Shown: one piece after another, positions 1 through 64,000 of the stretch
Position numbering within the stretch: the first letter of the stretch is position 1
Layout: the number at the start of each line of letters is the position of its first letter
Assembly (NCBI GenBank): GCA_964016885.1
Contig: OZ024741.1
Span: forward strand, 261,640,001-261,704,000
From: Eledone cirrhosa
Taxonomy: Eukaryota
DNA length: 64,000 bases
Direction of reading: 5' to 3'
Program-made: the position numbers and the translations under genes
The notes under the pieces: generated by a model
Databases searched by the model: none
The model's input: only the letters and a program-made list of their open reading frames with translations
Told to the model about the DNA's origin: nothing

Positions 1-1350
1 ACGTCACTTCCCTGAGGATGTCTGTCTGTGTGTGTGTCTGTGAGTTTGAATCCCTAAAATGCGAGAAGTACCCAACCGATTTTTTTCAAACTTTACATGT
101 GTATTACTTATGTTTCAGGGAGTGTTTGTTATGCACATAAAATTCAACCTTTTGATCTGGTGTTTCGACTTACGAGTGTTTCGACTTACGAGTGTTTCGA
201 CTTACGAGTGTTTTGACTTACGAGTGTTTTGACTTACGGTATTTCTGCTTACGAGTGTTTCGACTTACGAGTGTTCTGACCTACGAGTGTTCTGACTTAC
301 GAGTTTTTCGACTTACGAGTGTTTTGACTTACGGGTGTTTCGACTTGCGAGTGTTTCGAGTTACGAGTGTTTCGAGTTACGAGTGTTTCGACTTACGAGT
401 ATTTTGACTTACGAATGTTCTGACTTACGGGTGTTTCGGCTTCCGAGTGTTTCGACTTACGAGTGTTATAACTTGCGGGTCTTTCGATTTACGCGTGTTT
501 TGACTTACGGGCGTTTCGACTTAGGAGTGTTTCGACTACGAATGTTCCGACATACGAGTGTTTCGACTTACGAGTGTTTCGACTTACGAGTGTTCTGACT
601 TACGAGTGTTCCGGCTTACGAGTTTTTCGACTTACGAGTGTTTCGACTTACGAGTGTTTCGACTTACGAGTGTTTCGGCTTACGAGTGGTTTGACTTACG
701 AGTGTTCTGACTACGAGTGTTCTGACTTACGAGTGTTTCGGTTTATGAGTGTTTCGACTTACGAGTGTTTCGGCTTACGAGTGTTTCGACTTACGAGTGT
801 TTCGTCTTACGGGTGTTTCGACTTACGAGTGTTTCGTCTACGAGTGTTTCGACTTACGAGTGTTTCGGCTTACGAGTGTTTCGACATACGGATGTTTCGA
901 CTTACGGTGTTTCGGCTTACGAGTGTTTCGACTTACGAGTGTTCTGACTTACGAGTGTTCTGACTTATGAGTGTTCTGACTTACGAGTGTTCCGACTTAC
1001 GAGTGTTTCGGCTTACGAGTGTTTCGGCTTACGAGTGTTTCGACTTACGAGTGTTTCGACTTACGAGTGTTTCGACTTATGAGTGTTTTGAGTTACGGTG
1101 TTTCGGCTTACGAGTGTTTCGACTTACGAGTGTTTTGACTTACTGGTGTTTTGACATACGAGTGTTTCGATACGAGTGTTTCGACTTACGAGTGTTCTGA
1201 CTTACGAGTGTTCTGACTTACGAGTGTTCTGACTTACGAGTGATCTAACTTACGAGTGTTCTGACTTACGAGTGTTCTGACTTACGAGTGTTCTGACTTA
1301 CGAGTGTTTCGGCTCACGAGTGTTTCGGCTTACGAGTGTTTCGACTTACG

Positions 1351-1428
1351 AAAATAACAAATAGACGCGGTTTCAAATCTCTATGCTTTTCAAATTCAGT
1401 ACATTAATCTTTATTTATACGTTTCGCT
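1351..1428. repeat. ~78-bp AT-rich insert in the satellite; further copies start at 3169, 6182, 13055, 16068 and 23527
   Basis: AAAATAACAAATAGACGCGG...TATACGTTTCGC is nearly identical in all six copies. Confidence 0.95.
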
Positions 1429-4400
1429 TTACGAGTGTTTCGACTTACGAGTGTTTCGACTTACGAGTGTTTCGGCTTACGAGTGTTTTGACTTACGAGT
1501 GTTTTGACTTACATGTTTTTCGACTTACGCGTGTTTCGACTTACGAGTGTTTCGACTTGCGAGTGTTTCGACTACGGGTGTTTCGACTTACGAATGTTTT
1601 GACTTACGGATGTTTTGACTTACGGGTGTTTCGGCTTATGAGTGTTTCGACTTACGAGTGTTCTGACTTACGAGTGTTCTGACTTACGAGTGTTCCGACT
1701 TACGAGTGTTTCGACTTAAGAGTGTTTCGGATTACGAGTGCTTCGACTTACGAGTGTTTCGGCTAACGAGTGTTTCGACTTACGAGTGTTCTGACTACGA
1801 GTGTTCTGACTTACGGGTGTTCTGACTTACGAGTGTTCCGACTTACGAGTGTTCGGCTTTCGAGTGTTTCGACTTACGAGTGTTTCGGGTTACGAGTGTT
1901 TCGACTTACGAATGTTTTCGCTTACGAGTGTTTCCGCTTACGAGTGTTTCGACTTACGAGTGTTTCGACTTACGAGTGTTTTGACTTACGGTTGTTCGGC
2001 TTGCGAGTGTTTCGACATACGAGTGTTTTGACTTACGGGCGTTTCGACCTACGGGTGTTTCGACTTACGAGTGTTTCGACTTACGAGTGTTCTGACTTAC
2101 GAGTGTTCTGACTTGCGAGTGTTCCGACTTACGAGTGTTTCGGCTTACGAGTGTTTCGACTTACGAGTGTTTCGGCTTACGAGTGTTTCGACTTACGAGT
2201 GTTTTGACTTACGAATGTTTTGCCTTACGGGTGTTCCGGTTTACGAGTGTTTCGACTTACGAGTATTCTGACTTACGAGTGTTCCGACTTACGGGTGTTT
2301 CGACTTACGAGTGTTTCGACATACGAGTGTTCCGACCTATGAGGGTTTCGGCTTACTGGTGTTCCGACTTACGAGTATTTTCGGCTGACGAGTGTTTCGA
2401 GTTACGAGTGTTTTGACTTACGATTGTTTCGGCTTACGAGTGGTTTGACTTACGAGTGTTTCGGCTTACGAGTGGTTTGACTTACGAGTGTTCTGACTAC
2501 GAGTGTTCTGACTTACGAGTGTTTCGGCTTATGAGTGTTTCGACTTACGAGTGTTTCGGTTTATGAGTGTTTCGACTTACGAGTGTTTCGGCTTACGAGT
2601 GTTTCGACCTACGAGTGTTTCGACTTACGGGTGTTTCGACTTACGAGTGTTTCGTCTACGAGTGTTTCGACTTACGAGTGTTTCGGCTTACGAGTGTTTC
2701 GACATACGGGTGTTTCGACTTACGGTGTTTCGGCTTACGAGTGTTTCGACTTACGAGTGTTCTGACTTACGAGTGTTCTGACTTATGAGTGTTCTGACTT
2801 ACGAGTGTTCCGACTTACGAGTGTTTCGGCTTACGAGTGTTTCGGCTTACGAGTGTTTCGACTTACGAGTGTTTCGACTTACGAGTGTTTCGACTTATGA
2901 GTGTTTTGACTTACGGTGTTTCGGCTTACGAGTGTTTCGACTTACGAGTGTTTTGACTTACTGGTGTTTTGACATACGAGTGTTTCGATACGAGTGTTTC
3001 GACTTACGAGTGTTCTGACTTACGAGTGTTCTGACTTACGAGTGTTCTGACTTACGAGTGTTCTAACTTACGAGTGTTCTGACTTACGAGTGTTCTGACT
3101 TACGAGTGTTCCAACTTACGAGTGTTTCGGCTCACGAGTGTTTCGGCTTACGAGTGTTTCGACTTACGAAAATAACAAATAGACGCGGTTTCAAATCTCT
3201 ATGCTTTTCAAATTCAGTACATTAATCTTTATTTATACGTTTCGCTTTATGAGTGTTTCGACTTACGAGTGTTTCGACTTACGAGTGTTTCGGCTTACGA
3301 GTGTTTTGACTTACGAGTGTTTTGACTTACATGTGTTTCGACTTACGCGTGTTTCGACTTACGAGTGTTTCGACTTGCGAGTGTTTCGACTACGGGTGTT
3401 TCGACTTACGAATGTTTTGACTTACGGATGTTTTGACTTACGGGTGTTTCGGCTTACGAGTGTTTCGACTTACGAGTGTTCTGACTTACGAGTGTTCTGA
3501 CTTACGAGTGTTCCGACTTACGAGTGTTTCGACTTAAGAGTGTTTCGGATTACGAGTGCTTCGACTTACGAGTGTTTCGGCTAACGAGTGTTTCGACTTA
3601 CGAGTGTTCTGACTACGAGTGTTCTGACTTACGGATGTTCTGACTTACGAGTGTTCCGACTTACGAGTGTTTCGGCTTTCGAGTGTTTCGACTTACGAGT
3701 GTTTCGGGTTACGAGTGTTTCGACATACGAATGTTTTCGCTTACGAGTGTTTCCGCTTACGAGTGTTTCGACTTACGAGTGTTTCGGCTTGCGAGTGTTT
3801 CGACATACGAGTGTTTTGACTTACGGGCGTTTTGACTTACGGGTGTTTCGACTTACGAGTGTTTCCACTTACGAGTGTTCTGACTTACGAGTGTTCTGAC
3901 TTGCGAGTGTTCCGACTTACGAGTGTTTCGGCTTACGAGTGTTTCGACATACGAGTGTTTTGACTTACGGATGTTTCAACTTACGGGTGTTTCGACTTAC
4001 GAGTGTTTCGACTTACGAGTGTTCTGACTACGAGTGTTCTGACTTACGGGTGCTCTGACTTACGAGTGTTTCGACTTACGAGTGTTTCGACTTACGAGTG
4101 TTTCGGCTTACGAGTGTTTCGACTTACGAGTGTTTTGACTTACGAATGTTTTGCCTTACGGGTGTTCCGGTTTACGAGTGTTTCGACTTACGAGTATTCT
4201 GACTTACGAGTGTTCCGACTTACGGATGTTTCGACTTACGAGTGTTTCGACATACGAGTGTTCCGACCTATGAGGGTTTCGGCTTACTGGTGTTCCGACT
4301 TACGAGTATTTTCGGCTGACGAGTGTTTCGAGTTACGAGTGTTTTGACTTACGATTGTTTCGGCTTACGAGTGTTTCGGCTTACGAGTGTTTTGATTTAC

Positions 4401-7400
4401 GAGTGTTTTGACTTACGGGTGTTTCGACTTACGCGTGTTTCGACTTACGAGTGTTTCGACTTACGAGTGTTTCGGCTTATGAGTGTTTCGAATTACGAGT
4501 GTTTTGACTTACGGGTGTTTTGACATACGAGTGTTTCGGTACGAGTGTTCTGACTTACGAGTGTTCTGACTTACGAGTGTTCTGACTTACGAGTGTTCTG
4601 ACTAACGGGGTTCTGACTTACGAGTGTTGCGACTTACGAGTGTTTCGGCTATGAGTGTTTTGACTTACGTGTGTTTCGACTTACGGGTGTTTCGACTTAC
4701 GAGTGTTTCGACTTACGTGTGTTTCCGCTTACGAGTGTTTCGGCTTACGAGTGTTTCGAATTACGAGTGTTTTGGCTTACGAATGTTTTGACTTACGGGT
4801 GTTTCGGTGTACGAGTGTTTCGACTTAAGGATGTTTCGACTTACGAGTGTTTCGACTTACGAGTGTTTCGAGTTACGAGTGTTTCGACTTACGATTGTTT
4901 TGGCTTACGAATGTTTTGACTTACGGGTGTTTCGACTTACGGGTGTTTCGGCTTACGAGTGTTTCGACTTACGAGTGTTTTGACTTACGAGTGTTCTGGC
5001 TTACGAGTGTTCTGACTTACGAGTGTTCCGACTTACGAGTGTTTCGGCTTACGAGTGTTTCGGCTTACGAGTGTTTCGGCTTATGAGTGTTTTGACTTAC
5101 GAGTGTTCTGACTACGAGTGTTCTGACTTACGGGTGTTCTGACTTACGAGTGTTCCGACTTACGAGTGTTTCGGCTAATGAGTGTTTCGACTTACGGGCG
5201 TTTCGACTTACGGGTGTTTCGACTTACGAGTGTTTCGACTTACGGGTGTTTCGACTTACGAGTGTTTTGAATTACGATTGTTTCGGCTTACGAGTGTTTC
5301 GACTTACGAGTATTTCGACTTACGAGTTTTTTTACTTACGGTGTTTCGGCTTACGAGTGTTTCGACTTATGAGTGTTCTGATTTACGGATGTTTCGACAT
5401 ACGAGTGTTTCGACTTACGGTGTTTCGACTTACGAGTGTTTCGACTTACGAGTGTTTCGACTTACGGGTGTTTCGACTTACGAGTGTTTCGACTTACGAG
5501 TGTTTCGACATACGGGTGTTTCGGCTTACGAGTGTTTCGACTTACGAGTGTTCTGACTTACGAGTGTTCCGGCTTACGAGTTTTTCGACTTACGAGTGTT
5601 TCGACTTACGAGTGTTTCGGCTTACAAGTGTTTCGGCTTACGAGTGGTTTGACTTACGAGTGTTCTGACTACGAGTGTTCTGTCTTACGAGTGTTTCGAC
5701 TTACGAGTGTTTCGGCTTATGAGTGTTTCGACTTACGAGTGTTTCGGCTTACGAGTGTTTCGACTTACGAGTGTTTCGACTTACGGGTGTTTCGACTTAC
5801 GAGTGTTTCGACTACGAGTGTTCCGACTTACGAGTGTTTCGGCTTACGAGTGTTTCGGCTTAAGAGTGTTTCGACTTACGAGTGTTTCGACTTACGAGTG
5901 TTTCGACTTATGAGTGTTTTGACTTACGGTGTTTCGGCTTACGAGTGTTTCGACTTACGAGTGTTTTGACTTACTGGTGTTTTGACATACGAGTGTTTCG
6001 ATACGAGTGTTTCGTCTTACGAGTGTTCTGACTTACGAGTGTTCTGACTTACGAGTGTTCTGACTTACGAGTGTTCTAACTTACGAGTGTTCTGACTTAC
6101 GAGTGTTCTGACTTACGAGTGTTCCGACTTACGAGTGTTTCGGCTCACGAGTGTTTCGGCTTACGAGTGTTTCGACTTACGAAAATAACAAATAGACGCG
6201 GTTTCAAATCTCTATGCTTTTCAAATTCAGTACATTAATCTTTATTTATACGTTTCGCTTTACGAGTGTTTCGACTTACGAGTGTTTCGACTTACGAGTG
6301 TTTCGGCTTACGAGTGTTTTGACTTACGAGTGTTTTGACTTACATGTGTTTCGACTTACGCGTGTTTCGACTTACGAGTGTTTCGACTTGCGAGTGTTTC
6401 GACTACGGGTGTTTCGACTTACGAATGTTTTGACTTACGGATGTTTTGACTTACGGGTGTTTCGGCTAACGAGTGTTTCGACTTACGAGTGTTCTGACTA
6501 CGAGTGTTCTGACTTACGGGTGTTCTGACTTACGAGTGTTCCGACTTACGAGTGTTTCGGCTTTCGAGTGTTTCGGCTTACGAGTGTTTCGGGTTACGAG
6601 TGTTTCGACTTACGAATGTTTTCGCTTACGAGTGTTTCCGCTTACGAGTGTTTCGACTTACGAGTGTTTCGACTTACGAGTGTTTTGACTTACGGTTTTT
6701 CGGCTTGCGAGTGTTTCGACATACGAGTGTTTTGACTTACGGGCGTTTCGACTTACGGGTGTTTCGACTTACGAGTGTTTCGACTTACGAGTGTTCTGAC
6801 TTACGAGTGTTCTGACTTGCGAGTGTTCCGACTTACGAGTGTTTCGGCTTACGAGTGTTTCGACATACGAGTGTTTTGACTTACGGATGTTTCAACTTAC
6901 GGGTGTTTCGACTTACGAGTGTTTCGACTTACGAGTGTTCTGACTACGAGTGTTCTGACTTACGGGTGCTCTGACTTACGAGTGTTTCGACTTACGAGTG
7001 TTTCGACTTACGAGTGTTTCGGCTTACGAGTGTTTCGACTTACGAGTGTTTTGACTTACGAATGTTTTGCCTTACGGGTGTTCCGGTTTACGAGTGTTTC
7101 GACTTACGAGTATTCTGACTTACGAGTGTTCCGACTTACGGGTGTTTCGACTTACGAGTGTTTCGACATACGAGTGTTCCGACCTATGAGGGTTTCGGCT
7201 TACTGGTGTTCCGACTTACGAGTATTTTCGGCTGACGAGTGTTTCGAGTTACGAGTGTTTTGACTTACGATTGTTTCGGCTTACGAGTGTTTCGGCTTAC
7301 GAGTGTTTTGATTTACGAGTGTTTTGACTTACGGGTGTTTCGACTTACGCGTGTTTCGACTTACGAGTGTTTCGACTTACGAGTGTTTCGGCTTATGAGT

Positions 7401-10400
7401 GTTTCGAATTACGAGTGTTTTGACTTACGGGTGTTTTGACATACGAGTGTTTCGGTACGAGTGTTCTGACTTACGAGTGTTCTGACTTACGAGTGTTCTG
7501 ACTAACGGGTGTTCTGACTTACGAGTGTTGCGACTTACGAGTGTTTCGGCTATGAGTGTTTTGACTTACGTGTGTTTCGACTTACGGGTGTTTCGACTTA
7601 CGAGTGTTTCGACTTACGTGTGTTTCCGCTTACGAGTGTTTCGGCTTACGAGTGTTTCGAATTACGAGTGTTTTGGCTTACGAATGTTTTGACTTACGGG
7701 TGTTTCGGTGTACGAGTGTTTCGACTTAAGGATGTTTCGACTTACGAGTGTTTTGACTTACGAGTGTTCTGACTTACGAGTGTTCTGACTTACGAGTGTT
7801 CCGACTTACGAGTGTTCCGACTTACGAGTGTTTCGGCTTACGAGTGTTTCGGCTTACGAGTGTTTCGGCTTATGAGTGTTTTGACTTACGAGTGTTCTGA
7901 CTACGAGTGTTCTGACTTACGGGTGTTCTGACTTACGAGTGTTCCGACTTACGAGTGTTTCGGCTAATGAGTGTTTCGACTTACGGGCGTTTCGACTTAC
8001 GGGTGTTTCGACTTACGAGTGTTTCGACTTACGGGTGTTTCGACTTACGAGTGTTTTGAATTACGATTGTTTCGGCTTACGAGTGTTTCGACTTACGAGT
8101 ATTTCGACTTACGAGTTTTTTTACTTACGGTGTTTCGGCTTACGAGTGTTTCGACTTATGAGTGTTCTGATTTACGGATGTTTCGACATACGAGTGTTTT
8201 GACTTACGGTGTTTCGGCTTACGAGTGTTTCGACTTACGAGTGTTTCGACTTACGGGTGTTTCGACTTACGAGTGTTTCGACTTACGAGTGTTTCGACTT
8301 ACGGGTGTTTCGGCTTACGAGTGTTTCGACTTACGAGTGTTCTGACTTACGAGTGTTCCGGCTTACGATTTTTTCGACTTACGAGTGTTTCGACTTACGA
8401 GTGTTTCGGCTTACAAGTGTTTCGGCTTACGAGTGGTTTGACTTACGAGTGTTCTGACTACGAGTGTTCTGTCTTACGAGTGTTTCGACTTACGAGTGTT
8501 TCGGCTTATGAGTGTTTCGACTTACGAGTGTTTCGGCTTACGAGTGTTTCGACTTACGAGTGTTTCGACTTACGGGTGTTTCGACTTACGAGTGTTTCGA
8601 CTACGAGTGTTTCGACTTATGGGTGTTTCGACTTACGAGTGTTTTTACTTACGGTGTTTCGGCTTACGAGTGTTTCGACATACGAGTGTTTTGACTTACG
8701 GGTGTTTCGACTTACGAGTGTTTCGACTTACGAATGTTTTCACTTACGGGTGTTTCGGCTTACGAGTGTTTCGATTTATGAGTGTTTCGGCTTACGAGTG
8801 TTTCGACTTACTAATGTTTTTACTTACGAGTGTTTCGGCGTACGAGAGTTTTGACTTACGAGTGTTTCTACTTACGAGTGTTTCGACTTACGAGTGTTTT
8901 GACTTACGAATGTTTTGACTTACGGGTGTTTCGGCTTACGAGTGTTTCGACTTACGAGTCTTTCGGCTTACGAGTGTTTCGACTTACCAATGTTTTTACT
9001 TACGAGTGTTTCGGCGTACGAGTGTTTCGACTTACGAGTGTTTCGACTTACGGGTGTTTTGACTTACGGGTGTTTCGGCTTACGAGTATTTTTGGCTTAC
9101 GAGTGTTTCGACTTACGAGTGTTTTGACTTACGAGTGTTCTAATTTACGGATGTTTCGACATACGAGTGTTTTGACTTACGAGTGTTTCGACTTACGACT
9201 GTTTCGACTTACGAGTGTTTCGGCTTACGAGTGGTTTGACTTACGAGTGTTCTGACTACGAGTGTTTTGACTTACGAGTGTTTCGGCTTATGAGTGTTTC
9301 GACTTACGAGTGTTTCGGCTTATGAGTGTTTCGACTTACGAGTGTTTCGGTTTACGAGTGTTTCGACTTACGAGTGTTTCGACTTACGGGTGTTTCGACT
9401 TACGAGTGTTTCGACTACGAGTGTTTCGACTTACGAGTGTTTCGGCTTACGAGTGTTTCGACATACGGGTGTTTCGACTTACGATGTTTCGGCTTACGAG
9501 TGTTTCGACTTACGAGTGTTCTGACTTACGAGTGTTCTAATTTACGGATGTTTCGACATACGAGTGTTTTGACTTACGAGTGTTTCGACTTACGAGTGTT
9601 TCGACTTACGAGTGTTCCGACTTACGAGTGTTTCGGCTTACGAGTGTTTCGGCTTACGAGTGTTTCGACTTACGAGTGTTTCGACTTACGAGTGTTTCGA
9701 CTTACGAGTGTTTCGACTTACGAGTGTTTTGAGATACGGTGTTTCGGCTTACGAGTGTTTCGACTTACGAGTGTTTCGACTTACGAGTGTTTTGATATAC
9801 GGTGTTTCGGCTTACGAGTGTTTCGACATACGAGTGTTTTGACTTACGGGTGTTTCGACTTTCGGGTGTTTCGACTTAAGAGTGTTTCGACTTACGAGCG
9901 CTTCGACTTACGAGTGTTCTGACTTACCAGTGTTCCGACTTACGAGTGTTTCTGCTTACGAGTGTTTCGACTTACGAGTGTTTCGACTTACGAGTGTTTC
10001 GGCGTACGAGTGTTTTGACTTACGAGTGTTTCGACTTACGAGTGTTTTGACTTACGAGTGCTTTGACTTACGAATGTTTTGACTTACTTCGACTTACGAG
10101 TGATCTGACTTACGAGTGTTCCTACTTACGAGTGTTTCGACTTACGAGTGTTTCGACTTGCGAGTGTTTCGACTTACGAGTGTTTCGACTTACGAGTGTT
10201 CTGACTTACGAGTGTTCTGACTTACGAGTGTTCCGACTTACGAGTGTTTCGGCTTACGAGTGTTTCGACTTACGAGTGTTCAGGCTTACGCGTCTTTCGA
10301 CATACGAGTTTTTCGGCTTATGAGTGTTTCGACTTACGAGTGCTGCGGCTTACGAGTGTTTCGACTTACGAGTGTTCTGACTTACGAGTGTTCTGACTTA

Positions 10401-11533
10401 CGAATGTTCCGACTTACGAGTCTTTCGACTTACGAATGTTTTGGCTTACGAGTGTTTCGGCTTATGAGTGTTTCGACTTACGAGTGTTTCGACATACGAG
10501 TGTTTTGACTTACGGATGTTTCGACTTACGGGTGTTTCGACTTAAGAGTGTTTCGACTTACGAGCGCTTCGACTCACGAGTGTTCTGACTTACGAGTGTT
10601 CCGACTTACGAGTGTTTCGGCTTACGAGTGTTTCGACTTACGAGTGTTCCGGCTTACGCGTGTTTCGACTTACGAGTGTTTCGGCTTATGAGTGTTTCGA
10701 CTTACGAGTGCTTCGGCTTACGAGTGTTTCGACTTACGAGTGTTTCGGCTTACGAGTGTTTCGACTTACGAATGTTTTGGCTTACGAGTGTTTCGGCTTA
10801 GAGTGTTTCGACTTACGGGTGTTTCGACTTACGGGTGTTCCGACTTAAGAGTGATTCGACTTACGAGCGCTTCGACTTAGGAGTGTTCCGACTTACGAGT
10901 ATTTCTGCTTACGAGTGTTTCGACTTACGAATGTTTCGACTTACGAGTGTTTTGACTTACGGTTGTTTCGGCTTACGACTGTTTCGACTTACGAGTGTTT
11001 CGGCTTACGAATGTTTTGACTTACGAGTATTTCGGCTTACAAGTGTTTCGACGTACGACTGTTTTGACTTACGGTTGTTTCGGCTTACGACTGTTTCGAC
11101 TTACGAGTGTTTCGGCTTACGAGTGTTTCGGCTTACGAGTGTTTCGACTTACGAGTGTTTGGGCTTACGAGTGTTTCAGTGTTTCGGCTTACGTGTGTTT
11201 CGACTTACGAGTGTTTCGATTTACGTGTGTTTCGGCTTACGAGTGTTTCGGCTTACGAGTGTTTCGGCTTATTATATATAAACGTTTCTATTTCCATCGT
11301 TTTATCGTAAACGTTTATATATTTCCATCGTTATATCATAACGTTTATATTTCCGTCACTAATCTCTTTTTCTCCTTTTTCGTTTTAACATATATTTATT
11401 TCAAAGATTTCACCGTATAGATAACATATATATTTATACATGCATAAAAGACACACTGAGAGACGGTGAACATGTGGTGCCAAAAACATTTCTAATCCAA
11501 ATCTCAACAATATCAGTATATACACTAGATTTG

Positions 11534-11570
11534 CTAGCAGAAAACCGCCCACCGGGTGGTTTTCTGCTAG
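11534..11570 (+). terminator. Helitron 3'-terminal hairpin ending in CTAG (copies at 21356-21392 and 27823-27859)
   Basis: Perfect 13-bp inverted repeat plus an inner CCC/GGG stem. Confidence 0.75.
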
Positions 11571-14500
11571 TCTATATATATAAAACTGAGGATGTCTGTC
11601 TGTGTGTGAGTTTGAATCCCTAAAACTCGAGAACCACCCAACCGACTGTTTTCAAACTTTACACATGTAATACTTACGTTTCAGGGAGTGTTCTGAGCAA
11701 ACAATATTTCAAATTTTCAATGCCCTAGGGACCACATTAGGCGATTTAGCGATCTCTCTCTATAATTCTTAGTCTTTCTCTTTTTAGATAGATACATACA
11801 TATAACGTCGTGCCCTTATAATATCTGTCTGTATGTCTGGCTGTCTGCATTACGTCACTTCCCTGAGGATGTCTGTCTGTGTGTGTGTCTGTGAGTTTGA
11901 ATCCCTAAAATGCGAGAAGTACCCAACCGATTTTTTTCAAACTTTACATGTGTATTACTTATGTTTCAGGGAGTGTTTGTTATGCACATAAAATTCAACC
12001 TTTTGATCTGGTGTTTCGACTTACGAGTGTTACGAGTGTTCTGACTACGAGTGTTTCGACTTACGAGTGTTCTGACCTACGAGTGTTCTGACTTACGAGT
12101 TTTTCGACTTACGAGTGTTTTGACTTACGGGTGTTTCGACTTGCGAGTGTTTCGAGTTACGAGTGTTTCGAGTTACGAGTGTTTCTACTTACGAGTATTT
12201 TGACTTACGAATGTTCTGACTTACGGGTGTTTCGGCTTCCGAGTGTTTCGACTTACGAGTGTTATAACTTGCGGGTGTTTCGACTTACGCGTGTTTTGAC
12301 TTACGGGCGTTTCGACTTAGGAGTGTTTCGACTACGAATGTTCCGACATACGAGTGTTTCGACTTACGAGTGTTTCGACTTACGAGTGTTCTGACTTACG
12401 AGTGTTCCGACTTACGAGTGTTTCGGCTACGATTGTTTCGACTTACGAGTGTTTCGGTTTACGAGTGTTTCGACTTACGAGTGTTTCGACTTACGAGTGT
12501 TCCGACTTACGAGTGTTACGACTTACGAGTGTTCCGACTTACTAGTGTTTCGGCTTACGAGTGTTTCGACTTACGGGTGTTTCGGCTTACGAGTGTTTCG
12601 ACTTACGAGTGTTTCGACTTACGAGTGTTTTGACATACGGTGTTTCGGCTTACGAGCGTTTCGACATACGAGTGTTTTGACTTACGGGTGTTTCGACTTA
12701 AGAGTTTATCGACTTACGAGCGCTTCGACTTACGAGTGTTCTGACTTACGAGTGTTCCGTCTTACGAGTGTTTCTGCTTACGAGTGTTTCGACTTACGAG
12801 TGTTTCGACTTACGAGTGTTTCGACTTACGAATGTTTCGACTTACGGGTGTTTCGGCTTACGAGTGTTTCGACTTACGAGTGTTTCGACTTACGAATGTT
12901 TCGACTTACGGGTGTTTCGGCTTACAAGTGTTTCGACTTACGAGTGTTCTAACTTACGAGTGTTCTGACTTACGAGTGTTCTGACTTACGAGTGTTCCAA
13001 CTTACGAGTGTTTCGGCTCACGAGTGTTTCGGCTTACGAGTGTTTCGACTTACGAAAATAACAAATAGACGCGGTTTCAAATCTCTATGCTTTTCAAATT
13101 CAGTACATTAATCTTTATTTATACGTTTCGCTTTATGAGTGTTTCGACTTACGAGTGTTTCGACTTACGAGTGTTTCGGCTTACGAGTGTTTTGACTTAC
13201 GAGTGTTTTGACTTACATGTGTTTCGACTTACGCGTGTTTCGACTTACGAGTGTTTCGACTTGCGAGTGTTTCGACTACGGGTGTTTCGACTTACGAATG
13301 TTTTGACTTACGGATGTTTTGACTTACGGGTGTTTCGGCTTACGAGTGTTTCGACTTACGAGTGTTCTGACTTACGAGTGTTCTGACTTACGAGTGTTCC
13401 GACTTACGAGTGTTTCGACTTAAGAGTGTTTCGGATTACGAGTGCTTCGACTTACGAGTGTTTCGGCTAACGAGTGTTTCGACTTACGAGTGTTCTGACT
13501 ACGAGTGTTCTGACTTACGGATGTTCTGACTTACGAGTGTTCCGACTTACGAGTGTTTCGGCTTTCGAGTGTTTCGACTTACGAGTGTTTCGGGTTACGA
13601 GTGTTTCGACATACGAATGTTTTCGCTTACGAGTGTTTCCGCTTACGAGTGTTTCGACTTACGAGTGTTTCGGCTTGCGAGTGTTTCGACATACGAGTGT
13701 TTTGACTTACGGGCGTTTTGACTTACGGGTGTTTCGACTTACGAGTGTTTCCACTTACGAGTGTTCTGACTTACGAGTGTTCTGACTTGCGAGTGTTCCG
13801 ACTTACGAGTGTTTCGGCTTACGAGTGTTTCGACATACGAGTGTTTTGACTTACGGATGTTTCAACTTACGGGTGTTTCGACTTACGAGTGTTTCGACTT
13901 ACGAGTGTTCTGACTACGAGTGTTCTGACTTACGGGTGCTCTGACTTACGAGTGTTTCGACTTACGAGTGTTTCGACTTACGAGTGTTTCGGCTTACGAG
14001 TGTTTCGACTTACGAGTGTTTTGACTTACGAATGTTTTGCCTTACGGGTGTTCCGGTTTACGAGTGTTTCGACTTACGAGTATTCTGACTTACGAGTGTT
14101 CCGACTTACGGATGTTTCGACTTACGAGTGTTTCGACATACGAGTGTTCCGACCTATGAGGGTTTCGGCTTACTGGTGTTCCGACTTACGAGTATTTTCG
14201 GCTGACGAGTGTTTCGAGTTACGAGTGTTTTGACTTACGATTGTTTCGGCTTACGAGTGTTTCGGCTTACGAGTGTTTTGATTTACGAGTGTTTTGACTT
14301 ACGGGTGTTTCGACTTACGCGTGTTTCGACTTACGAGTGTTTCGACTTACGAGTGTTTCGGCTTATGAGTGTTTCGAATTACGAGTGTTTTGACTTACGG
14401 GTGTTTTGACATACGAGTGTTTCGGTACGAGTGTTCTGACTTACGAGTGTTCTGACTTACGAGTGTTCTGACTTACGAGTGTTCTGACTAACGGGGTTCT

Positions 14501-17500
14501 GACTTACGAGTGTTGCGACTTACGAGTGTTTCGGCTATGAGTGTTTTGACTTACGTGTGTTTCGACTTACGGGTGTTTCGACTTACGAGTGTTTCGACTT
14601 ACGTGTGTTTCCGCTTACGAGTGTTTCGGCTTACGAGTGTTTCGAATTACGAGTGTTTTGGCTTACGAATGTTTTGACTTACGGGTGTTTCGGTGTACGA
14701 GTGTTTCGACTTAAGGATGTTTCGACTTACGAGTGTTTCGACTTACGAGTGTTTCGAGTTACGAGTGTTTCGACTTACGATTGTTTTGGCTTACGAATGT
14801 TTTGACTTACGGGTGTTTCGACTTACGGGTGTTTCGGCTTACGAGTGTTTCGACTTACGAGTGTTTTGACTTACGAGTGTTCTGGCTTACGAGTGTTCTG
14901 ACTTACGAGTGTTCCGACTTACGAGTGTTTCGGCTTACGAGTGTTTCGGCTTACGAGTGTTTCGGCTTATGAGTGTTTTGACTTACGAGTGTTCTGACTA
15001 CGAGTGTTCTGACTTACGGGTGTTCTGACTTACGAGTGTTCCGACTTACGAGTGTTTCGGCTAATGAGTGTTTCGACTTACGGGCGTTTCGACTTACGGG
15101 TGTTTCGACTTACGAGTGTTTCGACTTACGGGTGTTTCGACTTACGAGTGTTTTGAATTACGATTGTTTCGGCTTACGAGTGTTTCGACTTACGAGTATT
15201 TCGACTTACGAGTTTTTTTACTTACGGTGTTTCGGCTTACGAGTGTTTCGACTTATGAGTGTTCTGATTTACGGATGTTTCGACATACGAGTGTTTCGAC
15301 TTACGGTGTTTCGACTTACGAGTGTTTCGACTTACGAGTGTTTCGACTTACGGGTGTTTCGACTTACGAGTGTTTCGACTTACGAGTGTTTCGACATACG
15401 GGTGTTTCGGCTTACGAGTGTTTCGACTTACGAGTGTTCTGACTTACGAGTGTTCCGGCTTACGAGTTTTTCGACTTACGAGTGTTTCGACTTACGAGTG
15501 TTTCGGCTTACAAGTGTTTCGGCTTACGAGTGGTTTGACTTACGAGTGTTCTGACTACGAGTGTTCTGTCTTACGAGTGTTTCGACTTACGAGTGTTTCG
15601 GCTTATGAGTGTTTCGACTTACGAGTGTTTCGGCTTACGAGTGTTTCGACTTACGAGTGTTTCGACTTACGGGTGTTTCGACTTACGAGTGTTTCGACTA
15701 CGAGTGTTCCGACTTACGAGTGTTTCGGCTTACGAGTGTTTCGGCTTAAGAGTGTTTCGACTTACGAGTGTTTCGACTTACGAGTGTTTCGACTTATGAG
15801 TGTTTTGACTTACGGTGTTTCGGCTTACGAGTGTTTCGACTTACGAGTGTTTTGACTTACTGGTGTTTTGACATACGAGTGTTTCGATACGAGTGTTTCG
15901 TCTTACGAGTGTTCTGACTTACGAGTGTTCTGACTTACGAGTGTTCTGACTTACGAGTGTTCTAACTTACGAGTGTTCTGACTTACGAGTGTTCTGACTT
16001 ACGAGTGTTCCGACTTACGAGTGTTTCGGCTCACGAGTGTTTCGGCTTACGAGTGTTTCGACTTACGAAAATAACAAATAGACGCGGTTTCAAATCTCTA
16101 TGCTTTTCAAATTCAGTACATTAATCTTTATTTATACGTTTCGCTTTACGAGTGTTTCGACTTACGAGTGTTTCGACTTACGAGTGTTTCGGCTTACGAG
16201 TGTTTTGACTTACGAGTGTTTTGACTTACATGTGTTTCGACTTACGCGTGTTTCGACTTACGAGTGTTTCGACTTGCGAGTGTTTCGACTACGGGTGTTT
16301 CGACTTACGAATGTTTTGACTTACGGATGTTTTGACTTACGGGTGTTTCGGCTAACGAGTGTTTCGACTTACGAGTGTTCTGACTACGAGTGTTCTGACT
16401 TACGGGTGTTCTGACTTACGAGTGTTCCGACTTACGAGTGTTTCGGCTTTCGAGTGTTTCGGCTTACGAGTGTTTCGGGTTACGAGTGTTTCGACTTACG
16501 AATGTTTTCGCTTACGAGTGTTTCCGCTTACGAGTGTTTCGACTTACGAGTGTTTCGACTTACGAGTGTTTTGACTTACGGTTTTTCGGCTTGCGAGTGT
16601 TTCGACATACGAGTGTTTTGACTTACGGGCGTTTCGACTTACGGGTGTTTCGACTTACGAGTGTTTCCACTTACGAGTGTTCTGACTTACGAGTGTTCTG
16701 ACTTGCGAGTGTTCCGACTTACGAGTGTTTCGGCTTACGAGTGTTTCGACATACGAGTGTTTTGACTTACGGATGTTTCAACTTACGGGTGTTTCGACTT
16801 ACGAGTGTTTCGACTTACGAGTGTTCTGACTACGAGTGTTCTGACTTACGGGTGCTCTGACTTACGAGTGTTTCGACTTACGAGTGTTTCGACTTACGAG
16901 TGTTTCGGCTTACGAGTGTTTCGACTTACGAGTGTTTTGACTTACGAATGTTTTGCCTTACGGGTGTTCCGGTTTACGAGTGTTTCGACTTACGAGTATT
17001 CTGACTTACGAGTGTTCCGACTTACGGGTGTTTCGACTTACGAGTGTTTCGACATACGAGTGTTCCGACCTATGAGGGTTTCGGCTTACTGGTGTTCCGA
17101 CTTACGAGTATTTTCGGCTGACGAGTGTTTCGAGTTACGAGTGTTTTGACTTACGATTGTTTCGGCTTACGAGTGTTTCGGCTTACGAGTGTTTTGATTT
17201 ACGAGTGTTTTGACTTACGGGTGTTTCGACTTACGCGTGTTTCGACTTACGAGTGTTTCGACTTACGAGTGTTTCGGCTTATGAGTGTTTCGAATTACGA
17301 GTGTTTTGACTTACGGGTGTTTTGACATACGAGTGTTTCGGTACGAGTGTTCTGACTTACGAGTGTTCTGACTTACGAGTGTTCTGACTAACGGGTGTTC
17401 TGACTTACGAGTGTTGCGACTTACGAGTGTTTCGGCTATGAGTGTTTTGACTTACGTGTGTTTCGACTTACGGGTGTTTCGACTTACGAGTGTTTCGACT

Positions 17501-20500
17501 TACGTGTGTTTCCGCTTACGAGTGTTTCGGCTTACGAGTGTTTCGAATTACGAGTGTTTTGGCTTACGAATGTTTTGACTTACGGGTGTTTCGGTGTACG
17601 AGTGTTTCGACTTAAGGATGTTTCGACTTACGAGTGTTTTGACTTACGAGTGTTCTGACTTACGAGTGTTCTGACTTACGAGTGTTCCGACTTACGAGTG
17701 TTCCGACTTACGAGTGTTTCGGCTTACGAGTGTTTCGGCTTACGAGTGTTTCGGCTTATGAGTGTTTTGACTTACGAGTGTTCTGACTACGAGTGTTCTG
17801 ACTTACGGGTGTTCTGACTTACGAGTGTTCCGACTTACGAGTGTTTCGGCTAATGAGTGTTTCGACTTACGGGCGTTTCGACTTACGGGTGTTTCGACTT
17901 ACGAGTGTTTCGACTTACGGGTGTTTCGACTTACGAGTGTTTTGAATTACGATTGTTTCGGCTTACGAGTGTTTCGACTTACGAGTATTTCGACTTACGA
18001 GTTTTTTTACTTACGGTGTTTCGGCTTACGAGTGTTTCGACTTATGAGTGTTCTGATTTACGGATGTTTCGACATACGAGTGTTTTGACTTACGGTGTTT
18101 CGGCTTACGAGTGTTTCGACTTACGAGTGTTTCGACTTACGGGTGTTTCGACTTACGAGTGTTTCGACTTACGAGTGTTTCGACTTACGGGTGTTTCGGC
18201 TTACGAGTGTTTCGACTTACGAGTGTTCTGACTTACGAGTGTTCCGGCTTACGATTTTTTCGACTTACGAGTGTTTCGACTTACGAGTGTTTCGGCTTAC
18301 AAGTGTTTCGGCTTACGAGTGGTTTGACTTACGAGTGTTCTGACTACGAGTGTTCTGTCTTACGAGTGTTTCGACTTACGAGTGTTTCGGCTTATGAGTG
18401 TTTCGACTTACGAGTGTTTCGGCTTACGAGTGTTTCGACTTACGAGTGTTTCGACTTACGGGTGTTTCGACTTACGAGTGTTTCGACTACGAGTGTTTCG
18501 ACTTATGGGTGTTTCGACTTACGAGTGTTTTTACTTACGGTGTTTCGGCTTACGAGTGTTTCGACATACGAGTGTTTTGACTTACGGGTGTTTCGACTTA
18601 CGAGTGTTTCGACTTACGAATGTTTTCACTTACGGGTGTTTCGGCTTACGAGTGTTTCGATTTATGAGTGTTTCGGCTTACGAGTGTTTCGACTTACTAA
18701 TGTTTTTACTTACGAGTGTTTCGGCGTACGAGAGTTTTGACTTACGAGTGTTTCTACTTACGAGTGTTTCGACTTACGAGTGTTTTGACTTACGAATGTT
18801 TTGACTTACGGGTGTTTCGGCTTACGAGTGTTTCGACTTACGAGTCTTTCGGCTTACGAGTGTTTCGACTTACCAATGTTTTTACTTACGAGTGTTTCGG
18901 CGTACGAGTGTTTCGACTTACGAGTGTTTCGACTTACGGGTGTTTTGACTTACGGGTGTTTCGGCTTACGAGTATTTTTGGCTTACGAGTGTTTCGACTT
19001 ACGAGTGTTTTGACTTACGAGTGTTCTAATTTACGGATGTTTCGACATACGAGTGTTTTGACTTGCGAGTGTTTCGACTTACGACTGTTTCGACTTACGA
19101 GTGTTTCGGCTTACGAGTGGTTTGACTTACGAGTGTTCTGACTACGAGTGTTTTGACTTACGAGTGTTTCGGCTTATGAGTGTTTCGACTTACGAGTGTT
19201 TCGGCTTATGAGTGTTTCGACTTACGAGTGTTTCGGTTTACGAGTGTTTCGACTTACGAGTGTTTCGACTTACGGGTGTTTCGACTTACGAGTGTTTCGA
19301 CTACGAGTGTTTCGACTTACGAGTGTTTCGGCTTACGAGTGTTTCGACATACGGGTGTTTCGACTTACGATGTTTCGGCTTACGAGTGTTTCGACTTACG
19401 AGTGTTCTGACTTACGAGTGTTCTAATTTACGGATGTTTCGACATACGAGTGTTTTGACTTACGAGTGTTTCGACTTACGAGTGTTTCGACTTACGAGTG
19501 TTCCGACTTACGAGTGTTTCGGCTTACGAGTGTTTCGGCTTACGAGTGTTTCGACTTACGAGTGTTTCGACTTACGAGTGTTTCGACTTACGAGTGTTTC
19601 GACTTACGAGTGTTTTGAGATACGGTGTTTCGGCTTACGAGTGTTTCGACTTACGAGTGTTTCGACTTACGAGTGTTTTGATATACGGTGTTTCGGCTTA
19701 CGAGTGTTTCGACATACGAGTGTTTTGACTTACGGGTGTTTCGACTTTCGGGTGTTTCGACTTAAGAGTGTTTCGACTTACGAGCGCTTCGACTTACGAG
19801 TGTTCTGACTTACCAGTGTTCCGACTTACGAGTGTTTCTGCTTACGAGTGTTTCGACTTACGAGTGTTTCGACTTACGAGTGTTTCGGCGTACGAGTGTT
19901 TTGACTTACGAGTGTTTCGACTTACGAGTGTTTTGACTTACGAGTGCTTTGACTTACGAATGTTTTGACTTACTTCGACTTACGAGTGATCTGACTTACG
20001 AGTGTTCCTACTTACGAGTGTTTCGACTTACGAGTGTTTCGACTTGCGAGTGTTTCGACTTACGAGTGTTTCGACTTACGAGTGTTCTGACTTACGAGTG
20101 TTCTGACTTACGAGTGTTCCGACTTACGAGTGTTTCGGCTTACGAGTGTTTCGACTTACGAGTGCTGCGGCTTACGAGTGTTTCGACTTACGAGTGTTCT
20201 GACTTACGAGTGTTCTGACTTACGAATGTTCCGACTTACGAGTCTTTCGACTTACGAATGTTTTGGCTTACGAGTGTTTCGGCTTATGAGTGTTTCGACT
20301 TACGAGTGTTTCGACATACGAGTGTTTTGACTTACGGATGTTTCGACTTACGGGTGTTTCGACTTAAGAGTGTTTCGACTTCCGAGCGCTTCGACTCACG
20401 AGTGTTCTGACTTACGAGTGTTCCGACTTACGAGTGTTTCGGCTTACGAGTGTTTCGACTTACGAGTGTTCCGGCTTACGCGTGTTTCGACTTACGAGTG

Positions 20501-21392
20501 TTTCGGCTTATGAGTGTTTCGACTTACGAGTGCTTCGGCTTACGAGTGTTTCGACTTACGAGTGTTTCGGCTTACGAGTGTTTCGACTTACGAATGTTTT
20601 GGCTTACGAGTGTTTCGGCTTAGAGTGTTTCGACTTACGGGTGTTTCGACTTACGGGTGTTCCGACTTAAGAGTGATTCGACTTACGAGCGCTTCGACTT
20701 ACGAGTGTTCCGACTTACGAGTATTTCTGCTTACGAGTGTTTCGACTTACGAATGTTTCGACTTACGAGTGTTTTGACTTACGGTTGTTTCGGCTTACGA
20801 CTGTTTCGACTTACGAGTGTTTCGGCTTACGAATGTTTTGACTTACGAGTATTTCGGCTTACAAGTGTTTCGACGTACGACTGTTTTGACTTACGGTTGT
20901 TTCGGCTTACGACTGTTTCGACTTACGAGTGTTTCGGCTTACGAGTGTTTCGGCTTACGAGTGTTTCGACTTACGAGTGTTTGGGCTTACGAGTGTTTCA
21001 GTGTTTCGGCTTACGTGTGTTTCGACTTACGAGTGTTTCGATTTACGTGTGTTTCGGCTTACGAGTGTTTCGGCTTACGAGTGTTTCGGCTTATTATATA
21101 TAAACGTTTCTATTTCCATCGTTTTATCGTAAACGTTTATATATTTCCATCGTTATATCATAACGTTTATATTTCCGTCACTAATCTCTTTTTCTCCTTT
21201 TTCGTTTTAACATATATTTATTTCAAAGATTTCACCGTATAGATAACATATATATTTATACATGCATAAAAGACACACTGAGAGACGGTGAACATGTGGT
21301 GCCAAAAACATTTCTAATCCAAATCTCAACAATATCAGTATATACACTAGATTTGCTAGCAGAAAACCGCCCACCGGGTGGTTTTCTGCTAG
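11571..21392 (+). mobile_element. Non-autonomous Helitron-like unit 2 (9822 bp)
   Basis: Starts TCTATATATATATAAAACTG directly after the previous CTAG and ends in the same hairpin plus CTAG at 21392. Confidence 0.78.
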
Positions 21393-24300
21393 TCTATATA
21401 TATAAAACTGAGGATGTCTGTCTGTGTGTGAGTTTGAATCCCTAAAACTCGAGAACCACCCAACCGACTGTTTTCAAACTTTACACATGTAATACTTACG
21501 TTTCAGGGAGTGTTCTGAGCAAACAATATTTCAAATTTTCAATGCCCTAGGGACCACATTAGGCGATTTAGCGATCTCTCTCTATAATTCTTAGTCTTTC
21601 TCTTTTTAGATAGATACATACATATAACGTCGTGCCCTTATAATATCTGTCTGTATGTCTGGCTGTCTGCATTACGTCACTTCCCTGAGGATGTCTGTCT
21701 GTGTGTGTGTCTGTGAGTTTGAATCCCTAAAATGCGAGAAGTACCCAACCGATTTTTTTCAAACTTTACATGTGTATTACTTATGTTTCAGGGAGTGTTT
21801 GTTATGCACATAAAATTCAACCTTTTGATCTGGTGTTTCGACTTACGAGTGTTACGAGTGTTCTGACTACGAGTGTTTCGACTTACGAGTGTTCTGACCT
21901 ACGAGTGTTCTGACTTACGAGTTTTTCGACTTACGAGTGTTTTGACTTACGGGTGTTTCGACTTGCGAGTGTTTCGAGTTACGAGTGTTTCGAGTTACGA
22001 GTGTTTCTACTTACGAGTATTTTGACTTACGAATGTTCTGACTTACGGGTGTTTCGGCTTCCGAGTGTTTCGACTTACGAGTGTTATAACTTGCGGGTGT
22101 TTCGACTTACGCGTGTTTTGACTTACGGGCGTTTCGACTTAGGAGTGTTTCGACTACGAATGTTCCGACATACGAGTGTTTCGACTTACGAGTGTTTCGA
22201 CTTACGAGTGTTCTGACTTACGAGTGTTCCGACTTACGAGTGTTTCGGCTACGATTGTTTCGACTTACGAGTGTTTCGGTTTACGAGTGTTTCGACTTAC
22301 GAGTGTTTCGACTTACGAGTGTTCCGACTTACGAGTGTTACGACTTACGAGTGTTCCGACTTACTAGTGTTTCGGCTTACGAGTGTTTCGACTTACGGGT
22401 GTTTCGGCTTACGAGTGTTTCGACTTACGAGTGTTTCGACTTACGAGTGTTTTGACATACGGTGTTTCGGCTTACGAGCGTTTCGACATACGAGTGTTTT
22501 GACTTACGGGTGTTTCGACTTAAGAGTTTATCGACTTACGAGCGCTTCGACTTACGAGTGTTCTGACTTACGAGTGTTCCGTCTTACGAGTGTTTCTGCT
22601 TACGAGTGTTTCGACTTACGAGTGTTTCGACTTACGAGTGTTTCGACTTACGAATGTTTCGACTTACGGGTGTTTCGGCTTACGAGTGTTTCGACTTACG
22701 AGTGTTTCGACTTACGAATGTTTCGACTTACGGGTGTTTCGGCTTACAAGTGTTTCGACTTACGAGTGTTCTGACTTACGAGTGTTCTGACTTACGAGTG
22801 TTCCGGCTTACGAGTTTTTCGACTTACGAGTGTTTCGACTTACGAGTGTTTCGACTTACGAGTGTTTCGGCTTACGAGTGGTTTGACTTACGAGTGTTCT
22901 GACTACGAGTGTTCTGACTTACGAGTGTTTCGGCTTATGAGTGTTTCGACTTACGAGTGTTTCGGTTTATGAGTGTTTCGACTCACGAGTGTTTCGGCTT
23001 ACGAGTGTTTCGACTTACGAGTGTTTCGACTTACGGGTGTTTCGACTTACGAGTGTTTCGACTACGAGTGTTTCGACTTACGAGTGTTTCGGCTTACGAG
23101 TGTTTCGACATACGGGTGTTTCGACTTACGGTGTTTCGGCTTACGAGTGTTTCGACTTACGAGTGTTCTGACTTATGAGTGTTCTGACTTACGAGTGTTC
23201 CGACTTACGAGTGTTTCGGCTTACGAGTGTTTCGGCTTACGAGTGTTTCGACTTACGAGTGTTTCGACTTACGAGTGTTTCGACTTACGAGTGTTTCGAC
23301 TTATGAGTGTTTTGACTTACGGTGTTTTGACATACGAGTGTTTCGATACGAGTGTTTCGACTTACGAGTGTTCTGACTTACGAGTGTTCTGACTTACGAG
23401 TGTTCTGACTTACGAGTGTTCTAACTTACGAGTGTTCTGACTTACGAGTGTTCTGACTTACGAGTGTTCCGACTTACGAGTGTTTCGGCTCACGAGTGTT
23501 TCGGCTTACGAGTGTTTCGACTTACGAAAATAACAAATAGACGCGGTTTCAAATCTCTATGCTTTTCAAATTCATTACATTAATCTTTATTTATACGTTT
23601 CGCTTTACGAGTGTTTCGACTTACGAGTGTTTCGACTTACGAGTGTTTCGGCTTACGAGTGTTTTGACTTACGAGTGTTTTGACTTACATGTGTTTCGAC
23701 TTACGCGTGTTTCGACTTACGAGTGTTTCGACTTGCGAGTGTTTCGACTACGGGTGTTTCGACTTACGAAATGTTTTGACTTACGGATGTTTTGACTTAC
23801 GGGTGTTTCGGCTTACGAGTGTTTCGACTTACGAGTGTTTTGACATACGGTGTTTCGGCTTACGAGCGTTTCGACATACGAGTGTTTTGACTTACGGGTG
23901 TTTCGACTTACGGGTGTTTCGACTTAAGAGTGTTTCGACTTACGAGCGCTTCGACTTACGAGTGTTCTGACTTGCGAGTGTTCCGACTTACGAGTGTTTC
24001 GGCTTACGAGTGTTTCGACATACGAGTGTTTTGACTTACGGATGTTTCAACTTACGGGTGTTTCGACTTACGAGTGGTTTGACTTACGAGTGTTCTGACT
24101 ACGAGTGTTCTGTCTTACGAGTGTTTCGACTTACGAGTGTTTCGGCTTATGAGTGTTTCGACTTACGAGTGTTTCGGCTTACGAGTGTTTCGACTTACGA
24201 GTGTTTCGACTTACGGGTGTTTCGACTTACGAGTGTTTCGACTACGAGTGTTTCGACTTACGAGTGTTTCGGCTTACGAGTGTTTCGACTTATGGGTGTT

Positions 24301-27300
24301 TCGACTTACGAGTGTTTTTGCTTACGGTGTTTCGGCTTACGAGTGTTTCGACATACGAGTGTTTTGACTTACGGGTGTTTCGACTTACGAGTGTTTCGAC
24401 TTACGAATGTTTTGACTTACGGTTGTTTCGGCTTACGAGTGTTTCGATTTATGAGTGTTTCGGCTTACGAGTGTTTCGACTTACTAATGTTTTTACTTAC
24501 GAGTGTTTCGGCGTACGAGAGTTTTGACTTACGAGTGTTTCTACTTACGAGTGTTTCGACTTACGAGTGTTTTGACTTACGAATGTTTTGACTTACGGGT
24601 GTTTCGGTTTACGAGTGTTTCGACTTACGAGTCTTTCGGCTTACGAGTGTTTCGACTTACTAATGTTTTTACTTACGAGTGTTTCGGCGTACGAGTGTTT
24701 CGACTTACGAGTGTTTCGACTTACGGGTGTTTTGACTTACGGGTGTTTCGGCTTACGAGTGTTTCGACTTACGAGTGTTTTGACTTAAGGGTGTTTCGAC
24801 TTACGAGTATTTTTGGCTTACGAGTGTTTCGACTTACGAGTGTTTTGACTTACGAGTGTTCTAATTTACGGATGTTTCGACATACGAGTGTTTTGACTTA
24901 CGAGTGTTTCGACTTACGAGTGTTTCGACTTACGAGTGTTTCGGCTTACGAGTGGTTTGACTTACGAGTGTTCTGACTACGAGTGTTTTGACTTACGAGT
25001 GTTTCGGCTTATGAGTGTTTCGACTTACGAGTGTTTCGGCTTATGAGTGTTTCGACTTACGAGTGTTTCGGTTTACGAGTGTTTCGACTTACGAGTGTTT
25101 CGACTTACGGGTGTTTCGACTTACGAGTGTTTTGACTACGAGTGTTTCGACTTACGAGTGTTTCGGCTTACGAGTGTTTCGACATACGGGTGTTTCGACT
25201 TACGATGTTTCGGCTTACGAGTGTTTCGACTTACGAGTGTTCTGACTTACGAGTGTTCTGACTTATGAGTGTTCTGACTTACGAGTGTTCCGACTTACGA
25301 GCGTTTCGGCTTACGAGTGTTTCGGCTTACGAGTGTTTCGACTTACGAGTGTTTCGACTTACGAGTGTTTCGACTTACGAGTGTTTCGACTTACGAGTGT
25401 TTTGACTTACGGTGTTTCGGCTTACGAGTGTTTCGACTTACGAGTGTTTCGACTTACGAGTGTTTTGACATACGGTGTTTCGGCTTACGAGTGTTTCGAC
25501 ATACGAGTGTTTTGACTTACGCGTGTTTCGACTTACGAGTGTTTCGACTTAAGAGTGTTTCGACTTACGAGCGCTTCGACTTACGAGTGTTCTGACTTAC
25601 GAGTGTTCCGACTTACGAGTGTTTCTGCTTACGAGTGTTTCGACTTACGAGTGTTTCGACTTACGAGTGTTTCGGCGTACGAGTGTTTTGACTTACGAGT
25701 GTTTCGACTTACGAGTGTTTCGACTTACGAGTGCTTTGACTTACGAATGTTTTGACTTACTTCGACTTACGAGTGATCTGACTTACGAGTGTTCCTACTT
25801 ACGAGTGTTTCGACTTACGAGTATTTCAACTTGCGAGTGTTTCGACTTACGAGTGTTTCGACTTACGAGTGTTCTGACTTACGAGTGTTCTGACTTACGA
25901 GTGTTACGACTTACGAGTGTTTCGGCTTACGAGTGTTTCGACTTACGAGTGTTCCGGCTTACACGTGTTTCGACTTACGAGTGTTTCGGCTTATGAGTGT
26001 TTCGACTTGCGAGTGTTTCGACTTACGAGTGTTTCGACTTACGAGTGTTCTGACTTACGAGTGTTCTGACTGACGAGTGTTCCGACTTACGAGTGTTTCG
26101 GCTTACGAGTCTTTCGACTTACGAATGTTTTGGCTTACGAGTGTTTCGGCTTATGAGTGTTTCGACTTACGAGTGTTTCGACTTACGAGTGTTTTGACTT
26201 ACGGTTGTTTCGGCTTACGACTGTTTCGACTTACGAGTGTTTCGGCTTACGAATGTTTTGACTTACGAGTATTTCGGCTTACAAGTGTTTCGACTTACGA
26301 CTGTTTTGACTTACGAGTGTTTCGACTTACGAGTGTTTCGACTTACGAGTGTTTCGACTTACGAGTGTTTCGACTTACGAGTGTTCTGACCTACGAGTGT
26401 TCTGACTTACGAGTGTTTCGACTTACGAATGTTTTGACTTACGGGTGTTTCGACTTACGAGTGTTTCGAGTTACGAGTGTTTCGAGTTACGAGTGTTTCG
26501 ACTTACGAGTGTTTTTACTTACGAATGTTCTGACTTACGGGTGTTTCGGCTTACGAGTGTTTCGACTTACGAGTGTTTTAACTTACGGGTGTTTCTACTT
26601 ACGCGTGTTTCGACTTGCAAGTGTTTCGACTTATGAGTGTTTCGACTTGCAAGTGTTTCGACTACGAATGTTCCGACTTACGAGTGTTTCGACTTACAAG
26701 TGTTTCGACTTACGAGTGTTCTGACTTACGGGTGTTCCGACTTACGAGTGTTTCGGCTTACGATTGTTTTGACTTACGATTGTTTTGGCTACGAATGTTT
26801 CGACTTACGAGTGATTCGACTTACGAGTGTTTTGACTTACGGTGTTTCGGCTTACGAGTGTTTCGACTTACGAGTGTTTTGACTTACGGGTGTTTTGACA
26901 TACGAGTGTTTCGATACGAGTGTTCTGACTTACGAGTGTTCTGACTTACGAGTGTTCTGACTTACGAGTGTTCTGACTTACGGGTGTTCTGACTTACGAG
27001 TGTTCCGACTTACGAGTGTTTCGGCTTATGAGGGTTTCGACTTACGAGTGCTTCGGCTTACGAGTGTTTCGACCTACGAGTGTTTCGGCTTACGAGTGTT
27101 TCGACTTACGAATGTTTTGGCTTACGAGTGTTTTGGCTTACGAGTGTTTCGAATTACGAGTGTTTCGACTTACGAGTGTTTTGACTTACGGTGTTTCGGC
27201 TTACGAGTGTTTCGACTTACGAATGTTTTAACTTACGGGTGTTTCGACTTACGCGTGTTTCGACTTACGAATGTTCCGACTTACGAGTGTTTCGACTTAC

Positions 27301-27859
27301 GAGTGTTTCGGCTTATGAGTGTTTCGACTTACGAGTGCTTCGGCTTACGAGTGTTTCGACTTACGAGTGTTTCGGCTTACGAGTGTTTCGACGTACGAAT
27401 GTTTTGGCTTACGAGTGTTTCGGCTTATGAGTGTTTCGACTTACGAGTGTTTCGGCTTACGAGTGTTTCAGTGTTTCGGCTTACGTGTGTTTCGACTTAC
27501 GAGTGTTTCGACTTACGAGTGTTTCGGCTTACGAGTGTTTCGGCTTACGAGTGTTTCGGCTTATATATAAACGTTTCTATTTCCATCGTTTTATCGTAAA
27601 CGTTTATATATTTCCATCGTTATATCATAACGTTTATATTTCCGTCACTAATCTCTTTTTCTCCTTTTCCGTTTTAATATATATTTATTTCAAAGATTTC
27701 ACCGTATAGATAACATATATATTTATACATGCATAAAAGACACACCGAGAAACGGTGAAAATGTGGTGCCAAAAACATTTCTCATCCAAATCTCAACAAT
27801 ATCAGTATATACACTAGATTTGCTAGCAGAAAACCGCCCACCGGGTGGTTTTCTGCTAT
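21393..27859 (+). mobile_element. Non-autonomous Helitron-like unit 3 (6467 bp; terminal CTAG mutated to CTAT)
   Basis: Same 5' TC leader and 3' trailer/hairpin; carries one copy of the 78-bp insert. Confidence 0.75.
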
Positions 27860-28605
27860 TCTATATATATAAAACTGAGGATGTCTGTCTGTGTGTGAGT
27901 TTGAATCCCTAAAACTCGAGAACCACCCAACCGACTGTTTTCAAACTTTACACATGTAATACTTATGTTTCAGGGAGTGTTCTGAGCAAAAAATATTTCA
28001 AAATTTCAATGGCGTAGGGACAACATTAGGCGATTTAGCGATCTCTCTCTATAATTCTTAGTCTTTCTCTTTTTAGATAGATACATACATATAACGTCGT
28101 GCCCTTATAATATCTGTCTGTATGTCTGGCTGTCTGCATTACGTCACTTCCCTGAGGATGTCTGTGTGTGTGTGTGTGTCTGTGAGTTTGAATCCCTAAA
28201 ATGCGAGAAGTACCCAACCGATTTTTTTCAAACTTTACATGTGTATTACTTATGTTTCAGGGAGTGTTTGTTATGCACATAAAATTCAACCTTTTGATCT
28301 GGTGTTTTGAATTACGAGTGTTTCGATACGAGTGTTTCGACTTACGAGTGTTCTGACTTACGAGTGTTCTGACTTACGAGCGTTCTGACTTACGAGTGTT
28401 CCGACTTACGAGTGTTTCGGCTTACGAGTGTTTCGACTAACGAGTGTTTCGGCTTACGAGTGTTTCGACTTACGAGTGTTCTGACTTACGAGTGTTCCGA
28501 CTTACGAGCGTTCCGACTTACGAGTGTTTCGACTTACGAGTGTTAAGACTTACGGGTGTTTTGACATACGAGTGTTTCGATACGAGTGTTTCGACTTACG
28601 AGTGT
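27860..28605 (+). mobile_element. Helitron-like unit 4, 3'-truncated (leader plus ~300 bp satellite)
   Basis: TCTATATATATAAAACTG leader, then satellite 28301-28605, then unrelated sequence. Confidence 0.7.
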
Positions 28606-28689
28606 AAAGTTCATATCTGTTGCACCAAGAGTAAATATATAAATACATAAACGGAGAAAGCTAATAGCGATACTCCGGCCAAATTCCAA

Positions 28690-28980
28690 CTCACTCAACA
28701 AACATTAGGAAATATCTGAGTATATGCCGCAGAAGTCTCTCACCACTATATTGTAAGAGTTCTGCATGTATGCCATCCATACCTGGATACCTTCCACTGT
28801 TCAGCTTCGAGATAGCTACTGCAACCTCCCCAAACTTCGGTGGTTCTGCGAGAACTACTTCCACAGGTTTTTCAGGAATGAGATTGAGGAAATCTTCATT
28901 GACGACCGACGGCTGATTCAAAAGTTCATCAAAGTGCTCTCGCCACCTTCACAGAATTCTTTGACGGAGCTTTAGATCAG
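28690..28980 (-). mobile_element. RTE-type LINE fragment (pre-RT linker)
   Basis: WREHFDELLNQP...EVAVAISKLNSGRYPGMDGIHAELLQ. Confidence 0.75.
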
Positions 28981-29199
28981 ACAACACACACTATATTTTT
29001 CGGCGGATAAGTTTTGATTAATTTCTGTATTCTCAAACATCCAAATTTGACAAAATGTTTGCCACACTAGACTCTGCAAATAACCTGACAGAAGTTGTGA
29101 AAGTTAGATAAATAATATTTTTATATATTTTCCCAATGCAATCGTTGTTTAAATACATACATGCATGATGGCTGCAAACTCTGCCAAGAGTATTGCAAT

Positions 29200-32100
29200 C
29201 GCTTGTCAGATTCAGGTGTGTGACGCTCGGATATGGCATTTCAAGCCTGCTAGAGACTTGCACTCCTTCACACACTGACGACAACTATGGATCTCCCTTG
29301 CTTGAGGTCCTGCATCAGGTTGGCCGTGAACCCTCACAACACCATGGAGATCATAGTTCACTGGTTCTCTTTGTACATGGCTGCGACTGTGGCTCCTGAG
29401 ACCAGATTTTCTCAAGCAAATTTTTCCACACTCAGGGCACTTCAATTCAATGGAGACACCGATCGTTTCGAGAGATACACCAGGGCATTGATTACGCACA
29501 TCCCGTTTGATCTTCTCGTGCTCTATGCGTTTGTCCTCAAAATTATGGACCCCATCATTCACTATTCCATGCCAAGTTTCTCTTTCAAGAACTTCTATCT
29601 CCCAGTCAGCCGTCATCAAACCATTTCTTTTTCAATGAGTCCTTTACACAATCCTTGAATCGGAGCCTTGGCTTGTGAAGTGGTCTCTTACCCTCACAAA
29701 ACTCGCCATACAAGAATTGTTTTGGGATTCGATCATCCTCCATTCTGCAGAGGTGTCCGGTCCATACTTTCAATGCTCCGACACTCACTTCTCTCAAGTA
29801 CCTCAACATCACACACATGATGAACATAAATACAAGGCAAACAAAGTTGGTGCAGGTATATCACCCTGCTTGACACCATTTTCAACCGAGATTGGCTCAG
29901 ATAGTTTACCTCCAACATTCACCCATGCCTGCATGTCATCGTGGAAGAGTTTCAGAATGTTCACAAACTTTTCGGGACAGCCCAATCGCTCCAAAATAAC
30001 CCACAAAGCCTTCCGATTAACCGTGTCAAATACCTTGGTCAGATCGACAAAAACTTGATATAAGTCCATGCGCTGCTCACTGCATTTCTTCTGAAGTTGT
30101 TTGGCCTAGAAGATCATGTCAACACTGCCTCTGCCATTCCTAAAGCCACATTGCTGTTGAGGTACTTCCTGAGTCCCAATGTGCTGTATAAATCTGTCTA
30201 ACAAAATCCTGCACAAGATCTTCCCAGCCACAGATAGCAGTGCGATACCTCTGTAGTTGCCACAGTCATCTTTGGCTCCTTTTCCTTTGTAAAGTACCAC
30301 CATCAATGCATCTTTCCAGTCCTGTGGTACATCTTATTCATTCCAAACTTTCACAAAAAGATCAGTGAGGCGGTTTAAGAAGTTATCACCAGCATACTTG
30401 AAAATCTCGGCACTCAGTCCATCCACACCAGGCGATCTGCCACTGTTTAATTTGGCAAGGCCTTCGCCACCTCATCAAATGAAGGAGGATCAGCCATTGC
30501 CATCAATTTCTGATGGTCTGTTGAGAAGCTCATCAAAGTGGTCACGCCACCTGATCAGGATTTCCTTCGGATCTCTGAGCAATTCCTTGCCATCCCTGGA
30601 GCGAAGTGGTGATATTTGTGAACCGGTCGGACCATACACCTCCCTGATCAGACTATATAAAAGTTTTGTATCATGTCTATCTGAGGCCTTCTGGATTTCA
30701 TCAGCCTTTTGGTTCCACCAGGCATCCTGCATGGCTTTCAATCGATGTTGCACACGTGCCTTGATCTGCCTGAAGGTCCGGTCACTCTTGTCAGAATGTG
30801 TCTCACACAACAATGATGTCAGCACTTTTTGTTTCTCTTCAAGCAAGGTCTGGATCACTGCATCATTTTCATCGAACCAGTCTTTATGCTTTCTATTGAT
30901 ATGACTCAAACCTCCAGCACTAACATCATAGATGGTTTTCTTCAATGATTCCTATGTTTTTTCACATTCCATGGTCTCAAGGGACTTCGACAGCTCAGCT
31001 CTGACTTTCTCTGTTTTCAGACGAGCCATGTTTAGTTGTTTTGGAAGTGCAACCTTCTTCCCCCTTACTCTGGGCTTCACAACAAATTGAAATTTGGCGC
31101 TCACCAGACGATGGTTAGTCCAACATTCTGCGCCTCGCAATACACGAACCAATGTGATATCTCTGATATCACGTTTCCTCGTTAAAGCCAAGTCAATAAG
31201 GTGCCACTTCTTGGAACCTGGATGCGTTCACGTTGTCTTATATTTGTCTTTCTGCTGAAAGAGCGTGTTCCCAACAACAAGATACATCTCAATGCACATC
31301 TGCAACAGAAGTAGGCCATTGTTATTGAATTTACCTAATTCATGCTTGCCCATCACACTCCAAGCTTCCCAGTCATTACCAACACGTGCATTAAAATCAC
31401 CAGAGTCACAAAGCGGTTTTGAATCAGAGGGACTCTCATGGACATTATCCAATCATTGAATCCACAAGGAAGATTTTCCAGCTTTGAGACGATTCCATTC
31501 CTGACAGCAAATGCGACCCCTGCCTCTCTCCTACACCCCTCTGCTCCACCAACCCAATAGAAGGTATATCCTCCCCTCTGTTCTGTGAATTGACCCTCAT
31601 CTGCCAATCTCGTTTCTGAAAGAGCAACGATGTCCATGCTACAGCGATTGAGTTCCCTCGACACCAAAGCAGATCTTCTTTCAGGGCAAGTTTCACTGGA
31701 CTGGGACTCAAGTAAAGTTATACATTCCAGCATACAATATTCAGAGGTTTGAACCACTTTGCTGTTGCAGGATGACAACCGCGCCCAAACTGCGGTTTCC
31801 TTGGGACACCTGCCGGACCAGACCCCTTCACAATAAGTTCCAGAGCCCTTACTGCCATTGACTTCAAGGTTATCATCTGCCATCATAGAGTTTGGCGCAC
31901 TTTTAGGCTACGGTCAACCACACGAACCTGTAACAGATCCTGAACAAGCGATGCCTGTGCTTTGAAGGTTTTTTAAGTGGCGAAAGGCCTTGCACGCGAC
32001 CAATCCCACTCTCTAAGCATCGAAAACACTACCCGAAAAGGAGAACTGGTCAACATCATCGGATGTTTCCGAAGCCGCAGGTTTTTTTCAGAGTTTCTCT

Positions 32101-32335
32101 CTCCTAGTTGTGACAACAACTGGAGGCCTTTCACTCCTCGGTAAAAAAAAGTACTATTTGGATGGCCGTTGACTCTGCTGAGTTCCTCCGCCCTTTGCCG
32201 GGTCTTGTATTTCATCCCACAGGGTGTCCAAATATCACCCTCCTCACCAAGCAAGCTGGGTTGCCGGTTTAGTCACCGACGACCCGACCATGAGACAGGT
32301 AGTACTGGGTTACATAATACCAGTAGCACTCGAGA
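29200..32335 (-). mobile_element. Decayed RTE-clade LINE: 5'UTR, APE endonuclease, partial RT, C-terminal C2H2 fingers
   Basis: DIVALSETR/YTFYW (APE), GDFNARVG, YKGKG..CGNYRGIALL, QCGFR, FVDLTKVFD, GVKQG, WTGHLCRMEDDRIPKQFLYGE, CPECGK..H..SH. Many frameshifts. Confidence 0.9.
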
Positions 32336-32366
32336 GCAGCCTGACACACACATACATACATACATA

Positions 32367-32411
<45 letters not shown>

Positions 32412-32413
<2 letters not shown>

Positions 32414-34089
32414 GATAAATCTACCAAAATTATACGGTAGTGTCCAATCCGTATGAAGAACTCAATGTAATCCAAATTTCATGAAAAGAGATGTATTAAA
32501 ACAATTTTTTTCGATGAAAATCACAGGAATACAGAGTCAAGATAAATTAATAAAAACAATGAATAAAAACAAAGAAACAGTTCCTTATATTAAAAAGTTC
32601 ATCATTTTACGATCGTTTCTAGGATATATATGTGTGTTGGTATGTATATCATATAGATCTATGTAGAAATTTTACAAACTATCAGAGGGAATATACATAC
32701 CTACACGTTTATTGAAAAAAACCAACAAGGATTTAATATAATAGGTCTGTTTGTGAACAGGTTTTGAATTGACCAATAGAAAAGTAGTAAGTGGTCAAGT
32801 TGATAGAATAGTAGTAGTAGAAATTTAATTTAGGGGTAGAGGAATGCAGACTTCAGTTTTGAATGGAAAGAACACTTTGAATGAAAAGATTACTTTGGGC
32901 ATGAAAAGAGGTGAAGCCGGTGGAAAGTACACGAAAATTTGATATTATTAAAGAATAATACTAATGTTAAAATCGAAGGAGAATAAAATGTTAGGGTAAA
33001 TGTGTTAGTGAGAAATACCAATCTTATTTAAAACATAAGGAATTTAGATCTATAACAAGAAATTAAATTAATTTAATTGATAGGTATACTTATAGGGATA
33101 AATTTATATCATATAGATGTGATAAATAAGAGTTAGATGTTATTAAAGAATGTTGTTTAAAACGAAGGAAAAAATGTTTGGGGGATAAATGTGTTAGTGA
33201 GAAATAACAAACTTATATAGACTACAAGGAATTTAGATTCATAACAGGAAATTAAAATAGTTTATATGTATACTTATAGGTATTAATTTTATGAAAAGAG
33301 AGCTGTAAAAGGGAAATAAAATTATGAAGTTCTCGGTAGTAAAATACTAATTATATGTTAACTAAAGTAAAATTAAAAATTAAAAAAACTAATTATAATT
33401 TGTAAAATATAAGTGTAAGGTGTATATTAATTAGGTTTATAATATTTGAAAGTTCTTCTAATTCTATGATTGCACGATATAATTAATTCTTGTCGCTTAT
33501 TTAATAGGATAGCCTTAGATTTCATTATTTCAAAAAGTTCCTGGGAACATAACCTACACTGATATCTGTTATTTAGATAAGGGGTGGCCCTTTTGAGCAC
33601 ACTCCAGGTCAGGTTATAATCGATATTTTTTTTTCTATAATTATTAATTATTTCAGCCAAGGATGTTGTATTAGCTAATGCGGCATTTTAAAAATTATGT
33701 TTGTGGGTATTAAATCTTACTTTAAATTGGTTAGAAGTAGCTCCTATATATGAATAAGTTGAGTCCTTAGTGTTAATTTTACATTTATATACTATGTTAT
33801 TAATAAGACAATTTCCTTTTAATGGGCAATTTGCTTTGTTTCTACAGTTACAACCATTCGTGAATATTATATCAGGGGAGTTAGTCAAATTTGGTGTGGA
33901 ATTTACGCGACTTGTTATATGTGAAGGAGATGGTGGTTTGTTGCGGTTTATTTTAGTATTATGGTTAGTTTGATGTGTTGGTGGTATATTCATGATTTTT
34001 TTTACATTTATATGCATTGTAGGCACGTATATTTTGTTGTATATTTTTGCTAGTGGAGTAGGAAAATTTGACCGTTGATCTTTTTAAAA
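32412..34089 (-). mobile_element. Penelope-like element 1, left inverted arm (GIY-YIG plus 3' region)
   Basis: Reverse complement of ~34831-36660; CNCRNKANCPLKGNCL..IVYKC..YIGATSNQFKVRF. Confidence 0.9.
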
Positions 34090-36874
<2,785 letters not shown>

Positions 36875-38001
36875 CTATTTCCCACTCTACTACCCTAAGT
36901 ATTGAGTACTCTGGTGCGTTATGGTCCATCTGGTTCCTTATCACATTTCTTTTGTTATATATATATATATATATATATACATAGTGATTGTGAAAACCGG
37001 AGCTCATTACTGCTATTTTGTGGATGTGTTTATTTCACAAGATCTTTTTTATTGGAGAAGGATAGACATTTTAAAATGTATTCTTTAATCAGTATGGTCA
37101 ATTTCATACACAGAAATAGAGAGGACTTTCTTTTAATTTTATTTATTCGATATAAAAATTAAATGATAGTATTGTAGTTGTGTGTGGGGCCCTGGAAACC
37201 AATATCTTTAATGTGATTTTGGTAGTATTTACGGTTCCTAAGTATTCTATTAGTAGAACTTTTTATGTTGAAAGGGCTTGGCTGTTATTTCTAGCTGTCG
37301 ATAACCCTATTCATGCCACTGACTTGACAGTGGGGTGGTGTGTTTTTTTAGACAACATGTGCTTTTCACCGTTATTCCCTGATTTACTTTTAGTGTGTAA
37401 TCCTAGATAGTTAAATCTTCTCCTTTGCTGATGATCCAAGATTTGACATCTATGTTTCACCAATTAATGGTGAAATATATTTCTTCAATGGAATATATAC
37501 AAAGGAGATTAATCATTATTGCAAGGTATCCAGGGTTCTTGTTAATTTTTAATATGTTACCTCCGTAATTATGTGTGTTTACACTCTTTACAAATTAGCC
37601 CCTGTAATTGTTTGATGTGTTTATTTTATATACATATGTCATTCGACTTTTAATTCAATGTTAATAAATGCTCGGATTTATTACTTGGAATCTTTGAGGT
37701 TATTCCGCAGGTGATATGGCGCATGCTTCTGATATTCTCAGACATGGCATATTTAATATAATTTTGGTAGTATATATATATATATCAAATTAAAAATATT
37801 GATATTGTTTGCAGCAATATGCACTTTAGAAGTGCATCATCGCTGTGATGTTGATAAGGCTTATCAAGAGACCTCTCAAAAAGGACTGTTTCTTGACGCG
37901 TTCGTAGCAAGTGAGAAATTCTCGAGAGGCGGCGGGAGAAATTAACACGTGATACAGTGGTTACAGGAGGGTAGTAAAGGTGGACAGTAAGCGAATACCG
38001 T

Positions 38002-38038
<37 letters not shown>

Positions 38039-38084
38039 CAAAATTCAATAAGACCAACGATTAATATTATTACTATTTATTTAT

Positions 38085-38129
38085 ACATCTACGGTCGTTT
38101 CAACGCGACTAGAATACTTCTTCAATTGT
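38085..38129 (-). ncRNA. Degenerate type I hammerhead-like motif
   Basis: - strand: aca-a-UUGAAGA-agtat..gcgtt-GAAA-CGACCG-UA-gatgt, followed by AAUAAA; stems I and II are imperfect. Confidence 0.4.
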
Positions 38130-38181
38130 GGAGAAAAACTAAATATTATCAGTTAACTGATTTTACCAATGAAAAATAGTG

Positions 38182-38244
<63 letters not shown>

Positions 38245-38259
38245 ATATATATATATATA

Positions 38260-39275
38260 TAATAAAATGTTGTAGTTTGCTTGAAGCATGTATATAATAT
38301 ATAATATGGAAAGTGATGTAAGGCTAAACAATGCAAAGTGGACGTCATTTAATTTTTCCCTCTTTCTTTTTCTTTTTGTTATTGCAAACATTATATAACC
38401 GAATTGAAATTTGTCGAATAAATAAAAGATGAAGGTAACGGATAAGTTAGTAACCAGGTAATCTTTGTTTTGTTTTTTGTTGATGTTTGGGACTTAAAAT
38501 TTCCTTCTTCGGAGTATCAGGAACTTTCAGAGAAAAATGTAGCTTTCTTCTCTTTGGAATTAAATAATTTAGATTTAAATTTTATAGACCACTTTCAAGC
38601 ATTGTTTGATGTTTGCTTTGTTATTCACGAGAAGGATGGCGCCAATTGCCGATATAATATTTCATTGAATCAATTTTCTTTTTTTTTGTTTTGTATGAAA
38701 TGTTTTTTAGGTTGCGTGTGATGTGTGTCCTTTTATGAAAAGTACTGTGTGCTGAGTTCTAATCTATTATTTATTTGCGGGTTGAGTCTACATATGAGCA
38801 AGGCTTCCTTAATTCTTAAATTGCCCACACTTCTATCTCTGGCTTCAATATTGACTGTTATATTTTTTGCTGTTTCTGCATTTGTCAATGTGTTTTTTAA
38901 TGAGGAAGCGTGTGTGTTGATGTGTTCGTTAACGCAGGTGTGAGCGCTCGAGTCGTGCTACCAATGTAGAACTCCTTACATTTATTTCATTCAATCCGGT
39001 ATACCTCATGTGTCCGCTGGCATATACCTGTGTCGCGGATAGGGCAATTAGTCAGTGAGCATCATTGGTTGTTGTTGTCTCCTCTAACACATGATTCATG
39101 AAAATACCACACTCCAGCGAAAGCATAACAACAGCTGTCCACAGAGCCATCCGCAAAGAAGGACTGGGCATACAAATTAGCACACTCCGGCCCTTCGCTG
39201 CGTGGATACCTATCTAAAAAGCAATCCAGAAATAACATGAACCAATGCTCGCTGACTAATTGCCCTATCCGCAGT
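38260..39275 (-). mobile_element. Penelope-like element 3: GIY-YIG/3' region on - (38260-39070) and short inverted piece on + (39090-39275)
   Basis: CSLTNCPIR..VYRIE..FYIGSTTR..NLRIKEALLI.RLNPQINNRLE on -; KIPH..RAIRKEGL..AHSGPSLR on +; tail MLQANYNILL. Homologous to the 55-59 kb PLE. Confidence 0.8.
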
Positions 39276-39279
39276 ATTA

Positions 39280-39970
39280 AGAACTAGGCCGTCAGCTACG
39301 GTCATGAGGACTATAATAAACAATAGTGGACTGAGTGAGGTTTGATAAACTTCTACCTGCACATCGAATTCTTCACAAGACTCATTACTTGCTCTCACTT
39401 CATTGACAGCACGTTTGCACATTTCAGCATCTCAGCGACGAGCTTTAATGGTACAACTGCTTTTCCATTTTCCATTTCCCCAATTGCTTCTATTACCCTG
39501 TAACTATTAAGAACGATAATATGTATTTATGTTAAGTCGTTCCCCCTCATTCTCCACATTCATCAACCTTTCACGATAATATTTTCGAACTTCTTTCGCT
39601 TAAGCATCAGGGAAACTACGCGTACTCGGGTAATTCAGAACACATTTTCCCTCAACAATATCCTGGTTGACACTGGTGCACTGCAGAATATTGTTAAACT
39701 TCCTGCTATCAGTTTCTTCTACGTGTTATATTGTTCATTGTTGTCTCATATTCCAATGTCTTTATGTCTGTCTCTTAGATTTAAGAGGTCTGTTTACAAT
39801 GATGTTACCCTCTCAGATTACCCTTCGTATAGCTGATTCTTTGTACCAGTCACAGGTCCCGTCACTATGCTCCAGTATGTTTTCTCATGGAAACTCCCAA
39901 TTGTACTGTGTATCATATGTATCTATTCATCGTCCCTTCTATCCTATGCGTCACGTAGAGCTTTTCTGAA
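39280..39970 (-). mobile_element. Decayed RTE LINE fragments
   Basis: RLMNVENE, GKAV, EEFDVQV..LSPLLFIIVL. Confidence 0.55.
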
Positions 39971-40169
39971 ACTATATTCAACTGAGGGGCCTTTTAGCTT
40001 CGATGTCACAGAGGAGTGGAAATTATGTGTTATCGGAGTGTATTGATGGTAGTGTGGGGCGTTAATGGAGTGGAGGTGTTGTCACTGGAATGTGGTATTA
40101 GTGGAATGGTAAGCGCCTGTTGAAGATGGATGAAAATACATATTTTTCTTCTCTTACACTTGTCCCCTT

Positions 40170-40453
40170 ACAGAGTTATGATATATTCACAACAAAACGG
40201 TATATGTATATTACACATAGAGGGCGCCATCGGTCACTAATGACCATGGTTTTGCACCTGAAATGTTCCCCGCCGAAGCACAAGACTGGGCAATGTGTGT
40301 TTGTGGAACACCAACAGTCACTCATGCATAGCCCACGCAACCGATGACCTTGCAACTCATTTCTACAGCTGTGAAATAAAGTGCCTTGCTCAAGGACAGA
40401 ACGCATCACCCGGTGTTAAACTCATAACCTCTCAATTGCAAGCTCAACACTCC
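40170..40453 (-). mobile_element. tRNA-derived SINE body; its 5' head lies at 44279-44310, split by the Gypsy insertion
   Basis: GTCCTTGAGCAAGGCACTTTATTTCACA core as in the intact copy at 63137-63475; head GGCGCATGGCTTAGTGG lies beyond the LTR. Confidence 0.75.
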
Positions 40454-41130
40454 ACTAACGGATAGATGGAATTGTTGGTATGATGGTTTCAATGCAAAGA
40501 ATAATACCAGGATTGTGTTGTTACAATGTTTATTTTATTATAACAATATTCAATTTGAATATTGACTGATAAAATCTATAACATGAAATATTCGTACACT
40601 AAGTTGGTGGTTCTTCGAGCCACGTCAGTACAAGTATCACAGAATACGATATAATATAATTTGTATTGTATCTGAAAGATACAATATGACAGACAGAAAT
40701 GGTGCATGTAAAAATGCAAGCAATGTGAACGTGTGTGCGTATTAGTATACTTTCTTGTCTTAGCAGTAGTAGTAATCAATCAGCCATGCGGGAATGGCAT
40801 GTGAGAAATTAGTGGACAGACTGGTTTTTCGTGAAGGGAGTTTGACAGCGTAAGTGAATACCTCCTCTCTTATCTGTAGTACCACATTTTCTGCTGGGCA
40901 TAAACAAATCCTTGTATTTACAACTTCGTTGAAGTTAGAAGGATGGATATATCATGTGACGTCTGGTTAGGGTTGGTCTGCCGGGTGTAAACAACCCTTG
41001 TATCTATAACGGTTGAAGTTAGAAGGGTGGATATATCATCTGACCTCTTTTCTGCCGTGCGTAAACAACCGTCATCTGACCTGTGGTTAGCAGCTCCCAA
41101 GGGGTTGATCTGCCGGGCGCAAACAACCAA

Positions 41131-42871
41131 CTCAGCGCGACAGCTGCTGAGTTGGTGGCACCCTTAATGTACCGAATATCAGTAGTGTACTGAGAAATGA
41201 AGTCCAGATGTCGGACCTCCCTGGCTGAGTGGCGATCAGGCTTGGCGTTGAACGCGTACACTAGTGGTTTGTGGTTGGTGTATATGGAGAACACACAACC
41301 TTCTAGCATGTGTCGAAAATTCTTGACAGCAAGGTGTGCTGCCAATAATTCACGACTGAATGTATTGTACTTAGTTTCGGCGGGTTTTAATCGCTTAGAG
41401 AAAAAATATACAGGTCGCCAAATATCGCCAGAGAGTTGTTGAAGCACACCTCCAACTCCGAAATCGGATGCATCAGTCAATAAACACATTGGGGTGTCAG
41501 GTTTGGGTAACTCAGCATTGTAGCCTCGGACAACATTTTCTTCAACTCAGCGAAAGCGGTACATTCTTTTTCGCTGAGATTGATGTTCGCGTTTTTGGTT
41601 GTACGCTGCCGCAGCAAATCTGTGAGTGGTTGGGCTGTCTCTGCACAGTGGGGTATAAATCTTCTGTAGAAGTTCACCAGGCCAAGAAATTCTCGCAGTT
41701 TGCGGAGAGATGTGGGCTGTGGATAATCAATGATGGATTAGACCTTCTCCTTAAGTGGACGAATGCCATCTTTATCAATGATGTGTCCCAGAAAATGAAG
41801 GGACGCAACTCCGAACTCACATTTGCTGGGGTTGATAACAATTCCGTATTCACACAAACGTTCGAATAGCAGGTGCAGGTATTTCTCATGTTCTCCTTCG
41901 GAGCCGCTCGCCACCAGTAAGTCGTCGATGTATGCGTATACAAAAGGTAGACCTCTGGTGACTGTATCAATGAACCATTGGAATGTCTGCGCTGCATTGC
42001 GCAAACCGAAAGGCATACGCAGGAATTCGAACATTCCAAAGGGTGTTGTGACGGCGGTCTTCGGAATATCAGCGGGCTCCACAGGTATCTGATTGTAAGC
42101 TCGCACAAGATCGATCATCGAAAATATGCAAGCTCCGTGCAGCGAGCTAGAGAAGTCCTGTATATGAGGCACTGGATAAGAGTCAGGCACGGTGCAGTTG
42201 TTCAGTGCACGGTAGTCGCCACAGATTCGCCAGTCGTTCGACAATTTCTTGGGTACACAGTGTATGGTGAGGACCAGTTGCTGCTGGAAGGATGTATGAT
42301 GCCGAGATCCAGCATGTGTTGAAATTCTTGTCTGACGGACTTCAGACGGTCTGGTGGTAGCCTTCTAGGTCATGCAGCGACAGGTGGGCCGTGTGTTTTT
42401 ATGTGGCAGGTGACGTCATGTTTTACAGGCCAGGCGTTGAATACTGGTCGAGCTATATCTGGGTATTTGTTGATTATATAGCTGTGCCGGGTTGTTGTTG
42501 CCGATCGTGAAATAACAGTTTTTCATGTCCACTGTCAGCGAGAAGTGCTGAAGAAAGTCAGCTCCTAAAATAGAGGTCGGCAGCTTAGCCACAACGAAAA
42601 CCCACTGGAAAGTGCGGCGTAGTTCTAAATTCAGTGTCATGGACTGCTCTCCGTAGGTTGGAATAGGTCAATGATTCACCGCTTGGAGCCAGGCTGGTGT
42701 TTCTTTCCTTTTTCCAGGAACGCAGGAAACCGGGATGATGCTGACTTCAGCCCCGGTGTCGACCAAGAAACGCGGCGTGCCTGTGACGCGATCCTGAATG
42801 AAAAACAGGCGACTTTGATTATGAAGGCCAGAATCGTCCGCCGCATTCAGTTTCTGGCTGTGTCGTTTCCC
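41131..42871 (-). pseudogene. pol: Gypsy pol (PR-RT-RNase H), fragmented, no integrase
   Basis: [55 protein letters not shown]. Confidence 0.9.
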
Positions 42872-43544
42872 TGATTCGACATCGACACAAATGAACAGGG
42901 ATGGCTGCACTTGCGCGCCCGCCTTCCGAATTTTTGGTGGTACCAACACATTTCTGGTGAATCACGGGATGCGCTCGGACTTCTAGGGCGACTACCGAAT
43001 CGTCGAGTTTGACTGTTAGACTGACGCGTGACAGGGTTACCCAGTGACAAGGCCTGAATTTGTTGCGACAAGGCCTGTATCTGTGTTGCTTGCTGTGCCA
43101 GTAACTGGTGTAGATCGGGCATCTCTGTGGCACTGTAGGGTTGAAGGAAAGAATTGGTGGAAGGCACGGCTGGCGTCACATTCGCCGTAGGAGTTGCGTC
43201 GCCTTTATATCTCCTATTTCCTCCGATATGAGGAGCTGGTGCAAGCGCTTCTGCTGCGACTCCGACGTCCTCTTAATCAACGTTGTTTTAAATGTGTCAT
43301 ATGACACAGAGCCGGGTGGTGTTAAAATGAGGTCTCGAACCTCATTCATAATCTCCGGAGACATCGAACCAATGACATGTGTGAGACAAGATGCCTCGCT
43401 AACGATCCGGTTCGATGCGAACTGCGCTTCGATGTGCGCGAACCACAGTGTTGGATCGTGCACCCAGAATGGTGGTATCCTTAATGTAAACGCCGCCCGG
43501 ACTGCCATTTCTGCCGTAGATGAATCGTTGTGTGCTAGGGACAT
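42847..43544 (-). pseudogene. gag: Gypsy gag (frameshifted)
   Basis: ORFs 43176-43544 and 42847-43179; CWYHQKFGRRARKCSHPC. Confidence 0.85.
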
Positions 43545-43580
43545 CGTTTGTTGTGGATGATCAGAAGGTTGTTTGTCTGT

Positions 43581-43598
43581 ATCACGTCGGGGTCACCA
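43581..43598 (-). promoter_or_regulatory. Primer binding site for tRNA-Trp
   Basis: TGGTGACCCCGACGTGAT, 2 nt from the 5' LTR end; complementary to the metazoan tRNA-Trp 3' end (recalled sequence). Confidence 0.85.
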
Positions 43599-46175
43599 GT
43601 TGTAACGGTTAGATGGAATTATTGGTATGAAGGTTTCAATGCAAAGAATAATACCAGGATTGTGTTGTTACAATGTTTATTTTATTATAACAATATTCAA
43701 TTTGAATATTGAATCTGAAAGATACAATATGACAGGCAGAAATGGTGCGTGTAAAAATGCAAGCAGTGTGAACTTACTATGTGTGCATGCGTATTAGTAT
43801 ACTTTCTTGTCTTAGCAGTAGTTGTATTCAATCAGCCATGCGGGAATGGCATGTGAGAAATTAGTGGACAGACTGGTTTTTCGTGAAGGGAGTTTGACAA
43901 CATAAGTGAATACCTCCTCACTTATCTGTAGTACCACTTTTTCTGCTGGGCATAAAGAAATCCTTGTATTTACAACTTCGTTGAAGTTAGAAGGATGGAT
44001 ATATCATCTGACCTGTGGTTAGTATCTCCCAAGGGGTTGGTCTGCCGGGTGTAAACAACCCTTGTATTTATAACGGTTGAAGTTAGAATGATGGATATAT
44101 CATCTGACCTCTTTTCTGTCGGGTGTAAACAACCGTCATCTGACATGTGGTTAGCATCTCCCAAGGGGCTGGTCTGCCGGGTGTAAACAACCAACCACAG
44201 CTTGTCCCAGAGGCGGGAAAGCTCATCAGATTCGGTTTCGAATCTTCGCCGGTTTCAATGCAGGAGTATTCCGTTATACTCCAGCCACTAAGCCATGCGC
44301 CTTCACACATTGTATGTGTGTCTATATAAAGATATATTAATAACATTTATATATCTGTATCGATTCTAGAGATGATATTCCTCTATCAATTTCAAGAGTT
44401 GTAAGAAATGAATTAACTGACAATAAAAATGTTAAATAATGATGCGACAGAGATCCTTGGAACAGTAGGAGATATATGATGAATGCATTGTTGGTGATTA
44501 ATGGAGTTCTCACATCAGTATTTAGAGGAGTTGGGGTAGCGGGAGGAAACTTTGAACTGGAGTTACTGGCGGTTTTTCTTATTGAGAATTTCTTCCCTTC
44601 TGATGAGAATGGCGAGTGATGATGTCGGTGATAGGGAGAGGGTGCAGACACCAATTATACGATTGGGTGTAGAATATGTAGACTAGACAGTATAGAGATT
44701 GAGAGAGTGTAGTTCTGAGAGGAATAGGATGTGTGGTTTGTGGATGGTGGTGGTGGTGGTGGTGGTGGTGATAGTGTGTGTGTGTATGTAGGAAGTCTAG
44801 GTTGAATTTGAGTTCACATGTTAGGAAAGATGGAGGATTGACCATTGAATTTTGTTTCCGTTGGGGGCTACCTGATGTGTGATAACAGAAATGTTTATTT
44901 TTTTATGTGTATTGACATAGATTCAATCCTAGTAATAAGGTATGTTAAGTCTCTTTACGTGCATACTTTAATTTCACACTGTTCTATATTCGGTTTGTGA
45001 AGGAAACTATAATTTCCTCTAAGTAATCAAAACATAAATGAACTACCGTTTCTTCCGTGTAGAACACGCACTCCTTTTTGACCAGAAAGATATCTGGAAA
45101 AGCCTAGTTTTGTGTATAGCGCTTTGAGAAACCGGAAAAAATCTGTCGCTGGACATTCAAGCTAGAGAGCATTAGTGAATGCAAAATATATATATGTACA
45201 ATGTATTATTTTCCAATAAAAAATAATTAGCCAGTTAATTAAATTTTTGACAGCTGTGACCCTAACAGATTAGTGATTCATGTTCACACCTTGTATAATG
45301 ATCCTTTTGATCATTTGGTAATTAAAGATGATAAAATATAATAATTATACAAACAGTTCAATTATGTTTACAATATTATAAATAGCAATGCAAATCCTAG
45401 CCTGTCATTCACAAAGTGATGATGTGTAGAGTTAGAAACTTGTACACTGCAAAAGAAAAGCTATGTTACATTGCCTATGCAGAAACACGGAATAACCGTG
45501 CCACCGGCACAGAGTAGAGCTTATGAGAGGGGGGTTGAGCCGATACTTTGTTCCGAGGCCCAAGAGCTAAGAAGGCCCCACAGAAACCATGCAACATCCA
45601 TTTTGAGAAAGTATTTTACCTGTTTCGGGCCCCAAAGGGATCTTGTATCGCCTTGCAAAATTTCTCATGGCGACCCTGGCAGAGAGTCCAGTTAGAGACA
45701 GGCGTCTACTAAATGGTTTTCTGAGGGGGTTAGCCAAACAAAATAAAGCAGAACGTTGGAAGTCAGCAAAATTCCTTGAACGTGAACAGAGTGTTGTTGA
45801 TTAGACAATACAAGCTAGAGAGTAGGGTATTGCTGTATCAAACCACAGATCTACGGCTCAAAACAACGCTAGTAGCCTCTGAAAGCTGGTCTTACGGCTT
45901 ACTGCGCAGACACCAACTGTCCATACACACACGCAACCACATTTCACAGCGACCTCCAGGAGATTATGAAGATAAATTATTAGAATTTCAACGTATACAG
46001 TATCAGTAAACCTTTATTCAAAAGGTACGATCGAAGTTAAAAGTGCACGGTGTTGGTTGATTCTTGATACAATATTTTGTCTTCTGCTGGCTTTTTTCTT
46101 GGGAAAATAATTGAAAAAGCTGGAAAAATATAGTTATGGTGTATACTGCGCAGACTCAAAACAAATAGGGAAGAA

Positions 46176-47470
46176 TCTATACTATAAAGCTGACGGCCGT
46201 ATGTAGGTAACAAACTTTCCGCCAAACGGCTGGACCAAACAGCACCAAATTTGCACCATAGATGTAACTTTTTCCAAGTAAAAAAGTGAGGCTATTTTTG
46301 TCTACTGAATTTTGTTAAAAGATTAAAGACATTATTTAAATATTCACTTCTTTAAAATTTCAAATGTCAACACTTCCGGTTATACGACATTCTTCACTTT
46401 TTCTTATGATGTCGCACAAGATTCCCCTCTTTTTCTTAGTCTGTATGACTGGCTGTCTGCATTAGATAACGTTTTTCGAAGTATTTAGTTCTGCGTTCAC
46501 ATACTGATTTTTTTAGTTTCAGAAGATCCCATTAAGAGTGAAAGCAGCGATTCTTTGCTTAAACTTCAATCTGTTATTTTAATATATACATTCGTGTACA
46601 GATATTTTTGCATACACAAAAACAAAAACCTATTTATTTCACGAAAGCACAGACGGCTTATCGTCATTGTTACTGTTCGAGGTTAGAGGACCACAGTCTT
46701 TCCAAGATCTGAGAACCATCAATGGCCATCAATGTTCCACTTACCGTTTGGCTTGCCAGATGCGTGGTATCTTACACGATGACAGCCATTAGCATCTCAC
46801 CCTGCAAGAAGCAGACACTGCTAAAGCCCCTTCTCAGCTGCGAAAACCTTTTGCTATTATGTTGCACAACTGCGATCTCGCCGACCCCCTCGCACTGTGG
46901 AACAACCACCGCGAAAGTCTAGCTGAGGACATCTTCCAACTCACACGCAGACACAATCCGAACGTAACATACGATGTCGTTTTCAATAATGCGCTCATTT
47001 ATCTTGAAAACAGTGTCCTGGAGATTGGTGGTAGGCCTCTAAGTCACTACAGCTTACCTGCTCCTAACAGGAGTGTCCAGAGGTCAACGTCTACAGAGCT
47101 TCTCCGCGAGACGAGCTACGAGATCAGTGATTCTCCCAAGGTAGGTATGTAGGATGCTCTAGGGTGAGCTCGCCAAACAATTTCTTCATCTTTGATCCGG
47201 AGGACCGAACAAAAAATATTGTATACTCTGAGGCTCTAACAATGTAATTTAAATATTTTCTGTTACTTGGAATTTCCATTATGGTTGTACAAATTATTGT
47301 TTGTTAAAAAATATGTTCTCTGTTCAGCCTTTATTGTTGTAATTATCAATTTTCTTTAACGTACTGGCTGCTGAACTTTGGAATCCTAAAAACTATGCAA
47401 ACCCAACATCAGAGCACGTTAAACCCCACCCCTCGCTGACTTGAGCGGGCGTGCGGTATCTTTGCACTAG
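46176..47470 (+). mobile_element. Internally deleted Helitron with RepHel remnants
   Basis: A|TCTATACTATAAAGC 5' end; VRGPQSFQDLRTING..TYRLACQMRGIL..DPLALWNNHRESLAED; C-terminal ..RTKNIVYSEAL; 3' GTGC..GCAC-TAG. Confidence 0.85.
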
Positions 47471-47584
47471 AGTGTAGGGGGGATTCCTGAAATGATAAAA
47501 TGCCTGTATACCTAGCCGAGCGCCAGCCGGACAGGCCAGATAGTATGGTAAATAAAACACAAACAAGGAAAATAACTCTTATAT

Positions 47585-47955
47585 AATTGTTTCTACATTT
47601 GGCACAAGGCCAACAATTATCCGAGTGCATTATTGGTACTGGATTGGCAGTATCGGTAGAGAGTCGGACGCCATGCTTTCCAGCATAGTTACGTCCCTTT
47701 ACGATCTAAGTTCAAATTCCGCCGAGGTTGACTTTGCCATCCATCCTTACGGGGTCGATAAAATAAAGTACCAGTAATGCACTGGGTAATTGCTGGCCTT
47801 GTGCCTAAAGTAGAAACAATTATTGGTACTTTATTTTATCGACCCCGTATGGATGAAAGGCAAAGTTAACCTCGGCGCGATTTGAACTCAGATCATAAAG
47901 GGCCATAACTCTATGCTGGAAAGCATGGTGTCTGGCTCTCTACCAATACTGTTAA
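47585..47955. mobile_element. + strand SINE (47641-47818) nested in a - strand SINE of the same family
   Basis: 12-bp TSD ATTATTGGTACT at 47629-47640 and 47819-47830. Confidence 0.85.
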
Positions 47956-48329
47956 TAAACCACCTCTATATAATTCTTATATAGTAATAACTCTACGCGT
48001 TAAGAATGCAAGGGAGGCAACTCAGAAGAAACTACAAACCCAAATTACTTAAGTAATGATATTTTATATGTTGAAAAGAATTTATCCAAACATAAAACCT
48101 CTCGATTCACGAACGGTGTCTCGAGTAACCAACACCCAAGGCAGTAACAACGGTTGGCAACGAAATTGGAGTATCAGTGGGGCAGCGTGACCTGCTGTGT
48201 AGTTAGTCACTATGGTGATACCTATCTGTCTTTCAAACACAGTCTTTTTCTCATTGTATTTCTCTCTCACATTTCGTATAGGAAAATATGTATATGCTAT
48301 CAAAGCAAAGCGAAACTTGTTTTCTGCAA

Positions 48330-49206
48330 AAAATTATTTTAGTAGATATTAAAAAGGAATAAATGTTGTGGAAGGTTGTGCTGGAGTATGAGATCGATGG
48401 GCAGCTTCTTACTGCCCTGGTGTCTCTATATGAATGTCCAAGTATTTGTGTTCGGATAAACGGTGCTAAATCGAAACCATTCAATGTGAGTATCGTACTC
48501 CACCAAGGATGCACACTGTCACCTCTCCAGTGCATTATTTACGTTAACAAGATTGACATGCACAGCCGTGTTGGAAGTGGTATCACGACTTGTGGGTGTA
48601 AAATCAGTTGGCTCAAATTTGTAGATGACTTAACTCAACAGAAGGTGATGTTTGACTTGCACATGATAGGTTTGATGCCAAGTGCTGCATGACCGGAATG
48701 AAAATGAGTGCTGCAAAACTGAAACAATCGTCCTCTTAAGGAAACCGGTACAGTGCACTCTATATATGATAGCCAAACTTGCTATCTTCATTTTGGTATT
48801 CGTGCCAACCATTACCTATGGTTATGAATCTTGGGTAATGACCGAAAGAATACTATCTCGAATACAAGCAGCTAAAATGGGATTTCTCTGAAGGGTCTCG
48901 GAGATCAGAGAATTGCTCCATGTAGAGCTGCAACTTCTCTTCCGATAATATGGGCATGTGATTAGAATGTCTCGGGAAACAATCACTGGACAGATTTTAC
49001 GGACAAAACCAACTGACAGGAGACCCAGGGGTAAACCTCGAGCAAGAGTGTTGGTTAACATCCATGAGCTCCGATGGTTTCGCTTAGGGATCCAGTCGAA
49101 TCAGTTGGAAATGGTTGTTTCTGACGAGCTCTGGAAGCATTCTTTGAGGATTCTGCCCCACGACCCGACCCTCTAAGGAATAAGTTGGCAAAGAAGAAGA
49201 AGAAGG
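48330..49206 (+). mobile_element. 5'-truncated RTE/Expander-like LINE with (GAA)n tail
   Basis: LWKV..YEIDGQLL..HQGCTLSPL..FVDDL; FVPTITYGYESWVMT; RRPRGKPR. Confidence 0.8.
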
Positions 49207-49209
49207 AGT

Positions 49210-50015
49210 ATCCTGCAGTCCATTGTCTGATTGCCACCGTCAACGCTGCTACTGTAAAAATCCAACACTGTCGGAAGCAATTCAAAATAATCGGATACCC
49301 CTTCAACCAATCATGACCAGGTAAGGTAGCTGATTGGATGCCTGCAATTACTGTGCCAAGAAACTTGTAGCAGTTACAGAAATTGTAGAGAGTTTTGAGT
49401 ACGAAGGTAGCTCGGTGCAGAGAATGAAAGAAGCTGTGCGAAATCCTGATATCAGAACTAATCTCAACTAAATCTGTTCATACAATTTACAGTTGAAAGA
49501 GCTGGCTATGAAAGCTGAATCTAGAGCTTTCACCATCTACGATACTTTAAAAAGCCTAGAAAAATGAAATATAATGAAGACCCATGTTGCATCATGAATT
49601 ACATTGATTTTAGATTCAATAAAAATCAAATCAATTCGATAATTCAATGAATGAACCCCATAGTTTCAAATGTGGAATATGCTTATCTGTGACAATGCCA
49701 AGTGACATCAGCTGATGTAGAACACAATTTTTTGTTGTTGAAAACTATGCTTGCAAAAAAACAGGCACATTTTGCATACAAATATATCGTATTGCACTAT
49801 AATAAAGTCCCCAAATGGTTATTTTTAAAATTGTTTTGATAATATATCATAAAGGATTCAAGACTAGAGTCAACCCTCTAATGTGTATGGATTTATTAAT
49901 AATAAGATTAAAATCAGGTTAAAATATTTCAATAAAGTTAAAAAATAAGGATAAAAAGTATGAAAATAAGTTTAAAATCATGAAATTTCTAAGGATTAAA
50001 TAAAATTGCCCTATC
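49210..50015 (+). mobile_element. hAT-like transposase remnant
   Basis: PQPIMTR..LDACNY and VTSADVEHNF (similar to S.DVERSFS dimerisation motif); heavily decayed. Confidence 0.45.
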
Positions 50016-50580
50016 TGTTCCACGTCAGCTGTATAAGGTTGAAGAATAAAAGTGAAAAAGACAAGGTTTAGTAATTAATTATTCCATCGCTTTATTATTG
50101 CTTCAAAAGGCAAAATAAGGGTTGTGATTAATAGATTCTCGGAGAGGGTGGTATTCTAATGGCCACACTTAAACCACACGAATTTGACCACATTTATCAA
50201 GAACATAGACTTACACTTTAGAAAATATTCGCACTTCTTTGACTACTCTATTTTGGATTTAAAATCAAAATCCTCTAATGTTGATATCTGTTCGTCTGCA
50301 GTATATATACAATGAGATATGATTAAAATGTAGACGTTGTATTACATAGCAAGTGTACCCTTATCTCTATACGTTTACATTGAGAATATAGGGTGTTATT
50401 ATTACGTAACATTTAAACCTATCCCACATTCTGATAGGTTCACCAAGAACCTCGATATTGTTTCAAAAATTTAGATTTCTCAATCATATGTAATATCAAA
50501 AAATTATCAAATCCCAATAAGCACATTGCAAAAAACAAAACAAGAAACAAAAATATAATTAAAATTGTAATACATTCACA

Positions 50581-50700
50581 AATAATTGTTTCTACTTTTG
50601 GCACAAGGCCAGCAATTATCCCAGTGTATTACTGGTACTTTATATTATCGATCCCGTAAGGATGAAAAGTAAAGTTAACCTCGGCGGGATTTGAACTCAA
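50581..50700 (-). mobile_element. SINE fragment
   Basis: Same family as the 36212 and 47641 copies. Confidence 0.8.
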
Positions 50701-50977
50701 ATAATATAACCTACATAGTATTATTAGGTTTGTTAAAATTGTATCCTTACGACCTTCCAATAATTGTGTAGGGGAAATATGAATAAATGTAAACCCGTTC
50801 AATGTATAGATATTAATACTCATGATTTGTCAATATGTATAATTATATCTTTATTTATACAGAATTTACAGAAGTTATATCATTACATTAATTTTTACTC
50901 ACATAGATATGAATTGAAAGATAAATCCAAATTTTATAACTCATATTTTCTACATCTGAAAATGAACATTGACAAAA

Positions 50978-51770
50978 GTGGTATATGAATCGTGGGGACA
51001 CCAGTGGTATATGAATGGTGGGGATACCAGTGGTATATTAATGGTGGGGACACCAGTGGTATATTAATGGTGGGGATACCAGTGGTATATTAATGGTGGG
51101 GATACCAGTGGTATATTAATGGTGGGGACACCAGTGGTATATGAATGGTGGGGACACCAGTGGTATATTAATGGTGGGGACACCAGTGGTAAATTAATGG
51201 TGGGTACACCAGTGGTATATTAAAGGTGGGGATACCAGTGGTATATTAATGGTGGGGACACCAGTGGTATATTAATGGTGGGGATACCAGTGGTATATTA
51301 ATGGTGGGGACACCAGTGGTAAATTAATGGTGGGGACACCAGTGGTATATTAATGGTGGGGACACCAGTGGTATATTAATGGTGGGGACACCAGTGGTAT
51401 ATTAATGGTGGGGACACCAGTGGGAAATTAATGGTGGGGACACCAGTGGTATATTAATGGTGGGGACACCAGTGGTATATTAATGGTGGGGGCACCAGTG
51501 GTATATTAATGGTGGGGATACCAGTGGTATATTAATGGTGGGGACACCAGTGGTATATTAATGGTGGGGACACCAGTGGTATATTAATGGTGGGGACACC
51601 AGTGGTATATGAAGGGTGAGGACAACAGTGGTATATTAATGGTGGGGACACCACTGGTATATTAATGGTGGGGACACCACTGGTATATTAATGGTGGGGA
51701 CACCAGTGGTATATTAATGGTGAGGATACCAGTGGTATATTAATAGTGGAGACACCAGTGGTATATGACA
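50978..51770. repeat. 26-bp minisatellite GGTGGGGACACCAGTGGTATATTAAT, ~30 copies
   Basis: Directly visible tandem array. Confidence 0.97.
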
Positions 51771-52428
51771 ATGACGTCAGTGGTTTATGACAATGACATT
51801 TGAGGTTTATTGATGGTAGGGACTCTTGTGTGATATATACGCAGGGGAAACTACCAGGATATGAATGGTGAGATCATATGAATACATTTTTCAAGTTAAT
51901 ATATGGTAAGGAAGGAAATGAGATCTTTATTTGAAGATAAGGAATAACTATAGTCTTATCATCCAACTATTTGACCTCTTCACTATTTTACAGTCTACTC
52001 CAACCTGCAGGTTGTAGGTCCATGTAATTTGCATAAGTAAAAAAATAATAAAATGGAGAAATAAAACCTTCATAGAGAGAATTAATAATGGCTTTGTTTA
52101 GAGTTTTATTTTGGTTTCAGTTAAGGCTCATGTATGAACATGTTCCAACCTATTAGAACCAATTAGCATAGTATAATCAACTGAAGCCTGTAGATCAAAT
52201 GATAATTACGAATAATATTTGGTCATTATAATTTGCATCATTTGTTATATTGAATCATGTCTATAGTTGTCGTCTTGTCTTTGCCTACATAAATCAGCTT
52301 TTCTCCTAGTCTAAGAACATTTAAATTAAGAAGTCTTCCTTACAATCTTCAGTACATTTACTGTTAGTGTATGTGTAAGATGAGCAGTTACAATAGTAGA
52401 TTGTAAAATTAATATTCGCTGCCATGTA

Positions 52429-52506
52429 TCATTTTATAACGTTGGAGTATAATGACATTCCTCTCTGAAAATGTTCAGCAACTTCCCAAATGAAAGCGTA
52501 AGAATC
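52429..52506 (-). CDS. PTP gene terminal coding exon (DSYAFIWEVAEHFQRGMSLYSNVIK*)
   Basis: AG acceptor at 52507-52508, phase 0, TGA stop; resembles the PTP C-terminal helix (QY.F.Y-like). Confidence 0.75.
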   Translation of the reverse strand, partial: DSYAFIWEVAEHFQRGMSLYSNVIK

Positions 52507-54574
52507 CTGTCAGATAAAAATAGTCAATTATTAAAGTAAATCAATATATGTGTTATTTATTGAAATCAACTAAAATTTTTATTCAACATTAAAATATTCA
52601 TTTAAATCAATTAAAATTACCAAACATCCAATCCTTTCTTTTACTCTATCTTTTATGCAATGTATATAAAGTTGTGCTAAAATATATATATAGCATGAAG
52701 ATATCAATATAAGAACTTCACAAATATGGACCTTGACAGAGATATTATCCATGGAAGAGTTTTTGATAATTTCTAACTCGATGATTTAAACAAGGTCCCA
52801 TATACATTTTACTCATTAATTCTAGATTATATAATCATATTTCATAGATTCTGTATAGTAATATATGATATTTAATATTTTAACGCTAATTAATGTTTTC
52901 TAATTGTTCACTACAAAATATTGATATGATTATTACCATGATATCAGTAAATAAAACAAAATGGTGTATAAAACGCACCCTTATATTATAAACCAAATGT
53001 CTTAGAAAAATCTAACCTGATATTTAAAACGTATTGTTCCATACACAAAAGTAGTCAAGTGTTGAGTTATTTTGTACCAAACTAACACTGATTAACGTAT
53101 ATGATGTCTGTCGAAAATGTATCCGATCTACGACAGGGAAAACTATTACCTGCTTTGTTGGGTTCAGTTGATAACTTTCGAAATATGGCTTTTGTGTCAT
53201 CCCACATTTAGTGATAATTCCGCTAATTGAATGTCTACTGGGCTCTCAAGGTCTTTCAGTGGCATCTGCATACTTGGGAACAACCAAAAATCAGAGGGTG
53301 TGCCATGGAGAGAAGGGAATAAGTGAAATATTTTTCTTTGCCAAGGAACTTTGCATCAACAGCCATGTATGAATTATGGTGTTGACCTGATGCAGCTGCC
53401 AGTTTTATGAGGCTCACGGTTTCAGTCTCTTGGACCAAACTGGTGGAATTCCTGATAGTCCTACTTGTTAAAGGCTTGTGCTACTAGTGTGTATTTATGA
53501 TGTACAATACTTTGTAGTTGAAGCAGCTGTCAGCACTACTTTGATTTTGCTCCGAATCCGACATGCACTTTTGGGTCTTGGTGTGTTTGCATGCTTTCAC
53601 TATGACAGTTGAATTTCGGGTTGCTGGTCGTTTTCTTACATCTCTTGGTAGCTTAGTCGGTGATGTGCAAATGTATCCATGGCAAACTGCACCTCATGCA
53701 ATGTATCATAGAACAGATTGGAATTAAACTTGGCTTAGGTGGGCCACTGTTAAATGTAGATCACTCCAAAGCTTTTCACGAGGTTTAACCATCGCTATCT
53801 GGAATCTATCTTAAGAGCAGCCAGTTTCGATCTGCATTTCCAAGGCTCAGTCAACAGAAAGAAAACAGCAATAAATGTTCGGTGGACAAACCAATCGGCC
53901 ATTCTCCAAAATCCTTCTGGATTACACATGCACATTCTGATGTTGTTGCACCTGCAGAAATACCTTAACTCCCACTACAACCAGCCAGCACAGATGCCTT
54001 TCGTTCGACAGGTTTTTTTGTCAGCACGTTTCTTTCTTGGAACTACAATCCTGGGTCATGCATCAGTTATGTTGAATGCTGTGTGGCACACACGGCACAT
54101 AACTAACTGGGTAAGACAAGCAGTGACACAAAACAAGTGTTTGCTTTTGATAGAGCATAGTGTAAGTAATGAACAAGGATGGCCTAGGAACTACTATGGG
54201 CATTGATGAGAAGAATGAGAGCTGACTATTCTGGAGAAACTTCAGACATTATTTGTTGAAAGAGCCACAAGAGAAAATTATCTGTTTAAGATATGGTCTA
54301 CATACACAGCTATTCATGAGTCATCCCATCAAAGTAAAGCTATTCTACTCCATTAGTTTTCAGTTTAAGTTATTGAGAGAAATCATTCAACACTCGTTCA
54401 AATGTGTCATTACACTATGTATGATATACAAACAAACGAAGACATTGCAAGAAAAAATATATTCATGGTTTTAGTGTCTGTGGAATATTGAAGAAAAGAG
54501 TTTCTTCCCTGCTACATTTACCTAAATCTAGTTTGAAAAAATAAAATACAACAAAGAGAAATTGATTTACTTAC

Positions 54575-54710
54575 AAAATCAGCAACTATCTTTGGTTGTG
54601 TTTTCTTGATCAGTCGGACTAGTCGTACTATATTGATTACAGATTGACATGTCATTGCAGCTTTCAATATGTGAATGATGCACAGGAAACCACTTTTATG
54701 GAAATTTTCA
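54575..54710 (-). CDS. PTP gene exon, 136 bp (S-ENFHKSGFLCIIHIL...QPKIVADF)
   Basis: AG/GT boundaries, phase 2 to 0, continues the VHC motif; 136-bp exon size typical of receptor PTP domains. Confidence 0.85.
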
Positions 54711-55107
54711 CTGTTCATGAAAGAATGAGAGAGTGACATATGAACAAGCTGATAAATAATTAGGTAGTTAAATAAATGTGGTGGGTCTTCTTGCGCTTAG
54801 TTTTCCGCTTTGTGAAGTTACTCTCAATATATAGAATAATAAATAAGAGAGTATTGAAGTTTGCTTGAAGCATTGTGGAACAATAAGTAAATATTTATAA
54901 GTCGTTTGGAAGCCTCGACAATGCAAATGGGTAAATCTCCGGGTAACAGGGTCCGGTGGAGGAGAGAGAGATATGTAAGTGGGTGTACGTTGAGATGCGT
55001 GGTGTGTATAAGATGTGTGAGATGTGTAGAATGAAGGGAAGAGTGAAAGGGTAAAAATAATAATAACAACACAGGAGAGAGAGTTACCTTGGGAGAGATT
55101 TAATAGT

Positions 55108-55144
55108 CCCTATATATTTCGGATTCACATCCATCAACTGGGGG
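55108..55144 (-). ncRNA. Non-canonical hammerhead-like motif in pLTR (second copy 58408-58443)
   Basis: ccc-CAGUUGAU-GGAU(GUGA)AUCC-GAAA-UAUA-UA-ggg followed by AUUAAA; the core deviates from CUGANGA. Confidence 0.4.
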
Positions 55145-55545
55145 TTTTTTTCCGGGGTGTCGGACAATTCGGAACGCGTCTTTCGCTGTTTGTTGATTTG
55201 AATATCTGAGGTATTCGGTCGAGCGCGCGTGCGCGTGAAATGGGGTCGGTCGTACAGAAGTCAACGGCCGAATGAGGGAGTGGGATGGCGCTAGCTGTCT
55301 GTCAGTCCATTCTCTGCCTGCTTGTTAAATGTTACTGTGTGTGTGTGTGCGTGTGTTGTTGTCTCGCTTGAGTGTGTGTGTGTGTGTGTGCGTGTGTAGT
55401 TGCCTTGTTCATCTGTATTGGCAGTGTAGTATGTTCGTATGGTGGAATGCTACTGTGTGTGTGTGTGTGCGTGTGTGTGTGTAGTTGTCTCGTTTGCGTG
55501 TGTGTGTGTGTGCGTGTGTTGTGTGTTGTTGCATCGCTTGTTAAC

Positions 55546-58173
55546 TTAAACCAGCCATTTCATTTCGCTTCTCTCTAATCGGTTGTTTATTTGCGGTTGT
55601 AGTCGTTTGATAAGAAGCCCTTCCTTAATACGTAACGTGCCGACGTTTCTTTCAGTCGCTAGAATTGTGACAATGGGCCTTCCGTCTTTGTTTCCGCATT
55701 TGTCTATGTGTTTCCGGAAAGACGAGGCCCTGGTTTTAATGTGTTCCTTGATCCGGATGTGCAAAGGTCGGATTGTGCTACCTATGTAGTATTGGTTGCA
55801 CCTGTCACATTCTATCTTATACACGACGTATGTGCGTAGGCAACAGTTAGCATGGCGTATCGGGCAGTCTCTGAGGGAGCATGCGTCAGTAGACTTTTCG
55901 GTTTTCCTGGAGAGGAATCTTCGCAGGAAGGGGCCCGAGTGGGCCAGGTGGATGTCGAGGCCCTCTCTCCGTATAGCCTTGCGGATAGCGTTGGTGGTTT
56001 TATCGCCCAGGTGTGGTATTTTAAGGAAGCACTTGCCTTGGGTGCTTCTCTGTCTCTTGCGCCTGGTGTCTCCTATTCTGTCTGTGATCGAGGTAGGGTA
56101 CCCGTTCGTCTCCAGCACCTCGAGGAATCGCTTGGTATGAGTGACACTACTCGCGGAATCGCTGCATCTGTCTTTGATTCGCGCGATCTCGTTCGTGATG
56201 TATCCTCTTTTGGCACTGTTAGAGAGGGCGGACTTGTATTGAACGAATAAGTCCCTGCAGGCTGCCTTTCTGTAGAAGTTGCAGTGGATCCCTCCTTGTT
56301 CCGTGATGTTGATTCGGAAGTCGAGGAGGGCAAGTGACCCGTCTTCGTTGGGGTGTTCAACACTGAAGTCAATGTTCTCGTCCGTGTTGTTGAACGTCTC
56401 ATAGATTCTGTTCGCCGTGTCTTGGGAAGATGTGAGGATGAGGATATCGTCCACGTATCTTGAGAAAAAGGCTACGGCGTTGGGGTGGCAGGCGTTGAGA
56501 GCCTTTCGTTCGAGGTTGTCCATGTAGGAGATCGCTAGTACACCTGATAGACTTGATCCCATGGGCAATCCCGAGGTTTGTTGGTATATTTGGTCAAGGA
56601 ATCCGAAGTAGGTGTTGTCGACGACGATGGATAGGAGTTGGTGGATGTCGGTGGTGGTGAGCCCGAAGCAGTGTAGGTCGGGGGATTGGACGCGTTCCAT
56701 TAGTATATTGACGGCCGGGAGAGCCGGGACCGAGGTGTAGAGAGCGACTACATCAAGGCTGAAGGCATATCTGTTATTCCTTCTGGTGTCGGGATACATT
56801 TGATGCAGGCGCTTCAATACCTCCTCGGTGCTGTTAACGTGTCCCGGCAAGGTGTCTAAGATGGGTTTGAGTATTCTGGCTAGGAGCCATGAAATTTTGT
56901 AGAGTGGTCCTCCACGCTCGATACGATGGGCCTGATTTTCAGGTCGGGTCCCTGTTTGTGTGTTTTCACGAGGTGGTAGAAGGCGGGTAGTCTGCTGTTC
57001 CTCGTGAGGAGGTTGTATCTCAGCTTCTTCGGGAGCTTCCGCAGGTCGCAGATGTTGGTCCAGGCGGAGTTGATGTGTTCTTCTATCTGCGCGGGAGTGA
57101 TTCCCGTGACCCTGGAGTAGAAGTTGTCATCGTCAATGTGTTGGAGGGCCAGGGTGTTGTAGGCCTCTCTGCTGATGACGCAGAATTCTTTTCCTTTGTC
57201 GGAGGGGAGATAGATGAGGTTCTTCGATTTTAGGTTGGAGAGAGTGGTGAGTTGAGATTTGGTGAGGTTATGTGTTGTGCGTGTGTGTGTGTGTGTGTTT
57301 GTGAAGTATATCCGAGATGGAGTGTTTAAGCCTGATGAGTTTGGTGTCGAGTTCGTGGTTGGTGGGTGGGGGGTGGAGTGGGTTGTCGGGGTGGTAAGTG
57401 GGGAACTTGGAGTGGGTTGTGTCGGCGCTGTTATTATCTGTGGCGCTGTTGATAGCGGTCACCCATTTAAGTTGGTAAGCGGCTCGACAAAAGTTGGCCT
57501 CGATGTTGAGTTTGAGTCTGTCGTCGAGACGTTGTGTGACGATGAACTTAGGTCCGAGGTGTAGGAGTTTCAGCTCGTCGCTCGTGAGAGTGCCGGTTAG
57601 GTCGGTGACCAGGTGCGTCGCATCGTTGAGGTATGGCTCGGTGTTGGTGGTAGCGGCGGTGGCGGTTGTTACGTTGTTGTTTTCCACGTGGTTCTGGTCC
57701 GTCTGTTCGTTAGTGTCGATGTTCTCGTTGTGGCGTTTCAACAAGATCCACTCATATTTTCGCTTGCGTCGTTTTTTCTCGTATTGGACTCTGGAGTGGT
57801 AGCACTGGTCGATTGCTTTAGTGATATTTAGGAGCAAGTATCCGGGTGCTATTGGCAGTCGATGTGTCCGCTCTGAGAGTGTCCGCTTATGGACGTGTAA
57901 TTGGCGGTTGAGATGTCTCAGGATTTGTTTAATACACGTGCGATGTATGCGATTAGTGGTGTTTTGGAAGGCTGGTGTACGTAGGCTTACTGGTAAGCGG
58001 ATGTTCATGATGGTGTTGGGGATGACATCGTTTTTTAGGCAGCGTTTCAGGAAAATAATTTGGCAGCCAGCGTTGGCCCATTTCTCCGACAGTCTAAACA
58101 GTTCCCTTACGGATGCAAACAATTCCTGGCTCAGGTGTAAGGATAAGAGAGTATTGAAGTTTGCTTGAAGCAT
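55546..58173 (-). pseudogene. PLE RT + GIY-YIG ORF (~875 codons) with two frameshifts
   Basis: FLKRC..IP, LHLGPKF, SDKG, KTHK..RPIVS, SLDVVALYTSVP, GLPMGS, RYVDD, VVYKIEC..YIGST.R..R..EH. Confidence 0.92.
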
Positions 58174-58685
58174 TGTGGAACAATAAGTAAATATTTATAA
58201 GTCGTTTGGAAGCCTCGACAATGCAAATGGGTAAATCTCCGGGTAACAGGGTCCGGTGGAGGAGAGAGAGATATGTAAGTGAGTGTACGTTGAGATGCGT
58301 GGTGTGTATAAGATGTGTGAGATGTGTAGAATGAAGGGAAGAGTGAAAGGGTAAAAATAATAATAACAACACAGGAGAGAGAGTTACCTTGGGAGAGATT
58401 TAATAGTCCCTATATATTTCGGATTCACATCCATCAACTGGGGTTTTTTTCCGGGGTGGGGGAAAAGGTTGTCTGTCGGACAATTCGGAACGCGTCTTTC
58501 GCTGTTTGTTGATTTGAATATCTGAGGTATTCGGTCGAGCGCGCGTGCGCGTGAAATGGGGTCGGTCGTACAGAAGTCAACGGCCGAATGAGGGAGTGGG
58601 ATGGCGCTAGCTGTCTTTCAGTCCATTCTTTGCCTGCTTATTAAATGTTACTGTGAGTGTGTGTGCGTGTGTTGTTGTCTCGCTT

Positions 58686-58753
<68 letters not shown>

Positions 58754-59801
58754 GTAGTTGCCTTGTTCATCTGTATTGGCAGTGTAGTATGTTCGTATGG
58801 TGGAATGCTACTGTGTGTGTGTGTGCGTGTGTGTGTGTAGTTGTCTCGTTTGCTTGTGTGTGTGTGTGCGTGTGTTGTGTGTTGTTGCATCGCTTGTTAA
58901 CTTAAACCAGCCATTTCATTTCGCTTCTCTCTAATCGGTTTTTATTTGCGGTTGTAGTCGTTTGATAAGAAGCCCCTCCTTAATACGTAACGTGCCGACG
59001 TTTCTTTCAGTCGCTAGAATTGTGACAATGGGCCTTCCGTCTTTGTTTCCGCATTTGTCTATGTGTTTCCGGAAAGACGAGGCCCTGGTTTTAATGTGTT
59101 CCTTGATCCGGATGTGCAAAGGTCGAATTGTGCTACCTATGTAGTATTGGTTGCACCTGTCACATTCTATCTTATACACGACGTATGTGCGTAGGCAACA
59201 GTTAGCATGGCGTATCGGGCAGTCTCTGAGGGAGCATGCGTCAGTAGACTTTTCGGTTTTCCTGGAGAGGCATCTTCGCAGGGAGGGGCCCGAGTGGGCC
59301 AGGTGGATGTCGAGGCCCTCCCTCCGTATAGCCTTGCGGATAGCGTTGATGGTTTTATCGCCCAGGTGTGGTATTTTAAGGAAGCACTTGCCTTGGGTGC
59401 TTCTCTGTCTCTTGCGTCCGGTGTCTCCTATTCTGTCTGTGATCGAGGTAGGGTACCCGTTCGTCTCCAGCACCTCGAGGAATCGCTTGGTATGAGTGAC
59501 ACTACTCGCGAGATCGCTGCATCTGTCTTTGATTCGCGCGATCTCGTTCGTGATGTATCCTCTTTTGACACTGTTAGGGAGGGCGGACTTGTAGTGAACG
59601 AATAGGTCCCTGCAGGCTACCTTTCTGTAGAAGTTGCAGTGGATCCGTCCTTGTTCCGTGATGTTGATTCGGAACTCGAGGAGGGCAAGTGAGAATAATA
59701 AATGTCTACATTTTTGCCAACACTTTATCAATACATATGTAGATAAATGTAAGACTTATGTTATGTGTAGTTCTATATTAATGTTAATATTTTTCACTTA
59801 C

Positions 59802-59953
59802 CTACAATGGACAGCAATTTTTCTATTACACATCTCCATTTGATGATCGTTTAGAATATCACTTAGTCTGATAATATCGGTACAGGATGGATTATTTCCA
59901 TCCATCCATATGGTAGACAGGAAATGGTTGATTTCAAATATTTCGACCCTCGA
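59802..59953 (-). CDS. PTP gene exon, 152 bp (SRVEIFEINHFLSTIWMDG...KIAVHC)
   Basis: AG/GTAAGT boundaries, phase 0 to 2; WMD in the WPD-loop position; IAVHC. Confidence 0.87.
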
Positions 59954-60240
59954 CTGCAATAGTGAAAATATTAACTATGAAGAAAATCAGAAGGAAAATA
60001 TTTACGGTATATTTTTTCATGATTTGTTTAAACATGACAAGTCAGTGAAAATAAACACTTGACTGGTTTAGACATCGGGTGCTAGTAATTCGAACTTATG
60101 ATACTAGATTGATTTGTTCAGAGTAACAAACTAAAATAGCAATGAATATGTTAAAAGATATAACATTAATTAAGCTATAATTTCTGGGGTTTATTTTTAC
60201 ATAAGTAGAATTGTTGATAAAATATATGAAATAAACTTAC

Positions 60241-60372
60241 CTTCTTACTAAATGTGACCTTTAAAACACTATGTATGCAAACATCTTTGTCTTCTACACT
60301 GATAAGTTCTACGTGATAATGTCCATATTTAGCAGATCCATTTAGTTTCCTTGGTAAATATTTGGGTCGTTC
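60241..60372 (-). CDS. PTP gene exon, 132 bp (ERPKYLPRKLNGSAKYGHYHVELISVE...SKK)
   Basis: AG/GTAAGT boundaries, phase 0/0; Y-x-P...YG...V-E motif. Confidence 0.85.
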
Positions 60373-60454
60373 CTATGTAGAAAGATATATATATATATAT
60401 GATGGCTACAACTACCAATTCCACTTTGTGAACATCAAATGCATTTACACCTAC

Positions 60455-60745
60455 ATCATTGGATGCAAATGAAGTCGCAGGTTTTATATCAGAGTGGCCT
60501 TCTCCTAGAGAGATGTCTTAATGAAGACCAGGATCTCTTGCTAAAACAAAATACTTTATTGGATAGCCGTTGCCTCTCCTGAGTTCCTCCACCTCCTGAC
60601 AGGTTTTGGTTTTCATCCCGTAGGGTGTCACAAATCACCCTCCTCACCAAGCAAACTTGGTGCTGTTGCCTGTTCGTCGCCAACGACCCAACCATGCACA
60701 GGTTGTATTGAGTTACACGTTACCAATAGTGCTAAAGAATGTCCT
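60455..60745 (-). mobile_element. RTE 5'-UTR-like fragment related to 32050-32340
   Basis: Shared ATCACCCTCCTCACCAAGCAA, CTGAGTTCCTCC and GCAGGTTTT..CAGAG. Confidence 0.65.
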
Positions 60746-60761
60746 GACACACAAACACATA

Positions 60762-60838
<77 letters not shown>

Positions 60839-60884
60839 AAATAAAATAAATAAGTCAAATGTTTAAAATTTGGCTTCGTTTATT

Positions 60885-60939
60885 ACTGCTATATATATTT
60901 CGGTGACAGCCATCTTTGGCTGTGATCTCTTCAGGCAGT
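60885..60939 (-). ncRNA. Type I hammerhead ribozyme (mirror copy)
   Basis: Same motif on the - strand: actgc-CTGAAGA...GAAA-tatata-TA-gcagt-AATAAA. Confidence 0.85.
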
Positions 60940-61166
60940 CCGAATTAGTGCGGTAGAGACGAGTACACATGTTGAGGTGTATAACTTTGTCAATACTCTG
61001 ATATGCCTAGTTCCTGGCTGGGTTGTTATTTCACTGAGGAACTGGAATCATATGATTCCAGTTCCTCAGTGAAATAACAACCCAACCAGGAACTGGGCAT
61101 ATCAGAGTATTGACAAAGTTAAACACCTCAACAACATGTGTACTCGTCTCTACCACACTAATTCGG

Positions 61167-61221
61167 ACTGCCTGAAGAGGTCACAGCCAAAGATGGCTGT
61201 CATCGAAATATATATAGCAGT
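61167..61221 (+). ncRNA. Type I hammerhead ribozyme, canonical core
   Basis: ACUGC-CUGAAGA-stem II (ACAGCCA/UGGCUGU)-GAAA-UAUAUA-UA-GCAGU, then AAUAAA at 61222. Confidence 0.85.
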
Positions 61222-61367
61222 AATAAACGAAGCCAAATTTTAAACATTTGACTTATTTATTTTATTTTATTTTACATTACTCCGGAGTAACCAAACCAAC
61301 CTGCGCACTTCGTCGAGTGTTCCAATCTGCATACTGAGGTGTGGTATACAACCAACATATACTCAAA

Positions 61368-61405
<38 letters not shown>

Positions 61406-61457
61406 AAAAGAAATTAAAAATGCAACTGGAGTCTTATTAAGAATATTTATTTGTTTC

Positions 61458-61493
61458 CTTTACCAGTTTCACAATTCATATGCTTTTCAAAAG
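61458..61493 (-). ncRNA. Minimal hammerhead, U3-A8 variant
   Basis: cuu-UUGAAAA-GCA..UGU-GAAA-CUGG-UA-aag. Confidence 0.6.
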
Positions 61494-61565
61494 TAGAATT
61501 AAGATGGAGGGTTTCTGGTTTTTCTCAGGTGCGAGAAAAACCACAAACCCTCTATTTCAATTCTA

Positions 61566-61602
61566 CTTTTGAAAAACATATGAACTGTGAAACCGGTAAA
61601 AG
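61566..61602 (+). ncRNA. Minimal hammerhead, U3-A8 variant
   Basis: uu-UUGAAAA-ACA..UGU-GAAA-CCGG-UA-aa; AAUAAA at 61608. Confidence 0.6.
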
Positions 61603-61723
61603 AAACAAATAAATATTCTTAAAAAGACTCCAGTTGCATTTTCAATTTCTTTTCCTTAAACTTTCACTCGTTTTTTTTCATTAAAAAAAACCCTCATTTT
61701 CTTATATATATATAAACAAATAG

Positions 61724-61782
<59 letters not shown>

Positions 61783-61792
<10 letters not shown>

Positions 61793-62280
61793 AAATAGTA
61801 GATAGGAAAAAAATACAGTAGAAAATGGTGGAGGGATTTTTCAGTATAATATTAAAACATTTATTTATAAAATCGGGATTTCTGCCCTTAATAGTGTACC
61901 GGTTTCAGCTTTATATGCTTTTTCAATGACGGAAGTGTATAGTGCAGTTAAATTGCATATTTATATGAATAATAATAAAATGGAGAAAAAGTTTTAGTTT
62001 TTACATACATATTTAGAGAGGAAAGTTCATATTTTTGTCCGAAGTTTTCTTTCGTTCTCTGTTAGTGTTGACCAACAGAGGTGGTAGCAGTCATCACCTC
62101 ATATAAATATGCAATTTAACTGCACTATACACTTCCGTTGTCGAAAAAGCATTCAAGTCGAAATCGGTACACGATTAAGTGCAGAAATCCTGACTTTATA
62201 AATGTTTTGATATTATACTGAAAAAAACCCTCAGCAATTTCTACTGTATTTTTCTCCTTTTTACTATTTGTTTATATATA
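61783..62280. mobile_element. Inverted-repeat cassette C (~185-bp arms, 130-bp spacer)
   Basis: 61783-61968 is the reverse complement of 62099-62280, more diverged than A. Confidence 0.88.
61893..61931 (-). ncRNA. Minimal hammerhead, U3-A8 variant (mirror at 62136-62173 +)
   Basis: UUGAAAA-AGC..GCU-GAAA-CCGG-UA on -; + copy cguug-UCGAAAA-AGC..GUC-GAAA-UCGG-UA-cacg. Confidence 0.55.
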
Positions 62281-62435
62281 TCAACTCATGTGTCACTTTG
62301 CTACATTCCATATACATATATTAGAGCTTTGCATGGGTGCTTGGTACCTCGTGGATTCATACTCATGTATTTATCGGGGTTGTTCCATTATCCTGTTCAT
62401 CCATAGCTAACATTAAACAGGTATTCTTTGATGCA

Positions 62436-62631
62436 GGGCTAGAAGGACAGTAGTAATAGTGGCAGAATTTGTTGAGGCTGTAAAGGTTAGAAGGACAGTA
62501 GTAGTAATGGCAAAATTTTATGGGGCTGGTAAGGGCTAGAAGGACAGTAGTAGTAATGGCAGAATTTGTTGGGGGCTGGTAAGGGCTAGAAGGATCGTGG
62601 TAGTAATGGCAGGATATATTGGGGCTGGTAA
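62436..62631. repeat. ~49-bp tandem repeat x4
   Basis: GGGCTAGAAGGACAGTAGTAGTAATGGCAGAATTT..GGGGCTGGTAA units. Confidence 0.85.
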
Positions 62632-63136
62632 TGTGTGAGGACATGTTGCTGTGGTTTGATTGGTTGGAGAGCCTATGCTGGTGTGTGGGGGCGGGTGGGA
62701 TTTAAATTGTGAGATAGATCGCCTACATGGCTTGGGTAAACCAGCGAGGTTTATTTTGTAGAGAAAATGGAAATATGTAATTTGTGGTGACAAACGGACA
62801 AAAATAATATAATACAACAATGTATACATAACATTTTCAACTATATATATCCGGGTCTGGGTATAATTTTCAATCATATTTTATTATTTGTTTGACCCGA
62901 ATAGCTTGGTCGTTTCTATGGCTTTGCGGATAATGGTTTAACCATCGTCTCAGTGGCCTTTTAACGCACGTTGTTGCTCTAGTTCACTAGTCTCTATGGA
63001 GCGCTTGCCACACATCTCGGAAGTTGTTTTTCGCTAATTTCCAATAGCCGAAATGCGATTCTCGCTAATTTATATTTGTATATATATATATATGTGTATG
63101 CATGTATATGTATAAGTACATATATATATATACATA

Positions 63137-63475
63137 TCATCATCATCATCATTTTACGTCCGCTTTTCCCTGCTTGCAAGTGTGGGACGGGAACTGATTC
63201 TGGCTTGATTTCTACAGCTGGATGCCCTTCCTAACACCGACCTCATTTACAGTGAGTGCTGGGTGCGTTTTTGTCGTGGCAGCCCCACAACCACTTTGTA
63301 GTGGAATGATATGGACCCCAGTCCCTATCATCTCATTTCTACAGCTCAGTAAATTGGAGCAATGTGAAATAAAGTGTCTTGCTCAAGGAAACAACACATC
63401 ACTCGGTCTGAGAATTGAACTCACAACCTTTCGATTGCAAGGTCAATGCTCTAACCACTAAGCCATGTGCCTCCA
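63137..63475 (-). mobile_element. tRNA-derived SINE with LINE-like 3' tail and (ATG)n end
   Basis: A-box TGGCTTAGTGG, B-box-like GAGTTCAATTC, CCTTGAGCAAG core. Confidence 0.8.
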
Positions 63476-63512
63476 CACACACACACACACATATATGTAT
63501 GTATGCATATAA

Positions 63513-63718
<206 letters not shown>

Positions 63719-64000
63719 GATATTAATAAATGAAAACTATATTTATAAAACCATATTTCATTATACATATTTCAGGGATACTAAATTAAATTATGGTATG
63801 CCTTTATCAGACAAAATACGATATATAACAGTTTTACAAATAAACTTTGACGTACCCTTTTAAAATGCGACCATTATTTTTGGAGGCCATCTGGATAGTG
63901 AATTGTTTATATTATTTTAATAAGTCTTAGTGTTAAGGACAATTAGAAAAGGACGGAGAGAAAGAAAAAAAAGACGGAGAGAGAGAAAAAAGAAGAGAGA

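Follow-up and report, generated by a model that had tools for sequence, protein, structure and literature searches.

We describe here, at the start of a 64,000-nucleotide stretch of Eledone cirrhosa DNA (the window), a tandem row of four head-to-tail Helitron units, units 1 to 3 being filled with satellite and unit 4 curtailed, which together form an array of more than 28 kb. With a probability that we put at roughly 70%, the row stems from a non-autonomous canonical Helitron, within which a 16-mer grew from a few to hundreds of copies, the newest unit being added by unequal exchange.

Organization of the array

The units measure about 11,851 bp (unit 1, a length resting on an inferred start 281 bp upstream of the window), 9,822 bp (unit 2), 6,467 bp (unit 3) and 746 bp (unit 4); the 16-mer makes up 92.1% of unit 1, 91.1% of unit 2 and 87.6% of unit 3. 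An earlier note on this DNA had claimed for each unit a leader of about 440 bp, a trailer of about 300 bp and a cargo above 85%: leaders of 440, 440 and 442 bp and trailers of about 300 bp were indeed found, with the 16-mer occupying 88-92% of each complete unit. To these observations we add the curtailment of unit 4, the 62-bp islands and the hybrid nature of unit 2. The left end of the array lies beyond the window and the right end is lost: unit 4 has no trailer, and within the window the 16-mer (up to 2 mismatches) is absent downstream of 28605. The features are as follows.

1..159, + strand: 3' portion of the unit 1 leader, matching leader positions 282-440 at 100% identity; the 5' TC falls about 281 bp upstream of the window
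160..11271, + strand: satellite of unit 1, 689 16-mer monomers, carrying three 62-bp islands and nested duplications of 1.8, 2.9 and 3.0 kb
1357-1418, 3175-3237 and 6188-6249: 62-bp islands of unit 1
3049..22772, + strand: youngest tandem duplication, 3049-12950 being copied as 12935-22772
11272..11570, + strand: trailer 1, Helitron 3' end that bears ~31-bp repeats, a terminal hairpin and CTAG
11534..11570, + strand: terminal palindrome, 17-bp stem (11534-11550 / 11554-11570) with a 3-nt loop, extending to the last base
11571..12010, + strand: leader 2, Helitron 5' end starting with TC, its boundary placed by the loose ends of public reads
12011..21093, + strand: satellite of unit 2, 565 monomers, with a unit-3-type head up to 12950 and a unit-1-type tail thereafter
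12935..12950, + strand: crossover of the youngest duplication, a 16-bp overlap where the unit-3 register switches to that of unit 1, from the mismatch profile along both diagonals
13061-13123 and 16074-16135: 62-bp islands of unit 2
21094..21392, + strand: trailer 2, identical to trailer 1
21393..21832, + strand: leader 3, identical to leader 2
21833..27560, + strand: satellite of unit 3, 358 monomers and one island, colinear with unit 1
23533-23594: 62-bp island of unit 3
27561..27859, + strand: trailer 3, ending in CTAT and differing from trailer 1 by 7 substitutions and a 3-bp deletion (alignment count)
27860..28301, + strand: leader 4, differing from leader 2 by 7 substitutions and a 2-bp insertion (alignment count)
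28302..28605, + strand: satellite of unit 4, 304 bp, about 19-20 monomers, truncated

The monomers, 1,632 in total, comprise 199 variants and lie on average 8.4% from their consensus; such long head-to-tail arrays of hundreds to thousands of monomers are one feature of classical (heterochromatic or centromeric) satellite DNA. The non-satellite island is present in six copies within the arrays, and within leader 2 about 100-115 bp of its sequence occur a second time (11586-11692 versus 11863-11977).

The exact 3'-to-5' junctions claimed earlier at 11570/11571, 21392/21393 and 27859/27860 were all recovered, with zero intervening bases: CTAG is followed by TCTATATATA after 11570 and 21392, and CTAT by TCTATATATA after 27859. 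A 14-nt junction pattern gave 3 matches in the window and none in each of 100 shuffles.

Helitron ends at the junctions

The spacers are back-to-back ends of a dispersed, non-autonomous family of canonical Helitrons (HLE1). TC, the 5' terminus of canonical Helitrons (PMC11417382, PMC4778049), is found at 11571, 21393 and 27860. Loose ends directly before 11571 occur in at least 129 contigs of run X4 (agreement 0.40) and at least 2,061 reads of run X8 (agreement 0.43), with mixed 5' flanks whose consensus ends in A in both; an alternative break at 11573 is featured by at least 44 contigs and at least 837 reads. Depth steps up at the bin of 11571 in 4 of 4 runs. At the other end, the CTRR motif of Helitrons is present as CTAG at 11570 and 21392, the CTAT at 27859 being one substitution away, and one X2 contig ends in CTGG. 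Among the matches listed, which cover 24 of 648 and 24 of 111 loose-end rows, T begins all 9 separately resolved 3' flanks after CTAG or CTGG. The predicted insertion between A and T is thus borne out by mixed A-ending 5' flanks and T-starting 3' flanks, each side seen separately among the matches listed, and no TIR accompanies them. These flanks come from short contigs and RAD reads of 7 out of 10 runs (X3, with a share of 0.07, and X5 and X6, from the same sample as X4, were left out), which hold at most 82% of the words of the spacer and may therefore represent relatives rather than E. cirrhosa itself.

An inner 15-nt hairpin stops 11 nt before the 3' end, as fits HLE1 elements; Helraiser has a short hairpin 11 nt upstream of its 3' end. 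Atypically, the 17-bp stem takes in the terminal CTAG itself. The trailer end folds with a z of -7.1, equalled in 0 of 200 shuffles; no Rfam match to a structured RNA was found in 11000-13300.

Helentrons, HINE and DINE-1 (HLE2) feature 12-15-bp subterminal inverted repeats (PMC4067079). A comparison of the initial 60 bp of the leader with the final 120 bp of the trailer revealed no exact inverted match as long as 7 bp, and the best inverted-match score was equalled by 66 of 1,000 shuffles. HLE2 was rejected on this ground and on that of the insertion site, the 5' flank consensus ending in A instead of pointing to TT. A model with terminal or subterminal inverted repeats was also discarded, the weak pairing across the junction being that of TA-rich sequence. 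An exact-pattern scan for the hairpin and leader motifs in metagenome contigs found none, as expected of an animal repeat, and is evidence neither way.

The leader also aligns with the 5' part of an element carrying a RepHel fragment at 46176-47543 (score 56, against a best of 40.5 in 200 shuffles); the trailers of the two do not align (score 27, best shuffle 35). The reading frame of this element is 54% identical over 135 aa to the PIF1-helicase protein P0001. For the 119-aa RepHel fragment, neither Pfam nor a near-length homologue search gave a match, and a longer-length search gave 1 among 262 candidates.

Probable growth of the satellite inside the element

Short copies of the family contain about 2-3 monomers from island to trailer, compared with 248-314 in the array units, suggesting that the satellite grew inside the element. 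In these copies the island ends 27 and 44 bp ahead of the trailer, in one X7 contig and 59 X9 reads among the matches listed, although the 59 reads could represent a single locus. The swelling of the satellite inside the element is likely, being directly visible for the island-to-trailer tract and extrapolated to the whole element. The variable 16-mer counts foreseen by the earlier note are found as well: monomers lie inside the element, and their number differs widely among copies.

As for the source of the 16-mer, an 11-bp exact match to the leader was discarded, 34 of 500 shuffles being as good, and so were the trailer and the island (474 and 359 of 500 shuffles, respectively). A degenerate satellite pattern was absent from viral and prokaryote contigs; this too is expected of an animal repeat and bears on the matter neither way.

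Duplications and the hybrid unit 2

In the assembled sequence, unit 2 consists of the head of unit 3 and the tail of unit 1: it equals unit 3 exactly over its first 1,380 bp and then matches unit 1, in uninterrupted identical stretches as long as 3,497 bp. The two copies of the youngest duplication differ by 4 substitutions in 9,853 bp (0.04%) and by one 64-bp (four-monomer) indel. Junctions 1 and 2 are one junction, duplicated by this 9.9-kb tandem duplication. Older nested duplications of 1.8, 3.0 and 2.9 kb, whose copies are 0.92, 0.62 and 0.38% apart, also have their breaks inside the satellite. Units 3 and 1 share 203 identical monomers out of 275 aligned, versus 66-69 of 115-141 in order-shuffled controls (n=3). 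By monomer-level alignment these units are about 2% apart; a figure of 0.94% is biased low, having been obtained from blocks seeded by exact 40-mers. The newest unit likely resulted from out-of-register (unequal) exchange within the 16-mer, not from transposon copying.

Discussion

Units 1, 3 and 4, now about 1-2% apart, may descend from a founder that already contained about 5 kb of satellite. Shared minority variants suggest such common descent. Trailers 1 and 3 have A at 11482, where G accounts for 3,993 of 4,313 depth in X4, 130 of 130 reads in X9 and 66 of 66 in X10; leaders 2 and 4 share A at 11734 and T at 11811, against 92-96% of X4 depth. The first seamless CTAG-TC junction would have required a RepHel enzyme acting in trans. 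For its making, we give about even odds to a rolling-circle multimer; insertion at the A-TC site formed by the 5' end of an existing copy is possible, though clearly less favoured, and other routes are less probable still. Later growth probably proceeded by out-of-register exchange of monomers, a mechanism suggested by the nested 1.8-, 3.0- and 2.9-kb duplications; the last step would be the 9.9-kb duplication spanning a junction, and the 3' part of unit 4 may have been lost beside LINE debris. By now the Helitron ends of this locus are probably just carried along by satellite-type turnover, and a host function is not implied. The near-equal distances of 1-2% among units 1, 3 and 4 and the distinct head of unit 4 fit a concatemeric birth and serial events equally.

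The earlier note had read the locus as a Helitron concatemer; of this reading the back-to-back ends and the exact 3'-to-5' junctions stand, but not the independent standing of junctions 1 and 2, copied by a duplication that breaks within the satellite. That rolling-circle replication of a single circle laden with satellite produced all the units, which then entered the genome as a concatemer, appears improbable. Exact CTAG-TC joins resemble those of Helraiser circles (PMC4778049), tandem Helitron arrays are cited in support of rolling-circle transposition (PMC5876387), and the minority variants common to units 1, 3 and 4, about 1-2% apart, fit one birth for these three. Unit 2, however, is not the copy of one template: it is a hybrid, 0.04% from both its neighbours, and the youngest repeat breaks at 12935-12950 within the satellite, off the element termini. 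Moreover, unit lengths differ by nested duplications of different ages, and the copies of the youngest duplication (0.04% apart) are not of equal age with junctions 1 and 3 (about 2% apart). The single circle is thereby refuted for junctions 1 and 2 and possible for the founding units only; units 1, 3 and 4 alone could be coeval. Under the A-T target rule (PMC4778049), an exact CTAG-TC junction cannot separate a concatemer from an insertion at the 5' boundary of a copy: such a boundary would itself form an A-T site, leaving the junction ambiguous.

There is also a slim chance that the 9.9-kb duplication is an assembly mis-join, due to a jump back in the satellite or to haplotypes laid in tandem, the real locus having 3 units and 2 junctions. 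Long satellites are difficult to assemble, and the copies are 99.96% identical; they differ, nonetheless, by 4 substitutions and the four-monomer indel, the exact overlap at the switch is just 16 bp, which seems short for an overlap-based join, and the older nested duplications (0.4-0.9%) show this kind of process to be genuine here. Least probable of all is an independent genomic satellite, to which Helitron ends became attached when they were captured or recombined with standalone arrays. Summed X4 contig depth is indeed about 7.5 million on the 16-mer versus about 5,000 at the satellite-trailer join, and along the leader it falls from about 250,000 in the body to 2,490 where the satellite begins, so that most leader copies have other interiors; such mixed forms are described in oyster (PMC12628747). 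Summed depth is, however, inflated by overlapping short contigs in branched repeats and was for this reason not used as copy number, short copies with 2-3 monomers from island to trailer exist, and in the spacer a 5' end comes after a 3' end, which is not the layout of an element inserted into a satellite. This alternative differs chiefly in the source of the first monomers.

Growth of the satellite inside a Helitron, the reading we prefer, has known parallels, and the array belongs to a kind already described and clearly illustrates one of the known ways in which satellite DNA arises. Tandem Helitrons have been published, as have satellites of comparable size carried by Helitrons; the earlier note had already stated that Helitron concatemers and Helitron-borne satellites are known in other taxa. 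Tandem Helitrons with head-to-tail junctions are reportedly found in plants (Xiong et al. 2016). A head-to-tail junction is also described for Helitron-1_DPe on the D. pseudoobscura Y (10.1101/2021.06.02.446622). In Crassostrea gigas, CgiSat01 includes an element-associated array of 89 monomers (PMC8268682), about 15 kb by our scaling from 232 monomers in about 40 kb, so that the cargo size seen here is not exceptional. Like our array, Cg_HINE/CgiSat01 elements have tandem repeats in variable number between conserved Helitron-type ends, and tandemised and recombined forms are described (PMC7492417, PMC8268682, PMC12628747). They derive, in contrast, from Helentrons, their monomers average 140-180 bp and most arrays have five or fewer of them, whereas the units described here have HLE1 ends (TC...CTAG), a 16-bp monomer in 358-689 copies and lie head to tail as wholes. 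Among the Xenopus laevis elements Heli2Xen and Heli1Xen1, the minisatellite-rich family is HLE2, with a 166-bp unit and arrays of 2-7 repeats (121-1,996 nt), far below the 6-12-kb units found here (PMC12001565).

In the Meloidogyne holo-units, repeat arrays alternate with non-autonomous HLE1-like spacers in higher-order blocks of tens to hundreds of kb (PMC13404089); those arrays are centromeric, their monomers measure 40-90 bp and their length reaches 2 kb, with the Helitron features located inside the spacers, whereas each spacer of the present array joins a 3' end to a 5' end. Short-monomer satellites (11-40 bp) that Helitrons carry and disseminate, and Helitron-derived tandem repeats that make up large genome shares, are reported for Caenorhabditis elegans (PMC4595182) and Drosophila DINE-TRs (PMC10783647); the available portions of these accounts describe no rows in which multi-kb units filled with satellite follow one another head to tail and a crossover is mapped. 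The scheme of a first tandem junction followed by growth through unequal exchange is that of McGurk and Barbash (bioRxiv 10.1101/158386), in whose text the word Helitron has 0 occurrences. There, a target-site duplication at the junction separates double insertion from rolling circles; Helitrons make none, so that the two are hard to tell apart. In contrast to their dimers, homology is provided here by the internal satellite, whose variants date each step. No paper on a cephalopod Helitron-borne satellite emerged among the entries that the literature search listed.

The value of the locus is that of an unusually readable case: monomer variants act as a barcode that puts in order the stages by which a short internal repeat became an array of over 28 kb, and they show that it was not rolling-circle copying that made the newest head-to-tail junction. 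This calls for caution in studies counting CTAG-TC junctions as concatemers.

A more tentative reading, which we consider doubtful, is that the family prefers a target copying its own 5' end (A followed by TCTATATA...), new copies landing right before old ones. Among the matches listed, TC begins 8 of 9 resolved 3' flanks, and 4 of the 5 flanks not selected for a leader match; in the 3' flank, a TCTATATATA consensus emerges from pooled X4 rows of 66 and 41 contigs. The array 3' end also precedes other leader-like sequences, and the array leader also follows other 3' ends. Helraiser reportedly favours AT-rich DNA on the 3' side (PMC4778049), and no statement of such Helitron self-targeting was found among the entries that our literature search listed. 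Self-targeting would yield seamless head-to-tail dimers, mixed-family ones included, without any concatemer, and an internal 16-mer might turn such dimers into satellite arrays through unequal exchange; exact CTAG-TC junctions in genomes would then be no evidence of rolling-circle multimers. Should the 3'-flank bias hold genome-wide, this family would allow double insertion to be tested against the rolling-circle multimer.

Structure of the array

A 16-bp tandem repeat occupies positions 160-28605 of the window; tiling of the array yields 1,632 monomers in 199 variants, with a mean divergence of 8.4% from the consensus. Six copies of a 62-bp non-satellite island interrupt it, as do three spacers, each about 730-740 bp long, in which a trailer of about 300 bp, carrying a hairpin and ending in CTAG (CTAT in the third), is followed without gap by a 440-bp leader starting with TCTATATATA. 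The trailer-to-leader cuts lie after 11570, 21392 and 27859 (junctions 1 to 3), exactly where the earlier note had placed them, and the junction motif matches three times in the window, against none in 100 shuffles. The resulting head-to-tail units 1 to 4 measure about 11,851, 9,822, 6,467 and 746 bp, and positions 1-159 are the terminal part of one further leader. The satellite accounts for 92, 91 and 88% of units 1, 2 and 3: the feature described from the sequence alone is real, including the proposed leader (about 440 bp) and trailer (about 300 bp) and a cargo exceeding 85% of the unit. Unit 4 is truncated at 28605, where it adjoins LINE debris, which we take to be RTE-like and whose Pfam match is a weak endonuclease only; no 16-mer is found to the right of this point in the rest of the window.

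28691-31907, minus strand: decayed endonuclease/reverse-transcriptase LINE adjoining unit 4; second fragment at 28691-28948

Termini of the element

The spacer was compared with contigs or reads of public sequencing runs (X1-X10, coded organisms; 7 of the 10 runs listed), which may derive from related species rather than from that of the window. On the 5' side, depth rises stepwise at bin 11569-11593 in all four runs checked, loose ends fall just before 11571 in 129 contigs of X4 and 2,061 reads of X8, and the flank consensus ends in A with low agreement (0.40 and 0.43, respectively). The depth step and these poorly agreeing, A-ending flanks therefore mark 11571 as the 5' terminus of an abundant dispersed Helitron family. 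A second group of loose ends lies at 11573 (44 contigs, 837 reads).

The 3' flanks are a sample, since the loose-end rows listed were 24 of 648 in one set and 24 of 111 in the other. Nine were separately resolved, four of them on the palindrome's mirror arm and hence taken as reverse complements; all nine start with T after CTAG or CTGG. The trailer hairpin folds with z = -7.1, and no TIR or sub-TIR was found between leader and trailer ends. The Helitron ends proposed earlier, with their TC 5' boundary, thus hold; insertion at A|T sites is borne out for each side as read separately among the rows listed, 5' flanks ending in A and 3' flanks starting with T. In these features the termini match HLE1 (canonical Helitrons) as defined in PMC11417382 and PMC4778049, and not HINE/DINE-1 (Helentron-type; PMC4067079).

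Two features of the ends deserve description. The terminal stem is atypical, being 17 bp long and base-pairing the terminal CTAG itself; its left arm repeats the final 11 nt of the trailer in inverted orientation, and an inner 15-nt hairpin lies 11 nt from the 3' end, the spacing of the Helitron Helraiser. The leader contains a second copy of its 5' block, resembling the multiple 5' termini of other Helitrons (PMC11417382, PMC5148889).

11534-11570, 21356-21392, 27823-27859: terminal palindrome, one per trailer
11586-11692 and 11863-11977: leader internal repeat, 85-87% identical

In one X7 contig (record 16) a TCTATAT-like sequence flanks both sides of the terminal palindrome. Other subfamilies have in common with the trailer only its last ~200 bp (X1, X7 and X10, from 11368) or its last ~60 bp (X2 and X8, from 11509), upstream sequences being different; the 3' end is thus used by several interiors.

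Satellite and island within the element

The island ends 27 bp from the trailer in one X7 contig and 44 bp from it in 59 X9 reads, and so belongs to the Helitron interior. This island-to-trailer tract, to which the short-copy evidence applies, holds about 2-3 monomers in these copies and 248-314 in the window, a range of about 100-fold, in line with the variable 16-mer counts anticipated in the earlier note. Summed contig depths, which are inflated in repeats and from which no copy numbers were derived, suggest that leader and 16-mer are each far commoner than their join. Derivation of the 16-mer from leader sequence is not supported, as 34 of 500 shuffles score as well. The same trailer-to-leader junction is spanned in two other labelled organisms, by one contig each:

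11368-11608: X1, record 1
11271-11591: X2, record 9, covering 21 bases of the leader

Another element, 1.37 kb long and lying apart at 46176-47543 (plus strand), has an A|TC start, a hairpin-like end (GATAG|T, judged by eye) and a broken frame at 46652-47149, 54% identical to the PIF1-helicase protein P0001. Its 5' part aligns with leader positions 257-386, above 200 of 200 shuffles, while no alignment of its 3' part to the trailer was found; it would be a relative, not the partner, and is probably a deletion derivative of a Helitron encoding the RepHel enzyme.

Origin and growth of the row

Units 1 and 3 are colinear, with 203 of 275 aligned monomers identical and about 2% divergence, against 66-69 identical of 115-141 aligned monomers in three shuffled controls; between junctions 1 and 3, 14 substitutions and two indels separate the roughly 740 bp compared. 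Trailers 1 and 3 both have A at 11482, and leaders 2 and 4 both have A at 11734 and T at 11811, each against more than 90% of run depth, an argument weakened by the possible origin of the runs from related species. The head of unit 4 does not follow that of unit 3. From shared minority variants and colinearity, units 1, 3 and 4 thus appear to share a single founder, or at least a narrow subfamily of origin, already holding several kb of satellite.

A rolling-circle multimer is a plausible source of these three units, since Helraiser forms circles with precise CTAG|TC joins (PMC4778049) and Helitrons in tandem have been adduced in favour of rolling-circle transposition (PMC5876387). Once a copy has inserted, however, its 5' boundary offers a new A|T site, and a second insertion there would give the same seamless CTAG|TC junction. 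Among the matches listed, TC starts eight of the nine resolved 3' flanks, including four of the five not chosen for leader match, and two pooled rows of X4, with 66 and 41 contigs, give TCTATATATA as 3' flank; in one X7 contig the 3' end of the satellite element is joined to another leader-like sequence, while 837 X8 reads carry a different hairpin-like sequence ahead of the leader, at a consensus agreement of just 0.53. These data hint that the family may favour insertion at its own 5' boundary, a lead from a small sample, qualified also by the TCTATAT-like sequence on both sides of the palindrome in the X7 contig above; TA-rich flanks are expected for Helitrons anyway (PMC4778049), and a preference for targets copying the element's own 5' end seems to us rather unlikely.

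Whatever produced junction 1, junction 2 is its copy: the block 3049-12950, which contains junction 1, recurs on exact-match diagonals as 12935-22772, the two copies differing by an indel of four monomers and by four substitutions over 9,853 bp. As assembled, unit 2 matches unit 3 without a difference over its first 1,380 bp and thereafter follows unit 1, the switch point being a 16-bp overlap, one monomer, at 12935-12950. The earlier note's concatemer stands as to its exact junctions, but the locus fails the test of a single template, junction 2 being copied and unit 2 chimeric. A multimer of a single circle was rejected for unit 2, because such repeats run from TC to CTAG, unlike the one observed. 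Exchange out of register, pairing monomers of unit 1 with those of unit 3, would fit directly; the same structure would result from a template switch or from a circle formed by recombination and reinserted at the locus, and an assembly error may instead have brought the two parts together. Unit 1 bears nested duplications of 1.8, 3.0 and 2.9 kb (0.92, 0.62 and 0.38% divergence), older than the duplication of the 9.9-kb block; these nested duplications also explain why it has three islands and unit 3 a single one.

Comparison with known systems

On the features tested, the locus both is and behaves as a non-autonomous HLE1 that holds a satellite in its interior. Satellite arrays bounded by Helitron-type ends have been described in oyster (PMC7492417, PMC8268682, PMC12628747), where element-associated arrays reach 89 monomers (PMC8268682), about 15 kb by our own scaling, in C. 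elegans (PMC4595182) and in Drosophila (PMC10783647); minisatellites make up most of Heli2Xen insertions in Xenopus (PMC12001565), arrays alternate with non-autonomous HLE1 spacers in Meloidogyne centromeres (PMC13404089), and Hydractinia subtelomeres are a looser case. Tandem Helitrons occur in Drosophila (10.1101/2021.06.02.446622), in fungi and, as known through citing papers, in plants, and McGurk and Barbash propose a model in which a dimer forms first and unequal exchange follows (10.1101/158386). The locus is thus a further example of known phenomena; our literature search found no report of a cephalopod Helitron-borne satellite.

Other repeats in the window

32711-34090 and 36212-34830 (span 32711-36212): inverted pair, 1.38 kb, 96%
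about 40400-44200, minus strand: LTR-retrotransposon remains; RVT_1 at 41741-42364 (E 6.5e-30)
50977-51766: minisatellite (26-bp unit; 30 copies with 94% matches)
54843-59755: Penelope-like element with a frame of 526 aa at 55549-57126, minus strand, carrying RVT_1 and a weak GIY-YIG match

Frames in the inverted pair resemble what we take to be Penelope-type GIY-YIG ends; Pfam gave no match on 34062-34553. The LTR-retrotransposon remains contain direct repeats of about 480 bp (40653-41131 and 43692-44195), and the Penelope-like element a 1.55-kb direct repeat, 94% identical.

Follow-up and report, generated by a model that had tools for sequence, protein, structure and literature searches.

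Stacked inverted hammerhead cassettes in the Eledone cirrhosa genome as probable short insertions of EN-encoding PLEs

In a stretch of 64,000 nucleotides from Eledone cirrhosa (contig OZ024741.1; hereafter the window), we found three inverted-arm cassettes, C1, C2, and C3, which are separated by (TA)n and occupy positions 60829–62309 (Table 1). Each cassette is, with good probability, a very short insertion of an endonuclease (EN)-encoding Penelope-like element (PLE) that consists of two head-to-head hammerhead-bearing ends and one tail, was likely built at landing, and is likely not mobile as a unit. This reading builds on the membership of the arms in dispersed families, their linkage to EN/RT sequence, the variation in both spacing and junctions, the rule of one tail per pair, and the presence of (TA)n at the 3' ends. 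The cassettes are real and known in kind, i.e., they are further cases of the inverted-stump pattern of PLEs.

Table 1. Coordinates of the cassettes and their features in the window (60793–62309).
Feature	Position	Strand
(TA)20 tract on the outer side of the tailless C1 arm	60793–60833	
C1, both arms; tail to 61370	60829–61277	
C1 left arm, without tail; pLTR end of a PLE that is Hydra-type by motif; stops at the proximal 3' site	60829–61051	-
C1 left hammerhead, canonical CUGAAGA..GAAA..AUA; predicted cut after 60890; AATAAA 60879–60884	60885–60939	-
C1 junction, native 8-bp palindrome of the parent (TCATATGA), the C1-family 5' hot spot	61048–61055	
C1 right arm, pLTR end	61052–61277	+
C1 right hammerhead, canonical core from 61172; predicted cut after A61216; AATAAA 61222–61227	61167–61221	+
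C1 tail, about 93 nt, family feature	61278–61370	+
(TA)16 separating C1 from C2	61371–61402	
C2, both arms; tail to 61702	61401–61658	
C2 left arm, tailless pLTR of a PLE that is Neptune-type by motif	61401–61526	-
C2 left hammerhead, U3-A8 core from 61490; predicted cut after 61461; AATAAA 61446–61451		-
C2 right arm, starts at the C2-family 5' hot spot (presumed transcription start)	61533–61658	+
C2 right hammerhead, U3-A8 core from 61569; predicted cut after 61598; AATAAA at 61608		+
C2 tail, shortened by a small deletion; abuts the ORF start in long copies	61659–61702	+
(TA)6, 13-nt duplicate of the C3 outer end, (TA)31	61703–61789	
C3, both arms; tail to 62309	61790–62281	
C3 left arm, long and tailless; includes an apparent loop (61969–62098) of upstream parent sequence	61790–62098	-
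C3 left hammerhead, U3-A8 core from 61926; predicted cut after 61897; AATAAA 61860–61865		-
C3 right arm, short; AATAAA absent; decayed hammerhead with the core TCGAAAA (from 62141) and a disrupted stem II	62099–62281	+
C3 tail	62282–62309	+

The original prediction of three inverted-arm cassettes next to (TA)n was borne out, with arm-to-arm identities of 95.7% for C1, 89.4% for C2, and 85.5–85.7% for C3. The short tail that was said to end each of them is indeed present, on a single side in C1, C2, and C3 alike, but it is family sequence and not unique. Other parts had to be revised: the predicted end at 62280 leaves the C3 tail outside, the apparent loop in C3 is the upstream continuation of its left arm, and the three sequences are not unrelated, as C2 and C3 share a core and GAAACCGGUA and the endonuclease pieces of their parents are 43–47% identical. 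In the tract between C2 and C3, the 13-nt copy of the C3 outer end between (TA)6 and (TA)31 looks as if a first priming had been aborted and then begun anew; comparable stutters at four further loci (L003, L018, L027, and L080) suggest that RT may itself add TA repeats.

The entire three-cassette stack is present again, together with its flanks, 4.2 Mb away on the same contig (L002, 257460875–257464012). The two copies differ by 7 mismatches in about 3.1 kb, with TA length as the main difference, and represent either a recent segmental duplication or an assembly duplicate. This near-identical second copy is the one point in favor of a long-read fold-back or assembly artefact, an explanation to which we assign next to no probability: the arms of the cassettes differ by 4–15% including indels, the tails are one-sided, the spacer is asymmetric, and the same form occurs at dozens of loci on many contigs. 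The original prediction, which had argued against an artefact, was right in this respect.

We scanned the whole window for hammerheads (CUGANGA..GAAA..UH with a paired stem I) and obtained three matches, i.e., both C1 arms and a weak one at 52.3 kb. The C1 hammerheads comprise a stem I of ACUGC/GCAGU, a long stem II, and the palindromic helix III AUAUAUAU, through which two C1 motifs are predicted to pair as a dimer. C2 and C3 lack CUGANGA; their core is UUGAAAA, with U3-A8 in place of C3-G8 throughout the families, a replacement published as covariation in Schistosoma PLEs (PMC4209133, accessible part). A type I core (C3-G8 or compensated U3-A8, GAAA, NUH) is present in five of the six arms, and AATAAA follows the motif in five of six. 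The exception in both cases is the right arm of C3, which has lost U4 and stem II. One hammerhead per arm, as originally claimed, is thus found in canonical form in both C1 arms and as the U3-A8 variant in C2 and C3, apart from the decayed C3 right arm, to which the claimed AAUAAA-like signal does not extend either. The predicted C1 cut agrees with the one proposed earlier, after A61216, and would have its minus-strand counterpart after 60890.

Genome-wide, the pattern TTGANAA-N11-16-GAAACCGGTH matched 19,642 times, as opposed to 17 times for a reversed control. An unpaired C3-A8 pattern yielded 150 matches against 14 for its control, and the 100 matches listed are mostly single mutants of the same families. 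Exact 33-mers of the motifs occur 1732 + 19 times for C1, 520 times for C2, and 25 times for C3, with 0 occurrences of the reversed controls. The two C1 numbers refer to C-type and T-type motifs, respectively, and an apparent systematic T/C difference between the C1 arms was accordingly rejected as an effect of ascertainment. Helices vary little within families; between families stem II differs, yet keeps 3 pairs. Among 45 Rfam matches at E ≤ 5, no hammerhead family was found, and the only matches were hairpin-driven miRNA matches below the gathering score. The U3-A8 hammerhead is present about 20,000 times in this genome in a form that canonical CUGANGA descriptors miss. Further U3-A8 families exist in the genome. 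In one of them (TTGATAA type), the basal pair of stem II is U-U; a locus of this type (L221) is an inverted pair enclosing a Neptune-type RT.

All three arm types are dispersed repeats of the 3.0-Gb genome (the best 40 were scored of 144, 995, and 1001 candidates for C1, C2, and C3, respectively), and longer copies of the arms run upstream into PLE coding sequence (GIY-YIG, RT) on the same strand. A pLTR linked to coding sequence was found at L091 and L219 for C1, at L092, L093, and L217 for C2, and at L125 for C3 (EN only). GIY-YIG profile matches in family copies had E values between 2e-7 and 2e-3, and RT pieces, which fell below the Pfam RVT_1 threshold, were recognised by motif and tblastn. 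The C1 locus L091 repeats the design on a larger scale: its arms measure 705 nt, there is one tail, and the arms enclose a GIY-YIG ORF that carries a CxCX5C linker; at L219, RT and EN are located between the arms. The C2 locus L092 is full-length with C2 at both ends, in the order (TA)n, pLTR, tail, ORF, 3' UTR, tailless pLTR, and (TA)27, and its ORF comprises RT, a CX2CxxC linker, and GIY-YIG (E 2.4e-7). The C2 tail, or its last part, directly precedes the 5' end of the ORF in all 20 loci fetched of 40 listed, and the full ribozyme pLTR stands before the ORF in 12 of these 20; a pattern spanning the tail–ORF junction matched L092 alone in the genome. At L125, the sole locus that links C3 to an ORF, a GIY-YIG piece related to that of the C2 parent lies upstream of the arm. 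Contigs from sequencing runs of unrecorded type, which we did not count as evidence, cover the C1 family in X1 and X4, where upstream parent sequence forms a loose end, with no match from X5; for C3, none of the contigs listed spans the junction, and X4 had no match. These data bear out that the cassettes are PLE-derived, hammerhead-bearing, inverted, and (TA)n-associated.

Linker motifs (CxCX5C; CX2-5CxxC) were found in the translations of L091 and L092 and are decayed in L125. Judged by motif, the C1 parent would be Hydra-type, and the C2 and C3 parents Neptune-type (or Nematis). The Hydra clade is defined by the CxCX5C linker, a canonical hammerhead, and (TA)n targets (PMC8557442, accessible part). 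A Naiad-like label for the C1 parent was rejected, because its endonuclease is C-terminal and Naiads are without canonical hammerheads.

PLE ORFs elsewhere in the window have no DNA match to the cassettes. At 32558–36658, a larger element is built in the same way: its inverted arms of 1384 nt (96%) each contain an endonuclease piece of the CxCX5C type, and it ends in (TA)53; the scan found neither a canonical nor a U3-A8 hammerhead in it. A partial-tandem PLE of another family lies on the minus strand at 54843–59755, with an RT and GIY-YIG ORF at 55546–57126 and a 1554-nt direct repeat (94%) that contains only a degenerate hammerhead core. The window further comprises a 16-bp satellite of about 1700 units at 160–28605, whose interruptions of 31 and 88 bp recur at intervals near 9.8 kb and suggest a higher-order structure, decayed LINE-like frames at 29212–31907, and, at 40456–44195 (minus strand), frames between direct repeats of a presumably LTR retrotransposon-like kind, which from motifs we take to be gag, RT, and RNase H. 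A 26-bp minisatellite (30 units) is found at 50971–51872, and a 49-bp repeat (4 units) at 62416–62631.

Head-to-head pairs were counted among the first 100 position-ordered matches listed per motif. On this basis there are at least 13 C1 pairs, spaced 67–4261 nt, and at least 23 pairs of the U3-A8 pattern, spaced 51–5696 nt, 15 of which are separated by 156 nt or less. Eight long pairs were fetched: five (L217–L221) enclose EN/RT sequence of the arm's type, L216 encloses an unrelated Hydra-type piece, and L214–L215 enclose no EN/RT. Junctions of short pairs are mostly dissimilar, with the exception of six C1 pairs that are centred on the parent's own TCATATGA at about -168 and that split 2 and 4 over both C1 subfamilies. 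Both subfamilies also occur among EN/RT-linked copies, and the two arms of one pair agree in subfamily, which argues that palindromes arose repeatedly from ORF-bearing sources.

The original prediction had interpreted such cassettes as separate, ORF-less palindromic ribozyme elements whose hairpin RNA self-cleaves and which are retrotransposed as units. The high number of short palindromes, the one cluster with a common centre, and the integrity of the motifs at family level speak for this idea, which we nonetheless consider highly improbable. Comparing the arms genome-wide, as had been proposed, revealed palindromic and ORF-linked copies in the same families, with spacing that grades continuously from one kind into the other and junctions that vary. 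Arms continue into EN/RT, and the symmetric C1 palindromes derive from both subfamilies, as do the ORF-linked copies. Moreover, the proposal that either strand gives a self-cleavable hairpin RNA fails in structure predictions, where the ribozyme is buried in the whole-cassette hairpin: 78–100% of the ribozyme nucleotides are predicted to be paired outside the motif on either strand, and freeing the ribozyme fold from the antisense arm would cost an estimated 37–80 kcal/mol. There is also one ribozyme per strand, as opposed to the dimer that minimal hammerhead motifs are reported to need (PMC4209133, accessible part). Finally, A-to-I marks would be expected on a hairpin RNA template, and polarised A>G (ADAR-type) change was seen in 0 of 37 pair rows, which counts against mobilisation of a hairpin RNA.

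Tails were scored in 35 pairs, i.e., the 37 rows below 1.2 kb minus L004 and L179, which were paired with a third, non-adjacent arm; L079 was scored as tailed. One tail was found in 32 pairs, none in 3, and two in 0. Given that 68 of 159 single arms are tailed, the binomial P for at least 32 one-tail pairs is about 1e-7. Among the eight long pairs, five have one tail, one has two (L216), one has none (L219), and one is unscored. The tail is carried by the short arm, with a tailless long arm, in C3 of the window, L014, L091, and L218, and by the long arm in L217 and L220, so that mere copying of the long arm does not account for the short arm.

This distribution bears on an alternative with the same PLE origin, in which a single strand primes itself or folds back where it meets a short palindrome, giving the second arm, and endonuclease resolution leaves the tail. 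Self-priming has been argued for (PMC3846280, Arkhipova et al. 2013, accessible part), the commonest C1 junction lies on the native 8-bp palindrome, L132 joins two CATATG sites, and the arms of a pair have a common subfamily and private variants. However, copying of a long arm cannot yield the four cases with a tailed short arm, most C2 junctions are without palindrome or microhomology, and single arms without a partner accumulate at the same 5' points as paired ones. We therefore rate fold-back as unlikely. General microhomology at junctions was likewise considered and discarded: joining at the 8-bp palindrome applies to many C1 cases, but overlaps in C2 are mostly 1 nt and not above the random value of 0.7.

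The 5' ends of the arms cluster in two of the families. For C2, 44 of 79 arms end at -73 to -63 from the cut site, and for C1, 38 of 80 arms end at -175 to -164; C3 5' ends are spread. Seven long C2 copies were examined for the motif, and in the six that matched, TATAAAA or CATAAAA begins 30–32 nt before the C2 hot spot; short C2 copies are without the TATA-like box, and the C1 hot spot has no TATA at -30. Motif and spacing in C2 thus suggest that its 5' ends are run-off at a Pol II start. No pile-up of 5' ends was found within 2 nt of the ribozyme cut in 78, 111, and 89 pieces, which is a weak test since the loci were chosen by ribozyme-containing queries.

(TA)4+ was present at the 3' ends of 74/80 C1, 62/79 C2, and 57/72 C3 arms, compared to 12/78, 14/78, and 13/71 (about 17%) at a control position 700 nt further on. 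A second of the three families lies within 3 kb at 8 of 175 loci, and stacking is a plausible outcome of the shared target. Target-site duplications are unreadable within (TA)n flanks. At L140, L143, and L112/L118, tailless arms form converging tail-to-tail pairs on one common TA tract, probably by a second insertion into the TA end of the first.

Assembly of the cassettes at landing could proceed as follows. The GIY-YIG enzyme would nick both strands of a (TA)n tract, and each 3'-OH would prime reverse transcription on uncleaved element RNA, one priming at the proximal start (arm end) and the other at the distal one (tail end). Synthesis of the cDNAs would halt early, often at the 5' end of the RNA (in C2 about 30 nt past the TATA-like box), and their ends would be joined bluntly, via filler, or via a short palindrome such as TCATATGA in C1. 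TA tracts remaining at the ends would serve as fresh targets, so that three families could pile up over time; from arm divergence, C3 was probably inserted first and C1 last. Two primings, one per strand and start site, would fit the results for an anole PLE: there, each of the two DNA strands is reported to be cleaved and elongated, reverse transcription begins at two internal positions that delimit the tail, and the substrate is RNA that has not been cleaved, so that ribozyme activity is dispensable (PMC11167929, accessible part). The ribozymes would then be parental passengers that in these cassettes would be sequestered or decayed. The run-off at a transcription start is an uncertain step, as C1 is without the box and Penelope of D. 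virilis has a TATA-less internal promoter (PMC2377424, accessible part), a precedent by which short copies might still be transcribed.

Some findings count against the landing model. The six C1 palindromes with a near-identical centre (-168) could in principle descend from copied palindromes, and three short pairs as well as L219 are tailless, while L216 has two tails. Regarding the genome's thousands of stump palindromes, the chances are about even that they are 'strong-stop' products, i.e., that they result from two-strand priming at two start sites, copying of uncleaved RNA as far as a capped 5' end that a TATA promoter within the pLTR would set, and head-to-head joining. If so, one mechanism would cover the inverted pLTR, the one-sided tail, and the fixed-length solo pLTRs, and the transcription start of each family would be predictable from DNA alone. 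The locus itself is ordinary repeat debris, and its value is that of a record of PLE integration. The one-tail rule, the tailed short arms, and the 5' hot spot 30 nt past a TATA-like box offer cheap tests of two-sided priming.

The cassettes can be compared with known systems as far as these are described in the accessible parts of the cited papers. An inverted, 5'-truncated pLTR with a one-sided tail and palindromic junctions is a typical PLE arrangement (PMC3846280; PMC8557442), inverted and tailed structures have been called mechanistically undefined (PMC8557442), and pairs of minimal hammerheads on opposite strands, separated by 100–700 bp, were described in 2014 as probable truncated PLEs (PMC4209133). 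The literature covered holds no description of a separate palindromic family or of such cassettes in cephalopods, most subscription papers and Repbase lying outside this coverage. A 2026 repeat annotation of Octopus vulgaris lists PLE families, and the words hammerhead, ribozyme, and palindrome are absent from its accessible part (PMC13282606).

Metazoan non-LTR retrozymes are, like the cassettes, short, non-coding, PLE-related, and equipped with a type I hammerhead (PMC7229834; bioRxiv 10.64898/2026.07.22.740005). In contrast, retrozymes are direct repeats in tandem, and their two ribozymes lie on the same strand and release a monomer or a circle, a feature not present in the cassettes, which are inverted with one ribozyme per strand. 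Neptune (or Nematis) PLEs with minimal hammerheads, among them the U3-A8 variant of Schistosoma Cercyon, share the U3-A8 core and the palindromic helix III (ACCGGT) with our families (PMC4209133), but stem II comprises 3 bp here instead of 7–8 bp, and the U3-A8 form is very abundant in Eledone. By motif, the C1 parent resembles the Hydra clade in its C-terminal GIY-YIG, CxCX5C linker, canonical hammerhead, and (TA)n insertion (PMC8557442), and the C2 parent resembles Neptune/Nematis PLEs in its CX2CxxC linker and C-terminal GIY-YIG (PMC4209133).

With Poseidon PAc of Anolis, our elements have in common that the tail (as seen in C2) is post-pLTR sequence at the 5' region of the ORF, that there are two preferred 3' ends and AT-rich targets, and that no sign of ends at the ribozyme cut is seen (PMC11167929). 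The predicted ORF of C2 begins about 25 nt past the tail, whereas that of PAc begins inside the ribozyme. The EN+ PLEs of Adineta, such as Pen2a, show the same head-to-head pLTRs, one-sided tail, some palindromic junctions, microsatellite targets, and heavy 5' truncation (PMC3846280; PMC8557442). Compared to these, no TSD is readable in (TA)n here, and the tails measure about 93, 44–57, and 28–40 nt, the usual length being 30–40. In the Eledone cassettes, furthermore, both copies are reduced to the pLTR alone, and three families are stacked.
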